This document shows positions 1-64,000 of a stretch of DNA of 64,000 nt, one piece after another. This stretch comes from Treponemataceae bacterium (GTDB lineage: Bacteria; Spirochaetota; Spirochaetia; Treponematales; Rectinemataceae). The notes under the pieces were generated by a model. It was not told the DNA's origin. It ran no database searches and saw nothing but the letters and a program-made list of their open reading frames with translations. Each line of letters starts with the position of its first letter. Position 1 is the first letter of the stretch. Made by a program: the position numbers and the translations under genes. The stretch lies in the NCBI GenBank assembly GCA_963678065.2, contig CAXXVZ010000003.1:1696001-1760000 (forward strand). Reading direction: 5' to 3'.

Positions 1-741
1 CTCATCGACGTCTTCGTGTTCGGCGGACCGAAAAGCAAGCTCCGCTCCATAGCCTCGCCCTACGCCGAGGGGCGGGCCTTCGTCTACTTCGATCCGGTGA
101 AGGATTTCCGCAAGCTCACCGACTTCGATGTCGCGAGGTCCAATCCGGGCTTGCGGGAGAACCTCGGAAGGCTGTGGAGCGCGGGGCTCGTCGCCGAAAT
201 TCTTCTCAAGACATCGGGCGGCGGCGGCGACTTCGGCCATGTGAAGGAGCTCGCGGCGACGACCTTCGTCCGCCTTTCGGAGGCGCAAGAAGAGGAAACA
301 GGCTATCCCCTCATCCTCTTTCTCTGGCGACTTCTGTCGGTGCTCGGGCTGGGGCCCGATCCGGGCGAGTGCGTAGGATGCGGAGCGCCCGCAAGCCTCC
401 TCCGGCCGGGAGATGCCGACTCCACTCCCCTGTACTCCGCCTCGGAGGAGGGATTTGTCTGCGCCGCTTGCGCGAAGGGGATACTCGCCTGTGCCGGAAC
501 TCGCGGGGACGATCCCGTGTTCCGGAGCAGGCCGGAAATGACGGGACTCATCCCGGTCACCGCGGGCGCGCTGAAGTGGCTCGCCCGCTCCGACGAAATG
601 AGTTTCGATCGGGCCCTGTCGGCGCGGCTTGATCAGACATCGCTTTCGAGTCTGAAGGAACTCGTGTTCTGGCTCGCGCAGCGGGCAGCCGACTCTCCCC
701 TCCTCTCCCTCGGGCGGGGCATGCCCGGTGGCGGGAATTGA
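1..741 (+). CDS. recO: DNA repair protein RecO (5' end outside window)
   Basis: Frame 1 is open from base 1 (LIDVFVFGGPKSKLRS); C-terminal Zn-finger CVGC...CAAC typical of RecO. Confidence 0.85.
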   Translation, partial: LIDVFVFGGPKSKLRSIASPYAEGRAFVYFDPVKDFRKLTDFDVARSNPGLRENLGRLWSAGLVAEILLKTSGGGGDFGHVKELAATTFVRLSEAQEEETGYPLILFLWRLLSVLGLGPDPGECVGCGAPASLLRPGDADSTPLYSASEEGFVCAACAKGILACAGTRGDDPVFRSRPEMTGLIPVTAGALKWLARSDEMSFDRALSARLDQTSLSSLKELVFWLAQRAADSPLLSLGRGMPGGGN

Positions 742-950
742 CCCGGCGCCGGAATGAGTTCAGAATGTATTTCCTTCCGCAAAGTTCCGGATTCCGGTTC
801 AAGGTTCAATCGCAGGACGGATTCCCGCGCGATTGAAGGGTGGAGCTCCGGAGCGTTGCGGCTTTGGAACGGAATGTGGGGTTTGTCTCGGAGCCAAGGA
901 TGTGACGGGATACACGGAATCCCGATTTATGCAGACAGAAAGGCACAACC

Positions 951-2261
951 ATGCGAGCAGTCGACATAGTCATGAAAAAGCGCTCGGGGCTTGAACTCGC
1001 GCGCGAAGAAATCTCTTTCATCGTAAACGGCTACGTTTCGGGGGAACTGCCCGAATACCAGATTTCCGCCCTCCTCATGGCCATCTACTTTCAAGGGATG
1101 ACCCCCCGCGAGACGGCGGATCTGACGGAGCTCATGCTCCGCTCAGGCGAGGTAATGGATCTCGGGGGCATCCCTGGTCCGTTCGTGGACAAACATTCCA
1201 CGGGCGGCGTGGGCGACAAGATATCCCTCGTGCTTGCGCCCCTCGCCGCTGCCTGCGGCGCGAAAGTGCCCATGATGTCCGGAAGGGCCCTGGGCCACAC
1301 GGGCGGGACCCTGGACAAGCTCGAGGCCATTCCCGGATACCGGACCGGCCTCAGCCAGGAGAGCTTCAGGGCCGGCATCCTCGCCGACGGCTTCGCCATG
1401 ACGGGTCAGACCGCAAAAGTCGTGCCCGCCGACAAAAAGCTTTATGCCCTGCGCGATGTCACGGGCACCGTGGAGTCCATACCCCTCATCACCGCCTCCA
1501 TTCTCTCCAAAAAAGTGGCCGAAGGCGCGGATGCCCTCGTCTTCGACGTCAAATCAGGCTCCGGCGCGTTCATGAAGTCCTTGGACGACGCCCGCGCCCT
1601 CGCGCGCAGCCTCGTAGACACGGGGTCCGCGATGGGCAAGCGCATCGTGGGCGTCATCACGGATATGTCGGAGCCGCTCGGACGCATGGTGGGCAATTTC
1701 TTCGAAGTCGAAGAATCGCTCGACTGTCTCGAAGGCAATGGCCCTGCCGATCTCATGGAGCTGACCTACCGGCTCACGGCCTGGATGCTCATCGCCGCCG
1801 GCGTAAAGCCCGATCTCGATTCGGCCCTCGAGGCCTGCCGCGATGGGATCGAGTCCGGAAGGGCCCTGAAGCTTTTCCTCGACAACGTGGCGAGACAGGG
1901 GGGAGATGTCGGCCGCATGATGGAGCTCCGCGGACAGTACCGCTCCGCCCACTCCTACGAACTCGCGGCCCCCGCGGACGGGTACCTGCGATCCATCGAC
2001 GCGTACGCGATAGGGCTTGCCGGCGTCACTCTCGGAGTGGGACGCAACACGACTGCCGATCCTGTCCACCCCGATGTCGGCTTCATATTCGACAAAAAAT
2101 CGGGCGACAGAGTGACCAGGGGAGAACGAATCTTCTCCGTGTACGGAAAGGACGAGGCGAGTCTCGAGGCGGTGCGGATGCAGATCGGAAACGCCCTGTC
2201 CTTCGGCCCGGCTCCTGCGCCCCGCAAGCCCCTCATCCTTGAGGAAATCCTTTCCAAATGA
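951..2261 (+). CDS. pdp: Thymidine/pyrimidine-nucleoside phosphorylase
   Basis: DKHSTGGVGDK, SGRALGHTGGTLDKLE, DVKSGSGAFMK motifs. Confidence 0.95.
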   Translation: MRAVDIVMKKRSGLELAREEISFIVNGYVSGELPEYQISALLMAIYFQGMTPRETADLTELMLRSGEVMDLGGIPGPFVDKHSTGGVGDKISLVLAPLAAACGAKVPMMSGRALGHTGGTLDKLEAIPGYRTGLSQESFRAGILADGFAMTGQTAKVVPADKKLYALRDVTGTVESIPLITASILSKKVAEGADALVFDVKSGSGAFMKSLDDARALARSLVDTGSAMGKRIVGVITDMSEPLGRMVGNFFEVEESLDCLEGNGPADLMELTYRLTAWMLIAAGVKPDLDSALEACRDGIESGRALKLFLDNVARQGGDVGRMMELRGQYRSAHSYELAAPADGYLRSIDAYAIGLAGVTLGVGRNTTADPVHPDVGFIFDKKSGDRVTRGERIFSVYGKDEASLEAVRMQIGNALSFGPAPAPRKPLILEEILSK

Positions 2262-4429
2262 GATGGCTTAAAAAAGAAGTACGCCCCGAAGAGATCAAAG
2301 AGCTGGCTGGCAGATACGGGCTCGACCTCCTCGCCGCCGCCATTTTCGCGAGGCGGGGCATCGTCGATCCCGAACAGCTGAAATACTACCTCGAGGATGA
2401 CCCGCGCCATCTCCACAACCCCTTCCTCTTCGTCCAGATGGAAGACGCCGTGGACCGTATTCTCCACGCCCGGGACGAAGGCGAAAAGGTCCTCGTTTTC
2501 GGCGACGCGGACACGGACGGCATCACCTCGACCGTCCTCCTCCACGAAGCCCTCGCCGGACTCGGGATAGAGACATCCTGGCGCGTGCCCGTGGGCGACG
2601 ACCCCTACGGCCTCTCCACAAAGGCTCTGGACGAGTTCGCCGCTGCAGGGGGCAGTCTCGTCATCACGGTGGATTGCGGGATTTCTAACCACGCGGAAGT
2701 GGAGTACGCACGGGAACGCGGCATCGACGTCATCATCGTCGACCACCACAGGCTCCAGGGTGAGAATCCGCCCGACGCCGTCGCCGTCATCGACCCGAAA
2801 CTCCCCGATTCCGGCTATCCCTTCAGGGAGCTCTCCGGCTGCGGAGTGGCCTACAAGCTCGTCTCTGCCCTGCGCCTCGCGGAGACGGAGCTCTACAAGC
2901 AACACATCGCCCTCCTCAACCTCCGCCCCGACATCTCTCCGGCAGGGGCGCCGGACGAAGCTTCCTCAGGCGGAGGCTTCATTCTCGAGGCAGTCCGCCT
3001 CTCCAACCTCGTCGAAACGGGGCGCATCAGCGAGCGGCTCGTGCCGGGAGAAGTCAGACTCGACAGGGCGAAATTCGTCAGCTTCCTCGCGGATCGCCAG
3101 ATCTTCGTCTGGAATGGCGACTACCAGCAGCGCTGCCTCGCCGCTGCCCTCGGCAAGGGGGCGGAAGTCTTCACGTATGATCTCGCCCCCGAGATCGGCG
3201 TCCTGATCCCCCAGACGGGCGGCAAGAGCCTGGCCGAACTGCGTGAACTCTCCCGAATCGGACGCTACAGGACAAGCGAACTCTCCGAGATCGACGTGTT
3301 CCGGAACCTCTTCGTCTCCTTCGCACTCAGGAGAGCTCAGTGCTTCGACGAGCGGGACAGTCTGCGCCTCCAGCTCGTCGCCCTCGGGACCATCGCCGAC
3401 CTCATGCCCCTGCGCAACGAAAACCGCATCCTCGTGAAACGGGGGCTGGCCTCCATCAACAGGGAGCCGCGGGCTGGCCTCGCCGAACTCTTCTCGACCC
3501 TCCAGCTCGAGCCGAGGACCATGTCGGCCCACGATATAGCCTGGCAGATCACGCCCGTCATCAACGCGTCCGGGCGGATGGGCGCGCCCGACGTGGCCGT
3601 CTCGCTCTTCCTTGCGGAGACTCGGGAAGAGAGGATGCCGCTGGCCGCCGAAGTCGTCGCCATGAACATGGACAGGCGGAAGATGGGCACCGAGAGCTGG
3701 GAGACCGTATTGCCTCTGGCCCGTGAGAGCTTCGCCCGGAACAAGGAAAAACTCGCCGTCATCGGAACCGACAAGGTCCAGCGCGGCATAACGGGTCTCA
3801 TCGCCTCACGCGTGACGGGCGCCCTGAAGGTGCCGGCCATCGTCGCCTCTTTCCAGCCCGATGGATCGACAATCGGCTCCATCCGCTCCGTGCGGGGATT
3901 CCCGGTATCGGCCCTCCTCGAGGCCTGCTCCGACCTCTTCATCGACTACGGCGGCCACGACGTGGCGGCGGGGTTCAGCCTTCCCTCGGGCGCCTGGCCA
4001 GCCTTCGTCGAGCGGACGGAAGCCTTCATCGGCACCGTCGATCTCGCCCTCGCGGAGGAGACGATCAACGTCGACGCCCAGCTCCCCCACGACTACGTGA
4101 CGCCCGAACTCCTCGAACTGACCAAACGATTCGAGCCCTCCGGAGAGGAGAGCCCTCCCCTCATCTTCATGGCGAAGAGCGTCGCGATGGTCGACGCCCA
4201 GATAGTCGGCAAGGGCGAGAAAAATCACCTCAAGCTGACCCTCGACTTCGGCAGGCACAAGTGGCCCGCCATGATGTGGGACGGCGCGGAACGGCTCGAG
4301 CGCGACTTCTCCTGGCGCAACAGGGACCCCGTCGACCTCCTCTTCAGGGTCACCGTAAATCGCTGGAACGGCATGGAGACGCCGCAGATCGAAATCATCG
4401 ACATCAGGAAGGCCGGCTCGGGAGAGTGA
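2258..4429 (+). CDS. recJ: Single-stranded DNA exonuclease RecJ
   Basis: GDADTDG, TVDCG, DHH, GTIAD, PVINASGRM, YGGH motifs; ATGA overlap with pdp. Confidence 0.95.
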   Translation: MRWLKKEVRPEEIKELAGRYGLDLLAAAIFARRGIVDPEQLKYYLEDDPRHLHNPFLFVQMEDAVDRILHARDEGEKVLVFGDADTDGITSTVLLHEALAGLGIETSWRVPVGDDPYGLSTKALDEFAAAGGSLVITVDCGISNHAEVEYARERGIDVIIVDHHRLQGENPPDAVAVIDPKLPDSGYPFRELSGCGVAYKLVSALRLAETELYKQHIALLNLRPDISPAGAPDEASSGGGFILEAVRLSNLVETGRISERLVPGEVRLDRAKFVSFLADRQIFVWNGDYQQRCLAAALGKGAEVFTYDLAPEIGVLIPQTGGKSLAELRELSRIGRYRTSELSEIDVFRNLFVSFALRRAQCFDERDSLRLQLVALGTIADLMPLRNENRILVKRGLASINREPRAGLAELFSTLQLEPRTMSAHDIAWQITPVINASGRMGAPDVAVSLFLAETREERMPLAAEVVAMNMDRRKMGTESWETVLPLARESFARNKEKLAVIGTDKVQRGITGLIASRVTGALKVPAIVASFQPDGSTIGSIRSVRGFPVSALLEACSDLFIDYGGHDVAAGFSLPSGAWPAFVERTEAFIGTVDLALAEETINVDAQLPHDYVTPELLELTKRFEPSGEESPPLIFMAKSVAMVDAQIVGKGEKNHLKLTLDFGRHKWPAMMWDGAERLERDFSWRNRDPVDLLFRVTVNRWNGMETPQIEIIDIRKAGSGE

Positions 4430-4546
4430 GTCTCAGGAGAGAAGCCCGGAAGAGTGAGGCGCGGAAGTGAGGCCGCCCTTCCGCGCCGAGGGCATGGCAG
4501 AGGGGCGCACGCTCACCGCCATGCGATGCGGCACCCCAAAAAGGGC

Positions 4547-4575
4547 TTGACGAAAATCCCGCTTTTGGATAGCCT
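4547..4575 (+). promoter_or_regulatory. sigma70-type promoter of tRNA pair
   Basis: TTGACG-17nt-TAGCCT, 22 nt upstream of tRNA-Gln. Confidence 0.6.
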
Positions 4576-4597
4576 AGCTTCTGTCGTTAGGCGACGC

Positions 4598-4668
4598 TCC
4601 CCGGTTGTGTAATGGTAGCACAGCAGACTCTGGATCTGTTTGTGGGGGTTCGAATCCTCCCTGGGGAA
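4598..4668 (+). tRNA. tRNA-Gln (anticodon CTG)
   Basis: Acceptor TCCCCGG/CTGGGGA, anticodon arm GCAGA-CTCTGGA-TCTGT, T-loop TTCGAAT; CCA not encoded. Confidence 0.93.
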
Positions 4669-4715
4669 TACCGTTATGACAGAATGGCAGCAAGATTTGC
4701 GGCGAAGATCTTGAA

Positions 4716-4757
4716 CGCAAAGGGAAGCGGCGAAACACTTCGCCGCTTCCCTTTGCG
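4716..4757. repeat. Perfect 19-bp inverted repeat in tRNA spacer
   Basis: CGCAAAGGGAAGCGGCGAA-ACAC-TTCGCCGCTTCCCTTTGCG. Confidence 0.9.
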
Positions 4758-4758
4758 A

Positions 4759-4830
4759 GGCCCCTTCGTCTATCGGTTAGGACAAAAGATTCTCAATCTT
4801 TAAAGACGGGTTCGACTCCCGTAGGGGCTA
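4759..4830 (+). tRNA. tRNA-Glu (anticodon CTC)
   Basis: Acceptor GGCCCCT/AGGGGCT, anticodon arm AAAGA-TTCTCAA-TCTTT, T-loop TTCGACT. Confidence 0.93.
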
Positions 4831-4868
4831 AAAGGCCGATCCTGAAAGGGTCGGCCTTTTTATTTTTC
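4831..4868 (+). terminator. Intrinsic terminator (probably bidirectional)
   Basis: AAAGGCCGATCCT-GAAA-GGGTCGGCCTTT followed by T-tract. Confidence 0.85.
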
Positions 4869-5082
4869 TGCAAATTGAATCGGCAAGGGAATCCCGTAGG
4901 GACAGTCTGCGAGCCATGCCATCCTGAACCTGCCTGACGCGACATCGGCCTCCGCGCGACTGCGTGAAGACAGATGACTGGCGATCACTCCGCGGATCAC
5001 CGCCTCGGGCGCCCGAGGATTGCGCGGAGCTGCGGTTGGCGAAAGCTTCTGTTCCTCTCGACGCAAGGCCGAGCCGGACAGG

Positions 5083-7044
5083 CTATTTCTTCGACATAAG
5101 GATGCACTCGACTCCATCGGCTTCCAGACAGATCGTTTTCTCCTCGGCTTCGAAGGACAGAGCATTCCCTGTTTTGTTCACGAAGACGAGAAGAGTCTCG
5201 TCGCCGTGCCGATACTCGGTCATGATCACGGATTCCGGGAGATCGTACAGGGTTTCGACGACGAAGCGCCCCTCATAGAAGAATCGACGCCACGCGGCCT
5301 TCAGGTCGATCAGTTTCTTGACATGGTTCGCGTAGTCGATCTCGCCCGCAATGCCGACGACGCGGCCGCGGTAGATGGAGACGTCGAAGCGATAGCCCAT
5401 GGCGAAGGCGTAGTTGAGCTGGAACTTGTAGTCCTCCCGGCAATCGTGGATGAAGCGGTTCGTCATGATCGCCTCGGGGAAGGTTCGCAGGAAGAGCTGG
5501 GGAAAGCCGTTCTCGGCGTACCAGTTCCCGAGGTCGCAGCCGTGGTGGTAGTCGAGGTATGGCGCGAAGAGATCGACGGTGTTCTCGCTTCCCAAAGCTT
5601 TGTCGCCGGAAAGGAGTCCGCGCAGAGCCTTGAACGTGGCGGCCCGGGAACGGGGCTCAGTATCGCCGCGGTTCCCGTGGGGGTGGCTTGAGTCAAAGCA
5701 GAGCCAGCAGTGGTGGCCGCCTATCTGGTCGTAGAAAATCGAGTCGGGATCGAAGGACAGTTTCACCCTTCCGTTTTCTAGAAGCTTTTCGCGCCATTCC
5801 GGATTGGACATGCAGGCTTTGGCGAAGGTCTTGTAGCCGAAGGTTCTGAGAATGGTTCCGGAATCGGCGAAGCGGTAGTGATCCAGGTAGACGTTGCCGT
5901 CGATGTCCTTGCTCGCGATCCTCTCGCCCGTGGTCTTGTAGTAATCCGACGTGACGTCCATGAGGATTCCGTTGGTGTAGAGGGCGACGCGGCCTCCTTT
6001 GGCCTGGATTTCCTTGATCGCCGCCGCGAGTCCCTCGGCGCCCCCCAGCTCGGGGTCGGGCTCGTAGACCGGATAGCCGTTGTCGAAACAGCCCTTCCAC
6101 CAGCCGAAGACCATGAGACAGTCGAGGCCGTAGCGGGTGCCCTCCTCGTAGAGGCGCGGAAGGTCCGAGTACTTCCAGAATACTTCGCCGAACTGGTGGC
6201 GGAGAATGATGCGCTGCCAGCCCGTGAAACGCCTGACCCACTCGGGTTTTTCCGCCGGTCTGTAGAAGGTTTCGCGCGCCCACGCTCCGTAGCGGTCGGA
6301 GCCCTCGCGCCAGTCGCCCTCCCAGAGAGCGAGGACGGATCGCGCCGTCTCGATCCTCTCGCCCGCGAGAGCCAGGGGATAGTGACAGATCGAGAGGATG
6401 AGGCGGGGAGCCGCGTTGCGCGGGTTCACGCCCGCATTGAAGACGCAACTGCGCGACTCGCCATCGTGGCGTCCGAGGTAGAGGAAGCGGCCCGCCGTTT
6501 CGAGACCCTGCCAGGCCATGCTCAAGGGCCTAGGGTAGACGAGGGGGGACCATATCTCGCGGTAGTCGGCGGCCATGTACTCGCTGTGATACGTTCCGAG
6601 CGCGGACCAGGGATTTTCGAGCCGCTCGCCGAGGCCGCTGGGCCGGTAGAGGACGTCCTTGGATCTGTCCGCGCCGCAGGCCGAAGACAGGTCGACGAAG
6701 GGGAGCTGGAGTTCATTCACCCGGGCGGCTCCGCGGTTCTCGATATCCGCCCACATTTCGATCTCGGTCTCTTTTTTCACGATGTGAACGACGAGGATGA
6801 CGTCGTAATGACGTCCTTTTTCGTCGACGAGACTTTCGTAGACTATATCCATCCCCAGGCCGGAGCGCAGGACGCGCCCATTCTGGGAGGATGATTTGAC
6901 GAGGATTTCCCGCTCGTAGCCATCATCCATGAAGACGCGCCAGAAATCGGCCTTTTCCTCGTTCGCGAGCGGAGTGCCGGGAGCGGACCACGAGACGCGG
7001 TCGGCCGTTTTGTTCAAGGCGAAATCGATGGTGTTTTTCTTCAT
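5083..7044 (-). CDS. Putative glycoside hydrolase-like protein (DUF6259-like TIM barrel)
   Basis: Start MKKNTIDF with GGAGG RBS and ATGA overlap; GW..GxFDNGYP, GGRVALYTNG, SIFYDQIG motifs. Confidence 0.6.
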   Translation of the reverse strand: MKKNTIDFALNKTADRVSWSAPGTPLANEEKADFWRVFMDDGYEREILVKSSSQNGRVLRSGLGMDIVYESLVDEKGRHYDVILVVHIVKKETEIEMWADIENRGAARVNELQLPFVDLSSACGADRSKDVLYRPSGLGERLENPWSALGTYHSEYMAADYREIWSPLVYPRPLSMAWQGLETAGRFLYLGRHDGESRSCVFNAGVNPRNAAPRLILSICHYPLALAGERIETARSVLALWEGDWREGSDRYGAWARETFYRPAEKPEWVRRFTGWQRIILRHQFGEVFWKYSDLPRLYEEGTRYGLDCLMVFGWWKGCFDNGYPVYEPDPELGGAEGLAAAIKEIQAKGGRVALYTNGILMDVTSDYYKTTGERIASKDIDGNVYLDHYRFADSGTILRTFGYKTFAKACMSNPEWREKLLENGRVKLSFDPDSIFYDQIGGHHCWLCFDSSHPHGNRGDTEPRSRAATFKALRGLLSGDKALGSENTVDLFAPYLDYHHGCDLGNWYAENGFPQLFLRTFPEAIMTNRFIHDCREDYKFQLNYAFAMGYRFDVSIYRGRVVGIAGEIDYANHVKKLIDLKAAWRRFFYEGRFVVETLYDLPESVIMTEYRHGDETLLVFVNKTGNALSFEAEEKTICLEADGVECILMSKK

Positions 7045-8060
7045 GCCTGTTCCTCCCGCGCCGCTGTGGCGCGTATCGTCGATGAGAGCGCGATGGACTG
7101 GCCCGGGGCGAGGGCGCGAAAGCCGCTCTCTTCGGGTGGAAGGGTCGAGTTGGGCGCGTCGATCATCCAGGTCTGGGGCTCTGCGCAAACGAAGTTTTTG
7201 TCGCCGCCCTGGTTCCAGAGCGTCCAGAAGGCGAAGAGCGGGTCGACGCGGTAGGCGATCGATCTTCCGGAGGGGACATGGACGAGGCGCGCCTCGCGGG
7301 GGAGCTCTTCGGCGCCGCGGAAGTGCCTGGACAGGGCCCCACCCTGGGGCGGGGTGCCCTCGCCATTGAGGGCGGAGATGAGTTCACTCTCGCGCAGGAC
7401 GCCGCCTGTGGGAATGATGCTCGCAGGGTCGAGGAGGATCTCGCGGGAAACTCCGAGGCGGAGGCGGTAGTCCCCTGCCGAGGTCTCCGGGAGGAAGGGG
7501 CAGTTGAAGGCGGAGTGGAAGCCGAGACCGAGCGGCATCTCCGAGTCGCTCCGGTTTTCGACTTCCAGCCGCTGAGCAAGGCCGTCCCGCGCGTCCAGCG
7601 AGTAGCCGAGGACGATGCGGAACGCGTGGGGGAAGGTCGAATAGGGTGCGTCTTTCGTCGCCTCATAGGCGAAAGAAAGGCGGCAGGAGTCGTCGTCGAC
7701 CTGGACGCCGAAAGGAGCGAAGGGCGCCGATGAGAGGAATCCGTGGATGTGGTGGCCGCGCTCCGCTTCGTTGACGGGCAGGCTGTAGGACCTTCCCTGG
7801 AAGGTGAATTTCCCGCCGCGGATGCGGTTGGGCGAAAAAAGGAGCGGAAGGCCGAAGACATTGGGGTTTTCGCGGAATACGGCGAAGGAGGGCGGCCTTC
7901 GGAGCAGCGATGCTCCTTCATGCTCGAGGAGGAAGCAGTTCGCGCCCATTTCCGGACAGATCGCCGCCCTGTAGTTTCCCGCCACGAGGATAATGGCCGG
8001 AATATCGCCCACAGCCGAGTGTTCGATGGTGGCGTGCCCTGTTTCCATCATATCGCTCAC
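7041..8060 (-). CDS. Aldose 1-epimerase family protein
   Basis: PLLFSPNRI, HHIHG, GFHSAF, FVCAEPQT motifs. Confidence 0.85.
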   Translation of the reverse strand: MSDMMETGHATIEHSAVGDIPAIILVAGNYRAAICPEMGANCFLLEHEGASLLRRPPSFAVFRENPNVFGLPLLFSPNRIRGGKFTFQGRSYSLPVNEAERGHHIHGFLSSAPFAPFGVQVDDDSCRLSFAYEATKDAPYSTFPHAFRIVLGYSLDARDGLAQRLEVENRSDSEMPLGLGFHSAFNCPFLPETSAGDYRLRLGVSREILLDPASIIPTGGVLRESELISALNGEGTPPQGGALSRHFRGAEELPREARLVHVPSGRSIAYRVDPLFAFWTLWNQGGDKNFVCAEPQTWMIDAPNSTLPPEESGFRALAPGQSIALSSTIRATAAREEQA

Positions 8061-9484
8061 AGCCTGTGGAAGTCGAAATCCATGATCCGGGCGAGCTGGG
8101 CTAAAGTCGCCGTGTGATCGCCCGCGGCTATCGCGTAGTGCTGGGTCACGCCGATATCCATGAGTTCCTGGAAGAATTGGCGCGGCTCCTTGCGCGGCCG
8201 GAAGAGACCGTGTGAATAACCCGCGAGGTGGTGGGGACAGGGAAGCGCGTCCACGAGGGCGCAGACGAGCCTGAAACGGCCCGCGCTCCAGGATATGTGG
8301 ACCATGGTCTTCTCGCCGGGCGAGACCGTGTGCCAGGCGAAGGGCGCGCCCGCATACTTGTAATCGCTGCGGGCGAAGCGCTCATCGCGGGAGATGATGG
8401 TTTTTCCGGCCGGGTCCGTGAAATCGTTGGGACCTGCGTGGCCTGCTGCGAAGATGCCTTTCTCGTTGTCGATATGGAAGGGCTCGGCGAAGAAAACGCT
8501 GTGCCCCGTGACTAGCTTCATGATGTAGACGGCGAGGGCCCCGCCTATGTCGCCCTCGGGCACGACGGTCACGTCTTCGGTGCCCGGGCAGGGCGTGAAG
8601 CCAGGCCGGAGGCCCAGAGTGCGCATGAGAACAGGCTCGATGTCGTTGAGGACGAGGACATCGGCGCCGGCCTTGCGGCAGAGGGATTCCAGGGCCATGG
8701 ATGCCGCGACCGAGGCGCCCATCTTGGCGCGGTCGACACTTGTGTCCGCGGGATACTTCGCGAGGATCAGCTCAGTCGTCCGCTCGACCTCGGCTGCCGG
8801 AATAGTCGTGATTTCGCTCTCCAGGGCGGCCGAGGAGAGGAAACGCATCTCGGGCCCGGCCACCATGAAGAGGTCGTAGATGTCCACATAGGTGGACCAC
8901 ATGACTTCGTTCATGGACGGCAGGAGGCCGAAGGTGGAGCGGCGCAGCTTGGCGCGCACCGAAGCTGCCGCGGCGAAGGCTTTGCAGCTCTCCATGACCT
9001 CGTCCAGCGTCCCGATGACCCGGCTCATCATGGGCCTGTCGAAGCGGGAGGCCGAGCCTGAGGCCTCGAGCATGCCGACGAGCGAACCTGCTGACAGGAA
9101 TTCCACGAAACGGTCCTCGACCATCGAGTCCCCGAAGCCAAGCCTGTCGCGCACGATGGAGGCGAAGAGCACTGGAATGGGCCGCATGTCCCGGAGGAAA
9201 CGGACCCAGGCGAAGTCGTCCGACCAGGAAAGAAAGCAGGCGAATACCATATCCACGTCCGCTTCGTCGAAGGCCCGCATGGATGCACGGAGGTCTTCGC
9301 GCGTGTAGACGATGCCGGAGAAGACGGGCTCAGCGAACGGGGAAACTGCCTCCACGATGCGGCGGGCCTCGGTGTCCTTGCGTCCGGAGAAGACGCCGCC
9401 GGCGGTGCCGGAGCCCAGATCGCGGAAACGGGGTGTCGTGATGAGAAGAAGGCCCGCGCGGGGCTTGCGGTTGCGGTCGATCAT
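8057..9484 (-). CDS. L-fucose/L-arabinose isomerase-family sugar isomerase
   Basis: PEGDIG, AGHAGP and C-terminal GVTQHYA motifs; 475 aa. Confidence 0.7.
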   Translation of the reverse strand: MIDRNRKPRAGLLLITTPRFRDLGSGTAGGVFSGRKDTEARRIVEAVSPFAEPVFSGIVYTREDLRASMRAFDEADVDMVFACFLSWSDDFAWVRFLRDMRPIPVLFASIVRDRLGFGDSMVEDRFVEFLSAGSLVGMLEASGSASRFDRPMMSRVIGTLDEVMESCKAFAAAASVRAKLRRSTFGLLPSMNEVMWSTYVDIYDLFMVAGPEMRFLSSAALESEITTIPAAEVERTTELILAKYPADTSVDRAKMGASVAASMALESLCRKAGADVLVLNDIEPVLMRTLGLRPGFTPCPGTEDVTVVPEGDIGGALAVYIMKLVTGHSVFFAEPFHIDNEKGIFAAGHAGPNDFTDPAGKTIISRDERFARSDYKYAGAPFAWHTVSPGEKTMVHISWSAGRFRLVCALVDALPCPHHLAGYSHGLFRPRKEPRQFFQELMDIGVTQHYAIAAGDHTATLAQLARIMDFDFHRL

Positions 9485-9497
9485 GTCGCTGCCTCTT

Positions 9498-10355
9498 TTA
9501 GTTCTTGGGTCGGGAGCGCTTTCGCTGACTCGTGAGCCGAGTCTTGTCCAGGTACGGCTTTACCTGATCGTAAAGCCGGCTGGAGACTGCCGTATAGAGA
9601 ATGTCCACCATGGTGAGCTGGCCGATGCGGGAACCCATGGCTCCGCTCCGTATCATGGACTCCGCCGAGGTGGTGAAGAGCCTGATGTCAGCCAACTCGC
9701 TGAGCCGGTTTTTTCCGTACCGCGTGACAGTGATGACGGTGGCTCCCGTGGATTTGACGATCTCGCAAGTCTCTATGGTGTCGCGCGTCTCGCCGGAGTA
9801 GGAAAAAAGCACGGCCACATCTTTGGGCCTGAGGCTCGTCGCCGAAAGGATCTGCTCGTGGGGATCGGAATGGGAAATGACGAACTTGTTGATCCTGATG
9901 AATTTATTGGAGGCGTCCATGGCCACGAGGCCCGAGGAGCCCACGCCGTAGAAGTCGATCCGGGTCGCGCCGCAGAGCGCATCGACGGCTTTGCCCAGCT
10001 CGTCAAGGTCGACGAGCGAGAGGGTCCCTTCGATGGCCTTCATGTCGCTCTTGCTGACACTCGAGACTATGGCTTCCAGACTGTCGCCGGGGCGGATCTC
10101 CTCATACACTATGGTGTTCTGCTGGTTCGCGAGGTCCGAGTCCAGAACGCGGCAGAACTCCTTGAAGCCGGAGTATCCCACACTCTTGCACAGACGCACG
10201 ACCGAGGCGGTGCTCGTCGAACAGGCGTCCGCCAGCGCATCGATGGACATGCCGATCACTTCTTCGGGAAAGTCGAGGATGAATTCGGCCACCTTCTGTT
10301 CCTTGGGCGCAAGAGACTGCATCGCTTCCTTGATTCGCAGACAGCAACCGGTCAT
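9498..10355 (-). CDS. MurR/RpiR family transcriptional regulator
   Basis: HTH (STASVVRLCKSVGYSGF) plus SIS domain (GVGSS, SYSGET); start MTGCCLRI with ATGA overlap. Confidence 0.92.
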   Translation of the reverse strand: MTGCCLRIKEAMQSLAPKEQKVAEFILDFPEEVIGMSIDALADACSTSTASVVRLCKSVGYSGFKEFCRVLDSDLANQQNTIVYEEIRPGDSLEAIVSSVSKSDMKAIEGTLSLVDLDELGKAVDALCGATRIDFYGVGSSGLVAMDASNKFIRINKFVISHSDPHEQILSATSLRPKDVAVLFSYSGETRDTIETCEIVKSTGATVITVTRYGKNRLSELADIRLFTTSAESMIRSGAMGSRIGQLTMVDILYTAVSSRLYDQVKPYLDKTRLTSQRKRSRPKN

Positions 10356-11263
10356 AAAATCGCCTCCCCATCCAGGAAAAGTCGCGCGGCGCCAAGACAG
10401 GGCGCCTCGTCGATACAAAGAGCGGTCATCACCGCACAGACCGTCCCGAGGCTGTCCAGACGCTTCTGGGCGGGGATAGCCAGGAGCGGGCCCGATTTGG
10501 CGATCTGCCCTCCCAGGATCAAGCAATCGAATCCACGTTCATGTATAACCGGCGCAATGATATCCGCCAAGGTCGTCCCGGCCTCCGCGAAGACCTGTGC
10601 GCAGAGCGTATCCCCGTCCCTCGCCGCCTGGGCGATCTCCTTCACGCTTGGATCGCCAAGGCCGCCAGAGCGCTTGTAAGAGCGCATGATACCGCGCTTG
10701 GAGACGAAATCCTCGACGATTCCGTCGCGGCAGGGAGTCCGGAAAATACTGATGCCGGGCCCTCCCTGTGGATTGCGCAGAAGCCTTCCCTCCGACATGG
10801 CGGCGAAGCCGAGACCGGTACCGATGATGGCGGCGCAGGGATTGCGATAGCGGCTCCAGGCCCCCGAGGCGAGTTCGCCGAGAAGGAAGGCGAAGGCGTC
10901 ATGGATAAAGCGGATGGGCAGCTTTCCTGTCGCCTTTTCGATGAAGGGGCGGATGCCTATCCCTTTGATCGCGGCGTATTTGTGGTTCATCAGGCTCCGG
11001 CCATTCTCGTAGTCGAAGGGACCGGGCGTACTCACGCCCACGCCGACGATTGCGAGGTCGCGCCGCGCCGCGCAGGCCACCCCGATGCGGGCTGCCTCTG
11101 CATAGGCCGCCTCGATCTCCGCCGCCTGGCTCCCCGACGGCATGGGAATCTCCTGAAAATCGAGAACGCCTCCGACGACGGCAGGAGTCGGGACGAGGCC
11201 CAGCTTGATCGAGGTTCCCCCGGCGTCGAGGGCCAGGATGCATTCAGGGCTCGACGCTTTCAT
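10352..11263 (-). CDS. ROK family sugar kinase
   Basis: LALDAGGTSIK, STPGPFD, HDA, IGTGLG, ILGGQIA motifs. Confidence 0.88.
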   Translation of the reverse strand: MKASSPECILALDAGGTSIKLGLVPTPAVVGGVLDFQEIPMPSGSQAAEIEAAYAEAARIGVACAARRDLAIVGVGVSTPGPFDYENGRSLMNHKYAAIKGIGIRPFIEKATGKLPIRFIHDAFAFLLGELASGAWSRYRNPCAAIIGTGLGFAAMSEGRLLRNPQGGPGISIFRTPCRDGIVEDFVSKRGIMRSYKRSGGLGDPSVKEIAQAARDGDTLCAQVFAEAGTTLADIIAPVIHERGFDCLILGGQIAKSGPLLAIPAQKRLDSLGTVCAVMTALCIDEAPCLGAARLFLDGEAIL

Positions 11264-13097
11264 ATCCGTCTTTGAGCATGGTCTTGTGGACGACGACCAC
11301 ACCCTCACCCAGATTCAGAAGCTCGTACTTCCCGAAGGAGGCGGGCACGACAACCATGTCCATGTAGTGTTGCACGAAGTACCTCTGCGGATCCCCGAGG
11401 GAGCGGATCATTACCTTCTCCCCCTCCACGAGGACGAGAACGTGGAAGCGGTCCGAAGTTTCGTCGGTCATCCTGCGCGCGAAACGGAGGTTGCGCAGCG
11501 AGAAATAGAGAAGCTCGTGCTCTCCCACGACAAGCTCCTCGCCCGTCTCGTCCCTCCGGACGAGACGCGGTTCCTGTATGAGGTTCTTCCGGACCCAGTC
11601 GGCCTTGCGCTCCCTCTGCAGGACCGCGTCGCCGTGGGCTGTGTGGATAGGCCTGAGCCGTCCATCCAGATCCTTGCGGAGATAGTCGTACATCTTGTAG
11701 GTGTAGGAACCGATCGTGAGGCTGCCGATCTCCAGGATCACCTGATTGCGCCCCGAGGCGTGTATAGTGCCCGCTGGAATGAGGAACTGCATGCCGGGCT
11801 TCGAGGGTTCGGCGTAAACATACTTGTCGTGGTCGATAGCCCCGCCTGTATGCTCGGAAAGCTTGCACTGGTCGATGAACTCCTGGACGTCGCAGTTCTC
11901 CTGGAAGCCGCAGTAGGTCTTGGCGTCCTGGCCGGCCACGACGATGTAGTAGCTCTCGTCCTGCCGCCCGAGTTCGTCGTTGTGTTTTCGCACATACGCT
12001 CTGTCGGGATGGCACTGTATGGACATGTTGCCGCTCGCGTGGAAGGTGTCGTCGTAGTTGAAGCGGATGGGGAAATAGCCGCCGAATTTCCTGAGGCAGG
12101 CCTCGCCCATGAGTTCCCGGCCCATGGCCTGTACGAAGCTGTAGTAGGGCAGTTCGAGCTCGAGGCCGTCCATCTCCGCCACGATGGAGACTTCCATGGG
12201 TATGAGGTCGAAACACCATGCACAGTTCCGCATGGATTCAGGCAGCTTGCGCAGGTGCTTGAGGTAAAAGCCGCCCCACACACCCTCGATGTACACAGGC
12301 CTGCAGCGGAAAGGATATCCGGCGAGAGTGCCGCAAATCCCCAGGAAGGCGTCCAGGGGGAGCACGCGCATTTCGTCCACATCGTCCGATGCGATGTAGT
12401 AGTCGAGAAGTCGGCCGCGGATGAGTTCGCCGCGCAGTTCTGCCGCCACTTCGAAGTCCACATAGTAGGCGTGGCGGAGCGTGGCGGCGTAAGACTCCGG
12501 GTTCGTAAAGCCGAGATTGCCGGCCCGGCCGTGCTTGATGTTCAGCACAGTGCGCTTCTGGGTGATGTCGAGGTAGCAGCGAAGATCGGCGAAGGAACGC
12601 AGCCGCCCGATGAGACAGCCATTGCCGTAGACAATCAGGACAGCTTCGCCCCCCGCCTTGAAACGGGAGAGCTCTTCCGCGCATTCGCGGATACGGTCTT
12701 TGTTCATGAGGCCCTCGTAGCCGCCGCGGTAGAGGCGGCCATAAAGGAGGGGCGGATCTTCGTCGCGGTCCTCCGGGAGGTTGTGCAGGAGCTGTTCCGC
12801 CAGAAGACTTTCTTCTTTATATAGCGTCGCCGTGTCCATCATCCGGACTGCGATTCCCTGCTGCAGGAGGATTCTCGCCACCTGTCGGGCCAGTACGTCA
12901 AAAGGAGCGCTGATATACCCGTCCAGGGCGAGAACGCAGTTTCCTTTCTTCTGGACGACGGCCTGGGCAGCCCTCGCCAGACTGGCGGCGGAGGCCGAAA
13001 GGCCTTTCACGACCGCCGCCCGGAGCGGAGCGGCTACAACGATGCGGTTGATCGCGTCAGGATCATCGTAGGGGAAAGGATTATACATGAAGCTCAT
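11244..13097 (-). CDS. Class I mannose-6-phosphate isomerase-like cupin with N-terminal kinase-like domain
   Basis: GVWGG, SIQCHP, QDESYY, IPAGTIHASG, LEI in C-half; N-half VLALDGY...LIVYG...CYLD resembles a degenerate nucleoside-kinase fold. Confidence 0.75.
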   Translation of the reverse strand: MSFMYNPFPYDDPDAINRIVVAAPLRAAVVKGLSASAASLARAAQAVVQKKGNCVLALDGYISAPFDVLARQVARILLQQGIAVRMMDTATLYKEESLLAEQLLHNLPEDRDEDPPLLYGRLYRGGYEGLMNKDRIRECAEELSRFKAGGEAVLIVYGNGCLIGRLRSFADLRCYLDITQKRTVLNIKHGRAGNLGFTNPESYAATLRHAYYVDFEVAAELRGELIRGRLLDYYIASDDVDEMRVLPLDAFLGICGTLAGYPFRCRPVYIEGVWGGFYLKHLRKLPESMRNCAWCFDLIPMEVSIVAEMDGLELELPYYSFVQAMGRELMGEACLRKFGGYFPIRFNYDDTFHASGNMSIQCHPDRAYVRKHNDELGRQDESYYIVVAGQDAKTYCGFQENCDVQEFIDQCKLSEHTGGAIDHDKYVYAEPSKPGMQFLIPAGTIHASGRNQVILEIGSLTIGSYTYKMYDYLRKDLDGRLRPIHTAHGDAVLQRERKADWVRKNLIQEPRLVRRDETGEELVVGEHELLYFSLRNLRFARRMTDETSDRFHVLVLVEGEKVMIRSLGDPQRYFVQHYMDMVVVPASFGKYELLNLGEGVVVVHKTMLKDGYESVEP

Positions 13098-13153
13098 CGT
13101 GCTCTACCTCGGTTTCTCGTCGTTTGTCATCCGCAGTACCCGAACTTGCAGAC

Positions 13154-13181
13154 AGTATAGCCCATCGGAAAAAATTGTCAA
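13154..13181 (-). promoter_or_regulatory. sigma70 promoter, leftward catabolic operon
   Basis: Minus strand TTGACA-16nt-TATACT. Confidence 0.65.
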
Positions 13182-13361
13182 CCAAATATTCAGTATTTAT
13201 ATTGATAAGATGAAACATTTTTTAGAAAAAATTAAGCCAAGTATTGGAAATAATGTTGTATCTATTTATTTTACAAATAGATACACTTTACATTCAAGAA
13301 TGATCATCAAATATTTCATAGTAATATTTTCATAATTATATAACAATATTGAAATTATACG

Positions 13362-13389
13362 TTGACATATTTCTGTCTGGCGGTATAAT
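13362..13389 (+). promoter_or_regulatory. sigma70 promoter, rightward ABC operon
   Basis: TTGACA-16nt-TATAAT consensus hexamers after AT-rich region. Confidence 0.8.
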
Positions 13390-13415
13390 CGAGCTATGTC
13401 CAGAGGTACACGCAC

Positions 13416-14333
13416 ATGACGCGCCAGCTCGGTCGGGACTTGTCCAGGGACAAGCTTCTCTATCTCATGCTCATTCCCGGACTCGTCTATATTTTCATGT
13501 TTAAATACGCGCCTATGTACGGCGTCACCATCGCCTTCCGCAACTACACTATATTCAAGGGATTCTCCGACGCCCCCTTCATCGGCCTGGACAACTTCGC
13601 CAAGCTCTTCTCGCGCTCCGCCTTCACGCGAGCCCTACGAAACAACATCCTCATAAGCCTGCTGAAGCTCGTCTGCGGCTTCCCCTTCCCTATTATCCTC
13701 TCGCTCATGATCAACGAGCTTCGCGGCCGCAGGCCCAGGAAGCTCGCGCAGACCCTCGTCATTCTGCCTAACTTCGTCTCCTGGATCGTGATCAACGGCA
13801 TCTTCTTCGCCATGTTCAATACGACAGGCGGCGCCATTCCCGGAGTCCTGAGGGAGCTGGGCTACACGGGGACGATCAACAACATCATGAACCAGAAGGA
13901 ATCTTTCCTCTGGGTCATCATCGTTTCGCATGTGTGGAAGGGTGCAGGCATGGGCACGATCGTCTACCTGGCCGCCATCGTCGGGATCGACCAACAGCTC
14001 TATGAGGCAGCCGCCATAGACGGGGCGGGGCGCCTGCGCCAGATGTGGCACATAACGCTCTCGAGCCTCAGGCCGACGATCGTCATCCTCCTCATCTTCC
14101 GCGTCGGCGAGATGATGTACGCCGGATTCGACCAGATCTTCGCCATTTCCAATTACCTCGTCATTTCCTCGGCCGACATCATCGACACCTACGCATATAC
14201 GCTGGGCATGGAACAGCAGAAATTCGCCGAGGCTGCTGCTGCTGGGCTCTTCCAGTCTGTCATCGGCCTGGTCCTGGTCCTGATCACGAACACTGTCGCC
14301 AAGAAGATCGACCCCGACTCAGGGATCATGTGA
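13416..14333 (+). CDS. Carbohydrate ABC transporter permease (LplB-like)
   Basis: TM helices; EAA loop LYEAAAIDGAGR. Confidence 0.92.
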   Translation: MTRQLGRDLSRDKLLYLMLIPGLVYIFMFKYAPMYGVTIAFRNYTIFKGFSDAPFIGLDNFAKLFSRSAFTRALRNNILISLLKLVCGFPFPIILSLMINELRGRRPRKLAQTLVILPNFVSWIVINGIFFAMFNTTGGAIPGVLRELGYTGTINNIMNQKESFLWVIIVSHVWKGAGMGTIVYLAAIVGIDQQLYEAAAIDGAGRLRQMWHITLSSLRPTIVILLIFRVGEMMYAGFDQIFAISNYLVISSADIIDTYAYTLGMEQQKFAEAAAAGLFQSVIGLVLVLITNTVAKKIDPDSGIM

Positions 14334-15250
14334 TGAAGAGCCCCACGATGAAGCGAGCAAGGCCGCGCAAGGTTCGGCAGTCGCAGTCCGAAAATATCGG
14401 TCACTTTTTCATCTGCCTCTTCCTCGCCCTCTTCTGCTTCACCACGACCTATCCCTTCTGGCATGTGCTCATGTACTCCATAAGCGACTCGAACGCGGCC
14501 ATGACTGGCGGCCTCTTCTTCCTTCCGCGCAAACCGACCTTCCTCGCCTACGAGATGATCTTCAAGACATCCCAAATCTTCGTGGCCTACGGGAATACGA
14601 TAATGCGCACGCTCGCAGGCACGAGCCTGAGCATCATGCTGAGCATCCTCACCGCCTTCCCCCTCTCGCGCCGCAGGCTCCGCGGCCGGGGCGGCCTCTC
14701 CATGCTTTTCTTCTTCACGATGCTTTTCACCGGTGGCATGATACCGACCTACCTCATCGTCCAGTCCTACGGCCTCATCGACACGTTCTGGGCCCTCGTC
14801 CTGCCTTCGGCCATGAGCGCCTACAACATGTTCATCCTGCGCAACTACTTCAAGTCGATCCCGGATTCCTTGGAGGAGAGCGCCCACATGGACGGCGCGA
14901 ATTCCTTCACCGTCCTGTTCAGGATTTTCGTCCCTGTCTCGAAACCGGCCATCGCCGCCGTGGCCATGTTCTACGGCGTCGCCAGCTGGAACGAGTACAT
15001 GGATGGCATCCTGTACACGAACAAGCCCCAGCTCGAGATCCTCCAGGTCTACCTGCGCAAGCTCATCGCCTCGACGGGCACACTGAACTCGCTTTCGGTC
15101 GTCGGCAACCTGAGCGCGGCGGCCTCTTTGAGCGAGGAGAGCATGAAGATGGCGACGATCGCGGTGTCGATCATCCCCATTTTTGTCGTGTACCCCTTCC
15201 TCCAGCGCTACTACACGAGGGGAATAACCCTGGGCGCAGTCAAAGAATGA
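14333..15250 (+). CDS. Carbohydrate ABC transporter permease (LplC-like)
   Basis: FTGGMIPTY, SLEESAHMDGAN, YPFLQRYY; TGATG overlap. Confidence 0.92.
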   Translation: MKSPTMKRARPRKVRQSQSENIGHFFICLFLALFCFTTTYPFWHVLMYSISDSNAAMTGGLFFLPRKPTFLAYEMIFKTSQIFVAYGNTIMRTLAGTSLSIMLSILTAFPLSRRRLRGRGGLSMLFFFTMLFTGGMIPTYLIVQSYGLIDTFWALVLPSAMSAYNMFILRNYFKSIPDSLEESAHMDGANSFTVLFRIFVPVSKPAIAAVAMFYGVASWNEYMDGILYTNKPQLEILQVYLRKLIASTGTLNSLSVVGNLSAAASLSEESMKMATIAVSIIPIFVVYPFLQRYYTRGITLGAVKE

Positions 15251-15295
15251 GAGAAAGTCAAGAATGCTGAATACATATTTCCAAGGAGGCCTTCC

Positions 15296-16783
15296 ATGAG
15301 AAAGAGAATCTTGTCCGGAATCCTGGTTTCTGTCGCCCTCTTCTGCCTTGTCGCCGGGGCCGGAGCGGCGCCTGGCCGCGTCCCCCTCACCGTGATGATG
15401 TTCGGCGACAACACGCCGACGCCCACGAACTCGGTGAAGCGTGCGCTCGAGGAAAAGCTTGGCGTCGATCTCACCTACATCTACGTGCCTGAGAAGGACT
15501 ACGCCGCCAAGCTCAACACGCTCATCGCGAGCCGAACCCTGCCCGATATCTTCTGGGTCGACGGCAACGTGATCGACGCCGTGGAGTTCCGCGACCAGGG
15601 CATGATCATGAAGATGGACAAGCTGCTCAAGAGCAACGGTCCGGACATCATGGACGAGGTCGGCTCCATCCTCAAGAACGCCCCGCTCAACAAGGGCGAC
15701 GGCATCTACGCGGTCATCCCGGCCTCGCTCGACTACACGTCGAACCTGTCGGTGCGGACGGACTGGCTCGCCAAGCTCAAGCTCAAGATGCCGACCACCC
15801 TCGACGAGCTGTACAAGGTGCTCTACGCCTTCGCCAACGGCGACCCCGACGGCAATGGCAAGAAAGACACGGTCGGCTACGTAGGTACCATGGCCAACAT
15901 GCGCACCTTCGAGCACATTTTCGGCGCCTACGGCATAGCGGTCGACAAGCCTTACCTTCTCAAGAACGGCACGGTGACGACCTACATGAAGGCGCCGCTC
16001 TATCTCGATGCCATCAAGTACTTGCGCAAGCTCTATCAGGACGGCATCCTCGATCCGGATTTCGTCACCATCCCCCTCATGAGCGCCTTCGAGAAGCTCT
16101 GGACCGGACGCACCGGCATCTTCGACTTCCAGAACGTCGGCACGACGAACAACTGGATGCCCGGCCGCTACACCGAAAAGAACCCCATCCCGACTTTCGG
16201 CTTCACGATCATCGCCGGCCCCGGTGGCAAGGGCGGAGCCATAAAGCAGTATCCGCGCTACACCTACTACAACTGCATCGCCTCCACCTGCAAGAACCCC
16301 GAGAAGGCGATGGAGTACCTCAACTATCTGTACGGCGCCGAAGGCGACGAGCTCACCTATCTCGGCATCGAAGGTCTCCACTACGAGTGGGCTGACAAGG
16401 ACAATGGCAAGTACAAGCTTCTCGGCAAGTTCACCGACCAGGCGACCTACCGCGCCGACGGCGCCTACGTCTACGCCAGGATGTTCCCCCTCCTCAACAC
16501 CGAAGTCCGCACCCTGAACAAACAGACGAGGGAAGGACAGGCCTTCGCCCGCGACAACAGCATCGAGTACCCGAAGATCATCAAGAATCTCAAGACGACG
16601 AGCGAGTACGGCCCGCAGCTGGCGAACATCACCAAGGAAGCCTTCGCCCAGCTCATCGTCAGCAAGGGCAACATCGAGACAGAATACGCCGCCTTCGTGA
16701 AGCGCTGGAACGAGGAGGGCGGACTCGAGTACGAGAAGGAAGCGACCACGGCCTGGGCAGCTCAGGTAAAGGCTTCGAAATGA
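15296..16783 (+). CDS. ABC transporter extracellular solute-binding protein (LplA-like)
   Basis: Signal peptide; LPDIF, RTDWLAKL, PTTLDEL, GDPDGNGKKDT. Confidence 0.9.
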   Translation: MRKRILSGILVSVALFCLVAGAGAAPGRVPLTVMMFGDNTPTPTNSVKRALEEKLGVDLTYIYVPEKDYAAKLNTLIASRTLPDIFWVDGNVIDAVEFRDQGMIMKMDKLLKSNGPDIMDEVGSILKNAPLNKGDGIYAVIPASLDYTSNLSVRTDWLAKLKLKMPTTLDELYKVLYAFANGDPDGNGKKDTVGYVGTMANMRTFEHIFGAYGIAVDKPYLLKNGTVTTYMKAPLYLDAIKYLRKLYQDGILDPDFVTIPLMSAFEKLWTGRTGIFDFQNVGTTNNWMPGRYTEKNPIPTFGFTIIAGPGGKGGAIKQYPRYTYYNCIASTCKNPEKAMEYLNYLYGAEGDELTYLGIEGLHYEWADKDNGKYKLLGKFTDQATYRADGAYVYARMFPLLNTEVRTLNKQTREGQAFARDNSIEYPKIIKNLKTTSEYGPQLANITKEAFAQLIVSKGNIETEYAAFVKRWNEEGGLEYEKEATTAWAAQVKASK

Positions 16784-16789
16784 TTATCC

Positions 16790-16821
16790 GTATCGGGTAA
16801 CGTACGTTATCCGGTACTTTT
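16790..16821 (+). terminator. Intrinsic terminator/stabilising hairpin after SBP gene
   Basis: GTATCGGGTAAC-GTAC-GTTATCCGGTAC 12-bp stem (two G-U) followed by T-tract. Confidence 0.65.
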
Positions 16822-16950
16822 AATTACGCCATGGAGAGGGCCTTCACGCCGACCGCAAGACCGCGGGACGGCCCTCTTCTTCTTTTCATTTCCTTGGTGT
16901 TTGATTCCATCGCTCCCCAGCGATCCCTAGCTCTGAAAAGGACCCTGACC

Positions 16951-19092
16951 ATGAAAGAACGGATCGATCTCGCGCTGCTGAAAATCATAGCCGGACGCGC
17001 CGAACCCGCCGCCCGCGGCCTGTTCATCCTGCCGGGAGAGGACGGCGCCTTCTGCCTCTCCCTGGCCAAAGCCTCAGCCGGCGTCGCCTGGGCGCCCGAA
17101 CGCTTCCTCACCGTCGACATGGACGTCGACATGGACAGGATGCCGGTCATGCACATCGATTTCGTGGAGCGGGGCAACGGCGTGGAGCGTCTCCTTTCGA
17201 TCCGCTACTTCATGATTCCTACTCGCAGGGTGAAGATGACGGTACAGCTCTCGGAGCTGGACTCCCACCGCTTTTTCCTGCCCACCTACCCAGGCACGCT
17301 CAAAGGCCACGTCGAAGGCGAGCCCACCCACATCGACAGGATCGACGAGATCCGCATCCGTCTCAGGAAAAACGACTCCTGCCGCGGCTTCCGGCTCTAC
17401 GGCCTCGAAGTCTCCGACAGCCTGCCGGATATGGCGATCTCAGGCGAGCCTCTGGTCGATGAGATGGGCCAGCGCAAAGGCTACGAATGGCCGGGAAAAA
17501 TGCGTTCAGTAGGGGAAATGGTCGCTTACCTCCACGCCGAACTGGCGCGGGCGCGGGGCGAGTCCGCGGTTGGCGCAGAGGGCGCCGAGGGCGCCAGCGC
17601 TTCAGGCAACGCTGCCGCCGGCGCCTTTGTGACCGCGGGCGGCTACCCGGCGGACTGGAGCCGCTACGGCGGCTGGAAGAAGCTGCGGTTCGACGCCACG
17701 GGCTTCTTCCGCACCCACCACGACGGCGTGCGCTGGTGGCTCGTCGACCCCGAAGGCTACGCCTTCTACTCGAACGGTGTCTGCTACGGCAGCCGCATGG
17801 GCGTCCACGGCTTCGTCGACCGCATGGAAGCGATGTTCGACTGGCTCCCCCCGAAGGAAGACCAGACCTGGAAGGACTGCTGGACGGAAGCCTCGGAAAT
17901 ACCCGAATTCGCCAAGCGCAACGGCGCCTCGAGCGGCAAGGGCCGCATGATGTTCAACTTCCCGCGCGCCAACATGATCCGCGCCTTCGGCCCCGACCGA
18001 TGGTGGGACGCCTGGGTGACGATCAACGCGGCGCGGATGCGCCGCTGGGGCATCAACACCATCGGCGTCGGCGTGAACAACTATGTCGACGAGCGCGTCA
18101 TGGACTTCCTCGCGAAGGCGAAAATCCCTTTCGTCGTCACCCTGAAGAACTTCCCGCTGACGCAACCCTGCATCTACCGGGATTTCCCCGACGTCTTCAG
18201 CCCCGAATACGCGGCGGGCGCGGAACGTTTCGCGCGCGAGCAGTTAACCCCTTTCGCCGGCAACCCCCTTATGATCGGCTACTTCATCACGAACGAGCCG
18301 GAGTGGCTCTTCCAGGAATCGGTGAACCCCGCCGAACGCGTTCTCGCGCACGACGGCAGCCTCCACAGCAAGACCGCCCTCATCGCCTTCCTGCGCGCCC
18401 GCTACCGGAACGACATTGGCGCGCTGAACAGCGCGTGGGGAATCCATCTCGGAGATTTTGCCGATCTGCGTAAACCGCTGGCCAACGCCGACCGGCTGAC
18501 CGCGAGCTCCCGCGCCGATCTCGAAGCTTTCCGCGACATCCTGATCGCGAAGTACAGCTCGGTGCCCTCGGAGGCGCTCAAAGCCGTCGACCCCGACCAC
18601 CTCAACCTGGGGATGCGCTACAACAAGCTCACGCCCAACGAATTCGCCGGAAACGCCGCCTTCGACATCTGCTCATTCAACTGCTACCACCCCGACCCCC
18701 TGCCCAAATTCGATATCGTGGCCAAGCTCGACAAGCGCCCGGGCCTCGTGGGCGAATGGCACGTGGCGGGATACGAGATGCGCAACCTCGCGGCAGGCCT
18801 CGTCTTCTCCCCGACCCAAGCCGAGCGGACGAAGGCCTGTCTCTTCTTCATGGAGCGGGCCATGGCCCACAAGGCAAGCGTCGGCGCCCATTACTTCGAG
18901 TGGAACGACCAGCCCGTGCTGGGGCGCTTCGACGGTGAGTGCATGCAGCATGGCCTCATCAGCCTCTGCAATGTCGCGTATCCCGAACTCACCTCGGCCA
19001 TGGAGCGCCTGGCGCCCTCCATGTACGACATCGTGAGCGGCGCGATTCCCCCGACCGCGGAAGAAGGCCTCACCATCGGAAACTACTCCTGA
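16951..19092 (+). CDS. GH50 (beta-agarase-like) glycoside hydrolase
   Basis: ATGFFRT..DGVRWWLVDPEG, FPDVFSP, IGYFITNEP, DPDHLNLGMR, VGEW, VGAHYFEW motifs. Confidence 0.75.
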   Translation: MKERIDLALLKIIAGRAEPAARGLFILPGEDGAFCLSLAKASAGVAWAPERFLTVDMDVDMDRMPVMHIDFVERGNGVERLLSIRYFMIPTRRVKMTVQLSELDSHRFFLPTYPGTLKGHVEGEPTHIDRIDEIRIRLRKNDSCRGFRLYGLEVSDSLPDMAISGEPLVDEMGQRKGYEWPGKMRSVGEMVAYLHAELARARGESAVGAEGAEGASASGNAAAGAFVTAGGYPADWSRYGGWKKLRFDATGFFRTHHDGVRWWLVDPEGYAFYSNGVCYGSRMGVHGFVDRMEAMFDWLPPKEDQTWKDCWTEASEIPEFAKRNGASSGKGRMMFNFPRANMIRAFGPDRWWDAWVTINAARMRRWGINTIGVGVNNYVDERVMDFLAKAKIPFVVTLKNFPLTQPCIYRDFPDVFSPEYAAGAERFAREQLTPFAGNPLMIGYFITNEPEWLFQESVNPAERVLAHDGSLHSKTALIAFLRARYRNDIGALNSAWGIHLGDFADLRKPLANADRLTASSRADLEAFRDILIAKYSSVPSEALKAVDPDHLNLGMRYNKLTPNEFAGNAAFDICSFNCYHPDPLPKFDIVAKLDKRPGLVGEWHVAGYEMRNLAAGLVFSPTQAERTKACLFFMERAMAHKASVGAHYFEWNDQPVLGRFDGECMQHGLISLCNVAYPELTSAMERLAPSMYDIVSGAIPPTAEEGLTIGNYS

Positions 19093-19162
19093 CTCGAGGC
19101 TCAAGGTATCCCCGGGGCGAAAAGGCCCGGGGCGCGAGTTCTCTCCCGCGCGGCGAAAATGT

Positions 19163-19212
19163 TTGACAGCCTCTGCGACCTGCCATGCAATATGCGTGTA
19201 CGTTACCGCAAT
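19163..19212 (+). promoter_or_regulatory. sigma70 promoter plus candidate LacI-type operator
   Basis: TTGACA-17-TGCAAT then ATGCGTGTACGTTACCGCAAT. Confidence 0.7.
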
Positions 19213-19243
19213 TATATCTTCCCATCCACGATGGAGCGTGCCT

Positions 19244-19603
19244 ATGACACTGCGCGAAATAGCCGAAGCGGCCCATGTCTCCATTGGTACAGTGGACAGG
19301 GTCCTGCATAATCGGGGGAGAGTGTCCCCGGAAGTCGGCATTGATATATCGCACAACGTTACAAAAAGCGTGTTCGATTTTTCAACCCAAGGAAGGCGTT
19401 ACGACGTCGTAGTCACCGTATGCTCAAAGGAAGCGGCCGAACGTTGCCCGATATTTCTAGGTTCACACAGGAAACTGCATTGGCCCTTTCCAGATCCTTC
19501 CACGCTTGCGGGAAGCGAGTCGGAAAAAATAGAAGGAACGCGCCGCATACGCGACATGATCGAAGACGCCGTAAAAGACTTCGCCAAAGCCACCGGGGCA
19601 TAG
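19244..19603 (+). pseudogene. In-frame chimera: LacI HTH N-terminus fused to C-terminal half of ArsC/LMW-PTP arsenate reductase
   Basis: MTLREIAEAAHVSIGTVDRVLHNRGRVSPE then VGIDISH..VVTVC..AAERCPIF..LHWPFPDPS; ArsC CxxNxxRS P-loop absent. Confidence 0.8.
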
Positions 19604-19650
19604 GACTTTGCCTCATATCGCAGCGACACCGATGAGCGACAAAACATGTA

Positions 19651-21194
19651 TCATACCGGCACCCCCCTGTACATCATCTCGTCGTTTCCCTTTCCGGGGG
19701 CGACGATCGGCCAAACATTCTCTTCCCTGCCTATCGCGTAGTCGATTACTGCCGGGCGGCGCGCTTTTTTCGCCGCGAGGAGGGCGTCGCGGAATTCGGA
19801 CAACGACCCCGGACTGTATCCGTCAGCCCCGTACGCCCGGGCGATCCCGGCAAAATCGGGGGTATAGGGCGGACAAAGCCCGTCGGGCGCGGCGCGTTCC
19901 TTGCCGCAACTCCTGCCGCAGCCCTGGCAGGACTGAAGGCAAACGGACGAATAGCGCCACTCGAAGAACAGCTCCTGCCACTGCCTCACCATGCCGAGAT
20001 AACCATTGTTCATCACGACGACAATGACGGGGAGGTCTTCCTGAACGCAGGTCGCCAACTCCTGGATATTCATCTGGAAGGAGCCGTCTCCCGCGACCAC
20101 CACTACCGTTCCAGCCGAGAAGGCCACCTGGGCGCCCATCCCGGCTGGAAAACCATAGCCTATCGTTCCCAGACCTCCCGATGTCAGCCAACGTCGCGGA
20201 CAGTCGAATGCGAGGTATTAGGTCGCCCACATCTGGTTCTGCCCGACCTCGGTGGCGATCAGGGTGCCGGGACAGCATTCGTTTATGGCGGAAAGGATTC
20301 CCCCGGGCGACGGCGGCCGCTTGGCCGAGACCGCATCCGCGAACCGCACACCGAGACCCACCAAAAGATCGCAGGCGGTCAGGGCCATGTTCGCCTCGAT
20401 GTTTCCATTCATGCCAATCATTCCCAGGTTCAAGGGATGCTTCGAGTCGACGACGCCAATGCCCATAAGAGAAGTGACGAAGGGAATGCCTGTAGCCTCG
20501 AGAATCTTCGAGAAGATCGGCGCGGAGTCGGAAATCACCATCCCCCCGCCGACGAAGAAAAGCGGCCACCTCGCCTCCGATACCGCCGCGGCGAGCGCTT
20601 CCACCTGTTCCCGCGGCGCGCGGCTCACGGGTTTATAGCCGCGGATCGCCACCGTCTCAAGATACTGGTCGTTCAGGGTTTCGATCTGGATATCCTTGGG
20701 AACATCGATGACGACAGGTCCGGGACGGCCGCTGGCCACGATATGGAAGGACTGCTTCAGCACTGCCCCCAGGCCGCTTCGCTTCATGGCGAGATAATTA
20801 TGCTTCGTCACCGGCAAGGTTATCCCTATGGTATCGGCTTCCTGAAAGGCGTCGTTGCCGATAAGGGCGCGCGAAACCTGGCCGGTGATGCATCGGTGAT
20901 GCATACGAGGGGAACGGAGTCGAATCAGATGGTGGCCAGGCCAGTGACGGTATTGGTAGCCCCGGGGCCGCTCGTCGCGATGCAGACGCCCACCTTGCCC
21001 GTCGCCCTCGCATAGCCGTCGACGGTATGAACCGCTGCCTGTTCTTACCGGAGGAGTATCATGCGGATATCGCGGGCATCGTAGAGAGCGTTGAAAATAG
21101 GGATAACCGCGCCGCCGGGGTATCTGAATACCATGTCGACATATTCCCGGCGCAGGACTTCGACGATCATTTCGGCTCCGCGTTTCATCACCAT
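19651..21194 (-). pseudogene. ilvB: Acetolactate synthase large subunit, fragmented
   Basis: Pieces YPGGAVIP, TGQV..IGNDAFQEAD, SGRPGPVVIDVPKD, EVGQNQMW, GDGSFQMNIQEL spread over several frames with stops and deletions. Confidence 0.88.
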
Positions 21195-21212
21195 CCGGCT
21201 CCTTTCGAATAG

Positions 21213-22519
<1,307 letters not shown>

Positions 22520-22520
<1 letters not shown>

Positions 22521-22830
22521 TAGTTTCTTCCGCGGCGCGCGATGCTTTCCAGGAATTCGGTCACCGCGAGCCCGCCGGGCGGACAGCCGCTGATCGCAGA
22601 AGCTCCACCCGCTTCGTCCAGCCCACGGACGTCTTGCCCAGTAATTCTATCTTCGGCGCCCGCTCCGCAAAGCCCACAAACGCCGCGGGCAAAGCCGTCA
22701 TAAGCCTGGCTCCCGAAGAAGCCGCGGCCGCCTTTGATGTGCGGCTCGGGGAAACCGGCAAGGGCGGTATAGCAGGGCGAGCAGACGGAACGATCGTCGA
22801 CGCGGACAGTGAGTCCTTTACCCATCCTCG
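22520..22830 (-). pseudogene. C-terminal fragment of a Cys-rich protein (DUF362-like tail)
   Basis: SVCSPCYTAL and ISGCPP motifs; no N-terminus. Confidence 0.4.
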
Positions 22831-22839
22831 CGGGGAGGG

Positions 22840-23118
22840 CTGGCAAAGGCCTTGTAGTCACCCTTGGTGGCATAGGTCGGCCAGTTGTTCTCGGCGCCGC
22901 CGATGATGTCGGGCATGATGCTGGGATAGATGTCGTTCGACCCGATGCCGGTGATAGAAACGCCGCCGAGGAACTCGGTCATCTTGACCATCATCTTGTT
23001 GTCCTGGGTGCGGATCTTAAGCCCGCCATTTTCTTGGTCGGGTAGTAGCAGCGGCTGCAGGCGTCGTAACAGCAGAGGCCGATGAGTCCGGAGCCGAAGG
23101 GCTGGATTTCTTCATCAT
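22840..23118 (-). pseudogene. TRAP transporter DctP substrate-binding protein fragment
   Basis: Manual translation GLIGLCCYDA..YYPTKK / frameshift / GLKIRTQDNKMMVKM...IIGGAENNWPTY. Confidence 0.65.
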
Positions 23119-23260
23119 GTCCTGTTCAACCTGTCCGTTTAGCACAGCCCACATATGCGCGGTGCTCTTGTATATGAAAATCTTTCCAGTTTCGAGGCCT
23201 TGAAGCTGGTGTATTCCACCATGTGGAATACACGCTTGGCGAGGAAGCGAAGAAAATAGT

Positions 23261-23310
23261 TTGACAGACTGGCAAAGCGGTCATACAATGTGCGTGTACG
23301 TTACCGCAAC
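23261..23310 (+). promoter_or_regulatory. sigma70 promoter plus candidate LacI-type operator upstream of araBA
   Basis: TTGACA-17-TACAAT then GTGCGTGTACGTTACCGCAAC. Confidence 0.78.
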
Positions 23311-23341
23311 ATGGCGACCGAAGAAAGTTGGAGGCAGGCTG

Positions 23342-24286
23342 GTGGCTCAGGAATACCGCGGGGAATACACCCTTGGAATCGACTACGGGACAGGTTCCTG
23401 CCGCGCCGCCGTCATCGACGCCCATAATGGCGCCGAAATCGCCTCGGCCGTCGCCGAATATCCCCGCTGGGGCCAGGGGTTTTTCTGCAACCCGACGAGG
23501 AATGTTTTCCGCCAGCATCCTCTCGATTACATCGAATCCCTTCAGAAAGCCATGGACGCGCTCCAGGCCCGCCTCGGCGCGGAGACGCTGGCCTCGATCA
23601 GGGGCCTGGCGATCGACACGACGGGTTCGACGCCCTGCGCGGTGGACGCCGGGGGCATGCCCCTGGCGCTGAATCCGGAGTTCGCCAAAGATCCCGACGC
23701 CATGTTCGTGCTCTGGAAGGACCACAGCGCCACCGAGGAAGCCGCCTCCATCAATCGGGCGGCGAGGACCTGGGGGGGCGTCGACTTTACCAAGTATGAA
23801 GGAGGAATCTATTCCTCCGAGTGGTTCTGGGCCAAGATAGCCCATCTCTTCAAGTCCATGTGGTACAATTCTTTCGGCGGCTACCCCCCCATCGAATTCC
23901 TGAGCCTTATCCACACGGGACTCCCACGGATCGCCGCTACCCTCGGCGGAAAAACCTGGACGAGCGACCAGGCTTGCGGCGCGCTAATTGCCGAATGGGG
24001 GTCGCGGCTCCATCTGACCGCTCTCCCGCCCATGGCCGTCGGCTCCTACGGCGCCCACATGGGAGCCGTGGGCGGAGGCGTCCGCAAAGGCGTCCTCGTC
24101 AAGGTTATAAGCACCTTCACCTGCGACATGAGGGTCGGGCCGGCGCCGAAGAGCGAGGAAAGACTCGTCCTCGGAATGCTCATCAAAAGGACGGTCTATC
24201 CGCGCCCCGCCTTCCATAGTAAGTACGCTACCCTCTATTCCCGCTATAGAAGCTTGGGAAGTTGCGCCGAAAAGGAGTTTTCATGA
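23342..24286 (+). pseudogene. araB: Ribulokinase with in-frame internal deletions (314 aa)
   Basis: LGIDYGT, FRQHPLDY, DTTGSTP, LWKDH, SSEWFWAK present; HCDW/RCAAGH segment and most of C-terminal FGGY domain missing. Confidence 0.85.
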
Positions 24287-25803
24287 ATAGCATGCAAAAG
24301 TACGAATTCTGGCTGATCGTGGGCAGCCAGCATCTCTACGGTCCCGAAACCCTCGCGGCCGTGGAGGCGGACGCCCGGACCATCGCGGCGGGTCTCGCCG
24401 AGCGCTCTACCGGTGCCGACAACTCTAGCGGCGCTGGTGGATCGGCCCTTCCCTGCCGTCTCCTTTTCAAGAAGGTCGCGACCACTTCCGATGAGATCCT
24501 CGCCCTCTTCAGGGAGGCGAATGCATCCCCGACCTGCGCGGGCATCGTCACCTGGATGCATACCTTCTCCCCGTCCAAGATGTGGATCGCTGGCTTCGCC
24601 GCCAACCGCAAGCCCCTCCTCCACCTCCACACCCAGTTCAACCGCGACATACCCTGGGCGACCATCGACATGGACTTCATGAACCTCAACCAGTCGGCCC
24701 ACGGCGACCGGGAGCACGGCTTTATCCAGACGAGGATGAAGCTGGCCCGCAAGGTCGTCGTCGGCCATTGGCGGAATCCCTCCGTGGCGAAGCGAATCGG
24801 GGCCTGGATGCGCGCGGCCTGCGCCTTCGCGGACGGGGCCGCATCGCCCGTGGTCCGCTTCGGCGACAACATGCGCGACGTCGCGGTCACCGAGGGCAAC
24901 AAGGTCTCGGCCCAGATCCAGTTCGGCTGGTCAGTCCCGGGCTACGGCCTGGGCGAGCTCGCCAGGGCGGTCAGGGGTGTTTCCGATGCCGAGATCGGCG
25001 CCCTTATCGCCGAATACCGGGAACGATACATCATCGCTTCCGACCTCGCCTCCGATCCGCGGCGCTTCGCCCGGGTTGAGGAACAGGCCCGCCTCGAGCT
25101 GGGCATGCGATCTTTCCTGGAGAGCAAGGGCGCCGGCGCCTTCACCACGACCTTCGAAGACCTGGAGGGCCTGCCCCAGCTTCCCGGCCTGGCTTCCCAG
25201 CGCCTGATGGAGAGCGGCTACGGTTTCGGCGCCGAGGGTGACTGGAAGACAGCCGCCCTGGTCCGCGCGATGAAAGTCATGGGCGAGGGCCTCGAGGGCG
25301 GCACAGCCTTCATGGAAGACTATACCTATCACTTCGAGCCCGGAAACGAGCTCGTCATGGGCGCCCACATGCTCGAGGTTTGTCCCAGCATCGCTCGAAC
25401 GCGCCCCCGCATCGAAGTTCACCCCCTGGGTATCGGGGGAAAGGCCGATCCCGCCCGGCTTGTCTTCGAAACCCAGACGGGGCCGGCGATCGTCGCCACG
25501 ATGCTCGACCTGGGAGACCGTTTCAGGCTCCTCGCCAACCTTGTGGAGTCCGTCGAAGCGCCGGCGTCGACGCCCAAGCTACCCGTGGCCAAGGTCCTCT
25601 GGAAGCCGGCGCCCTCCCTCGAGGAAAGCGCGAGGCTATGGATATTGGCGGGGGGAGCGCACCATACCAGCTTCTCTTCCCAGGTAACCCAGGAGATGCT
25701 CGAGGACTACGCGCGGATGGTTGGCGTGGAATGCGTCGTTATCGGCGACGGGAGGGATCCTCGGATCGTGGAGGACAGGCTCGATCGTGAAATCTTAACC
25801 TAA
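24283..25803 (+). CDS. araA: L-arabinose isomerase
   Basis: GSQHLYG, WMHTFSP, LNQSAHGDRE, FGAEGDWK, FMEDYTY, GAHMLE, GGAHH. Confidence 0.96.
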   Translation: MNSMQKYEFWLIVGSQHLYGPETLAAVEADARTIAAGLAERSTGADNSSGAGGSALPCRLLFKKVATTSDEILALFREANASPTCAGIVTWMHTFSPSKMWIAGFAANRKPLLHLHTQFNRDIPWATIDMDFMNLNQSAHGDREHGFIQTRMKLARKVVVGHWRNPSVAKRIGAWMRAACAFADGAASPVVRFGDNMRDVAVTEGNKVSAQIQFGWSVPGYGLGELARAVRGVSDAEIGALIAEYRERYIIASDLASDPRRFARVEEQARLELGMRSFLESKGAGAFTTTFEDLEGLPQLPGLASQRLMESGYGFGAEGDWKTAALVRAMKVMGEGLEGGTAFMEDYTYHFEPGNELVMGAHMLEVCPSIARTRPRIEVHPLGIGGKADPARLVFETQTGPAIVATMLDLGDRFRLLANLVESVEAPASTPKLPVAKVLWKPAPSLEESARLWILAGGAHHTSFSSQVTQEMLEDYARMVGVECVVIGDGRDPRIVEDRLDREILT

Positions 25804-25913
25804 GCACCCGCTTCGCTTCGGTGAAATTTTCGCCGCCATCGAAGCGAGACTAGAGTCGGCGGTAGATAATCTCATTTTATTTCCTCATTCACGTCAACCA
25901 AGGAGGTTTGACC

Positions 25914-27857
25914 ATGCTAAGGAGAGAAGTGTCTTCTGGTATCATCCTGACGCTGGCGCTCGCGGCTGCCCTGGTGCTGCCAACGAGCGTCTTCGCGCTC
26001 AATTATTCCGGCAGCCAGGGCAACACCGCCACCTTTGAGACCCTCGAGGAAACCCGAGTCAGCAGCCCGGCCGCCGTCGCCAACCTCGAGACCAACGTCG
26101 GCAAGCCCTTCAAGTCCCACCCCGTCCTCGACGGCTACCCGCAAGGCACGACCTACGTCTATCGCTCAGCGGAGATGTTCGGCGGACGGGCCGCGGCCAG
26201 GCTCAACACCGACATCCTGGTATTCTCCGACCAGTCCTTCGCCGGCAAAGGTCCCGCCCTCAACTACCTCAAGGACCTCGGCCTCATCAAGATCATCGAC
26301 AAGGCCATCGGCAGTGTCGTCCTCGTCACCCCCGCCGATCCCAAGGCGGGCTTCGGCCAGGCCGACCAGAAAAACTACTACGCCCTCCAGACAGCCATGC
26401 TCGCCCAGAAAGCCTCCGAAACCTCCGGCAAGGTCACGACCTACTACTCCGACGCCGAGTACTTCGGCGGCTACGGCTACACCTACGTGATCGGCATCGA
26501 CGGCGGGGCCACCTTCCTGAACAACTACGTGGCCGGCACCTTCGACTACGTCAGCAGGATCGCCGGCATGCTCCTGGTAAACGGCAAGATGGACAGCATC
26601 CGCAACGTCGCTTCCCTGGTCCCGGCCTACCTGGTCAATGCCCCGGACTCGGTCGTTGAGAAGTACAGGAAGGCCAACGGCACCGACGCCGACGCCGACG
26701 CCAGTGCTGGTGAGGTCGAGACCTTCTACAACCAGGCCTTCCCCCTCAGGAAGGTCGTCGTCAACAACGACGTGACCGCGAACTTGGCCTCCATCGTCAG
26801 CGACGCCTACTACAACCTCTTCATCAAGGCCATGAGAGTGCCCGTCATCAAGCAGGGACTCTATACCGCTGCCACCCCCTACCAGGGCTACAACTTCGAC
26901 GAGGCGCCCTACTCTCTCTGCGAGAGGAACGCCGTGATCGGCGGAGTGACCGAGGACGGGCTTCACCTGATCCGGCACAAGGAAGAACGCTTCAGCGATG
27001 TCAAGACCGCTGCTGGCGAGTACCTCCAGACCTGGTTCGAGTACCTGCCCGAGGAAGTGCTGAACAACACCGCCCCGAAGGGAAGCGTGCCCCTCATCCT
27101 GGCCAACCACGGTGGCGGGGATGACCCTCGCGTATTCGTCGACGAGATCGGCCTGCTCGCTCTCGCTGGTTCAGAAGGTTTCGCGATCGTTGCTCCCGAG
27201 AAGCAATCCATCGAAGGATCGCCAAAGGGAACCGACGTCGTGGGCGGTATCCTCAGCGATATCCTTCCCCGACTTGTGAAGTACATGCTGGCGACCTATC
27301 CGGCCCTGGATCCCTCCCGCGTCTACGTCACCGGCTATTCGATGGGTGGTGCCGCAACCTTGAACGCCCTCTACGGTGCCCCTTCGCTATTCGCCGCAGC
27401 GATCCCAATGGCGGCCGCAGGATACGTGCCGACACCGGAGCAAGCGGCAAAATTTAACGAAACTGACCTGCCGATCATGTTCGCAACCTCTACCTACGAC
27501 CGTATCTTCGCGTATGACTCCGTTGCCGGGAATATCGCGGAAGCCTATCAGACGAAGATCAAGCAATTCCTGGGTTTCAATGGTATTCCTGCATTCGAAT
27601 TCTTCGATTTCAAGGCCTTCCCGATCGCCGGATTCAAGGCTGACAAGGTCGTGAGCCTGCGGCTCAACGGAGAATACGGGAATACCACGTGGTATCTCAA
27701 CAACGACAAGGGCGTGCCGATGGTGGCCCTTACCGTGACCGAGAACCTCGTCCACGCCCTCTACCCCGAATACGCCAAGATCATGTGGGATTTCGCCAAG
27801 CACTATTCCCGCAACCAAGGCACCGGAGCGGTCGAGTACGCTCCCTTCGTCCGGTAG
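25914..27857 (+). CDS. Secreted alpha/beta-hydrolase (PHB-depolymerase/esterase-like), array copy 1, type A
   Basis: Signal peptide (VFA), HGGGDD, GYSMGG, STYD, HALYPEY; AAGGAGG RBS; TTG at 25908 alternative start. Confidence 0.8.
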   Translation: MLRREVSSGIILTLALAAALVLPTSVFALNYSGSQGNTATFETLEETRVSSPAAVANLETNVGKPFKSHPVLDGYPQGTTYVYRSAEMFGGRAAARLNTDILVFSDQSFAGKGPALNYLKDLGLIKIIDKAIGSVVLVTPADPKAGFGQADQKNYYALQTAMLAQKASETSGKVTTYYSDAEYFGGYGYTYVIGIDGGATFLNNYVAGTFDYVSRIAGMLLVNGKMDSIRNVASLVPAYLVNAPDSVVEKYRKANGTDADADASAGEVETFYNQAFPLRKVVVNNDVTANLASIVSDAYYNLFIKAMRVPVIKQGLYTAATPYQGYNFDEAPYSLCERNAVIGGVTEDGLHLIRHKEERFSDVKTAAGEYLQTWFEYLPEEVLNNTAPKGSVPLILANHGGGDDPRVFVDEIGLLALAGSEGFAIVAPEKQSIEGSPKGTDVVGGILSDILPRLVKYMLATYPALDPSRVYVTGYSMGGAATLNALYGAPSLFAAAIPMAAAGYVPTPEQAAKFNETDLPIMFATSTYDRIFAYDSVAGNIAEAYQTKIKQFLGFNGIPAFEFFDFKAFPIAGFKADKVVSLRLNGEYGNTTWYLNNDKGVPMVALTVTENLVHALYPEYAKIMWDFAKHYSRNQGTGAVEYAPFVR

Positions 27858-27999
27858 GCGAGAAGTCTTCAGCAATGGCGAAGTCGCGGAAGGTGGAATC
27901 TGCGCCAGCCTTCCGCGACCCGGTTTGGGGCGCAGGTAGAACAGGCGATATTGATGGCGACATCAATACGTATACGGATACCCAATGGAGGGAAGAAAC

Positions 28000-29934
28000 A
28001 TGTCCAAGAAGCGAATCTCGTTCGTGATCGCTCTGGCGCTGGCGGCGGCACTTTTGCTGCCCGTGAGCGTCTTCGCGCTCAACTACTCAGGCAGCCAAGG
28101 GAACGCCGCCACCTTCGAGACCCTCGAGGAAACCCGCCTCAGCAGCCCGGCTGCCGTCGCCAACCTCGAGACCAACGTCGGAAAGCCCTTCAAGTCCCAC
28201 CCCGTCCTCGACGGCTACCCCAAGGGCACGACCTACGTCTATCGCTCGGCCGAGATGTACGGCGGACGGGCCGCGGCCAGGCTCAACACCAACATCCTGG
28301 TCTTCTCCGACCAGTCCTTCGCCGGCAAAGGCCCTGCCCTCAACTACCTCAAGGACCTCGGCCTCATCAAGATCATCGACCAGGCCGTAGGCAGCGTCGT
28401 CCTCGTCACCCCAGCCGATCCCAAGGCGGGCTTCGGCCAGGCCGACCAGAAGAACTACTACGCCCTCCAGACAGCCATGCTCGCCCAGAAGGCTTCGGAG
28501 ACCTCCGGCAAGATAACGACCTACTACTCCGACGCCGAGTACTTCGGCGGCTACGGCTACACCTACGTCATCGGCATCGACGGCGGGGCTACCTTCCTCA
28601 ACAACTACGTGGCCGGCACCTTCGACTACGTCAGCAGGATAGCCGGCATGCTCCTGGTCAACGGCAAGATGGACAGCATCCGCAACGTCGCTTCCCTGGT
28701 CCCGGCCTACTTGGTCAACGCCCCGGACTCGGTCGTTGAGAAGTACAGGAAGGCCAACGGCACCGACGCCTACGCCAGGGAAGGCGGGGTCGAGACCTAC
28801 TCCAACCAGGCCTTCCCCCTCAGGAAGGTCGTCGTCAACAACGACGTGACCGCGAACTTGGCCTCCATCGTCAGCGACGCCTACTACAACCTGTTCATCA
28901 AGGCCATGAGAGTGCCCGTCGTGCTGCAGGGGCTCTACACCGCCGCCACCCCCTACCAGGGCTACAACTTCGACGAGGCGCCCTATTCCCTCTGCGACAG
29001 GAACGCCGTGATCGACGGGGTGACTGCGGACGGGATCCACCTGATCCGCCATAAGGAAGAACGCTTCAGCGACGTCAAGACCGCGGCTGGCGAGTACCTT
29101 CAGACCTGGTTCGAGTACCTGCCCAAGGAAGTGTTGAACAACAGCGCCCCGAAGGGAAGCGTGCCCCTCATCCTGGCCAACCACGGTGGCGGGGATGATC
29201 CTCGCGTATTCGTCGACGAGATCGGCCTGCTCGACCTTGCCGGCTCGGAACGCTTCGCCATCGTGGCCCCGGACGAACAGTACCTCTGGACGACGAAGAA
29301 AGACGATCCGACGGCTGAAATGACCTGCGAAGTGACGCCTCGCCTCGCAAGGTACATGCTGGCGACCTATCCGGCCCTGGATCCCTCCCGTGTCTACGTC
29401 ACCGGCTACTCCATGGGCGGCGGCGCTACGCTCAAGAACCTGAATGGCGACCCCTCGTTGTTCGCGGCGGGGATCGTCATGGCCGCCTCGAGCTATGTTG
29501 GGACGCCTGCCCAGGTCGCCGTATTCAACAAGATCGATCTGCCTGTCATGTTCTGCACGTCGTCCTTTGACATGCCCGCGGTCGGAGCCTTCGACCAGGC
29601 CACGGGAACAATCGCCGCCGGCTTCCAAAAGCAGATCAACCTCTTCCTCGGCTATAACGGAATCCCGAAAATCAGCGCGTTTGACTTCGCCGCGTATCCG
29701 ATCGCCGGATTCAAGGCCGACAAGGTCGTGAACGAGACGCTCAACGGCGAGCACAAGAATACCCGTTGGTTCATGAACAACAGCGATGACGTACCCATGG
29801 TCGCCCTCAGCTTCACCGAGGACCTGGTGCATGCCCTGTATCCGGAATACGGCAGGGTCCTGTGGGATTTTGCCAAGCACTATTCCAGGAATCCAGAGAC
29901 CGGCGCGATCCGCTACAACCCCTACATCAAATAA
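28000..29934 (+). CDS. Secreted alpha/beta-hydrolase, array copy 2, type A
   Basis: MSKKRISF signal peptide; HGGGDD, GYSMGG, HALYPEY. Confidence 0.8.
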   Translation: MSKKRISFVIALALAAALLLPVSVFALNYSGSQGNAATFETLEETRLSSPAAVANLETNVGKPFKSHPVLDGYPKGTTYVYRSAEMYGGRAAARLNTNILVFSDQSFAGKGPALNYLKDLGLIKIIDQAVGSVVLVTPADPKAGFGQADQKNYYALQTAMLAQKASETSGKITTYYSDAEYFGGYGYTYVIGIDGGATFLNNYVAGTFDYVSRIAGMLLVNGKMDSIRNVASLVPAYLVNAPDSVVEKYRKANGTDAYAREGGVETYSNQAFPLRKVVVNNDVTANLASIVSDAYYNLFIKAMRVPVVLQGLYTAATPYQGYNFDEAPYSLCDRNAVIDGVTADGIHLIRHKEERFSDVKTAAGEYLQTWFEYLPKEVLNNSAPKGSVPLILANHGGGDDPRVFVDEIGLLDLAGSERFAIVAPDEQYLWTTKKDDPTAEMTCEVTPRLARYMLATYPALDPSRVYVTGYSMGGGATLKNLNGDPSLFAAGIVMAASSYVGTPAQVAVFNKIDLPVMFCTSSFDMPAVGAFDQATGTIAAGFQKQINLFLGYNGIPKISAFDFAAYPIAGFKADKVVNETLNGEHKNTRWFMNNSDDVPMVALSFTEDLVHALYPEYGRVLWDFAKHYSRNPETGAIRYNPYIK

Positions 29935-30054
29935 GTCTTCGCCCCCCGATCGCCCGAAGGAGAATAGCTACGGCGCCTGCCCTCCTTCGGGCCGTTCGGG
30001 GATAGGGCATGATCACCATGGCATACGCCGTATCGAACAAACACGGAGGTCTAT

Positions 30055-31986
30055 ATGGTAAAACCAAGATCCTTTCTGATGATCGTCCTGGCGCTCGCGA
30101 TAGCTTTGACGCTACCGTTGAGCATATTCGCTGCGAACCTCTATACTGGCAGCCAGGGAAACACCGCCACCTTCGAAACCCTCGAGGAAACCCGCCTCAG
30201 CAGCCCCAAAGCCGTCGCCAACCTTGAGACCAACGTCGGCAAGGCCTTCAAGTCCCACCCCGTCCTCGACGCCTACCCCAAGGGCACGACCTATGTCTAT
30301 CGCTCGCCCAATCTCAACGGGGGAAGAGCCGCCGCCAGGCTCAACACCGACATCCTGGTCTTTGCCGAGAAAACCTTCGCCGACAAGGGCGCCGCCCTCA
30401 AGTACATCGATGACCTTGGCCTGATCGACATCATCAACCAGGCCATCGGCAGCGTCATCCTCGTCACCCCATCCGATCCCAAGGCCGGCTTCGGACAGGC
30501 CGACCAGAAGAACTACTACGCCCTCCAGACCGCCATGCTCGCCCAGAAGGCTTCGGAGAGAGCTGGCACGGTCACGACCTACTACTCCGACGCCGAGTAC
30601 TTCGGCGGTTTCGGCTACACCTACGTGATCGGCATCGACGGCGGAGCCACCTTCCTGAACAACTACGTCGCCGGCACCTTCGACTACGTCAGCAGGATAG
30701 CCGGCATGCTCCTGGTAAACGGAAAGATGGACAGCATCCGCGCCGTCGCCTCCCTGGTCCCGACCTACCTGGTCAACGCCCCTGACTCGGTCGTGGAGAA
30801 GTACAAGAAGGCCAACGGCACCGACGCCAACGCCAGGGCCGGCGAGGTCGAGACCTTCTACAACCAGGCGCTTCCGCTCAAGAAGGTCGTGGTTGCAAGC
30901 GATGCGTATCCCGACGCAGGGAAGTACATCAAGGACGCCTACTACAACCTCTTCATCAAGGCCATGCGCCTGCCCGTGCTCAAGCAGGGCTTGTTCAGCG
31001 CCTCCACTCCGTATCAGAGCTACAACCTCGACCAGGCGCCGTACTCCCTCTGCGAGCGGAACGCCGTGATCGACGGGGTGACCGAGGACGGGATCTATGT
31101 CGTCAAACACAATGAGGATAGGTTCAAGGACCTTAAGACCCCGGAAGGCGACTATCTCCAGATATGGTTTGAGTACCTCCCCGATGAAGTCTTCAGTGGG
31201 ACAGCCGCGAAGGGGACGGTTCCCCTCATCCTGGCCAATCACGGAAGCGGTGACGATCCTCGCGGTCTCGTCGACGAACTCGGCTTGCTCGACCTTGCTG
31301 GGAAAGAGCGTTTCGTCGTCGTCTCCCCCGAACATCAGTACATCAGCGGCGAATCCAAGACGATAGAGCTAAAAGCCCTGCCCGCCCTTGTTGAATACAT
31401 GCTGGCTACCTACCCTGCCCTGGACCCCTCCCGCGTTTACGTCATGGGCTACTCCATGGGCGCCGGCGCGACGCTCAAGGCGATCTACGGCAAACCTTCC
31501 CTTTTCGCGGCCGCGGCTCCGATGTCGCCGATACCGGGTTTCGGGGCGCCCTATGCCCCGACTGACGCTGACATGGCTGTCTATGCTGGTATCGATCTGC
31601 CTGTCCTCTTCGAGACGTCCGAGAACGACCTCGCCGTCACCTTCGACCAGAAACTGCAAGGTATTTCTCCCGCGTACCAGACGATCTTTAGAAGATTCCT
31701 CGGCGTCAACGAATTGAAGCCCATCGAGTCCTTCGACTTCGACACGTATAAGCTCAGCGGATTCAAGGCTGACAAGGTCGTGAGCCTGCGGCTCAACGGA
31801 GAATACGGGAATACCACGTGGTATCTCAACAACGACAAGGACGTGCCGATGGTGGCCTTGACCATCACCGAAGGCCTTGTCCATGCCCTCTACCCCGAAT
31901 ACGCGAAGCTCGGCTGGAATTTTCTCAAGCACTACTCGCGCGACCAGAAAACCGGCGAGATCAAGTACGACCCCACGATAAAATAA
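30055..31986 (+). CDS. Secreted alpha/beta-hydrolase, array copy 3, type A
   Basis: Signal peptide; HGSGDD, GYSMGA, HALYPEY. Confidence 0.8.
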   Translation: MVKPRSFLMIVLALAIALTLPLSIFAANLYTGSQGNTATFETLEETRLSSPKAVANLETNVGKAFKSHPVLDAYPKGTTYVYRSPNLNGGRAAARLNTDILVFAEKTFADKGAALKYIDDLGLIDIINQAIGSVILVTPSDPKAGFGQADQKNYYALQTAMLAQKASERAGTVTTYYSDAEYFGGFGYTYVIGIDGGATFLNNYVAGTFDYVSRIAGMLLVNGKMDSIRAVASLVPTYLVNAPDSVVEKYKKANGTDANARAGEVETFYNQALPLKKVVVASDAYPDAGKYIKDAYYNLFIKAMRLPVLKQGLFSASTPYQSYNLDQAPYSLCERNAVIDGVTEDGIYVVKHNEDRFKDLKTPEGDYLQIWFEYLPDEVFSGTAAKGTVPLILANHGSGDDPRGLVDELGLLDLAGKERFVVVSPEHQYISGESKTIELKALPALVEYMLATYPALDPSRVYVMGYSMGAGATLKAIYGKPSLFAAAAPMSPIPGFGAPYAPTDADMAVYAGIDLPVLFETSENDLAVTFDQKLQGISPAYQTIFRRFLGVNELKPIESFDFDTYKLSGFKADKVVSLRLNGEYGNTTWYLNNDKDVPMVALTITEGLVHALYPEYAKLGWNFLKHYSRDQKTGEIKYDPTIK

Positions 31987-32107
31987 GTCCCCTCTTTTCG
32001 AGGGGCTGAGGGGGAAGGAAGGGTGAAACGCCCCTCCTTCCCCGACTCCTCCGGAAGACGCTTTCCGCAATTAGGTCGGCTCATTTGATCAAACCAAGGA
32101 GGTTCTA

Positions 32108-34039
32108 ATGTCCAAGAAACGAATCTCGTTCGTGATCGCGCTGGCGCTCGCGGCGGCACTGGTGCTGCCCCTGAGCGTCTTCGCGCTCAACTACTCAGGC
32201 AGCCAGGGCAACCTAGCCACCTTCGAAACCCTCGAGGAAACCCACCTCAGCAGCCCGACCGCCGTCGCCAACCTCGAGACCAACGTCGGCAAGCCCTTCA
32301 AGTCCCACCCCGTCCTCGACGGCTACCCGCAGGGCACGACCTACGTCTATCGCTCGGCCGAGATGTACGGTGGACGGGCCGCGGCTAGGCTCAACACCGA
32401 CATCCTGGTCTTCTCCGACCAATCCTTCGCCGGCAAGGCCCCTGCCCTCAACTACCTCAAGGACCTCGGACTCATCAAGATCATCGACCAGGCTGTCGGC
32501 AGCGTCATCCTCGTCACCCCCGCCGATCCCAAGGCTGGCTTCGGACAGGCCGACCAGAAGAACTACTACGCCCTCCAGACCGCCATGCTCGCCCAGAAGG
32601 CTTCGGAGACCTCCGGCAAGATAACGACCTACTACTCCGACGCCGAGTACTTAGGCGGCTACGGCTACACCTACGTCATCGGCATCGACGGCGGGGCCAC
32701 CTTCCTCAACAACTATGTCGCCGGCACTTTCGACTACGTCAGCAGGATAGCCGGCATGCTCCTGGTAAACGGCAAGATGGACAGCATCCGCGGCGTAGCC
32801 TCCCTGGTCCCGGCCTACTTGGTCAACGCCCCGGGCTCGGTCGTGGAGAAGTACAAGAAGGCCAACGGCACCGACGCCTACGCGAGGACTGGCGAGGTCG
32901 AGACCTTCTACAACCAGGCCTTCCCCCTCAGGAAGGTCGTCGTCAACGGCGACGCGACCGCCAACCTGGTCTCCATCGTCAGCGACGCCTACTACAACCT
33001 CTTCATCAAGGCCATGCGGGTGCCCGTCATCAAGCAGGGGCTCTACACCGCCGCCACGCCCTACCAGGGCTACAACTTCGACGAGGCTCCCTACTCCCTC
33101 TGCGAGCGCAACGCCGTGATCGACGGGGTGACCGAGGACGGGATCTGCCTGATCCGCCACAAGGAAGACAGGTTCGGCAACATCAAGACGCTTGACGGCG
33201 AATACCTGCAGACCTGGTTCGAGTACCTGCCCAAGGAAGTGCTGAACAATACTGCCCCCAGAGGCAGCGTACCATTCATACTCGCGATGCATGGAGGCGG
33301 GGATGATCCTCGCGTATTCGTCGACGAGATCGGTCTGCTGGCCCTCGCGGGGAAAGAACGTTTTGCGATGGCGGCCCCAGAGCATCAATACCTCGGATTC
33401 ATACGAAAGGACAATAAGCAGATAGAGGGCATTCTTTGCGATGTGCTGCCGCAATTCGTACAGTACATGTTGGCGACCTATCCAGCCCTGGACCCTTCCC
33501 GCGTCTATGTCACCGGCTATTCGATGGGCGGCGGCGCGACCCTGAGAGCCATAAACGGGAATCCATCGCTTTTCGCCGCGGCGGTACCTATGGCGGCTTC
33601 CAGTTACATAGGCACGAAAGAGCAAGTCGCGCAGTTTGCCACCTACGACCTGCCTATCATGTTTACCACTTCTTCCTTCGATCTTGGCGGTGCATTCGAC
33701 CAAGCCAACGTCACTATTGCGACCGGTTACCAGAGCTTGATCAACCTCTTTCTCGAATATAACGGGATCCAGAAGATCAATGCTTTCGACTTTGGTACCT
33801 ATCCTATTTCTGGTTTCAAGGCGGCCACTATAAATCGCGTAACCCTCAACAACGAGTATATAAACACCCGCTGGTACATCAACAATTCAGATGGAATCCC
33901 GATGGTTGCCCTTAGCTACACAGAAAACTTGATCCACGCGCTTTACCCCGAATACGCCAAGATCATGTGGGAATTCTCCAAGCATTACTCAAGAAATCAG
34001 ACAACCGGTTCTGTAGTGTACGATCAATCTGCAAAATAG
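32108..34039 (+). CDS. Secreted alpha/beta-hydrolase, array copy 4, type A
   Basis: Signal peptide; HGGGDD, GYSMGG, HALYPEY; AT-richer 3' half. Confidence 0.8.
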   Translation: MSKKRISFVIALALAAALVLPLSVFALNYSGSQGNLATFETLEETHLSSPTAVANLETNVGKPFKSHPVLDGYPQGTTYVYRSAEMYGGRAAARLNTDILVFSDQSFAGKAPALNYLKDLGLIKIIDQAVGSVILVTPADPKAGFGQADQKNYYALQTAMLAQKASETSGKITTYYSDAEYLGGYGYTYVIGIDGGATFLNNYVAGTFDYVSRIAGMLLVNGKMDSIRGVASLVPAYLVNAPGSVVEKYKKANGTDAYARTGEVETFYNQAFPLRKVVVNGDATANLVSIVSDAYYNLFIKAMRVPVIKQGLYTAATPYQGYNFDEAPYSLCERNAVIDGVTEDGICLIRHKEDRFGNIKTLDGEYLQTWFEYLPKEVLNNTAPRGSVPFILAMHGGGDDPRVFVDEIGLLALAGKERFAMAAPEHQYLGFIRKDNKQIEGILCDVLPQFVQYMLATYPALDPSRVYVTGYSMGGGATLRAINGNPSLFAAAVPMAASSYIGTKEQVAQFATYDLPIMFTTSSFDLGGAFDQANVTIATGYQSLINLFLEYNGIQKINAFDFGTYPISGFKAATINRVTLNNEYINTRWYINNSDGIPMVALSYTENLIHALYPEYAKIMWEFSKHYSRNQTTGSVVYDQSAK

Positions 34040-34154
34040 TGGCCTTTTCCATTGCCGAGCTGGCAAGGGATTTTTATTTGGCAATGCGACCTCGCCAGCT
34101 CATACCGCTATTCAGATGTGGACGATGTTTTAATCATGAAGAATGGAGGAAGAT

Positions 34155-36032
34155 ATGAAAAAATTGCTCGGCATGGCGCTGGTTATGTGTATTCTATTCA
34201 GCGCCGGTAATGCCTTCGCGCTCGGCTACAAACAGCATCTCGATAACAAGGCCACCTTCGAGACCTTGAAGGAAGCCCATGATAACGGGCCCGCGTACCT
34301 GAGCCCGGCGACGGGCAGGAACTACGTGCCCGATCCGGCGCTGGATACCTATCCGGACGGAACCACGTACATTTACCGTTCGGCCACTATGTTCACCTGT
34401 CTCAGCGCGGCGAACCGCATGAACACGAACATTCTTGTGTTCACCGACAAGTCCTTCGACGCTAAGGACGCGGCGCTCTCGTACATAAAGAAGCTCGGCT
34501 TGACCGACATCGTGGACAAGGCCTCCGGAAGCGTGGTGCTTGTGACGCCGATCGACAAAAAGACCGGCTACGGCATCGCCGACCAGTACGCTTATTACCA
34601 GATGCAGTCGGCTATGTACAACATTGGCTTCACGAAGAAGATCGACGACAAGACGGTGTACTATGCGGACAGCGCCTACTTCGGCGGCCAGACCTATCGC
34701 TACCTCATTGGGATCGACGGCGGCGCCTCCTTCCTGAACAACTTCGTCGCCAGCACCTTCGATTACGTCTCCCGCGTGGCGGGAATGCTGCTCGTCAACG
34801 GCCAGATGGAGAAGGTCCGCAAGGTCGCCTCCCCCGTCCCTGTTTACCTGGCGGGCACCACGGACGAGATCGTCGGGAAATACAAAGAAGCTAACAACAC
34901 CAACGCGTCGGGATTCGAGCGTGGCTACCAGTACTACTTCAACCAGGCGCACAGCCTGCAGAAGATCATCGTCAACCAGGATGCCAAACTCAGCGCCGAC
35001 TTGGTCAACGATGTGTACAACAACTTCTTCGTCAAAGCCATGCGAGTCCCCGTGCTCAAGGCGGGACTCTTCGCCGCTTCCACCCTCTACAGCAATTATA
35101 ACTGGAACATGGCCCCCTACTCCCTAGGCGAACGCAACGCGATCGTCGACGGCAAGACCACGGACGGGATCAACGTCATCGAGCGCAAGGAGGACCGTTT
35201 CAAGAGCATCGCGACCAAAACGGGTGAGTACATTCAGACCTGGTACGAATTCCTTCCCGACGAAGTTCTTAAGGGAACCGCGGAGAAGGGAAGCGTTCCA
35301 CTCATCCTCATGAACCACGGAGGCGGCGACGACCCCGTTCAGGCCACGGACGACCTCGGGTGGCTCACTCTCGCCGGAAAGAAACACTTCGCCATTGTGG
35401 CGCCTCTCCACACCTCCGCCACGGATATCCTTTCCACCGCCCTTCCTGCGCTCGTCAAATACATGCTGGCGACCTATCCGGCCCTGGATCCTTCCCGCGT
35501 CTACGTTACCGGCTATTCCATGGGCGGGGGAGCGACCAACCGTACTCTCTACGGGGATGCGAGCCTCTTCGCGGCAGCCGTGCCGATGTCCGGCACGCCC
35601 TATACGCACCTTCCTGATCAGACAGCGCAGTTTGCCTCCATCGACATTCCTGTGCTCTTCACTACCTGCACCTATGACACCTACACCCACTTCGACTCGG
35701 TGAATGGTATCATCGCCGACGATTTTCAGATGAACATCAACGACTACCTCAGCTACAACGAGATGCCCACCGTCGTCTATGACTTCAAGACCTATCCCAT
35801 GAGCGGCTTCAAGGGCGACACCTTCAAGTCCATCATGCTCAATGACGAGTATCCCAACTACACCTGGCTGTTCCTCAACAAGGCGGGAGTCCCGATGGTC
35901 GGACTGAGCGTCACCGAATTCCTGCCCCACGGGCTGTATCAAGCCTACGCGGGACTCGCCTGGGACTTCCTGGTCCACTATTCCCGCGACCCGAACACAA
36001 AGGCGATCGTCTACACCGCGTTCGCCAACTGA
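34155..36032 (+). CDS. Secreted alpha/beta-hydrolase, array copy 5, type B
   Basis: MKKLLG signal peptide (AFA), YKQHL.NxATFETL, HGGGDD, GYSMGG, HGLYQ. Confidence 0.8.
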   Translation: MKKLLGMALVMCILFSAGNAFALGYKQHLDNKATFETLKEAHDNGPAYLSPATGRNYVPDPALDTYPDGTTYIYRSATMFTCLSAANRMNTNILVFTDKSFDAKDAALSYIKKLGLTDIVDKASGSVVLVTPIDKKTGYGIADQYAYYQMQSAMYNIGFTKKIDDKTVYYADSAYFGGQTYRYLIGIDGGASFLNNFVASTFDYVSRVAGMLLVNGQMEKVRKVASPVPVYLAGTTDEIVGKYKEANNTNASGFERGYQYYFNQAHSLQKIIVNQDAKLSADLVNDVYNNFFVKAMRVPVLKAGLFAASTLYSNYNWNMAPYSLGERNAIVDGKTTDGINVIERKEDRFKSIATKTGEYIQTWYEFLPDEVLKGTAEKGSVPLILMNHGGGDDPVQATDDLGWLTLAGKKHFAIVAPLHTSATDILSTALPALVKYMLATYPALDPSRVYVTGYSMGGGATNRTLYGDASLFAAAVPMSGTPYTHLPDQTAQFASIDIPVLFTTCTYDTYTHFDSVNGIIADDFQMNINDYLSYNEMPTVVYDFKTYPMSGFKGDTFKSIMLNDEYPNYTWLFLNKAGVPMVGLSVTEFLPHGLYQAYAGLAWDFLVHYSRDPNTKAIVYTAFAN

Positions 36033-36074
36033 GAAGAAAGCAAGATGCGTCCGGAAACAACCAAAGGAGCAATT

Positions 36075-37958
36075 ATGAAAAGAATCGTGTGTATCACGCT
36101 GCTGTTTTATCTTTTCCTCGGCGCGAACTCCGCGTTCGCGCTGGGCTACAAGCAGCATCTCGGCAATAACGCCACCTTCGAGACCTTGAAGGAGGCCCAC
36201 GCGAACGGCGCCGCGTACATGAGCTCCGTTACGGACAGGACCTATGTCCCCGATCCCGCGCTGGACGCGTATCCCCAGAACACCACCTTCGTCTATCGCT
36301 CGGCGGGACAATACACCTGCACCAGCGCGGCCTTCCGGATGAACACCAATATCCTCGTATACACGGACAAGGCTTTCGACACCAAGGACAAGGCCTTTCA
36401 GTATTTGAGGGACCTCGGCGTGATCAGCATCATCGACAAGGCAGTGGGCAGCGTTACCCTGGTCACCCCCATCGATCCCAAGGCCGGATTCGGCACCGCG
36501 GACCAGTACGCGTATTTCCAGCTGCAGGCCGCCATGTGCAACCTCGGCTACACGGCGAAGGTTAACGACAAGACCGTCTATTACGCCGACAACTCCTACT
36601 TCGGCGGGCTCACCTATCGCTACCTCATCGGCATTGAGGGCGGCGCGACCTTCTTGAACAACTTCGTGGCGACTACCTTCGACGACGTCACCCGCGTCGC
36701 AGCCATGCTGCTCATCAAGGGCGACATGGAGAAGGTCCGCAAGGTGGCATCCTTCGTTCCCACCTACCTCGTGAACGCCTCCGCCGATGTCGTGGAGAAG
36801 TACAAGGCCGCAAACCAGACGAACGCCTGGGGCTACGACCAGAACGGCAACATGTTCTATTTCAACCAGGCACAGCCACTTCAGAAAGTCATCATGGACA
36901 GGACCTCGAAGGTCGACTCGAGCCTGATCGGCACTGTGTACAACAACTTCATGACCAAATATTTCCGCATCCCGGTCGTGAAGGCGAACCTGTACTCAGC
37001 CTCCACTCTCTACAGCGACTACAAGTGGAACCAGGCCCCGTATTCCCTTGGGGAACGCAATGCCATCGTCGACGGAAAGACCGCGGACGGGATCTACGTC
37101 GACGAGCACCATGAGGATCGGTTCAAGAACATCAAGCAGGACAACGGCGAATACCTGGATACCTGGTTCGAGTTCCTGCCCGAGGAGGTCAAGAACAACA
37201 CAGCCCCCAAGGGGAGCGTTCCCCTGTTCCTGGGAAACCACGGCGGCGGGGACGACCCCGTGCAGTACGCGGACAACATCGGCCTCTTGACGCTCGCCGG
37301 CAAGGAGAGGTTCGCCCTTGTCGTTCCCGAGCAGCAGTCCATCTCCAGCATCAGGGGCAAGGCGCTGCCAACTCTCGTGAAATACATGCTCGCGACCTAT
37401 CCCGCGCTCGACGCGTCCCGCGTATATACCACCGGCTACTCTATGGGCGGCGGCGCAACATTCAACGCCGTGGACGGCGATGCCCGGCTCTTCGCTGCCG
37501 CGGTTCCACAGGCTGCGGTCACCTACGTCGCGACCAAGGAAGAATCGGCGCAGTTCAAGGACCTGGACATCCCCATCATGCTCACCACCTCTACGTATGA
37601 CTATTTCTACGATACGGCCACCTTGGTCTACAGGGTGACCGCCATGTGCGATTATCCCACCATGCTCAACCTGTACCTCGGATTCAACGAGATGCCTGCC
37701 CTGAATTTCGATTGCGTCAAGTATCCGCTCAGCGGATTCAAGGCGGACGAGTTCAAGGAAATTACCCTTAACAACGAGTACGTGAATCGCACCTGGCTGC
37801 TCTACAAGGAAGGGATTCCCATGGTCGGCCTGAACGTCACGGATTTCCTACCGCACGGCCTGTACCAGGAATACGCGAAGGTGGTGTGGGACTTCGTAAA
37901 GCACTATTCCCGCGACCTGAAGACCGGCGCGGTCGTCTACCGTCCCTATGTCGACTGA
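36075..37958 (+). CDS. Secreted alpha/beta-hydrolase, array copy 6, type B
   Basis: AAGGAG RBS; signal peptide; HGGGDD, GYSMGG, HGLYQEY. Confidence 0.8.
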   Translation: MKRIVCITLLFYLFLGANSAFALGYKQHLGNNATFETLKEAHANGAAYMSSVTDRTYVPDPALDAYPQNTTFVYRSAGQYTCTSAAFRMNTNILVYTDKAFDTKDKAFQYLRDLGVISIIDKAVGSVTLVTPIDPKAGFGTADQYAYFQLQAAMCNLGYTAKVNDKTVYYADNSYFGGLTYRYLIGIEGGATFLNNFVATTFDDVTRVAAMLLIKGDMEKVRKVASFVPTYLVNASADVVEKYKAANQTNAWGYDQNGNMFYFNQAQPLQKVIMDRTSKVDSSLIGTVYNNFMTKYFRIPVVKANLYSASTLYSDYKWNQAPYSLGERNAIVDGKTADGIYVDEHHEDRFKNIKQDNGEYLDTWFEFLPEEVKNNTAPKGSVPLFLGNHGGGDDPVQYADNIGLLTLAGKERFALVVPEQQSISSIRGKALPTLVKYMLATYPALDASRVYTTGYSMGGGATFNAVDGDARLFAAAVPQAAVTYVATKEESAQFKDLDIPIMLTTSTYDYFYDTATLVYRVTAMCDYPTMLNLYLGFNEMPALNFDCVKYPLSGFKADEFKEITLNNEYVNRTWLLYKEGIPMVGLNVTDFLPHGLYQEYAKVVWDFVKHYSRDLKTGAVVYRPYVD

Positions 37959-37992
37959 AGTTTAGCGTAAAGCTGTTCGGGCTACGCAGCTC

Positions 37993-38194
37993 GAGCGTTT
38001 CTGTCGCCTGCCGGCATGAGGCTCTTGGCCTCTCGTCCGGCAGGAGTCTTTCCTGGCGGACTATTGTGATGCGAAAGACAGCGAGCGGCATTTGTGTCGG
38101 AGGGAACCGGCGGAACGGGGAGCAGGCCCGATTTCCCGAACGTTTCCCTCCCCTCCCGAATGAACGACTCGCGTCGATTATAAGGAGAAGGATT
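37993..38194 (+). repeat. Structured intergenic repeat, copy 1
   Basis: Homologous to 40126-40318; stems CCTGCCGG/CCGGCAGG and GGAGGGAA/TTCCCTCC. Confidence 0.8.
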
Positions 38195-40105
38195 ATGAAG
38201 AAACTGATCTGTGCGGCGCTATCGATCTGCCTTCTGTTGAGCGCAAGCGCGGCCTTCGCGCTCGACTACAAGCAGCATTTCGACAACAATGCCACGTTCG
38301 AGACCTTGAAGGAGGCGCGCGCCAACGGGGCAGCGTACTTGAGTTCGGCTACGGACAGGATCTATGTGCCCGACCCGGCCCTCGACAGCTACCCGGACGG
38401 GACCACCTATGTCTATCGTTCCGCCAGGATATACACCTCCCTGAGCGCGGCGAACCGCATGAACACCAACATCCTCGTGTACACGGACAAGTCCTTCGAC
38501 GGCAAGGACGCGGCGCTCGCTTATCTCAAGAAGCTGGGCCTGACGGAGGTCGCGGATAAAGCCTATGGGAGCTTGACCCTGGTGACCCCCGCCGACAAGA
38601 AGCTCGGCTTCGGCGTCGCCGACCAGTATGCCTACTTCCAGCTGCATTCGGCAATGTGCAACATCGGATACACCAAAAAGGTCGACGCCAAAACCACCTG
38701 GTATTACGCCGACAGCGCGTATTATGGCGGGCTGACCTACCGCTATCTCATCGGCATCGATGGCGGGGCCACCTTCCTGAACAACTACGTAGCCAGCACC
38801 TTCGACTATATTTCCCGCATAGCTGGTATGCTGCTAATCAACGGCGACATGGACCGCATCCGCCAAGTGGCCGCCTTCGTCCCCACCTATCTGGTGAATG
38901 CCTCCGCCGAGGTGGTCGACAAGTACAAGGCAGCGAACAAGACGGACGCCTTCTCGGTCAAGGGCGATGTGAGCTGCTACTACAACCAGGCCCAGCCCTT
39001 GCAGAAAGTATACGTCGCCAAGCAGGACCAGGTGGACCTCGCCGCCGCGGTCAAGGCTGCATACTACGATATGTTCATCAAAGCCTTGCGGAACGCATCG
39101 GTAAAGGCCGGTCTTTACACGGCTTCCACACTTTATAGCGACTACAAATGGAATATGGCCCCCTACTCCCTGTCCGAGCGAAACGCGATAATCGACGGCG
39201 TCACCGCCGACAGGCTTTCCGTGATCGAGCACAAGGAAGACCGATTCAGTAAAATGGCCACCGACGCCGGAAACTATGTCCAAACCTGGTTCGAGGTCCT
39301 TCCCGAAGAGGTCAAGAACAACACCGCTCCCGCCGGATCGGTTCCGCTCATCCTGGCCAACCACGGCGCCGGCGACGATCCCGTGCAGTTCCTGGATGAA
39401 ATGGACTGGCTGTCAATTGCCGGCAAGAAACGCCTGGCGATTGTGGCACCCTACCATACGGTGGATTTCGGCGTGAACGGCTATAACATCCTCTGCGATG
39501 TGCTGCCCGAGTTGGTCAAGTATATGCTGGCGACCTATCCTGCCCTGGATGCCTCCCGCGTCTACGTGACCGGCTACTCCATGGGTGGCGGCGCGACTAA
39601 CCGCGCCATTTGCAGCGCACCCCAGCTTTTCGCCGCCGCAGTCCCCGAGGCTGCCCTCGCCTACACCGCAACCGCCAAGCAAGCTCTCCAGTTCGAAAAA
39701 TACGATATTCCCGTCCTGCTCACCACTTCGACCTACGACTCTTTCGTGGTGAACGACAAGTCCATCAACAACACGTCCCAGAATGTCCTCTTCGATTATC
39801 AGGGCATGATAAACCAATATCTTGCGTTCAACGGTATGAAGACCATCGCGTTCGACTTCAACACGTACCGCTACTTCGGCGCCAAGGCCGATATCTACAT
39901 CCAGAACACCTTGAACAATGAGTATACAAACCGCATGTGGCTGATGCTCAACGACAAAGGCGTTCCCATGGTGGGGCTGAGCGTAACCGACTTCCTTCCG
40001 CACGGTCTGTACCAGGAGTATGGCAAGATCGCGTGGGATTTCATGAAGCACTATTCTCGCGATCAGAAGACCGGCGCGGTCATCTACGATGCATATGCCG
40101 ACTGA
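38195..40105 (+). CDS. Secreted alpha/beta-hydrolase, array copy 7, type B
   Basis: TAAGGAG RBS, MKKLICAAL signal peptide; HGAGDD, GYSMGG, HGLYQEY. Confidence 0.8.
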   Translation: MKKLICAALSICLLLSASAAFALDYKQHFDNNATFETLKEARANGAAYLSSATDRIYVPDPALDSYPDGTTYVYRSARIYTSLSAANRMNTNILVYTDKSFDGKDAALAYLKKLGLTEVADKAYGSLTLVTPADKKLGFGVADQYAYFQLHSAMCNIGYTKKVDAKTTWYYADSAYYGGLTYRYLIGIDGGATFLNNYVASTFDYISRIAGMLLINGDMDRIRQVAAFVPTYLVNASAEVVDKYKAANKTDAFSVKGDVSCYYNQAQPLQKVYVAKQDQVDLAAAVKAAYYDMFIKALRNASVKAGLYTASTLYSDYKWNMAPYSLSERNAIIDGVTADRLSVIEHKEDRFSKMATDAGNYVQTWFEVLPEEVKNNTAPAGSVPLILANHGAGDDPVQFLDEMDWLSIAGKKRLAIVAPYHTVDFGVNGYNILCDVLPELVKYMLATYPALDASRVYVTGYSMGGGATNRAICSAPQLFAAAVPEAALAYTATAKQALQFEKYDIPVLLTTSTYDSFVVNDKSINNTSQNVLFDYQGMINQYLAFNGMKTIAFDFNTYRYFGAKADIYIQNTLNNEYTNRMWLMLNDKGVPMVGLSVTDFLPHGLYQEYGKIAWDFMKHYSRDQKTGAVIYDAYAD

Positions 40106-40125
40106 GGGTGCTCACTGAGCATTCC

Positions 40126-40318
40126 GAGCGTTTCTGTTGCCTGCCGGCATGAGGCTCTTGGCCTCTCCTCCGGCAGGAGTCTTTCCTGATGGACTGTTGT
40201 GCCGTGAATGACCCTGAGGGTCATTCGCGGCGGAGGGAATCGTCGCAACGGGGAGTGGACCCGACTTCCCGAACGCTTCCCTCCCCCCGAATGAACGGCT
40301 CGTGTCAATGATAAGGAG
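40126..40318 (+). repeat. Structured intergenic repeat, copy 2 (ends at IS110 insertion site)
   Basis: Homologous to 37993-38194 up to ATAAGGAG. Confidence 0.8.
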
Positions 40319-40518
40319 GAATGATAAAACGTCAACCGGGTTCTAGGTGAAGAGGGTATCCTGTAGCGGAGGGATCCGATACGGGAAGGCTATTGCTCGT
40401 CATGGTTTATGGCTTACGAGGCCGGTAAGGAGAATGAGGAGTAAAGTGCGCCTAATCGTCAATACAGAAAAAAAGAAAAATAAGGTGGATCCCAATTTGT
40501 CCTTGTATTCATGAATTT

Positions 40519-41385
40519 CTATGCTGCCAGCCGTAGGCTGAAGCATCGGTTATACACCTCATCCGGTGTAGCATACTCAAGGGACTGATGAAATCGTTCC
40601 TGGTTGAAGAAATTGAAGTATTTGTCGACGGCGGTCTTTAGTTCCACGAGCGATTCGTACGAGTTCAGGTAAATTTCTTCGTACTTCAGTGACCTCCAGG
40701 TCCGCTCGATATAGATGTTGTCCAAAGCCCGGTTGACGCCATCCATGCTGATCTGGATTCCTTTGGCTTCAAGAACCGAGACAAACGCCTCGGATGTGAA
40801 CTGGCTCCCTTGGTCGGTGTTGAAGATCCCGGGAGTCCCGTGTACGGTAAGGGCTTCTTCCAGAGCATCGATGCAGAATCCTACATCCATCGTATTCGAG
40901 ATTCGCCACGACAGAACTTTCCGTGAAAACAGGTCGATAATCGCCACGAGATAGACATGAGACCCATTCACCTTCAGGTAGGTCACATCCGTTGCCCAGA
41001 CATGGTTCGCTATCCATATTTTCTTGTCTCGCAATAAATACGGGTACTTCTTGTGGTGTTTCGACGGTTTCGATAGATTCTTGCCGGGAAAGAGAGCCTT
41101 GAGTCCTGCCCGCTTCATGATCCGCCTGACCTGCTTGCGGGTGACCTTCATATCCTTCAAGGCACAGGCCATCCGCCGGTATCCATAGAACGGATGCTTG
41201 TTCAATTCTTCGAGAATTGCCGTGAGTACGGCCATCCCCCACTCGTCATCCATCTTTACTGATGTGTAGTAATACGCCGATCTGCTGATTCCCAACAGTT
41301 CACATTGCGTGATGATCGGCAGATCCTGATTGTCGGGTTCTACAAGTTCGGCTCGCTCCCGTACACCTGTCGGTACTTTTTTTTT
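40519..41385 (-). CDS. IS3 transposase OrfB (DDE integrase core), probably reached by -1 frameshift
   Basis: WATDVTY, AIIDLFSR, NTDQGSQFT, DNIYIER; A9G slippery run at 41376-41385. Confidence 0.88.
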   Translation of the reverse strand, partial: KKKVPTGVRERAELVEPDNQDLPIITQCELLGISRSAYYYTSVKMDDEWGMAVLTAILEELNKHPFYGYRRMACALKDMKVTRKQVRRIMKRAGLKALFPGKNLSKPSKHHKKYPYLLRDKKIWIANHVWATDVTYLKVNGSHVYLVAIIDLFSRKVLSWRISNTMDVGFCIDALEEALTVHGTPGIFNTDQGSQFTSEAFVSVLEAKGIQISMDGVNRALDNIYIERTWRSLKYEEIYLNSYESLVELKTAVDKYFNFFNQERFHQSLEYATPDEVYNRCFSLRLAA

Positions 41386-41642
41386 AGAAACGCATTCTCG
41401 ACCTGGAGTTGCCCAATCTGCTTGAAGAGCTCGTCCTGCTTCTCTTGGGCTACTTCTGCTTCCTTGTCCTTCCCTGATCTTTCAAAGAGCGTGGCTACTT
41501 GATCGACCACATGCTTTTTCCATTGGGCAATCTGATTCGGATGCACTCCATAGATTTGGGACAGTTCCTGAAGGGTTTTCTCGTTCCGGACTGCTTCCAT
41601 GGCCACTTTGGCCTTGAAGCTGGTGTCGTAGCTTTTGCGCAT
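41340..41642 (-). CDS. IS3 transposase OrfA (HTH)
   Basis: RKSYDTSFKAKVAMEA..YGVHPNQIAQWKK..IGQLQVENAFLKKK. Confidence 0.9.
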   Translation of the reverse strand: MRKSYDTSFKAKVAMEAVRNEKTLQELSQIYGVHPNQIAQWKKHVVDQVATLFERSGKDKEAEVAQEKQDELFKQIGQLQVENAFLKKKYRQVYGSEPNL

Positions 41643-41826
41643 GGTGTACTCTATGCCTCCCGTATCTTTTTTTACAAGGAGGAATGTCACCTTATTTCCC
41701 TTTGTTTCCTGTCTGATTTCTTGGGCTCATTATAGAGCCTAGCCGCATCATTCAATGACCCGCGAGGTCGAATAGGAGAATGGGCCCGATCCACCGCATC
41801 GAACCTATATCGGATGGGGAGAGGAT

Positions 41827-42915
41827 ATGAGCATCAGTGTTGGCGTTGATCTTCACAAGACGCAGTTCACGATGTTCGCCCGCGTGGGCGAAGGTTTTTT
41901 CGGGAAGTACCTGACGACAGAGGACGGATATGAAGCGTTCTTGGCGCGAATCAGGGTGTGGCGAAAGGAAGGGCAGTCGGTGCGGGTGGGCGTCGAGTCG
42001 ACCGGCAATACGAGGTACTTCAAAAACAGGATGGAGCGAGAGGGCATCGAAGTGAGAGTGATCAACACGCTCAAGTTCAAAGTCGTCAACGAATCGGTGA
42101 AGAAGACCGATCGTCACGACGCCGCGACCATCGCGGAGTTTCTCGAGAAAGACATGCTTCCTGAGTCTCATCTCTGCTCCGAGGCGAGTGAGCAGCTACG
42201 ACGACTCTTGAAGGTTCGTACGACATTGGTTCGGACTATCGTGACGGTGAAGAACCAGATTCACGGGCTATTAATCGGGCTGGGGATGCAGGATTCCAAA
42301 GCCAGTCTGCAAAGCAAGCGAGGGCGCCAGAAGATTCTGGACACCCTCGCAGGAGCGGACAACGGACTCGTGGTCCAACCGCTGTTCGAAACGATAGATC
42401 GGCTCGAAGAGAACGTCAAGATTGTGGAACGCGAGCTCGAGGCTCTGACGGGAAAAGATCGAGCGGTCGAACTTCTCCAGACGATTCCCGGCTGCGGCAA
42501 AGTGACGGCATGGACGATCCGCGCCTTCACGGACGACATCGGGCGTTTCGAATCATTTAGGAACTATTCCGCCTTCGCGGGCCTCGTTCCATGGGTCCAA
42601 TGCTCGAACACCACCGAGCACTACGGCCGGATCACGAAGCGTGGCCCCGAGGAACTCCGGACGGCATTGGTCCAGCTGGTGCTCGGGATGCGAAGAAGCA
42701 AGCAGACGTTATCCTGGCGACTGATGGAACGCTACGCGAGAATGAGACACGAGAAAGGGACGGGAAGAACGATCATCGCGACCGCCCGAAGGATTTCCAG
42801 GATCATCTGGTGCATGTTGACTGCTGACGAGCCTTTCGATCCTAGTCTCATGATCGATAAACGACTGAGCAAAAAGGCGGATTCCATGCGGGCCGCCCTG
42901 AGGATAACCGCATGA
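41827..42915 (+). CDS. IS110-family DEDD transposase/recombinase
   Basis: VGVDLHK, VESTG, KTDRHDA, TIPGCG, FAGLVP..CSN..ITKRGP. Confidence 0.93.
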   Translation: MSISVGVDLHKTQFTMFARVGEGFFGKYLTTEDGYEAFLARIRVWRKEGQSVRVGVESTGNTRYFKNRMEREGIEVRVINTLKFKVVNESVKKTDRHDAATIAEFLEKDMLPESHLCSEASEQLRRLLKVRTTLVRTIVTVKNQIHGLLIGLGMQDSKASLQSKRGRQKILDTLAGADNGLVVQPLFETIDRLEENVKIVERELEALTGKDRAVELLQTIPGCGKVTAWTIRAFTDDIGRFESFRNYSAFAGLVPWVQCSNTTEHYGRITKRGPEELRTALVQLVLGMRRSKQTLSWRLMERYARMRHEKGTGRTIIATARRISRIIWCMLTADEPFDPSLMIDKRLSKKADSMRAALRITA

Positions 42916-42983
42916 TGCCGGCGTAGCCGGGCAATTTCGGATTCGTGTCGACCACCCGGTTGACATTTTATAGGAGAAGGATC

Positions 42984-44876
42984 ATGAAGAAACTATTCTG
43001 TGCTGCGCTATCGATCTGCCTTCTGTTGAGCGCAAGCGCAGCCTTCGCGCTCGACTACAAGCAGCATTTCGACAACAATGCCACGTTCGAGACCCTGAAA
43101 GAGGCCCACACCAACGGAGCCTTGTACCTGAGTTCGGCTACCGGCAGGACCTATGTGCCCGATCCGGCGCTGGACAGCTACCCGGATGAAACCACCTATG
43201 TCTATCGTTCCGCCAGGATGTATACCTGCCTGAGCGCCGCCAACCGCATGAACACCACCATCCTGCTGTACTCGGACAAATCCTTCAACGGCAAGGAAGC
43301 GGCCCTGTCCTACATAAAGAGCCTGGGACTGACCGACATCATCGACAAGGCCTATGGCAGCGTGGTGCTGGTAACCCCTATCGACAAGAAAGGCGGCTTC
43401 GGCGCCGCCGACCAGTATGCCTACTACCAGCTGCAGTCCGCCATGGCCAACATCGACTTCTCAAAGAAGGTAGATGACAAGACCACCGTGTATTATGCGG
43501 ATGGCCCGTATTTCGGGGGCCAGACGTACCGCTACCTCATCGGCGTCGACGGCGGGGCTACCTTCCTGAACAACTATGTAGCCAGCACCTTCGACTACGT
43601 CAGCAGGATAGCGGGCATGCTCCTCGTCAACGGCAAGATGGAAAAGGTTCGGAAGGTCGCCTCGAGCGTTCCCGTGTACCTGGTGAACGCTTCCGATGAA
43701 ATCGTCGAGAAGTATAAGGAAGCCAACGGCACGAATGCCTCAGGCTACGAGCGTGGATTCCGCTACTACTTCAACCAGGCAAAGAGCCTGGAGAAGGTCG
43801 TCGTCAACCAGGACGCCAAGCTCGGCGCCGACTTGGTCAGCGACGTGTACAACACTTTCTTCATCAAGGCCATGCGCATTCCCGTGCTCAAGGCCGGCCT
43901 CAACGCCGCTTCCACCGTATACAACAATTACAGCTACAATCAGGCTCCCTACTCCCTGTGTGAGCGGAACGCCATCATCGACGGCAGGACGAAGGACGGG
44001 ATCAACGTCATCGAGCACAAAGAGGACAGCTTCAAGAGCATCGCCACCAAGACAGGCGAGTACATCCAGACCTGGTTCGAGATCCTGCCCGACGAGGTGC
44101 TGAACAACACCGCGCAGGCGGGCACCGTTCCCCTTTGGCTTTCCTGCCACGGCGGCGGCGACGACCCCGTGCAGTTCACGGACGAGATCGGTCTTCTCAA
44201 ACTGGCCGGCGAGGAGCGCTTCGCCATGGTCGCGCCCTCCTATCAGAACGTCTATTCCGACAGCGTAGTCTGCGGAAAAGCCATGTGTGCCACAGTGGAG
44301 ATGATGCTCAAGAAATACCCGGCCCTGGATGCCTCGCGCGTCTACGTGACCGGCTACTCCATGGGCGGCGGGACTACGGTGACTTCCTTCATGAATGATG
44401 TCAGGATGTTCGCCGCCGCCATACCGATGGCTGCCGGCTCACTGAAAGGCACCGACGATCAGATCGCCAGTTTGAACAAATACGGCCTGGCCTTCATGCA
44501 GCTCACCTCTTTTTATGACCCGGTGGCCTTCAATGCCGCGACCGGCACCCCAAAAGAGATGGTTGAAATCAACATGAACGCCTATCTGAGGTTCAACAAG
44601 ATCAACAGGACCATCGATAAGTTCGATTACGCGACTTATCCTGTCAGCGGCTATAAGGCGGATCGCTATATCGAAAGCACGTTGAACGGCGAATATACCA
44701 ACAAGCGCTGGTTTTTCATGAACGAGGAGGGAGCCCCCCTGGTTGGCTTCTGCTTTACCGACGATCTCATCCATGCCCTGTATCCGGAGTATGGATATAT
44801 GGCCTGGGATTTCGCCAAGCACTTCTCCCGCGACAAGGCTACGGGGAAGATTCTCTATACCCCTTTTGTCAAGTAA
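42984..44876 (+). CDS. Secreted alpha/beta-hydrolase, array copy 8, type B
   Basis: MKKLFCAAL signal peptide; HGGGDD, GYSMGG, HALYPEY. Confidence 0.8.
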   Translation: MKKLFCAALSICLLLSASAAFALDYKQHFDNNATFETLKEAHTNGALYLSSATGRTYVPDPALDSYPDETTYVYRSARMYTCLSAANRMNTTILLYSDKSFNGKEAALSYIKSLGLTDIIDKAYGSVVLVTPIDKKGGFGAADQYAYYQLQSAMANIDFSKKVDDKTTVYYADGPYFGGQTYRYLIGVDGGATFLNNYVASTFDYVSRIAGMLLVNGKMEKVRKVASSVPVYLVNASDEIVEKYKEANGTNASGYERGFRYYFNQAKSLEKVVVNQDAKLGADLVSDVYNTFFIKAMRIPVLKAGLNAASTVYNNYSYNQAPYSLCERNAIIDGRTKDGINVIEHKEDSFKSIATKTGEYIQTWFEILPDEVLNNTAQAGTVPLWLSCHGGGDDPVQFTDEIGLLKLAGEERFAMVAPSYQNVYSDSVVCGKAMCATVEMMLKKYPALDASRVYVTGYSMGGGTTVTSFMNDVRMFAAAIPMAAGSLKGTDDQIASLNKYGLAFMQLTSFYDPVAFNAATGTPKEMVEINMNAYLRFNKINRTIDKFDYATYPVSGYKADRYIESTLNGEYTNKRWFFMNEEGAPLVGFCFTDDLIHALYPEYGYMAWDFAKHFSRDKATGKILYTPFVK

Positions 44877-44939
44877 TTCCTGAGTGGAGCGCCCCTTGGG
44901 GGGCGGCGATATTGTCGACATAATAGGAGGGCTTAGCCC

Positions 44940-46871
44940 ATGTCCAAGAAACGAATCTCGTTCGTAATCACGCTGGCGCTCGCGGCGGCACTGGTGCTGC
45001 CCCTGAGCGTCTTCGCGCTCAACTACTCAGGCAGCCAGGGAAACACCGCCACCTTTGAGACCCTCGAGGAAACCCGCCTCAGCAGCCCCAAAGCCGTCGC
45101 CAACCTCGAGACCAACGTCGGCAAGGCCTTCAAGTCCCACCCCGTCCTCGACGCCTACCCCAAGGGCACGACCTATGTCTATCGTTCGCCCAATCTCAAC
45201 GGGGGAAGAGCCGCCGCCAGGCTCAACACCGACATCCTGGTCTTTGCCGAGAAAGCCTTCGCCGACAAGGGCGCCGCCCTCAAGTACATCGATGACCTTG
45301 GCCTGATCGACATCATCAACCAGGCCATCGGCAGCGTCATCCTCGTCACCCCGGCCGATCTCAAGGCAGGCTTCGGACAGGCCGACCAGAAGAACTACTA
45401 CGCCCTCCAGACCGCCATGCTCGCCCAGAAGGCTTCGGAGAGAGCTGGCACGGTCACGACCTACTACTCCGACGCCGAGTACTTCGGCGGTTTCGGCTAC
45501 ACCTACGTGATCGGCATCGACGGCGGAGCCACCTTCCTGAACAACTACGTCGCCGGCACCTTCGACTACGTCAGCAGGATAGCCGGCATGCTCCTGGTCA
45601 ACGGCAAGATGGACAGCATCCGCGCCGTCGCCTCCCTGGTCCCGACCTACCTGGTCAACGCCCCTGACTCGGTCGTGGAGAAGTACAAGAAGGCCAACGG
45701 CACCGACGCCTACGCCAGGACTGGCGAGGTCGAGACCTTCTACAACCAGGCGCTTCCGCTCAAGAAGGTCGTGGTCGCAAGCGATGCGTATCCCGACCTG
45801 GGGAAGTACATCAAGGACGCCTACTACAACCTCTTCATCAAGGCCATGCGCGTCCCCGTCGTCAAGGGTGGCTTGTACACTGCATCGACTCCATACCAGG
45901 GCTATGGTCTTGATCAAGCACCCTATTCCCTCTGCGACAGGAACGCTGTGATAAATGGAGCAACTGAAGACGGGATCCAATTCCTTCGCCGCACTGATGA
46001 GCGCTTCGGCGACGTCAAGACAATCGATGGCGAATACTTGCAGACTTGGTTCGAGTATCTCCCCAAAGAGGTATTGAATAATACTGCTCCTAAAGGAAGC
46101 GTCCCGCTCATACTCGCGATGCATGGCAGCGGGGACGATCCTCGCGGATTTGTCGACGAAGCTGGCTTGCTCGAAATTGCGGGCAAGGAACGTCTCGCTG
46201 TTGTGGCTCCAGAGCATCAATATATTTTCTGGACACAGCAGGGGAACAAGTATCTGGAAGGCATAGAATTAACCGTTATCCCTCGTTTGGTGCGATACGT
46301 ACTCAAGACCTACCCCGCCTTGGATCCCTCCCGCGTCTATGTAACAGGCTATTCCATGGGAGGGTATGCAACGTTCAAGGCAGTCCACGGTGACGCATCA
46401 CTATTCGCCGCAGCGGTGGCCATGGCCGGTATGGGCTATACACCAACTGAGGAACAAGCAGCACAATTCGATAAGATCGATATGCCCATCATGATGACTA
46501 CTTCAACAAACGATCTAGGCGTCGTATTCGATCAATCTGTATGGGGCATCGGTTCAAGTTATCAAGGCCAACTTCCGCTCTTCCTCGGATATAACGGCAT
46601 GAAAAAAATAGAAAAATTCGATTTCGCTTCCTATCCAGTTTCTGGATTCAAGGCTGACAAGGTCGTGAGCCTGCGGCTCAACGGAGAATACGGGAATACC
46701 ACGTGGTATCTCAACAACGACAAGGGCGTGCCTATGGTGGCCCTTACCGTGACCGAGAACCTCGTCCACGCCCTCTACCCCGAATACGCCAAGCTCATGT
46801 GGGAATTCGCCAAGCACTATTCCCGCAACCAAGGCACCGGGGCAATTGAGTACGCTCCCTTCGTCCGGTAG
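44940..46871 (+). CDS. Secreted alpha/beta-hydrolase, array copy 9, type A (mosaic)
   Basis: Signal peptide; HGSGDD, GYSMGG, HALYPEY. Confidence 0.8.
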   Translation: MSKKRISFVITLALAAALVLPLSVFALNYSGSQGNTATFETLEETRLSSPKAVANLETNVGKAFKSHPVLDAYPKGTTYVYRSPNLNGGRAAARLNTDILVFAEKAFADKGAALKYIDDLGLIDIINQAIGSVILVTPADLKAGFGQADQKNYYALQTAMLAQKASERAGTVTTYYSDAEYFGGFGYTYVIGIDGGATFLNNYVAGTFDYVSRIAGMLLVNGKMDSIRAVASLVPTYLVNAPDSVVEKYKKANGTDAYARTGEVETFYNQALPLKKVVVASDAYPDLGKYIKDAYYNLFIKAMRVPVVKGGLYTASTPYQGYGLDQAPYSLCDRNAVINGATEDGIQFLRRTDERFGDVKTIDGEYLQTWFEYLPKEVLNNTAPKGSVPLILAMHGSGDDPRGFVDEAGLLEIAGKERLAVVAPEHQYIFWTQQGNKYLEGIELTVIPRLVRYVLKTYPALDPSRVYVTGYSMGGYATFKAVHGDASLFAAAVAMAGMGYTPTEEQAAQFDKIDMPIMMTTSTNDLGVVFDQSVWGIGSSYQGQLPLFLGYNGMKKIEKFDFASYPVSGFKADKVVSLRLNGEYGNTTWYLNNDKGVPMVALTVTENLVHALYPEYAKLMWEFAKHYSRNQGTGAIEYAPFVR

Positions 46872-48011
46872 GCGAGAAGTCTTCAGCAATGGCGAAGTCG
46901 CGGAAGGCGAAATCTGCGCCAGCCTTCCGCGACCCGGTTTGGGGCGCAGGTAGAACAGGCGATATTGATGGCGACATCAATACGTATACGGATACCCAAT
47001 GGAGGGAAGAAACATGTCCAAGAAGCGAATCTCGTTCGTGATCGCTCTGGCGCTGGCGGCGGCACTTTTGCTGCCCGTGAGCGTCTTCGCGCTCAACTAT
47101 TCAGGGAGCCAAGGGAACGCCGCCACCTTCGAAACCCTCGAGGAAACCCGCCTCAGCAGCCCGGCTGCCGTCGCCAACCTCGAGACCAACGTCGGAAAGC
47201 CCTTCAAGTCCCACCCCGTCCTCGACGGCTACCCCAAGGGCACAACCTACGTCTATCGCTCGGCAGAGATGTACGGCGGACGGGCCGCGGCCAGGCTCAA
47301 CACCAACATCCTGGTATTCTCCGACCAATCCTTTGCCGGCAAGGCCCCTGCCCTCAACTACCTCAAGGACCTCGGACTCATCAAGATCATCGACCAGGCG
47401 ATCGGCAGTGTCATCCTCGTCACCCCCGCCGATCCCATGGCGGGCTTCGGCCAGGCCGACCAGAAGAACTACTACGCCCTCCAGACAGCCATGCTCGCCC
47501 AGAAGGCCTCCGAAACCTCCGGCAAGATAACGACCTACTACTCCGACGCCGAGTACTTAGGCGGCTACGGCTACACCTACGTCATCGGCATCAACGGCGG
47601 AGCTACCTTCCTGAACAACTACGTGGCCGGCACCTTCGACTACGTCAGCAGGATAGCGGGCATGCTCCTGGTCAACGGCAAGATGGACAGCATCCGCAAC
47701 GTCGCTTCCCTGGTCCCGGCCTACCTGGTCAACGCCCCGGACTCGGTCGTTGAGAAGTACAGGAAGGCCAACGGCACCGACGCCTACGCCAGGGAAGGCG
47801 GGGTCGAGACCTACTCCAACCAGGCCTTCCCCCTCAGGAAGGTCGTCGTCAACAACGACGTGACCGCAAACTTGGCCTCCATCGTCAGCGACGCCTACTA
47901 CAACCTGTTCATCAAGGCCATGCGCGTCCCTGTCGTGCTGCAGGGGCTCTATACCGCCGCCACCCCCTACCAGGGCTACAACTTCGACGAGGCGCCCTAT
48001 TCCCTCTGCGA
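46644..48011 (+). repeat. Near-identical ~1.37 kb direct repeat of 27630-28997
   Basis: Constant offset 19014 across gene tail, intergenic region and next gene's 5' half. Confidence 0.9.
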
Positions 48012-48915
48012 GCGCAACGCGCTGATCAGCGGCGAGACAAAGAACGGGATTAGCTTGATCGCGCATAATGGCGAAAAACGCTTCGCGAGCATGAAATCCC
48101 AGAGTGGCGAATACCTCGATACTTGGTACGAATATCTCCCCAAGGAAGTGCTTAACAACACCGCCCCGAAGGGAAGCATCCCCCTCATCCTCGGCAACCA
48201 TGGCGGCGGAGACGATCCCCGCCTGTACATCGACGAAATGGGAATCCTGGCCCTTGCGGGAAATGAACGCCTCGCTGTTGTCGCAGCCGACCACAACAGC
48301 CTCAGCAACGATGTCAGGGGCCCCGCCCTGGCAGCGCTCGTCAAATACATGCTGGCGACCTATCCGTCGCTGGATCCTTCACGTGTCTACGCCATAGGCT
48401 ACTCCATGGGTGGCGGGGCGACGTACACGGTGTCGTATTACCAGCCCAGCCTATTCGCGGCCGTGGCCCCTGTGGCGGGCACGAATATCGAGCCCACCCA
48501 AGAAGAAGTCGCCAAGTTCGCGAGCTGCCAACTCCCGATTTATCTTTCAACCTCTTCGTACGACGTACGCCGTCTCCAGGAAGCCTGTGGAAGGATCAAC
48601 GACAACCTCGCCAACCAGGTAAAGCGCTGGTCTGGTTTTAACGGCATCGCGCCATTCGCGTTCGATTTTGTCACCTATCCGCTCTCAGGCTTCAAAGGGG
48701 ATTCCTTCACCATTCGGACATTGAATGGCGAATACGCGTCCTATACCTGGTATCTGAACAATGCTAATGGGGTCCCTATGGTAGCGCTCAACTACGTCCA
48801 GGATCTTATCCACGCGCTGTATCCCGAGTACGCAAATATCGCCTGGGAATACATGAAGCATTTTTCCAGGAACCAGCAGACTGGCGGAATCCAGTTTAAC
48901 CCGCACATAAAATAA
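47014..48915 (+). CDS. Secreted alpha/beta-hydrolase, array copy 10, type A
   Basis: Signal peptide; HGGGDD, GYSMGG, HALYPEY. Confidence 0.8.
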   Translation: MSKKRISFVIALALAAALLLPVSVFALNYSGSQGNAATFETLEETRLSSPAAVANLETNVGKPFKSHPVLDGYPKGTTYVYRSAEMYGGRAAARLNTNILVFSDQSFAGKAPALNYLKDLGLIKIIDQAIGSVILVTPADPMAGFGQADQKNYYALQTAMLAQKASETSGKITTYYSDAEYLGGYGYTYVIGINGGATFLNNYVAGTFDYVSRIAGMLLVNGKMDSIRNVASLVPAYLVNAPDSVVEKYRKANGTDAYAREGGVETYSNQAFPLRKVVVNNDVTANLASIVSDAYYNLFIKAMRVPVVLQGLYTAATPYQGYNFDEAPYSLCERNALISGETKNGISLIAHNGEKRFASMKSQSGEYLDTWYEYLPKEVLNNTAPKGSIPLILGNHGGGDDPRLYIDEMGILALAGNERLAVVAADHNSLSNDVRGPALAALVKYMLATYPSLDPSRVYAIGYSMGGGATYTVSYYQPSLFAAVAPVAGTNIEPTQEEVAKFASCQLPIYLSTSSYDVRRLQEACGRINDNLANQVKRWSGFNGIAPFAFDFVTYPLSGFKGDSFTIRTLNGEYASYTWYLNNANGVPMVALNYVQDLIHALYPEYANIAWEYMKHFSRNQQTGGIQFNPHIK

Positions 48916-49010
48916 GTTAGCCTTACCGCCGTACCACAAAAAGCTAGCTTACTGAGGGAGGACAAAAGCGTGCTTACAACCACACTACCTCTTAAAAGGA
49001 GATACTCAAG

Positions 49011-50912
49011 ATGAAAAAACTGCTCAGCCTGTTTCTGATACTGTACGTGATGATTCCCATCAGCGCATTCGCGCTCAACTATAAGCTGCATCTGCCCAAC
49101 GATGCCACCTTCGAAACCATGGAAGAAGCGCACGCGAATGGCTCGGCATGGCTGGCGAAAGTCACCGGGCGCCCCTATGCTCCCGATCCCGCGATGGACA
49201 GCTACCCTGTGGGCACTTCATGGGTGTATCGCGCCCCCGGCATGTACACCTGCATGACCGCCGCGCTGCGCATGAACACCAACTTCCTGGTGTACACCGA
49301 CAAGTCGTTTGCATCCAAGAACGATGCGTATGCGTACATCAAGGACATGGGGCTGGTGGATACCGTAAACGCATGCTACGGCAGCATCGTGCTGGTCACC
49401 CCCATCGACAAGAAAGCGGGCTTTGGCGACGCCGACCAGTATGCGTTCTATCAACTGCAGAGCGCCATGTGCAACTTGACCTATGCGGCCGGCACACGCG
49501 GCAAGCCCGATTTTGCCTATTATGCCGATAACTCCTACTACGGCGGCCTGACCTACCGCTACGCCATTGGCATTGGCGGCGGCGCGAACTTCCTGAACGA
49601 CTATGTCGCCTCCACCCTGGACTACGTTTCCCGCATGGCGGGTATGCTGCTGATTAACGGCAAAATGGACGCCGTCCGCGAGGTTGCCTCTCCTGTGCCC
49701 GTTTACCTGGTCAACCCCGGCGATGGCGTTGTGGAAAAATACAAAGCGGGCAACCGTACCGATGCTTCGGGGTATGAAGGCGATACGCAAATCTTCTTCA
49801 ACCAGCAGCTTCCCCTGCGGAAGGTGTGCGTGGAGCAGATCAAGAACATCGATCTGAAGGCGATGGTGGCGAAGGTGTATGAAGGCCTGTTCGTCAAGAC
49901 CTTCCGCAACGCCGTGGCCAACCCCTCGCTCTACACCCCCGGCACCCCCTACCGCAATTACAACTGGAACAAGGCCCCCTATTCGCTGGGCGCGCGCGTG
50001 GCTTTCTATACTGGCAAGACCGCGGGCGGACTTTGCGTGGCGGAGCACTTTGAGGAGCGCTTCGCCGACATAAAGACGACAACGGGCGAGTACCTGCAAA
50101 CCTGGTTCGAGGTCCTGCCCCAGGAAGCGCTGGACGGCACGGCGGTGAAGGCTTCCATCCCGCTGATTCTGGCCATCCACGGCGGCGGTGACGATGCCCT
50201 GCAGTTTGTGGACGAAACCGGCCTTCTGCCCATCGCCGAAAAGGAGCGCATTGCCATCGTCGCGCCCAACAACAGCGTGCTCGCCGTTGACAACGTGGCC
50301 ATGCCTGCGCTGGTGCGCTATATGCTGGCCGCCTATCCCGCGCTGGACGCTTCCCGCGTATATGTGACGGGCTACTCCACCGGCGGCATGGGCACGTGCG
50401 CCGCCACCTACGGCGCTCCGGAGCTCTTTGCGGCGAGCGTGCCCATGGCGGCGGGCAACCCCCCTTCAGCAACAATGCCCACTGGTAAGTACGACCCCAC
50501 CGATGCTCAGGTTGCCAATATCGCCAAGTACGATATGCCCATCATGATCATGTGTTCCACGTATGAAGGTTTCTTCGATCGCAATGTCGGCGGCCTGGAT
50601 GCGCGGTATCAGACCTATCTGACCACCTTCCTGTCCGGCAACCACATGGATCCCATCACATTCGACTTTGCAACCTACCCCAGGTCCGGCTTCAAGGCTG
50701 ATAGGTACTCCCGCACCGTGCTCAACGGCGAATATGTCGCCAACAATTGGGTGCTAAATAAGAACGGCATCCCCATGTTGAGCCTGAACATCACCGAAGG
50801 TCTGCCCCATGGCCTGTATCAGGAATACGGCGTGCTGGGCTGGAACTTCATGAAGCACTACGCCCGCGATCCGAAAACCGGCAAACTGAGGTATAACGTC
50901 AACGGTTTCTAA
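49011..50912 (+). CDS. Secreted alpha/beta-hydrolase, array copy 11, type B (most divergent)
   Basis: Signal peptide; HGGGDD, GYSTGG, HGLYQEY. Confidence 0.8.
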   Translation: MKKLLSLFLILYVMIPISAFALNYKLHLPNDATFETMEEAHANGSAWLAKVTGRPYAPDPAMDSYPVGTSWVYRAPGMYTCMTAALRMNTNFLVYTDKSFASKNDAYAYIKDMGLVDTVNACYGSIVLVTPIDKKAGFGDADQYAFYQLQSAMCNLTYAAGTRGKPDFAYYADNSYYGGLTYRYAIGIGGGANFLNDYVASTLDYVSRMAGMLLINGKMDAVREVASPVPVYLVNPGDGVVEKYKAGNRTDASGYEGDTQIFFNQQLPLRKVCVEQIKNIDLKAMVAKVYEGLFVKTFRNAVANPSLYTPGTPYRNYNWNKAPYSLGARVAFYTGKTAGGLCVAEHFEERFADIKTTTGEYLQTWFEVLPQEALDGTAVKASIPLILAIHGGGDDALQFVDETGLLPIAEKERIAIVAPNNSVLAVDNVAMPALVRYMLAAYPALDASRVYVTGYSTGGMGTCAATYGAPELFAASVPMAAGNPPSATMPTGKYDPTDAQVANIAKYDMPIMIMCSTYEGFFDRNVGGLDARYQTYLTTFLSGNHMDPITFDFATYPRSGFKADRYSRTVLNGEYVANNWVLNKNGIPMLSLNITEGLPHGLYQEYGVLGWNFMKHYARDPKTGKLRYNVNGF

Positions 50913-51139
50913 GGGAGCACGAAGTTGATCCCACGCGCGATGGTGAGATGTCTTTTGGTCAGACAGAACGCAGAGGACGGATTGGCATCCGCCGACACGC
51001 GCGGGATATATTCAGTGATTCTCTGATTTCTCATTGATCTTCGCGGCCGGGAGCGCAATCTCCCGGCCTTATATGGTAGCGGAGACTTCTCTCCTAGTTC
51101 TCTTGCGGGAAGACTGAGCCAGTGTTGACTTGTGAAAGT

Positions 51140-51330
51140 TGAGTCACCCCGGGTTTTCCGGAGACCGGAATTTTTGAGAGGATACGGCCATGGAAAAGAG
51201 AAACAACCGGTTTTCACCCGAGGTACAGGAACGGTCCGTTCGGCGTGTAGCTGAACAGCGAGGAGAGCATGAGCCGCAGTGGGCGACAATCTGTGCTGTC
51301 GTAGCCGATGATAAATTGCGGGACAATTGA
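51140..51330 (+). mobile_element. Truncated IS3-family (IS629/IS3411-like) remnant
   Basis: Left IR-like TGAGTCACCCCGGGTTTTCCGGAGAC; OrfA start MEKRNNRFSPEVQERSVRRVAEQRGEHEPQWATIC at 51190. Confidence 0.7.
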
Positions 51331-51427
51331 CCGTAGGATATAACATAAAGAGGTCGGTGCTGATGGAGAAGGCCTGAAGGGGAACCTTCTCGTTAAAAGT
51401 TTTATTGTTCCATTGCTAATGCTAAAT

Positions 51428-51472
51428 AAAAGGGGGCTACCTTGGATACTGTCCAAGACAGCCCCCTTTTTT
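51428..51472. terminator. Bidirectional intrinsic terminator
   Basis: AAAAGGGGGCT..CTTGGA-TACTG-TCCAAG..AGCCCCCTTTTTT between convergent units. Confidence 0.8.
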
Positions 51473-51495
51473 CGAGATCAGGTTGTAACTGCGCG

Positions 51496-52494
51496 CTATT
51501 TGGTTTCGGTTTCCTTGCCACCTATCTTCCTTTTCTGGGTTTCGAACACCCGCTGGAAGAGGCAGAAGATAAAGACCAGGAAGCCCACGGCGATGCGCGT
51601 CCACCAGGAATTGAGGGTGCCCTGGAAGACGATCAGTACCTGGATCGTGCCGTAGACAAGAACCCCGAACACCGTCCCAAGGACGCTCCCCACGCCGCCG
51701 GTGAGGAGGGTGCCACCGATGACCACGGTGGCGATCGCGTCCATCTCCATGTTGGCGCCGTTCAGCGCATAGCCCGAAAGCGTGTAGAAGGTAAACACGA
51801 TGCCGGCGAGAGCCGAGCAAAACCCCGAAAAGCCGTAGATGGCTATCTTAGTCCGCGCGACGGGGAGGCCCATGAGGAGGGCGGACTGCTCATTCCCTCC
51901 GATAGCGTAGACGGTCCGTCCGAATTTCGTGGATCGCGATATGAACATGCCTACCAGGACGATGGCGAGGGCTATGACGACGCTTGGCGAAATGAAGCTG
52001 TTCCCAATGATGTTGATCTGCGCATGAGCTATGTCCTGCCAGAAGGGATTGGTTATCCCTATCGTGTCGATGCTGATCACATAGCAGAGCCCCCTCGCGA
52101 GGTAGAGGCCGGCGAGGGTGATGATGAAGGGTGGCAGCTCGAAGGTCTGGATGATGAAGCCCATCGCGAGGCCTAGGCTCATGCCCGCCAGAAGGACGAC
52201 AGGGATCACGAAGAGGGGATCCCAATGCGACCTTTCAAGGAGGCTCGAAGCCAGCATCGTCGAGAAGGCCAGGACGGAGCCAACCGAGAGGTCTATGCCT
52301 CCCGAGATGATGACAAAGGTCATTCCCACGCCGAGGATGAGGAGGTAGGAATTGTCGATGAAGAGGTTGAGGAAGTTCTGGGAAGAGAGGAAGCCCCTGA
52401 AGGATACCGATCCGATCCCGAACATGAGAACGAAGAGGCCGACGGTGACAAAGGTAGGGAAATTCCTGGGGTCGATGGCGCGTGGCTTTTTCAT
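51496..52494 (-). CDS. yjfF: Sugar ABC transporter permease YjfF-like
   Basis: FLNLFIDN, ISGGIDLSVGSV, PPFIITLAG, VVIGGTLLTGG, SWWTRIAVG. Confidence 0.8.
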   Translation of the reverse strand: MKKPRAIDPRNFPTFVTVGLFVLMFGIGSVSFRGFLSSQNFLNLFIDNSYLLILGVGMTFVIISGGIDLSVGSVLAFSTMLASSLLERSHWDPLFVIPVVLLAGMSLGLAMGFIIQTFELPPFIITLAGLYLARGLCYVISIDTIGITNPFWQDIAHAQINIIGNSFISPSVVIALAIVLVGMFISRSTKFGRTVYAIGGNEQSALLMGLPVARTKIAIYGFSGFCSALAGIVFTFYTLSGYALNGANMEMDAIATVVIGGTLLTGGVGSVLGTVFGVLVYGTIQVLIVFQGTLNSWWTRIAVGFLVFIFCLFQRVFETQKRKIGGKETETK

Positions 52495-53519
52495 GCTGAA
52501 AGCTCCCTTTTCCCGAACAGGCCTGCTATCATTGAGCGGAACTTGATCGATTGGAGGAGACTCACCACGAGGACGACCAAGGCGATGACCACCTTCGCGA
52601 TCTCCGGCGGGACACCGAAGGCGTAGATGGTCGTCGTTAAGGTCTGGACGATCAGGGCGCCGACCATGGAACCCATCAGGTAAAATTTCCCGCCGTTAAG
52701 CGACGTGCCGCCAAGGACGACGGCGAGTATGGCGCTCATCTCGTAGCCGAGGCCGGCGTTGTTCCCGTCGGCGCTCATGACGGTCGAGCAGACCACAAGG
52801 CCGGCGATTCCCGCGCAGAGCCCAGAGAAGGCGTAAATCCAGAAGATAATGTTCCTGGCGTTGATGCCCGAAAAACGCGCCGCCGTCGGGTTGATGCCCA
52901 CGGCTTCGATGAACATCCCGAGGGCTGTCCGCCGTGTAACCAACGCCGTTAGCAGAATAACGAAACCTACTATGAAGATCGAGAAGGGCAGGCCGAGGAA
53001 ATAGCCCTGACCCAGAAGGGCGAAGGGCTTGATATAGAGCCAGACGATCATCGCGTTGGTCGTGACCATGGCGATGCCCCTCCCTGCCACCGAGAGGATG
53101 AGTGTGGCGATGATAGGCTGCATGCCCACCCGCGAGACGAGCATGCCATTCCACATCCCCGCCACTACCGATACGACGAGGGCGGCTACCATCGCGTAAG
53201 GTATGGGATATTTAGGGACTCCCTTCAGGTCACCTCCAAGTAGCATGGCGACGACTCCCGCCGAGATCGCAACGATGGATCCAACGGAGATGTCGATCCC
53301 CTTCGTCGCAATGACGAGGGTCAGGCCGATCGCCAGCAGCATGATCGGGGCGGCATTCTTGATGATGTCGATCACGTTCCCGTAGAGGTGACCTTCCTTG
53401 ATCTCCACACGGAAGAAATGAGGCGTGAAGAAGAGGTTGAATGCCATGAGGACGGCGAGGGCCACGAGTGGCCAGATAATTTTCTTGTTTGTGATGCGTC
53501 TCCACCAGCCCATGTTCAT
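52491..53519 (-). CDS. ytfT: Sugar ABC transporter permease YtfT-like
   Basis: IATKGIDISVG, QPIIATL, ADGNNAGL, AVVLGGTSL. Confidence 0.8.
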   Translation of the reverse strand: MNMGWWRRITNKKIIWPLVALAVLMAFNLFFTPHFFRVEIKEGHLYGNVIDIIKNAAPIMLLAIGLTLVIATKGIDISVGSIVAISAGVVAMLLGGDLKGVPKYPIPYAMVAALVVSVVAGMWNGMLVSRVGMQPIIATLILSVAGRGIAMVTTNAMIVWLYIKPFALLGQGYFLGLPFSIFIVGFVILLTALVTRRTALGMFIEAVGINPTAARFSGINARNIIFWIYAFSGLCAGIAGLVVCSTVMSADGNNAGLGYEMSAILAVVLGGTSLNGGKFYLMGSMVGALIVQTLTTTIYAFGVPPEIAKVVIALVVLVVSLLQSIKFRSMIAGLFGKRELSA

Positions 53520-55036
53520 TTGCCTCCCGCGATGGTCTGCAAGATACCGCTCTCCGTCATTTCGGCTCCACTGAGCTCGGCTATCTTCACCTTGTCCTTG
53601 AGGACGGCGATCCTGTTGCTGCAGCGGATGACCTCCTCGAATTCCGATGATATGAAGAGCACGCTCAAGCCCTTCCTTGAGAGATTGAGAATCTGCTCCA
53701 TGATCTCGAGCTTGGCGCCGACGTCGATGCCGCGGGTCGGTTCGTCCAGGATGAGGATAATGGGGTCGGTGGCGAGCCATCTGGCCAGCATGACCTTCTG
53801 CTGATTGCCGCCCGAAAGCTGCCTGACCTCGTAGTTGGCGTTCGGTGTCTTGACTCCGAGGGAGGCGATCAACTCGTCGGCTATCTCCAACTGCTTCTTC
53901 TTCGAAAGGTAGCGGAATGTCCCCCGCTTTGCCTGGAGGGCCAGGATGATGTTCTCGCGGATCGAGAGCTCAGAGAAGACGCCCTCGTTCTTGCGGTCCT
54001 CGGAGCAGAAGCCAATGCCCGCCATCATCGCGTTCCGGGGGGAGCCGATGCTGGTTTTCTTGCCCTCGATGAACAGCTCTCCCTGGTCGGCGCTGCTGAT
54101 GCCGAAGATCAAGCGCGCCATCTCCGTCCTTCCGGAGCCCAGGAGACCCGCCAAGCCGAGGACCTCGCCCGAGTCCAGCTTGAGGTCGAAGGGCGCGATG
54201 GAGCCCTGGAGACCCAGTCCCTCCACGCGGAGGACGGCTTCCTTCCCGGCCTTGGCCGCCGTCTTCCGGACGGCGCCAGCGTCGGCCGTGTACTTGAAAT
54301 CGGTAAGCTCCTTGCCGAGCATCTTGGTGATGAGGTCCAGCTTGGGAAGCTTGTCGGCCATGTACTCTCCCACGAAGGTGCCGTTCTTCAGGATCGTGAT
54401 CCTGTCGGATATCTCGTAGGTTTGGTCGAGGAAGTGGGTTATGAAGAGGATGGCTAAGCCTTCGTCCCGCAGTTTCCTGATGACCTTGAAGAGCTGCTCC
54501 ACCTCGGTGTCGTCGAGACTCGAGGTCGGCTCGTCGAGGATGAGGACCTTGGCCGAGGAATCGAGGACGCGGGCGATGGCGACCATCTGCTGGATCGCGA
54601 TGGAATAAGAGGCGAGTGTCCGCGTCACGTCGATCCGGATATTGAGCCTGGACAGGACCTCCTCGGCCCCTCGGTTGATGGCTTTCCAGTCTATCCGGCC
54701 CAGCTTCTTAGGCTCCTTGCCTATGAAGATGTTCTCTGCCACCGACAGATTGAGGCAAAGGTTGACCTCCTGATAGACGGTGTTGATGCCCAGCTTCTGG
54801 GCGGCGAGCGGGGAATCGGGCCGGATGGGCTTTCCCTCGAGCAGCATCTCGCCTGAATCCTGCTTGTAGACTCCGGTGAGCACCTTGACGAGGGTGGACT
54901 TGCCCGCCCCGTTCTGCCCCATAATGGCATGGACCTCGCCTCGGAAAAGGCGGAAATCCACGTCAGCGAGGGCCTGCACTCCAGGGAAGCCCTTGCTGAT
55001 CTTCTTCATCTCGATGATAGGAGCCCTGTCGGACAT
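53516..55036 (-). CDS. ytfR: Sugar ABC transporter ATP-binding protein (two ABC domains)
   Basis: GQNGAGKST, LILDEPT, LSGGNQQK, DEPTRGIDVGAK. Confidence 0.88.
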   Translation of the reverse strand: MSDRAPIIEMKKISKGFPGVQALADVDFRLFRGEVHAIMGQNGAGKSTLVKVLTGVYKQDSGEMLLEGKPIRPDSPLAAQKLGINTVYQEVNLCLNLSVAENIFIGKEPKKLGRIDWKAINRGAEEVLSRLNIRIDVTRTLASYSIAIQQMVAIARVLDSSAKVLILDEPTSSLDDTEVEQLFKVIRKLRDEGLAILFITHFLDQTYEISDRITILKNGTFVGEYMADKLPKLDLITKMLGKELTDFKYTADAGAVRKTAAKAGKEAVLRVEGLGLQGSIAPFDLKLDSGEVLGLAGLLGSGRTEMARLIFGISSADQGELFIEGKKTSIGSPRNAMMAGIGFCSEDRKNEGVFSELSIRENIILALQAKRGTFRYLSKKKQLEIADELIASLGVKTPNANYEVRQLSGGNQQKVMLARWLATDPIILILDEPTRGIDVGAKLEIMEQILNLSRKGLSVLFISSEFEEVIRCSNRIAVLKDKVKIAELSGAEMTESGILQTIAGGK

Positions 55037-55078
55037 TCCCACGCCTCCCGCGAACATTGATTGGCTTGTTTGAGTATC

Positions 55079-55115
55079 GATCAAGACCACCCCGTTTACC
55101 GGGGTGGTCTTGATC
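55079..55115. other. Perfect 16-bp hairpin between SBP and ATPase genes
   Basis: GATCAAGACCACCCCG-TTTAC-CGGGGTGGTCTTGATC. Confidence 0.8.
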
Positions 55116-55147
55116 TTTTTTTCAATTATAGAACGATTTTGCTTGTA

Positions 55148-56125
55148 CTAGTACTGGCGGGACGGAAGGGCGGCTGCAGCGTTGGTCGCGTCGAAGATGC
55201 CTTCGATCGTCCAGATCCTCGCGGGGAGTTTCTTCCCGTCGCGGAGGTCGGACACGGCCTGGACGGCCTGGGGACCGAGGAGGGGGCTGCACTCGACCGT
55301 GCAGTTCATCTCGCCGGCTACGATTGCCTCGAAAGCGCCTTTTACTGCGTCGACGCCGACGATGATGATGTCCTTGCCCGGCTTGAGTCCGGCTTCCTTG
55401 ATCGCCTGGATGGCGCCGAGAGCCATGCCGTCGTTGTGGGCATAGAGAACCTGGATAGTCTTGTCGGCCTTGAGGAAGGCTTCCATGACGGCCTTGCCCT
55501 CGGAGGTGGTGAAGTTGCCGGTCTGGGAGCGGGTGAGCTGCCAGTTCGAGTGCTGCTTCATGACGGTGGCGAAACCAGTCTTGCGATCGATGGCGGGAGC
55601 CGAGCCGGTCGTACCCTGGAGCTCGACGATGTTGACACTCTTCTTTCCGTCATCAAGACCCTGTTTCTTGAGGTAGTCGGCGAGCCATGTGCCCGCTTTC
55701 TCGCCTTCCTTCACGAAGTCCGAGCCCATGATCGTCAGCCTGAGGGCGCGGTCGGCTTCCTGGACGTCGCGGTCGATCATGATGACGGGGATGCCCGCCT
55801 TCTTGGCTTCCTGGAGCACGGGGCCGTATCCGGTCTCGACGAGGGCGGTGAACACGATGCAGTCAACCTTCCTGGCGATGAAAGAGCGCAGCGCCTTGAT
55901 TTGGTTCTCCTGCTTCTGCTGGGCGTCGGAATAAATCAGGATGAAGCTGTTGTCTTCGTTGAAGGCGTTCTGGACGGAGATCGTATCGGCCGTTCTCCAC
56001 TCGCTCTCGGAGCCGATCTGGGAGAAGCCGACGACCCAGGTTTTCGGAGGCGCGGCAAACACGGACGCGGTGCAGATCATCATGGCTACGGCCAACAGCA
56101 TTAAACCTCTTTTCCAATTCCTCAT
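55148..56125 (-). CDS. ytfQ: Sugar ABC transporter binding protein (YtfQ galactofuranose/arabinose-like)
   Basis: VGFSQIGSESEWR, DAQQKQENQIKA, ELQGTTGS, RSQTGNFT, VECSPLLGP. Confidence 0.85.
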   Translation of the reverse strand: MRNWKRGLMLLAVAMMICTASVFAAPPKTWVVGFSQIGSESEWRTADTISVQNAFNEDNSFILIYSDAQQKQENQIKALRSFIARKVDCIVFTALVETGYGPVLQEAKKAGIPVIMIDRDVQEADRALRLTIMGSDFVKEGEKAGTWLADYLKKQGLDDGKKSVNIVELQGTTGSAPAIDRKTGFATVMKQHSNWQLTRSQTGNFTTSEGKAVMEAFLKADKTIQVLYAHNDGMALGAIQAIKEAGLKPGKDIIIVGVDAVKGAFEAIVAGEMNCTVECSPLLGPQAVQAVSDLRDGKKLPARIWTIEGIFDATNAAAALPSRQY

Positions 56126-56285
56126 AGAAAATCCTCCTCTACGTACATTCGCGTCTTTCCGACGCTGAACTTTTCCCCCAGCCTAGGGCTTATTCAGGGG
56201 AACCAAATGACAAAATGCCCACATCCGCCAGCCTCGGGCGGACGCGTTTTACCCTTTTTCACTCCCGGCGGCCTCCTTCTGTACC

Positions 56286-56930
56286 TTACTTCTGGACGTT
56301 CAGGAACTTGTAAAGACTTTTATTGGAAAGAATTTGTTCGATCGAGAAATTCAAGGGACCGATGACATCGGTAACGGCTCCGGAAGCGTTCATGAGGGTG
56401 AGGGTGTTGTTGATCGCTATGATCTTCACTTTCCCGCCCAGGGCGAGGATATCCCCATACTTGATGTCCCGGGACTCGCCCGATTCGCTCCGGTAGATTT
56501 GCCGGCCGAGGTATTTGGTGACGACGAGCTTGTCTTTGAAGCTTGAATCCGGCTTGGTCGCGCTCCCCCTCGGGAAGGCTACGACCCTGGGCTTGCCCTT
56601 GAGAATATCGGCGACCTTGCGCACGAGTTCCCCCTTCTCCGGGCCCTGGAGTTCGTATACCTCGGTCGGTTTGGTCGCGATAACGAATTCCAGCCAGTCC
56701 TGCTCGACGTTGATCTTGATCTCGGCCGTCGTGGGAATGACGTCTCCAGCCTTAGCCACGGTCCATCCCGACCCCCCGGCTTTCCGGAAGCTGACATAGC
56801 CGTCGCTCGTCTCGGAGTAGAGGCCGACGACGGTGACGGAGACCGCCTTGGCGTCGGCGGCGAATGCCGCGGTCGCCAGGAATAGTCCGGCGGCCGCCAG
56901 AATGGATATTCTTTTCAACGATTGTTTCAT
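56286..56930 (-). CDS. Secreted hypothetical protein
   Basis: Signal peptide (AFA), GGAG RBS, first gene after promoter/operator. Confidence 0.7.
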   Translation of the reverse strand: MKQSLKRISILAAAGLFLATAAFAADAKAVSVTVVGLYSETSDGYVSFRKAGGSGWTVAKAGDVIPTTAEIKINVEQDWLEFVIATKPTEVYELQGPEKGELVRKVADILKGKPRVVAFPRGSATKPDSSFKDKLVVTKYLGRQIYRSESGESRDIKYGDILALGGKVKIIAINNTLTLMNASGAVTDVIGPLNFSIEQILSNKSLYKFLNVQK

Positions 56931-56977
56931 ATTCGCTCCGTTGGCCGGATCATCCGGCTTAGTGGCTCGGCATCGGG

Positions 56978-57034
56978 TGCGTTAACGTACACGCTCTCGA
57001 GTTCAATCCTATCAGTGGTTCCCGGTTTTGTCAA
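56978..57034 (-). promoter_or_regulatory. sigma70 promoter plus candidate LacI-type operator for ABC operon
   Basis: Minus strand TTGACA-17-TAGGAT, then AGCGTGTACGTTAACGCA (56978-56995). Confidence 0.72.
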
Positions 57035-57084
57035 ATTTTTTTTGTGGAAATCTTTCCGCCGGGAAGGAAGCCTAGACGCGAGGA

Positions 57085-57114
57085 TTGACATCGAAGAAAA
57101 CAGCCCCCTACAAT
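57085..57114 (+). promoter_or_regulatory. sigma70 promoter of LacI regulator
   Basis: TTGACA-18-TACAAT. Confidence 0.6.
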
Positions 57115-57156
57115 CGGGGAAAGTAGAACTGCATCCGAACCGGGAGAAATCGAGAC

Positions 57157-58197
57157 ATGACCCTACGGGAAATCGCTGAAGCCGCCGGCATATCCATCGG
57201 GACCGTCGACCGTGTCCTGCACGACAGAGGGCGGGTATCGGCTTCGACGAAGGCCAAGGTGGAAACCATCATCAGGGATTCGAGCTACAAACCGAACATG
57301 GCGGCCCGACAGCTTAAGTTGAACCGCCCCTACAACTTCGCCTGCCTCATCCCGAGCCTCGGGGAAGACTCGGGCTACTGGAGGATAGTCTATGCCGGGG
57401 TGCAGAAGGCCGCCAGGGAACTGGCCCCCTTCCGCGTCTCCATAAAGAAGATCGAATTCGACCGATACAGCGAATCCTCGTTCCACGAACACATCCAGCA
57501 ATTGTTCTCGGCGGAATTCGACAGCCTCCTCATGGCCCCCGTCCTCCCCGAAGCCTCCATGGCCCTGCTCCACAGGCTGCCGGCCGATTTTCCCGTCATG
57601 TTCTTCGACGCCCAGCTGCCCGGCTACTCCCCAATCTCCCGCATAGGCCAGAACGCCTTCCAAAGCGGCACCCTCGCGGGTCGAATGCTCGACGCCCTCG
57701 CGACACGCAAGGGAACCTACTGTGTTATCAGCACCCACGCCGAGGATTTCCATATCCAGAAGCGGGTCGAGGGCTTCCTTTCGTATTTCGCCTCGATCGG
57801 GGCGAAGCGAAATATCGGCACCTTCCAATGCTTCGACATCGAGCACAAGGAAAAACGGGAGTTCTTCCTCAGGCAACTTCTACGGAAGCATCCCGACGTC
57901 GACGGAATCTTCGTGACGAACGCCTCTGCCCACAGGGTAGCCACCTTCGTCAACGAAGACGCCGACCGCCATATCGCTACCGTCGGCTACGACCTCGTCC
58001 CCGAGAACGCCCGTCAGCTCAAGGCCGGCCTCCTGGACGTCGTCCTATCCCAGCGCCCCGAATACCAAGGATACGAGAGCGTCTACCAGCTCTACTCCCA
58101 CGTCGTCCTCCAGCAGGAAATCGAGAGAGAAATCATCGTCCCGATCGAGATCTTCATGAAGGAAAACCTACCCGTCGAAGTCAGTCCAGCAACCTGA
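57157..58197 (+). CDS. LacI family transcriptional regulator
   Basis: HTH TLREIAEAAGISIGTVDRVLHDRGRVS, YKPN hinge, periplasmic-binding-like domain. Confidence 0.92.
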   Translation: MTLREIAEAAGISIGTVDRVLHDRGRVSASTKAKVETIIRDSSYKPNMAARQLKLNRPYNFACLIPSLGEDSGYWRIVYAGVQKAARELAPFRVSIKKIEFDRYSESSFHEHIQQLFSAEFDSLLMAPVLPEASMALLHRLPADFPVMFFDAQLPGYSPISRIGQNAFQSGTLAGRMLDALATRKGTYCVISTHAEDFHIQKRVEGFLSYFASIGAKRNIGTFQCFDIEHKEKREFFLRQLLRKHPDVDGIFVTNASAHRVATFVNEDADRHIATVGYDLVPENARQLKAGLLDVVLSQRPEYQGYESVYQLYSHVVLQQEIEREIIVPIEIFMKENLPVEVSPAT

Positions 58198-58814
58198 TCG
58201 CTTCCCCGGCGAAAGCTTCCCCAAGCCTGGCATGCTCCCCGGGATCCAGATGTATCCCATCGACGTCGCTGGATCGGATCACCGAGCCCGCGTCGAAAAA
58301 AGGGATACCGTTCTGTTCTGCCAATGCTCCTGTCCCTGCCCAGGGTGAGCGATTTCTCGGCCCCTCCCAGGAAGTCCTGGGCGAAGCTCTCCATCCTGCC
58401 GAAGGGCGAGGGCGCCACGGCGGGGACCTTTGGGGCCGCGCCGGCTGGACCCGAACCCGAAATCCGGACGAGGCCGGCGAGACAAGCCACTCCCTTCCCG
58501 ACATCGTAGGAGGAAACGCCGAAGCGGTTCTTGAGGTCGTTCGCCCCCAGGAGGAAGATGACGAGGTCCAGGGGCTTGTGGGTTTCGAGGCAGGGGAGGA
58601 GGTACCTCAAGCCGTTCTTCTCGCCGAAGGGATCGTCCCAGACCGTCGTCCGGCCGTTCTACCCCTCGAGGACAACCTCGAAGGCGCCGGGCTGGGTCGC
58701 CTCCAGGGACGCGGCGAGGACGCTCGTCCAGCGGAGGGCTTTGGGATAACGTCCCGTCGTTCTCGGGTCGTAGCCCCAGGTATTGGAGTCTCCGTAGCAG
58801 AGGATTGTTTTCAT
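58181..58814 (-). pseudogene. SGNH/GDSL hydrolase pseudogene
   Basis: MKTILCYGDSNTWG, in-frame TAG at 58659-58661 (EG*NGRTT), LGANDLK, frameshift before DGIHL. Confidence 0.85.
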
Positions 58815-58824
58815 GGTGTCGACC

Positions 58825-59040
58825 TCACTGCAGTTTTCTCAGCCGCAGCTCGATGCCGGGCCCGTTCGCCAAGAGCTTCGAGATGACGCCGGTGTCGGTG
58901 TTCCCGAAGTGGTAGGGATAGAGGATCCTCGGTCGGATGACCCTGACGGCCTCGGCTACCTGCTCGCTCGTCATCGTGTAGGGCAGGTTCATGGGAAGAA
59001 ACGCCAGGTCGACGGAATCGCCCCAGTCCAGGGCTTCGCC
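58825..59040 (-). pseudogene. C-terminal fragment of MBL-fold metallo-hydrolase
   Basis: VDLAFLPMNLPYTM..IRPRILYPYHFG; N-terminal HxHxDH absent. Confidence 0.65.
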
Positions 59041-59113
59041 AGAGCCCAGCTTTCTCCGGGACGCAGGTGATTCTGAGTTCGCCCCGCCCCGTATCGAAGG
59101 CATCGGTTTCCTT

Positions 59114-59821
59114 ATCTTCGTGGCCTACGGGAATACGATAATGCGCACGCTCGCAGGCACGAGCCTGAGCATCATGCTGAGCATCCTCACCGCCTTCCCC
59201 CTCTCGCGCCGCAGGCTCCGCGGCCGGGGCGGCCTCTCCATGCTTTTCTTCTTCACGATGCTTTTCACCGGTGGCATGATACCGACCTACCTCATCGTCC
59301 AGTCCTACGGCCTCATCGACACGTTCTGGGCCCTCGTCCTGCCTTCGGCCATGAGCGCCTACAACATGTTCATCCTGCGCAACTACTTCAAGTCGATCCC
59401 GGATTCCTTGGAGGAGAGCGCCCACATGGACGGCGCGAACTCCTTCACCGTCCTGTTCAGAATTTTCGTCCCTGTCTCGAAACCGGCCATCGCCGCCGTG
59501 GCCATGTTCTACGGCGTCGCCAGCTGGAACGAGTACATGGACGGCATCCTGTACACGAACAAGCCCCAGCTCGAGATCCTCCAGGTCTACCTGCGCAAGC
59601 TCATCGCCTCGACGGGCACACTGAACTCGCTTTCGGTCGTCGGCAACCTGAGCGCGGCGGCCTCCCTGAGCGAGGAGAGCATGAAGATGGCGACGATCGC
59701 GGTGTCGATCATCCCCATCCTTGTCGTGTACCCCTTCCTCCAGCGCTACTACACGAGGGGAATAACCCTGGGCGCAGTCAAAGAATGAGAGAAAGTCAAG
59801 AATGCTGAATACATATTTCCA
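59114..59821 (+). repeat. 708-bp near-identical duplicate of 14576-15283 (5'-truncated permease pseudogene)
   Basis: Collinear, only a handful of substitutions, includes stop and downstream spacer. Confidence 0.92.
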
Positions 59822-60776
59822 CGGTGTCTGCTATGGCAGCCGCATGGGAGTGCATGGCTTCGTGGACCGCATGGAGGAAATGTTCGACTGGCTCCCCGAC
59901 AGGGCGGACCCGACCTGGAAGGACTGCTGGACCGAAGCCTCGGAGATACCGGAGTTCGCCAAACGCAACGGCAGGGAGAGCGGCCTGGGCCGCCTCATGT
60001 TCAACTTCCCCCGCGCCAACATGATCCGCGCCTTCGGACCGGAAAACTGGTGGGAAGCATGGATGGAAATAAACGCGGCCAGGATGCGCCTGTGGGGCAT
60101 CAATACCATCGGCGTCGGCGTAAACAACTACGTCGACGAACGGGTCCAGGATTTCCTCGCAAAGGCGAAAATACCATTCGTCGTGACCCTGAAGAATTTC
60201 CCGCTGACCAAACCCTGTATCTACCGCGACTTTCCCGATGTCTTCAGCCCCGAGTACTCAGGCGGTTCCGAGCGCTTCGCCCGCGAGCAATTGGCTCCCT
60301 ACGCCGGCAATCCTTACATGATCGGCTACTTCATAACCAACGAACCGGAGTGGCTTTTCCAGGACTCGGTCAATCCCGCCGAACGGGTTCTCGCCCACTC
60401 AGGCGAGCTTCACAGCAAGAACGCGCTCATCGACTTTTTGCGCGGCAGATATGCGGACGATATCGGCAACCTCGCCACCGGTCTCGTCTTCTCCCCCAGC
60501 CAGACCGAAAGGACCAAGGCCTGCCTCTTCTACATGGAGCGGGCCATGGCCCACAGCTGCAGCGTGGGGGCCCACTACTTCGAGTGGAACGACCAGCCCG
60601 TACTGGGGCGCTTCGACGGCGAGTGCATGCAGCATGGCCTCATAAGCCTGTGCAACGTTCCTTATCCCGAGCTCACGTCGGCCATGGAAAAGCTGGCGCC
60701 CCGCATGTACAGGATCGTGGCCGGCGAGATCCTTCCCACGACGGAAGAAGGCGAGACAATCGGAAATTATTCGTGA
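59821..60776 (+). pseudogene. Truncated, internally deleted paralog of the GH50-like gene
   Basis: Starts at GVCYGSRMG; DDIG joins NLAT, removing about 120 codons; many synonymous differences from 17774-19092. Confidence 0.85.
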
Positions 60777-60880
60777 TAGCCTGATCGCTCCCGGTGACCG
60801 TCCCTTTTCCGCATCTTCTCCGTCCGGCACGCGGGGAAAAGGGGAAGATAAGAAGGTCTGTCCGCAACGGGGAGGATTTA

Positions 60881-61531
60881 GTGGAAACGAATTTTCCTCT
60901 GCTCGATATGGCGCTCAGGGCCGGGCGACTCAACGGCATGATGCCGCGAAAGCTCTCCTTCCCGCGAGGTGAATTCCTCGCCCGACAGAACGGGAGCCTG
61001 CGCGGAGTTCTCTTCCTCGTCGCGGGACTGGTCCGCTCGAGCATCGTCGCCGAGAACGGAAAGGAAGTCCTCATCGCTCTCTCCGGCCGCACAGAGACGA
61101 TCGGCGACGTCGAGTATTTTCTGGGAACAGACATCATCTGCGATGTCAGAGCGCTCGAAGCGACAACCTGCTACCTCTTTTCGTACACCGAACTCGACTC
61201 CCTCATCAGGACGGAGCCAGAGATCGCGAAAGGTCTCGGCCGCATCCTCGCCTCGCGCCTGCAGAAGAACTCCGCGCGCATCGCGACGAGCCACGCCTTC
61301 CCCCTAGCCTACGGCGTCCTGAAAGCTCTCATCGGACGCTTCGATGGCGGGGCGCCCGCGGGACCGATGTCCAAATCAGAGCTGGCTGGCTACGTCGGAG
61401 GATCGGCCCGGCATATGGCGCGCGTCATCAGGAATCTCGAGGAGTCGGGCATCGTCGAGTCGGGAGGCGGAAAAATAATCCGTGTCGACAGAGCGCGCGC
61501 CATCGCGCGGATGGACGAACTCGGGGAGTAA
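60881..61531 (+). CDS. Crp/Fnr family transcriptional regulator
   Basis: GGAGG RBS plus GTG; cNMP domain (ENGKE, IGDVE, VRALE) and C-terminal HTH (ELAGYVGGSARHMAR). Confidence 0.82.
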   Translation: METNFPLLDMALRAGRLNGMMPRKLSFPRGEFLARQNGSLRGVLFLVAGLVRSSIVAENGKEVLIALSGRTETIGDVEYFLGTDIICDVRALEATTCYLFSYTELDSLIRTEPEIAKGLGRILASRLQKNSARIATSHAFPLAYGVLKALIGRFDGGAPAGPMSKSELAGYVGGSARHMARVIRNLEESGIVESGGGKIIRVDRARAIARMDELGE

Positions 61532-61535
61532 TCCT

Positions 61536-62702
61536 TCACCGCCCGGCCATCAGCCTGCCGAAAAAACGCCGTATACCCGAATCGGCGAAAGTTTCACCGA
61601 CAAGTTCCAAGATCCGTTCCGGGGAGAGGGCCGTTCCCGTCTCGCGCGGCGAGCCGCCGATCTCCCGCGAACCTCCCCAGGCGTTTCCCGTCTCCCGCGA
61701 CCTGGTCACCGCGGGGTCGATCGCGTTGAGTCTGCGGTACAGGTGCACGAGATCGCGCCGCATGAAGCGGTCGACAAGCCTGAGCGTGTAGCGGCCCTTC
61801 CCCTGATCGAGAATCAGGAGGCCGAGAATCCTGCCCAGCCGGCCGGAAAACCAGGATTCCGTTTCATGGATTCCCTTCTCCGATTGGCACATAATGGCTA
61901 TCTTCCCTTCCCCGAGCCCTACCCTGCCTGTTTCCCTGAATTCCAGCATGGCCTTCAGGGCTTCAGGGGGGATGATCATCCGATCCAACTCTTCCAGAGC
62001 GCGGGCGAGCACGGGGAGGTAGTTCTTTTCGCCCGGAAGCGACGATCCCTTCGCGACATTCCGCAACCTTTCGAGAAGCACTCCGAGTCGCGCTCTCTCT
62101 TCCCTCGGCAGCCCTGTGAGCATCCCGCCGCCGAATCCGTGGACGTCGATGGCCCCTTCGAGCCGCACAAGGGGCATGAGGCGCTCGAGGAGTTCTTTTT
62201 CGCCGGCAAGCAATTCGCCGCGGTTCATCAGTATCCACGCGGCGAGGATCGAATCGAGGTCGAGGTCGTTGAGGACGACGAGCCATTCTCCGATGTCGAG
62301 AGGCATGCCCTCGTGGATAAGGACGGCAGCCTGTTCACATGTGGAAAGCGTGAAGGAGCGGATGCAGCCGGCGTGGTGGTCCAGGGAATACTGCCGTCGC
62401 TTGTTGTCGATGAAAGGGGCTCCGTGATAGGCGCCGTCCAGGAAAATGCAGCCATCCGGGTAGAGGAAGCGCCCACGCCCAGTGACAGTTTTGCCTTTCT
62501 CGAGCACGATCCGTAGAGCCGGGGCGTTGTCGGAGTACAGGCAGTCCTTCCCCTGCTTGTTCCGTATCGAATAAGGCCCCCAACTCGCATTTCCGGAAGG
62601 CTGCGCAGGCGATGTATCCGCTGCCCCGACGCCGGCGCTTCCTTCCCGCACGCTCCGCTCTTCCATCAGCCTCCCCGCTTCGGACTTCCGGCCCGACTCC
62701 AT
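61536..62702 (-). CDS. Hypothetical protein with DHH-like motifs (start uncertain)
   Basis: FLDG, SLDHH, NDLDLDS, WGGS..GGSPR. Confidence 0.6.
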   Translation of the reverse strand: MESGRKSEAGRLMEERSVREGSAGVGAADTSPAQPSGNASWGPYSIRNKQGKDCLYSDNAPALRIVLEKGKTVTGRGRFLYPDGCIFLDGAYHGAPFIDNKRRQYSLDHHAGCIRSFTLSTCEQAAVLIHEGMPLDIGEWLVVLNDLDLDSILAAWILMNRGELLAGEKELLERLMPLVRLEGAIDVHGFGGGMLTGLPREERARLGVLLERLRNVAKGSSLPGEKNYLPVLARALEELDRMIIPPEALKAMLEFRETGRVGLGEGKIAIMCQSEKGIHETESWFSGRLGRILGLLILDQGKGRYTLRLVDRFMRRDLVHLYRRLNAIDPAVTRSRETGNAWGGSREIGGSPRETGTALSPERILELVGETFADSGIRRFFGRLMAGR

Positions 62703-62807
62703 CCGATCGGCACAGCCATCTGCCCACAAGATTGTGAACACTTTGCCGGCCGCTGTCAAACAGAGCCTGGACCTGCGGAAAGCAGCCTCGGATCCGGGCC
62801 CTTCGTC

Positions 62808-64000
62808 TCAGCCCGGCCGCCTCGACTCGACCGCTTTGGCCGATTTGTCGAAAGCCGGCCCGAGAGCCCTCCCCCCCCCGGAAGTGACGAGCCAGTTCTC
62901 CTCGTTCCTGATCCCGCCTATAGGGGTATAGAGCGCGAATTTCGTAAAATCGACGAACGAAGAGAGTGTCTTGTCCTTCTTCCACCGCTCGGCGAGCTCC
63001 GGTATGAAATAGATGCCCGGCTCCACCGTCACGACCATGCCGGGTTTCAGAGTTTTGGCCATACGGAGGGACTTGAGGCCGAACTGCGGGCTCTTCGCTT
63101 CCCCGTCATAGCCCACGAAGATTTCGCCGTAACTCTCCATGTCGTGCACGTCGAGGCCGATCTGATGCCCGGTGCCGCAGGGGAAGAAGAGCGCGTGGGC
63201 GCCTGAGGCGAGGATGTCTTCCGTAAGACCATGTATGAGGCCGATGGATTTGAGGCCTTCGACGATGCTCCTGCAGGCGGCGAAATGGACGTCCCGGAAC
63301 GCGACTCCGGGGCCGACGAGGGAAGAGGCCGCACGGTGGGCCGCGAGCGAGATTTCGTAGATTTCCCGCTGGCGAGCATCGAAACGGCTGCCGATCGGGA
63401 AGGTCGAGGAGAGGTCCCCCGCGTAGCCCGATTCCGTCTCGGCTCCCGCGTCGACGAGGAAGAGACCGCCATCCCGGAGCACATTGTTCCGGTCCAGATT
63501 GTGCAGTGTCTGGCCTCGCGTCGTCGCGATGACGGGGAAGGCGGTCTGGCCCCCCGCGGCGAGGGCGACGCGGACAATCTCGGCCGCGACCTCGCACTCG
63601 CGCATGCCCGGCCGGGCAGAACGCATCGCCGCCTCGTGCATCCGGACGGAGATGTCGACCGCATGCTCCATCTCGAGAATTTCCGCTTCGGACTTGATTT
63701 CCCGCAGGGCGACGGCGGCCCTCACGAGGGGAAGAATCGCGCGGGCATGCAGCTCCTCGGGAGAGAGCAGGGAGAGCGAAGTGAGATGCACGAGCCCGTC
63801 GATCTCCGCGGCGCCCTCCTGCCTGTAGGGAGGAAGGAAGTAGAAAACAGAGGCGCAGGCCACGTCGCGGGCCAGCTCCGCGCGCCTCGCCGTACGATCG
63901 ATTCCCGCCCTCGACGCAATGTCGGCGATCCCCGGCCTCGGTCCCGTCCACACGATATCGTCCGGACCGGCATCCTCGCCGTAGAGGGTTGTCTTTCCGG
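62808..64000 (-). CDS. pepP: Xaa-Pro aminopeptidase (M24), 5' end outside window
   Basis: LVDAGAE, YAGDLSSTFP, GHQIGLDVHD, TVEPGIYF, GGIRNEE. Confidence 0.9.
   Translation of the reverse strand, partial: GKTTLYGEDAGPDDIVWTGPRPGIADIASRAGIDRTARRAELARDVACASVFYFLPPYRQEGAAEIDGLVHLTSLSLLSPEELHARAILPLVRAAVALREIKSEAEILEMEHAVDISVRMHEAAMRSARPGMRECEVAAEIVRVALAAGGQTAFPVIATTRGQTLHNLDRNNVLRDGGLFLVDAGAETESGYAGDLSSTFPIGSRFDARQREIYEISLAAHRAASSLVGPGVAFRDVHFAACRSIVEGLKSIGLIHGLTEDILASGAHALFFPCGTGHQIGLDVHDMESYGEIFVGYDGEAKSPQFGLKSLRMAKTLKPGMVVTVEPGIYFIPELAERWKKDKTLSSFVDFTKFALYTPIGGIRNEENWLVTSGGGRALGPAFDKSAKAVESRRPG

Follow-up and report, generated by a model that had tools for sequence, protein, structure and literature searches.

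The described proteins nearest to those considered here belong to the Esterase_phb group, which is known to include PHB depolymerases, acetyl-xylan esterases and feruloyl esterases (PMC12103068). Its members LtPHBase of Lihuaxuella thermophila (8daj/9byu), AoAxeB (9j07/9j08), AsFaeE (8iy8) and AlAxeA (5x6s) are the top fold matches for both domains of the array proteins reported below, and the catalytic half of these proteins shares with the group the alpha/beta core, the HG-type oxyanion loop, the GxSxG elbow and the Ser-Asp-His set. On the other hand, sequence identity to the group entries is only 14–15% over the fold alignments and the curated HMM cutoffs are missed. Besides, Esterase_phb enzymes are single catalytic domains of ~240–300 aa, whereas the array proteins add in front a nucleophile-less copy of the fold and, in the model of copy c2, carry ~85 residues with three beta-strands between Asp529 and His616.

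At the sequence level, the best PDB matches of the family profile are LC-Est1 (3wyd, LC-Est1C; E 4.5e-10) and EstA of Thermotoga maritima (3doh; E 6.7e-9), in which, as in the array, a non-catalytic N-terminal region precedes a C-terminal esterase domain; in LC-Est1 this is a long extension. The match spans only ~60–110 positions around the oxyanion loop and the elbow, and the N-terminal EstA_Ig_like domain (PF18435) expected for this type (ESTHER Abhydrolase_5) is absent from 11/11 array copies at E 0.01, their N-terminal part having instead an alpha/beta-hydrolase fold. Multi-esterase proteins such as 7b6b (CBM48-CE1 modules), also among the fold matches, carry like the array proteins two esterase-type alpha/beta modules on one secreted polypeptide, and N-domain relatives are also found inside proteins of 1.2–2.0 kaa with several esterase modules. 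Both modules of 7b6b-like proteins are thought active; in the array the first one has lost its nucleophile and the pair forms a fixed unit of ~640 aa.

For the arrangement of variable and uniform regions, a parallel is found in the tpr genes of Treponema pallidum, which encode outer-membrane antigens and whose homogenised ends, beside distinct central regions, are attributed to gene conversion. The array likewise juxtaposes homogenised terminal regions and distinct ones—a concerted evolution—but it encodes enzymes of an environmental spirochaete, and what differs from copy to copy is not a fast-varying cassette but the membership of old orthologous subfamilies.

Results

Array layout

The window is the whole stretch of 64,000 nucleotides analysed. 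An earlier note on this DNA had claimed eleven intact co-oriented ORFs in the type order A A A A B B B B A A B; the coordinates (Table 1) and the pairwise identities bear out both points. The eleven paralogues (629–649 aa) occupy positions 25908–50912 of the + strand without internal stops. In type A (c1–c4, c9 and c10) the N-halves are 77–98% and the C-halves 51–69% identical pairwise; type B consists of c5–c8 and c11, the latter an outlier at 54–57% identity. The database protein P0004 is identical to c1. A 2.9-kb gap, absent from the earlier note, separates c7 from c8 and is occupied by an IS110-family element into which an IS3-family element is nested. The GC content of the array (56–62%) makes no contrast with its flanks, and a promoter and terminator scan gave a signal at background level.

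Table 1. Features of the array and of its flanks; positions are those of the window
Feature	Position	Strand	Remarks
araA, L-arabinose isomerase	24262..25803	+	left flank; NF002795 755.7 bits vs 622; Pfam AraA_N, AraA_central, Arabinose_Iso_C
c1	25908..27857	+	type A; ORF opens with TTG 25908; likely start ATG 25914 behind AAGGAGG
c2	27985..29934	+	type A; copy chosen for modelling; likely start 28000
c3	30055..31986	+	N-half type A, 94% identical to c9; C-half in subfamily with L055_8103, L017_4226, L026_6043
c4	32108..34039	+	type A, main subfamily
c5	34143..36032	+	type B; C-half sister to L055_12069 + L017_8187 (support 100)
c6	36045..37958	+	type B; N-domain elbow position Glu
c7	38195..40105	+	type B; ORF opens 37886; C-half sister to L055_874 + L055_2870 (support 96)
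IS110-family element	40313..42976	+	transposase 41827-42915; Pfam DEDD_Tnp_IS110, Transposase_20; sits at c8 ribosome-binding site
IS3-family element	40439..41734	-	nested in IS110 element; orfA 41340-41690, orfB 40519-41295; Pfam HTH_Tnp_1, rve
c8	42984..44876	+	type B; ORF opens 42945; C-half sister to Blautia copy L058_7943 (support 99)
c9	44940..46871	+	N-half type A; C-half in clade of L001_120, L055_13987, L017_10109 (support 99)
c10	46999..48915	+	chimera; likely start 47014; N-half 97% identical to c2, elbow position Asn; C-half of the same subfamily as Solibacteraceae L004_8058 (78% in the core, 75% in the loops)
c11	49011..50912	+	divergent type B; GYSTGG; N-domain elbow position Gly
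145-aa ORF	50909..51346	-	inside inserted segment; may be spurious
yjfF-like sugar ABC permease	51496..52494	-	right flank; NF008630 433.8 bits vs 363; synteny with G010
ytfT-, ytfR-, ytfQ-like genes	after yjfF, up to 56125

Leaders, motifs and domains

Signal peptides had been claimed on all copies. We called them by a rule of thumb (mean Kyte-Doolittle 2.8–3.2 over a 12-residue core), by which 11/11 copies have a predicted Sec-type leader: a K/R-rich start, a hydrophobic core, then a cleavage-type motif x-F-A followed by L/A. The scaffold motifs already pointed out, H400-G-x-G403-D404-D405, Y462-P-x-L-D-x-S-R-V-Y471, G474-Y-S476-M/T-G478, S526-x-x-D529 and H616-A/G-L-Y619, show no or almost no variation across sets of 29 and 111 family sequences. 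Among the 111, S476, H616 and D404 are kept in 111, H400 in 110 and D529 in 107, which agrees with the Ser/Asp/His set of serine alpha/beta-hydrolases proposed at first reading. The N-domain has no conserved nucleophile or His in the same 111 sequences: its elbow position 199 is D in 80, G in 19, N in 8 and E in 4, and its best His column (83/111) lies outside the canonical place. We therefore consider it a pseudo-hydrolase.

Each array protein has two predicted alpha/beta-hydrolase domains, N-terminal of ~310 aa and C-terminal of ~300 aa. In the full-length model of c2 (pLDDT 83.1, pTM 0.83) a signal peptide (~1–31) is followed by the pseudo-hydrolase (32–~310), a low-confidence linker (310–333) and the esterase (~346–649). 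The N-domain model (pLDDT 90.9) matches the folds of 9byu (Z 17.7, rmsd 2.8, 213 aligned), 9j08 (Z 16.7) and 3wyd (Z 14.3). For the C-domain, Foldseek gives as nearest 8daj (E 6.2e-13) and 9byu (E 9.2e-13), with TMt 0.61–0.64, and also the fungal CE1 enzymes 8iy8 (E 1.4e-8), 5x6s (E 5.3e-8) and 9j07. The profile-profile comparison of the two halves is weak (E 0.043), so that a shared origin of both domains is argued from the fold only.

Profile scores point in the same direction as the folds for the catalytic half, at a low level. The NCBIfam model e_dPHAscl_type1 (NF050058, catalytic domain of extracellular type 1 scl-PHA depolymerases) matches 3/3 copies tested at E 1e-14 to 1e-17, with 52.0–64.6 bits for a cutoff of 150 and profile positions 13–151 of 276 as best stretch; TIGR01840 yields 41.0–42.8 bits for a cutoff of 107.85 (3/3 copies tested), and PF10503 Esterase_PHB is listed for 1/11 copies, at 16.0 bits for a cutoff of 23. 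The array copies miss the curated cutoffs of all named esterase families of Pfam and NCBIfam; the N-half has no Pfam match and no curated family covers it. From fold likeness and these weak scores, the C-terminal domain is predicted to be a serine esterase nearest to the Esterase_phb/CE1 group, its likeness to the CE1 members 8iy8 and 5x6s being one of fold. The earlier note did not recognise a described system here, and full-text literature searches found no paper describing the family.

Uniform N-halves and old catalytic halves

The N-halves of c1, c2, c3, c4, c9 and c10 form one clade in this genome (support 97–99). Their dS is 0.13–0.44, against ~0.9–2.1 or saturation in the C-halves, with a dN/dS of 0.08–0.37 in both halves. 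Between c2 and c10 the DNA identity is 86–100% up to about alignment column 360 (94–100% in 10/12 windows) and falls beyond it to 47–67%, apart from a single 30-codon window at 83%. The 3' tails of c1 and c9 share 88–97% of their DNA sequence. Constraint on the protein cannot make dS so much lower in the N-halves than in the C-halves. Together with the sharp mosaic breakpoints, this indicates that recombination, in its simplest form gene conversion, made the N-halves uniform, and not stronger constraint alone. The direction of these events is argued from parsimony: overwritten N-halves, or foreign C-halves recombined in, would both fit the trees.

The C-halves have another history. In their tree c2, c3, c5, c7, c8, c9 and c10 are sisters to sequences of other phyla (96–100 SH-aLRT), the nearest relative belongs to Bacillota or Acidobacteriota for 7/11 copies, and the AU test rejects a single clade for the six type-A C-halves (dlnL 359, p 9e-49). 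The eleven catalytic halves fall into at least eight old subfamilies, which Bacillota and Acidobacteriota also have, frequently next to one another. Conservation is lowest in the loops that follow strands beta4, beta6 and beta7, from which alpha/beta-hydrolases build the substrate pocket. The predicted pocket loops of c10 or c5 are 66–76% identical to those of their cross-phylum counterparts (c10 and Solibacteraceae L004_8058, 75%; c5 and L055_12069, 76%) but array neighbours only 14–52% (c10 and c2, 21%), so each subfamily is seen, in these alignments, to keep its own loops across phyla. Over the pairs compared, dN/dS is 0.1–0.5 in both halves.

Insertion site and strain variation

In the relative G010 the stops of araA and yjfF lie ~50 bp apart among the same flanking genes (72–89% identity); as these flanks meet there, the array appears as a 25.7-kb insertion in the present genome. 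G010 is the only one of the three relatives inspected where araA adjoins yjfF. At E 1e-30, none of the 40 relatives searched, 24 from the same taxonomic family and 16 from the same order, has a match (0/40). The earlier note saw the array as embedded in an arabinose locus: it does sit physically between araA and yjfF, but as an inserted segment, and the arabinose context is probably coincidental. The 145-aa ORF of the segment has no Pfam or NCBIfam match, and no tblastn match in G010, G003 and G016.

In four studies, contigs assembled from short reads run across c2/c3, and in two or three of these studies they also run across c4/c5, c5/c6/c7, c8/c9, c9/c10 and c10-c11-flank; zero-mismatch contigs span six inter-copy junctions and the right flank. 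Runs X1 and X2 may be source samples, while X5 and X7 represent independent strains, ~1–2.4% divergent. Copy content differs between strains: c8 is missing from that of run X7. The IS110 element has an empty-site joint (40313>42972) in X5 and different flanks in X7; a joint 40438>41735, skipping the 1296 bases of the IS3 element, occurs in 4/4 runs examined.

Family spread

Of 7999 proteins scored, 981 matched at E<=0.001, and the family occupies 65 loci in 8 named phyla. At least two copies are present in 29/65 loci and at least five in 6, the largest having 8; arrays of 5–8 copies occur in MAGs labelled Lachnospiraceae, Clostridia, Candidatus Limiplasma and Bacillota. In the 15 long matches scanned, the N-domain is fused with COesterase, Esterase_PHB, Putative esterase, GDSL, EstA_Ig_like and BD-FAE modules, and also with GH3 and SLH. 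PF18435 is thus present in some long fusion proteins bearing the N-domain. Tannase, carboxylesterase, GH95, GH29, GH43, GH31 or GH36 genes are neighbours at some other loci; no gene neighbourhood is conserved across 19 other loci, where most neighbours are unrelated housekeeping genes.

Discussion

On balance we favor the reading of this locus as a 25.7-kb insertion, probably acquired horizontally, whose eleven genes encode two-domain proteins that are predicted to be secreted and likely act as serine esterases on esterified polymers. Two other accounts of the array itself have to be weighed. The repeats could have been collapsed or expanded by the assembly: N-halves up to 98% identical in protein and 100% in DNA (30-codon windows) over ~1 kb are hard for short reads, and short-read contigs do end within them. 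The earlier note had named such an artefact as what would undo its claim. The junctions are bridged by independent short-read contigs, without mismatch at six of them and at the right flank; the diverged strains X5 and X7 bridge c2/c3 and c10-c11-flank, a second public assembly encodes, on one 838-kb contig, close counterparts of c2 (98% identical) and c4 (95%), and the unique C-halves anchor each copy. An artefact has thus a nearly negligible chance of being the explanation. Scarcely more credible is the amplification in place of a single ancestral gene, with positive selection diversifying the catalytic half at the pocket and constraint holding the N-half. Certainly the identities within type A (77–98% and 51–69%) and the position of the least conserved segments, in the three pocket loops, look as this account predicts. 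But the C-halves are polyphyletic with sisters in other phyla, the loops are conserved across phyla within subfamilies, dN/dS does not exceed 0.52 for any pair and either half, and dS is several-fold lower in N-halves than in C-halves. The expanded library "diversified around the substrate pocket" of the earlier note is contradicted by these data, the dN/dS analysis included; of its "constant N-half", the near-identity within type A stands, while the dS and breakpoints trace its source to recombination. As the catalytic halves are old and shared with distant bacteria, and six front halves seem to have been copied over one another, the array probably represents a set of borrowed enzymes and not a library diversified in place.

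The activity of the proteins could also be otherwise than in the esterase reading just given. It is rather unlikely that they are true extracellular depolymerases aimed at different storage or synthetic polyesters (PHA/PHB or similar). Their top NCBIfam match is the catalytic domain of type 1 scl-PHA depolymerases, their top fold match, the PHB-depolymerase-family esterase of Lihuaxuella, hydrolyses PHB according to the entry title of 8daj/9byu, and 10/11 copies have weak Pfam PETase matches. However the NCBIfam score stays at 52–65 bits for a cutoff of 150, over less than the whole profile; the catalytic domain is the last one in the protein and Pfam lists no PHA substrate-binding domain, whose model its library may lack. 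Arrays of 5–8 copies in the MAGs named above and fusions to GH3, GDSL and FAE-type modules also argue against polyesters, and the same fold group includes acetyl-xylan and feruloyl esterases (PMC12103068). Our guess is that the esters cleaved decorate plant or microbial polysaccharides, as acetyl, feruloyl or other groups, in preference to polyesters such as PHA. An S9-type peptidase activity seems very improbable, even if two listed homologues are annotated "prolyl oligopeptidase family serine peptidase" and 7/11 copies reach the Pfam Peptidase_S9 gathering score of 22.6 (range 18.5–32.7): the match covers just 45–68 residues around the nucleophile elbow in a profile of 213 positions, and in the fold search peptidases rank beneath esterases (TMt ~0.2). 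In the S9 family an N-terminal beta-propeller gates the active site; here the N-terminal domain has an alpha/beta-hydrolase fold without propeller, and S9 entries match it through their catalytic domains only.

In the favored esterase reading, the C-domain would hydrolyse esters through the triad Ser476-Asp529-His616, the HGGGDD loop forming the oxyanion hole, and subfamily-specific loops would set differing substrate specificities, which would make the array an esterase battery for a chemically mixed substrate. The N-domain would be a non-catalytic partner—scaffold, lid or binding module—interchangeable between subfamilies; this interchangeability would explain that it was overwritten by gene conversion while the specificity region stayed distinct. 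More tentatively, and as a possibility that we would not press, the proteins might form an esterase family that has escaped recognition and would be a candidate for a new carbohydrate-esterase family. It would fuse a pseudo-esterase to an active esterase, and its eight or more ancient specificity subfamilies would move between phyla as multi-gene tandem batteries. The pseudo-esterase might then be a universal exchangeable docking or polymer-binding module; within a genome, gene conversion would keep it uniform, and selection would preserve the pocket loops.

Layout and authenticity of the array

Eleven ORFs of 629–649 aa, none with an internal stop, occupy 25.9–50.9 kb on the + strand in the ORF scan of the window (see table). 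Pairwise identities reproduce the order A A A A B B B B A A B given in the earlier note, and also the constancy of N-halves against the variability of C-halves that it had seen in type A (c1–c4, c9 and c10): 77–98% identity for the N-halves, 51–69% for the C-halves. The starts retained as likely for c1, c2 and c10 are those which ribosome-binding sites indicate and at which public proteins begin. The leaders of all eleven copies, judged by a rule of our own, display a K/R-rich stretch, a hydrophobic core, then an x-F-A|L/A motif, which reads as a putative Sec signal peptide. Long ORFs antisense to the copies are a common by-product of G+C-rich coding DNA. At the right edge, a 145-aa ORF that overlaps the stop of c11 has no family match and no counterpart at the loci of the three relatives compared; it may be spurious or cargo. 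Scans for promoters (7 sites vs 7.2 expected) and for terminators (20 vs 17.7) stayed at background.

Coordinates of the array, its insertion sequences, neighbouring ORFs and the distant paralogues of the source genome
Feature	Coordinates	Strand	Remarks
araA	24262-25803		intact; ends 105 bases ahead of c1
c1	25908-27857	+	likely start ATG 25914
c2	27985-29934	+	likely start 28000
c3	30055-31986	+	
c4	32108-34039	+	
c5	34143-36032	+	
c6	36045-37958	+	
c7	38195-40105	+	
IS110-family element	about 40313-42976		inserted exactly at the c8 ribosome-binding site; ATAAGGAG on the left, ATAGGAG retained on the right
IS3-family element	40439-41734		1296 bp, nested within the IS110-family element
c8	42984-44876	+	
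c9	44940-46871	+	
c10	46999-48915	+	likely start 47014
c11	49011-50912	+	
145-aa ORF	50909-51346	-	right edge of insertion; overlaps c11 stop
distant paralogue	L079 2405-4282		
distant paralogue	L079 4399-6303		
distant paralogue	L080 3491-5467		

Between c7 and c8 the array is interrupted over 2.9 kb by two nested IS elements, which the earlier note does not mention. Because of its position at the ribosome-binding site, the IS110 insertion severs c8 from any upstream promoter. The IS3 element is skipped in contigs of all four sequencing runs compared; IS110 without IS3 exists in other runs; both elements are skipped—leaving an empty site—in contigs of run X5, and in run X7 the same IS110 occupies unrelated flanks.

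The array is real and not an artefact of assembly, its junctions being supported by short-read contigs of several runs and by a second public assembly. Logan contigs of X1 and X2, which come from two studies and are possibly the source samples, match the array with zero mismatches and bridge c2/c3, c4/c5, c5/c6/c7, c8/c9 and c9/c10; a contig of 4430 bases leads from the C-half of c10 through c11 to the ABC transporter genes. X5 (a groundwater metagenome) and X7, about 1–2.4% divergent, also bridge c2/c3 and c10-c11-flank, and the second assembly encodes, on a single 838-kb contig, close counterparts of c2 (98% protein identity) and of c4 (95%). In the X7 strain (about 2.4% diverged) a contig joins the end of c7 straight to the spacer preceding c9, and this strain therefore is without c8. 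X7 coverage at ≥95% is blank over 33468–38115 (c5 and c6), such a blank not being evidence of absence. The copy content of the array thus seems to differ between close strains. One joint seen in X1 and X2 (36744>43885) was discarded, having only 21 letters on one side and a depth of 2–3.7, and two joints of X1 that go back were left uninterpreted, as both fall in the repeated N-halves.

Insertion beside araA

Of 40 relatives, mostly with a completeness of 90% or more, 24 belong to the same family and 16 to the same order; none has a match to c2 at E 1e-30. The araA gene is present in 20 of the 41 genomes, the source genome included. On the far side of the array lies a ytfQ/ytfR/ytfT/yjfF-like sugar ABC operon, convergent on it. 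In the relative G010 the order is a 753-aa protein (87% identity), a lacI fragment, a ribulokinase-like gene, araA, then yjfF, ytfT, ytfR and ytfQ (75–89%), with the stops of araA and yjfF about 50 bases apart. From this adjacency, found in one of the three relatives inspected—the two others arrange the region differently—the 25.7 kb between araA and yjfF in the window represent an insertion. The earlier note had embedded the array in an arabinose locus: the array indeed sits beside an intact araA and read-through from araA into c1 is possible, but the G010 comparison accounts for its position with no need to link it functionally to arabinose.

Upstream of araA, the DNA at 19163–24286 looks like rearrangement debris. 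It contains a 146-aa ORF fusing a LacI HTH (residues 29–58) to an arsenate-reductase-like part (54–140), a 228-aa piece on the - strand that matches acetolactate synthase positions 95–283, a 494-aa ORF with the KARI C-terminal domain only, whose homologue lies near araA in another relative (G016), and a 341-aa ribulokinase-like ORF matching a 554-position model in two stretches only. Further upstream, 5083–19092 is probably a sugar-utilisation cluster: large ORFs of 617, 730 and 753 aa have no Pfam or NCBIfam family—the last being the protein 87% identical in G010—and a DUF6259 protein and an RpiR/SIS regulator adjoin them.

A two-domain family of alpha/beta-hydrolases

Pfam gave no match over the first ~370 residues of the copies and only short and weak ones in the C-half (Peptidase_S9, PETase, DLH, Esterase_PHB); the best NCBIfam matches, the type 1 short-chain PHA depolymerase catalytic domain and TIGR01840, are both far under cutoff. 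In the AlphaFold model of c2 (pLDDT 83, pTM 0.83), a linker of low confidence (310–333) connects two globular parts. Nearest to the C-domain are 8daj and 9byu (PHB-depolymerase-family esterase of Lihuaxuella), then fungal CE1 acetyl-xylan/feruloyl esterases, T. maritima EstA and LC-Est1C. These enzymes belong to the ESTHER Esterase_phb group and its neighbours, which, according to PMC12103068, hold PHB depolymerases, AXEs and FAEs. Among 111 family sequences S476 and H616 are invariant, as is D404, and D529 and H400 are kept in 107 and 110. This complete residue set, together with the predicted fold kinship with polymer-ester hydrolases, supports the class already proposed, that of serine alpha/beta-hydrolases.

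The N-domain modelled alone (pLDDT 90.9) also adopts an alpha/beta-hydrolase fold, and its best matches are the same entries as for the C-domain (Z 17.7 for 9byu, 16.7 for 9j08, 14.3 for 3wyd). At the nucleophile position of its strand-turn-helix (G197-I-D199-G-G in c2) the 111 sequences have D (80), G (19), N (8) or E (4)—N in c10, G in c11 and E in c6—and no His column is conserved at the canonical place. Since the nucleophile position is not a Ser and the His is not conserved, the N-domain is a pseudo-hydrolase. An old internal duplication of the two halves was considered, but the sequence evidence (hhalign E 0.043) is too weak to claim it.

The copies belong to a widespread two-domain branch of Esterase_phb/CE1-like alpha/beta-hydrolases. 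A word-indexed protein search scored 7999 proteins, of which 981 reach E≤0.001; the 120 matches listed have identities of 60–98%, with a query coverage of at least 95% in all except two of them. With one genome scanned per species, 163 stretches were confirmed in 65 loci, labelled Acidobacteriota (25), Bacillota (18, with MAG labels such as Lachnospiraceae, Blautia and Candidatus Limiplasma among the holders of the family), Pseudomonadota (6), Thermodesulfobacteriota (5), Planctomycetota (2) and Verrucomicrobiota, Lentisphaerota and Spirochaetota (1 each), six having no phylum label. At least two copies lie within 10 kb in 29 of these loci and at least five in 6, with a maximum of eight in a Bacillota MAG (L055); eleven copies make the largest array seen, tandem arrays being nonetheless typical of the family. 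The profile of the N-domain retrieved 313 of 1.84 billion cluster representatives at E≤0.001, 76 of them at 1e-30, almost all N-terminal in proteins of ~600–660 aa or in fragments, and a few inside proteins of 1.2–2.0 kaa. In the full-text literature searched (subscription journals being outside its coverage), neither the two-domain family nor arrays of this kind turned up, nor did an assay of any member.

Three two-copy loci (L063, L064 and L065) are near-identical, with branch lengths of 0–0.04, under the MAG labels Acidobacteriota, Krumholzibacteria and Desulfobacterales, which reflects either a transfer in the very recent past or contigs that were wrongly binned or labelled. The source genome (G000:C2) carries three further two-domain paralogues that are very remote from the array (E ~1e-6 to c2), two of which form a tandem pair; their elbow reads GQSxG in the C-part and GYGNG/GYGDG in the N-part. 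In L079 the next gene downstream encodes a 744-aa secreted protein that bears the metallo-beta-lactamase-type motif HGHADHYG; fusions of the N-domain to Lactamase_B domains occur in other organisms (P0232, P0252, P0262).

Probably homogenised N-halves, old C-halves

The earlier note had read the variable catalytic halves as a library diversified around the substrate pocket. The least conserved segments of the C-domain (431–450, 501–520, 531–550 and 561–570, after strands beta4, beta6 and beta7) do carry indels. Local diversification is however contradicted by synonymous divergence, breakpoints, discordant trees and the conservation of the loops across phyla. In type A, dS is 0.13–0.44 in the N-half vs ~0.9–2.1 or saturated in the C-half, with dN/dS similar in both halves and below 0.4. 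Identity along sliding windows changes sharply: c2 and c10 DNA is 86–100% identical up to about column 360 (94–100% in 10 of 12 windows), and beyond it 47–67%, save one 30-codon window at 83%. In other pairs, c3 and c9 share 98–100% over columns 60–270, c1 and c9 share 88–97% only in the 3' tail, and c7 and c8 have a leader in common.

The trees disagree likewise. All six type A copies unite in a single clade of the N-half tree (support 97–99) and are scattered in the C-half tree, beside sequences of other phyla; forcing their C-halves into one clade is rejected by the AU test (dlnL 359, p 9e-49). With 96–100 SH-aLRT, the C-half of c10 falls in a subfamily present in Solibacteraceae, Acidobacteriaceae and Limiplasma-like Bacillota, that of c3 groups with L055_8103, L017_4226 and L026_6043, that of c9 with L001_120 and L055_13987, that of c2 with L026_10082 and, among type B, those of c5 with L055_12069, of c7 with L055_874 and L055_2870, and of c8 with a Blautia copy. 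As for the loops, they are well conserved across phyla inside a subfamily: 75% identical between c10 and the Solibacteraceae copy L004_8058 (core 78%, N-half only 54%), and 76% between c5 and L055_12069. The array neighbours c10 and c2, on the other hand, have loops only 21% identical, with 59% for the core and 97% for the N-half. Elsewhere, in other genomes, these subfamilies are placed concordantly by the N and C trees, so that the ancestral state is one of distinct N-halves.

The simplest reading of these sequence comparisons would be an acquired set of old subfamilies whose N-halves were homogenised by recombination. The array would have been assembled from, or have arrived as, such a set; gene conversion among neighbours would later have overwritten c3, c9 and c10 with sequence of the main subfamily (that of c4) in their N-halves and, in some cases, in their tails; the specificity region might have been kept distinct by selection, or because its divergence was too high for recombination. 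The order of subfamilies in the Bacillota arrays L055 and L017 (c10-like, c3-like, main, c5-like, c9-like) is partly shared with that of the window (c3, c4 as main, c5, then c6–c8, then c9 and c10), which hints at block inheritance.

Possible function and significance

The C-domain would hydrolyse esters, with substrates specific to each subfamily. Ester decorations of polysaccharides or phenolic esters are a tentative choice of substrate class, to which we give somewhat less than even chances; polyesters are an unlikely one. We lean to the former because of the fusions of the N-domain, some neighbouring genes and the lifestyles of the hosts, which are modest reasons. Long proteins combine the N-domain with additional esterase modules (COesterase, Esterase_PHB, Putative esterase, GDSL, EstA-type, BD-FAE), with GH3 and with SLH anchors; some other loci adjoin tannase, carboxylesterase, GH95, GH29, GH43, GH31 or GH36; and the organisms named in the record titles of family loci are mostly plant-biomass or soil dwellers. 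A Pfam search of 128 flanking ORFs at 19 loci revealed no conserved neighbourhood, only scattered esterases, glycoside hydrolases and transporters. The N-domain could serve as scaffold, lid or binding module, interchangeable between subfamilies, and would add to the alpha/beta-hydrolase repertoire a pseudo-enzyme domain without a Pfam model.

If the subfamilies differ in substrate, the family offers enzyme discovery a ready-made and naturally sorted panel of secreted esterases, with plant cell-wall decorations and polyesters as candidate substrates. The array would also be a textbook example of concerted evolution restricted to one domain: recombination would have wiped the history of one half in six genes, while the other half remains as readable orthologues—a pattern which, read from a single genome, may be mistaken for local diversifying selection.
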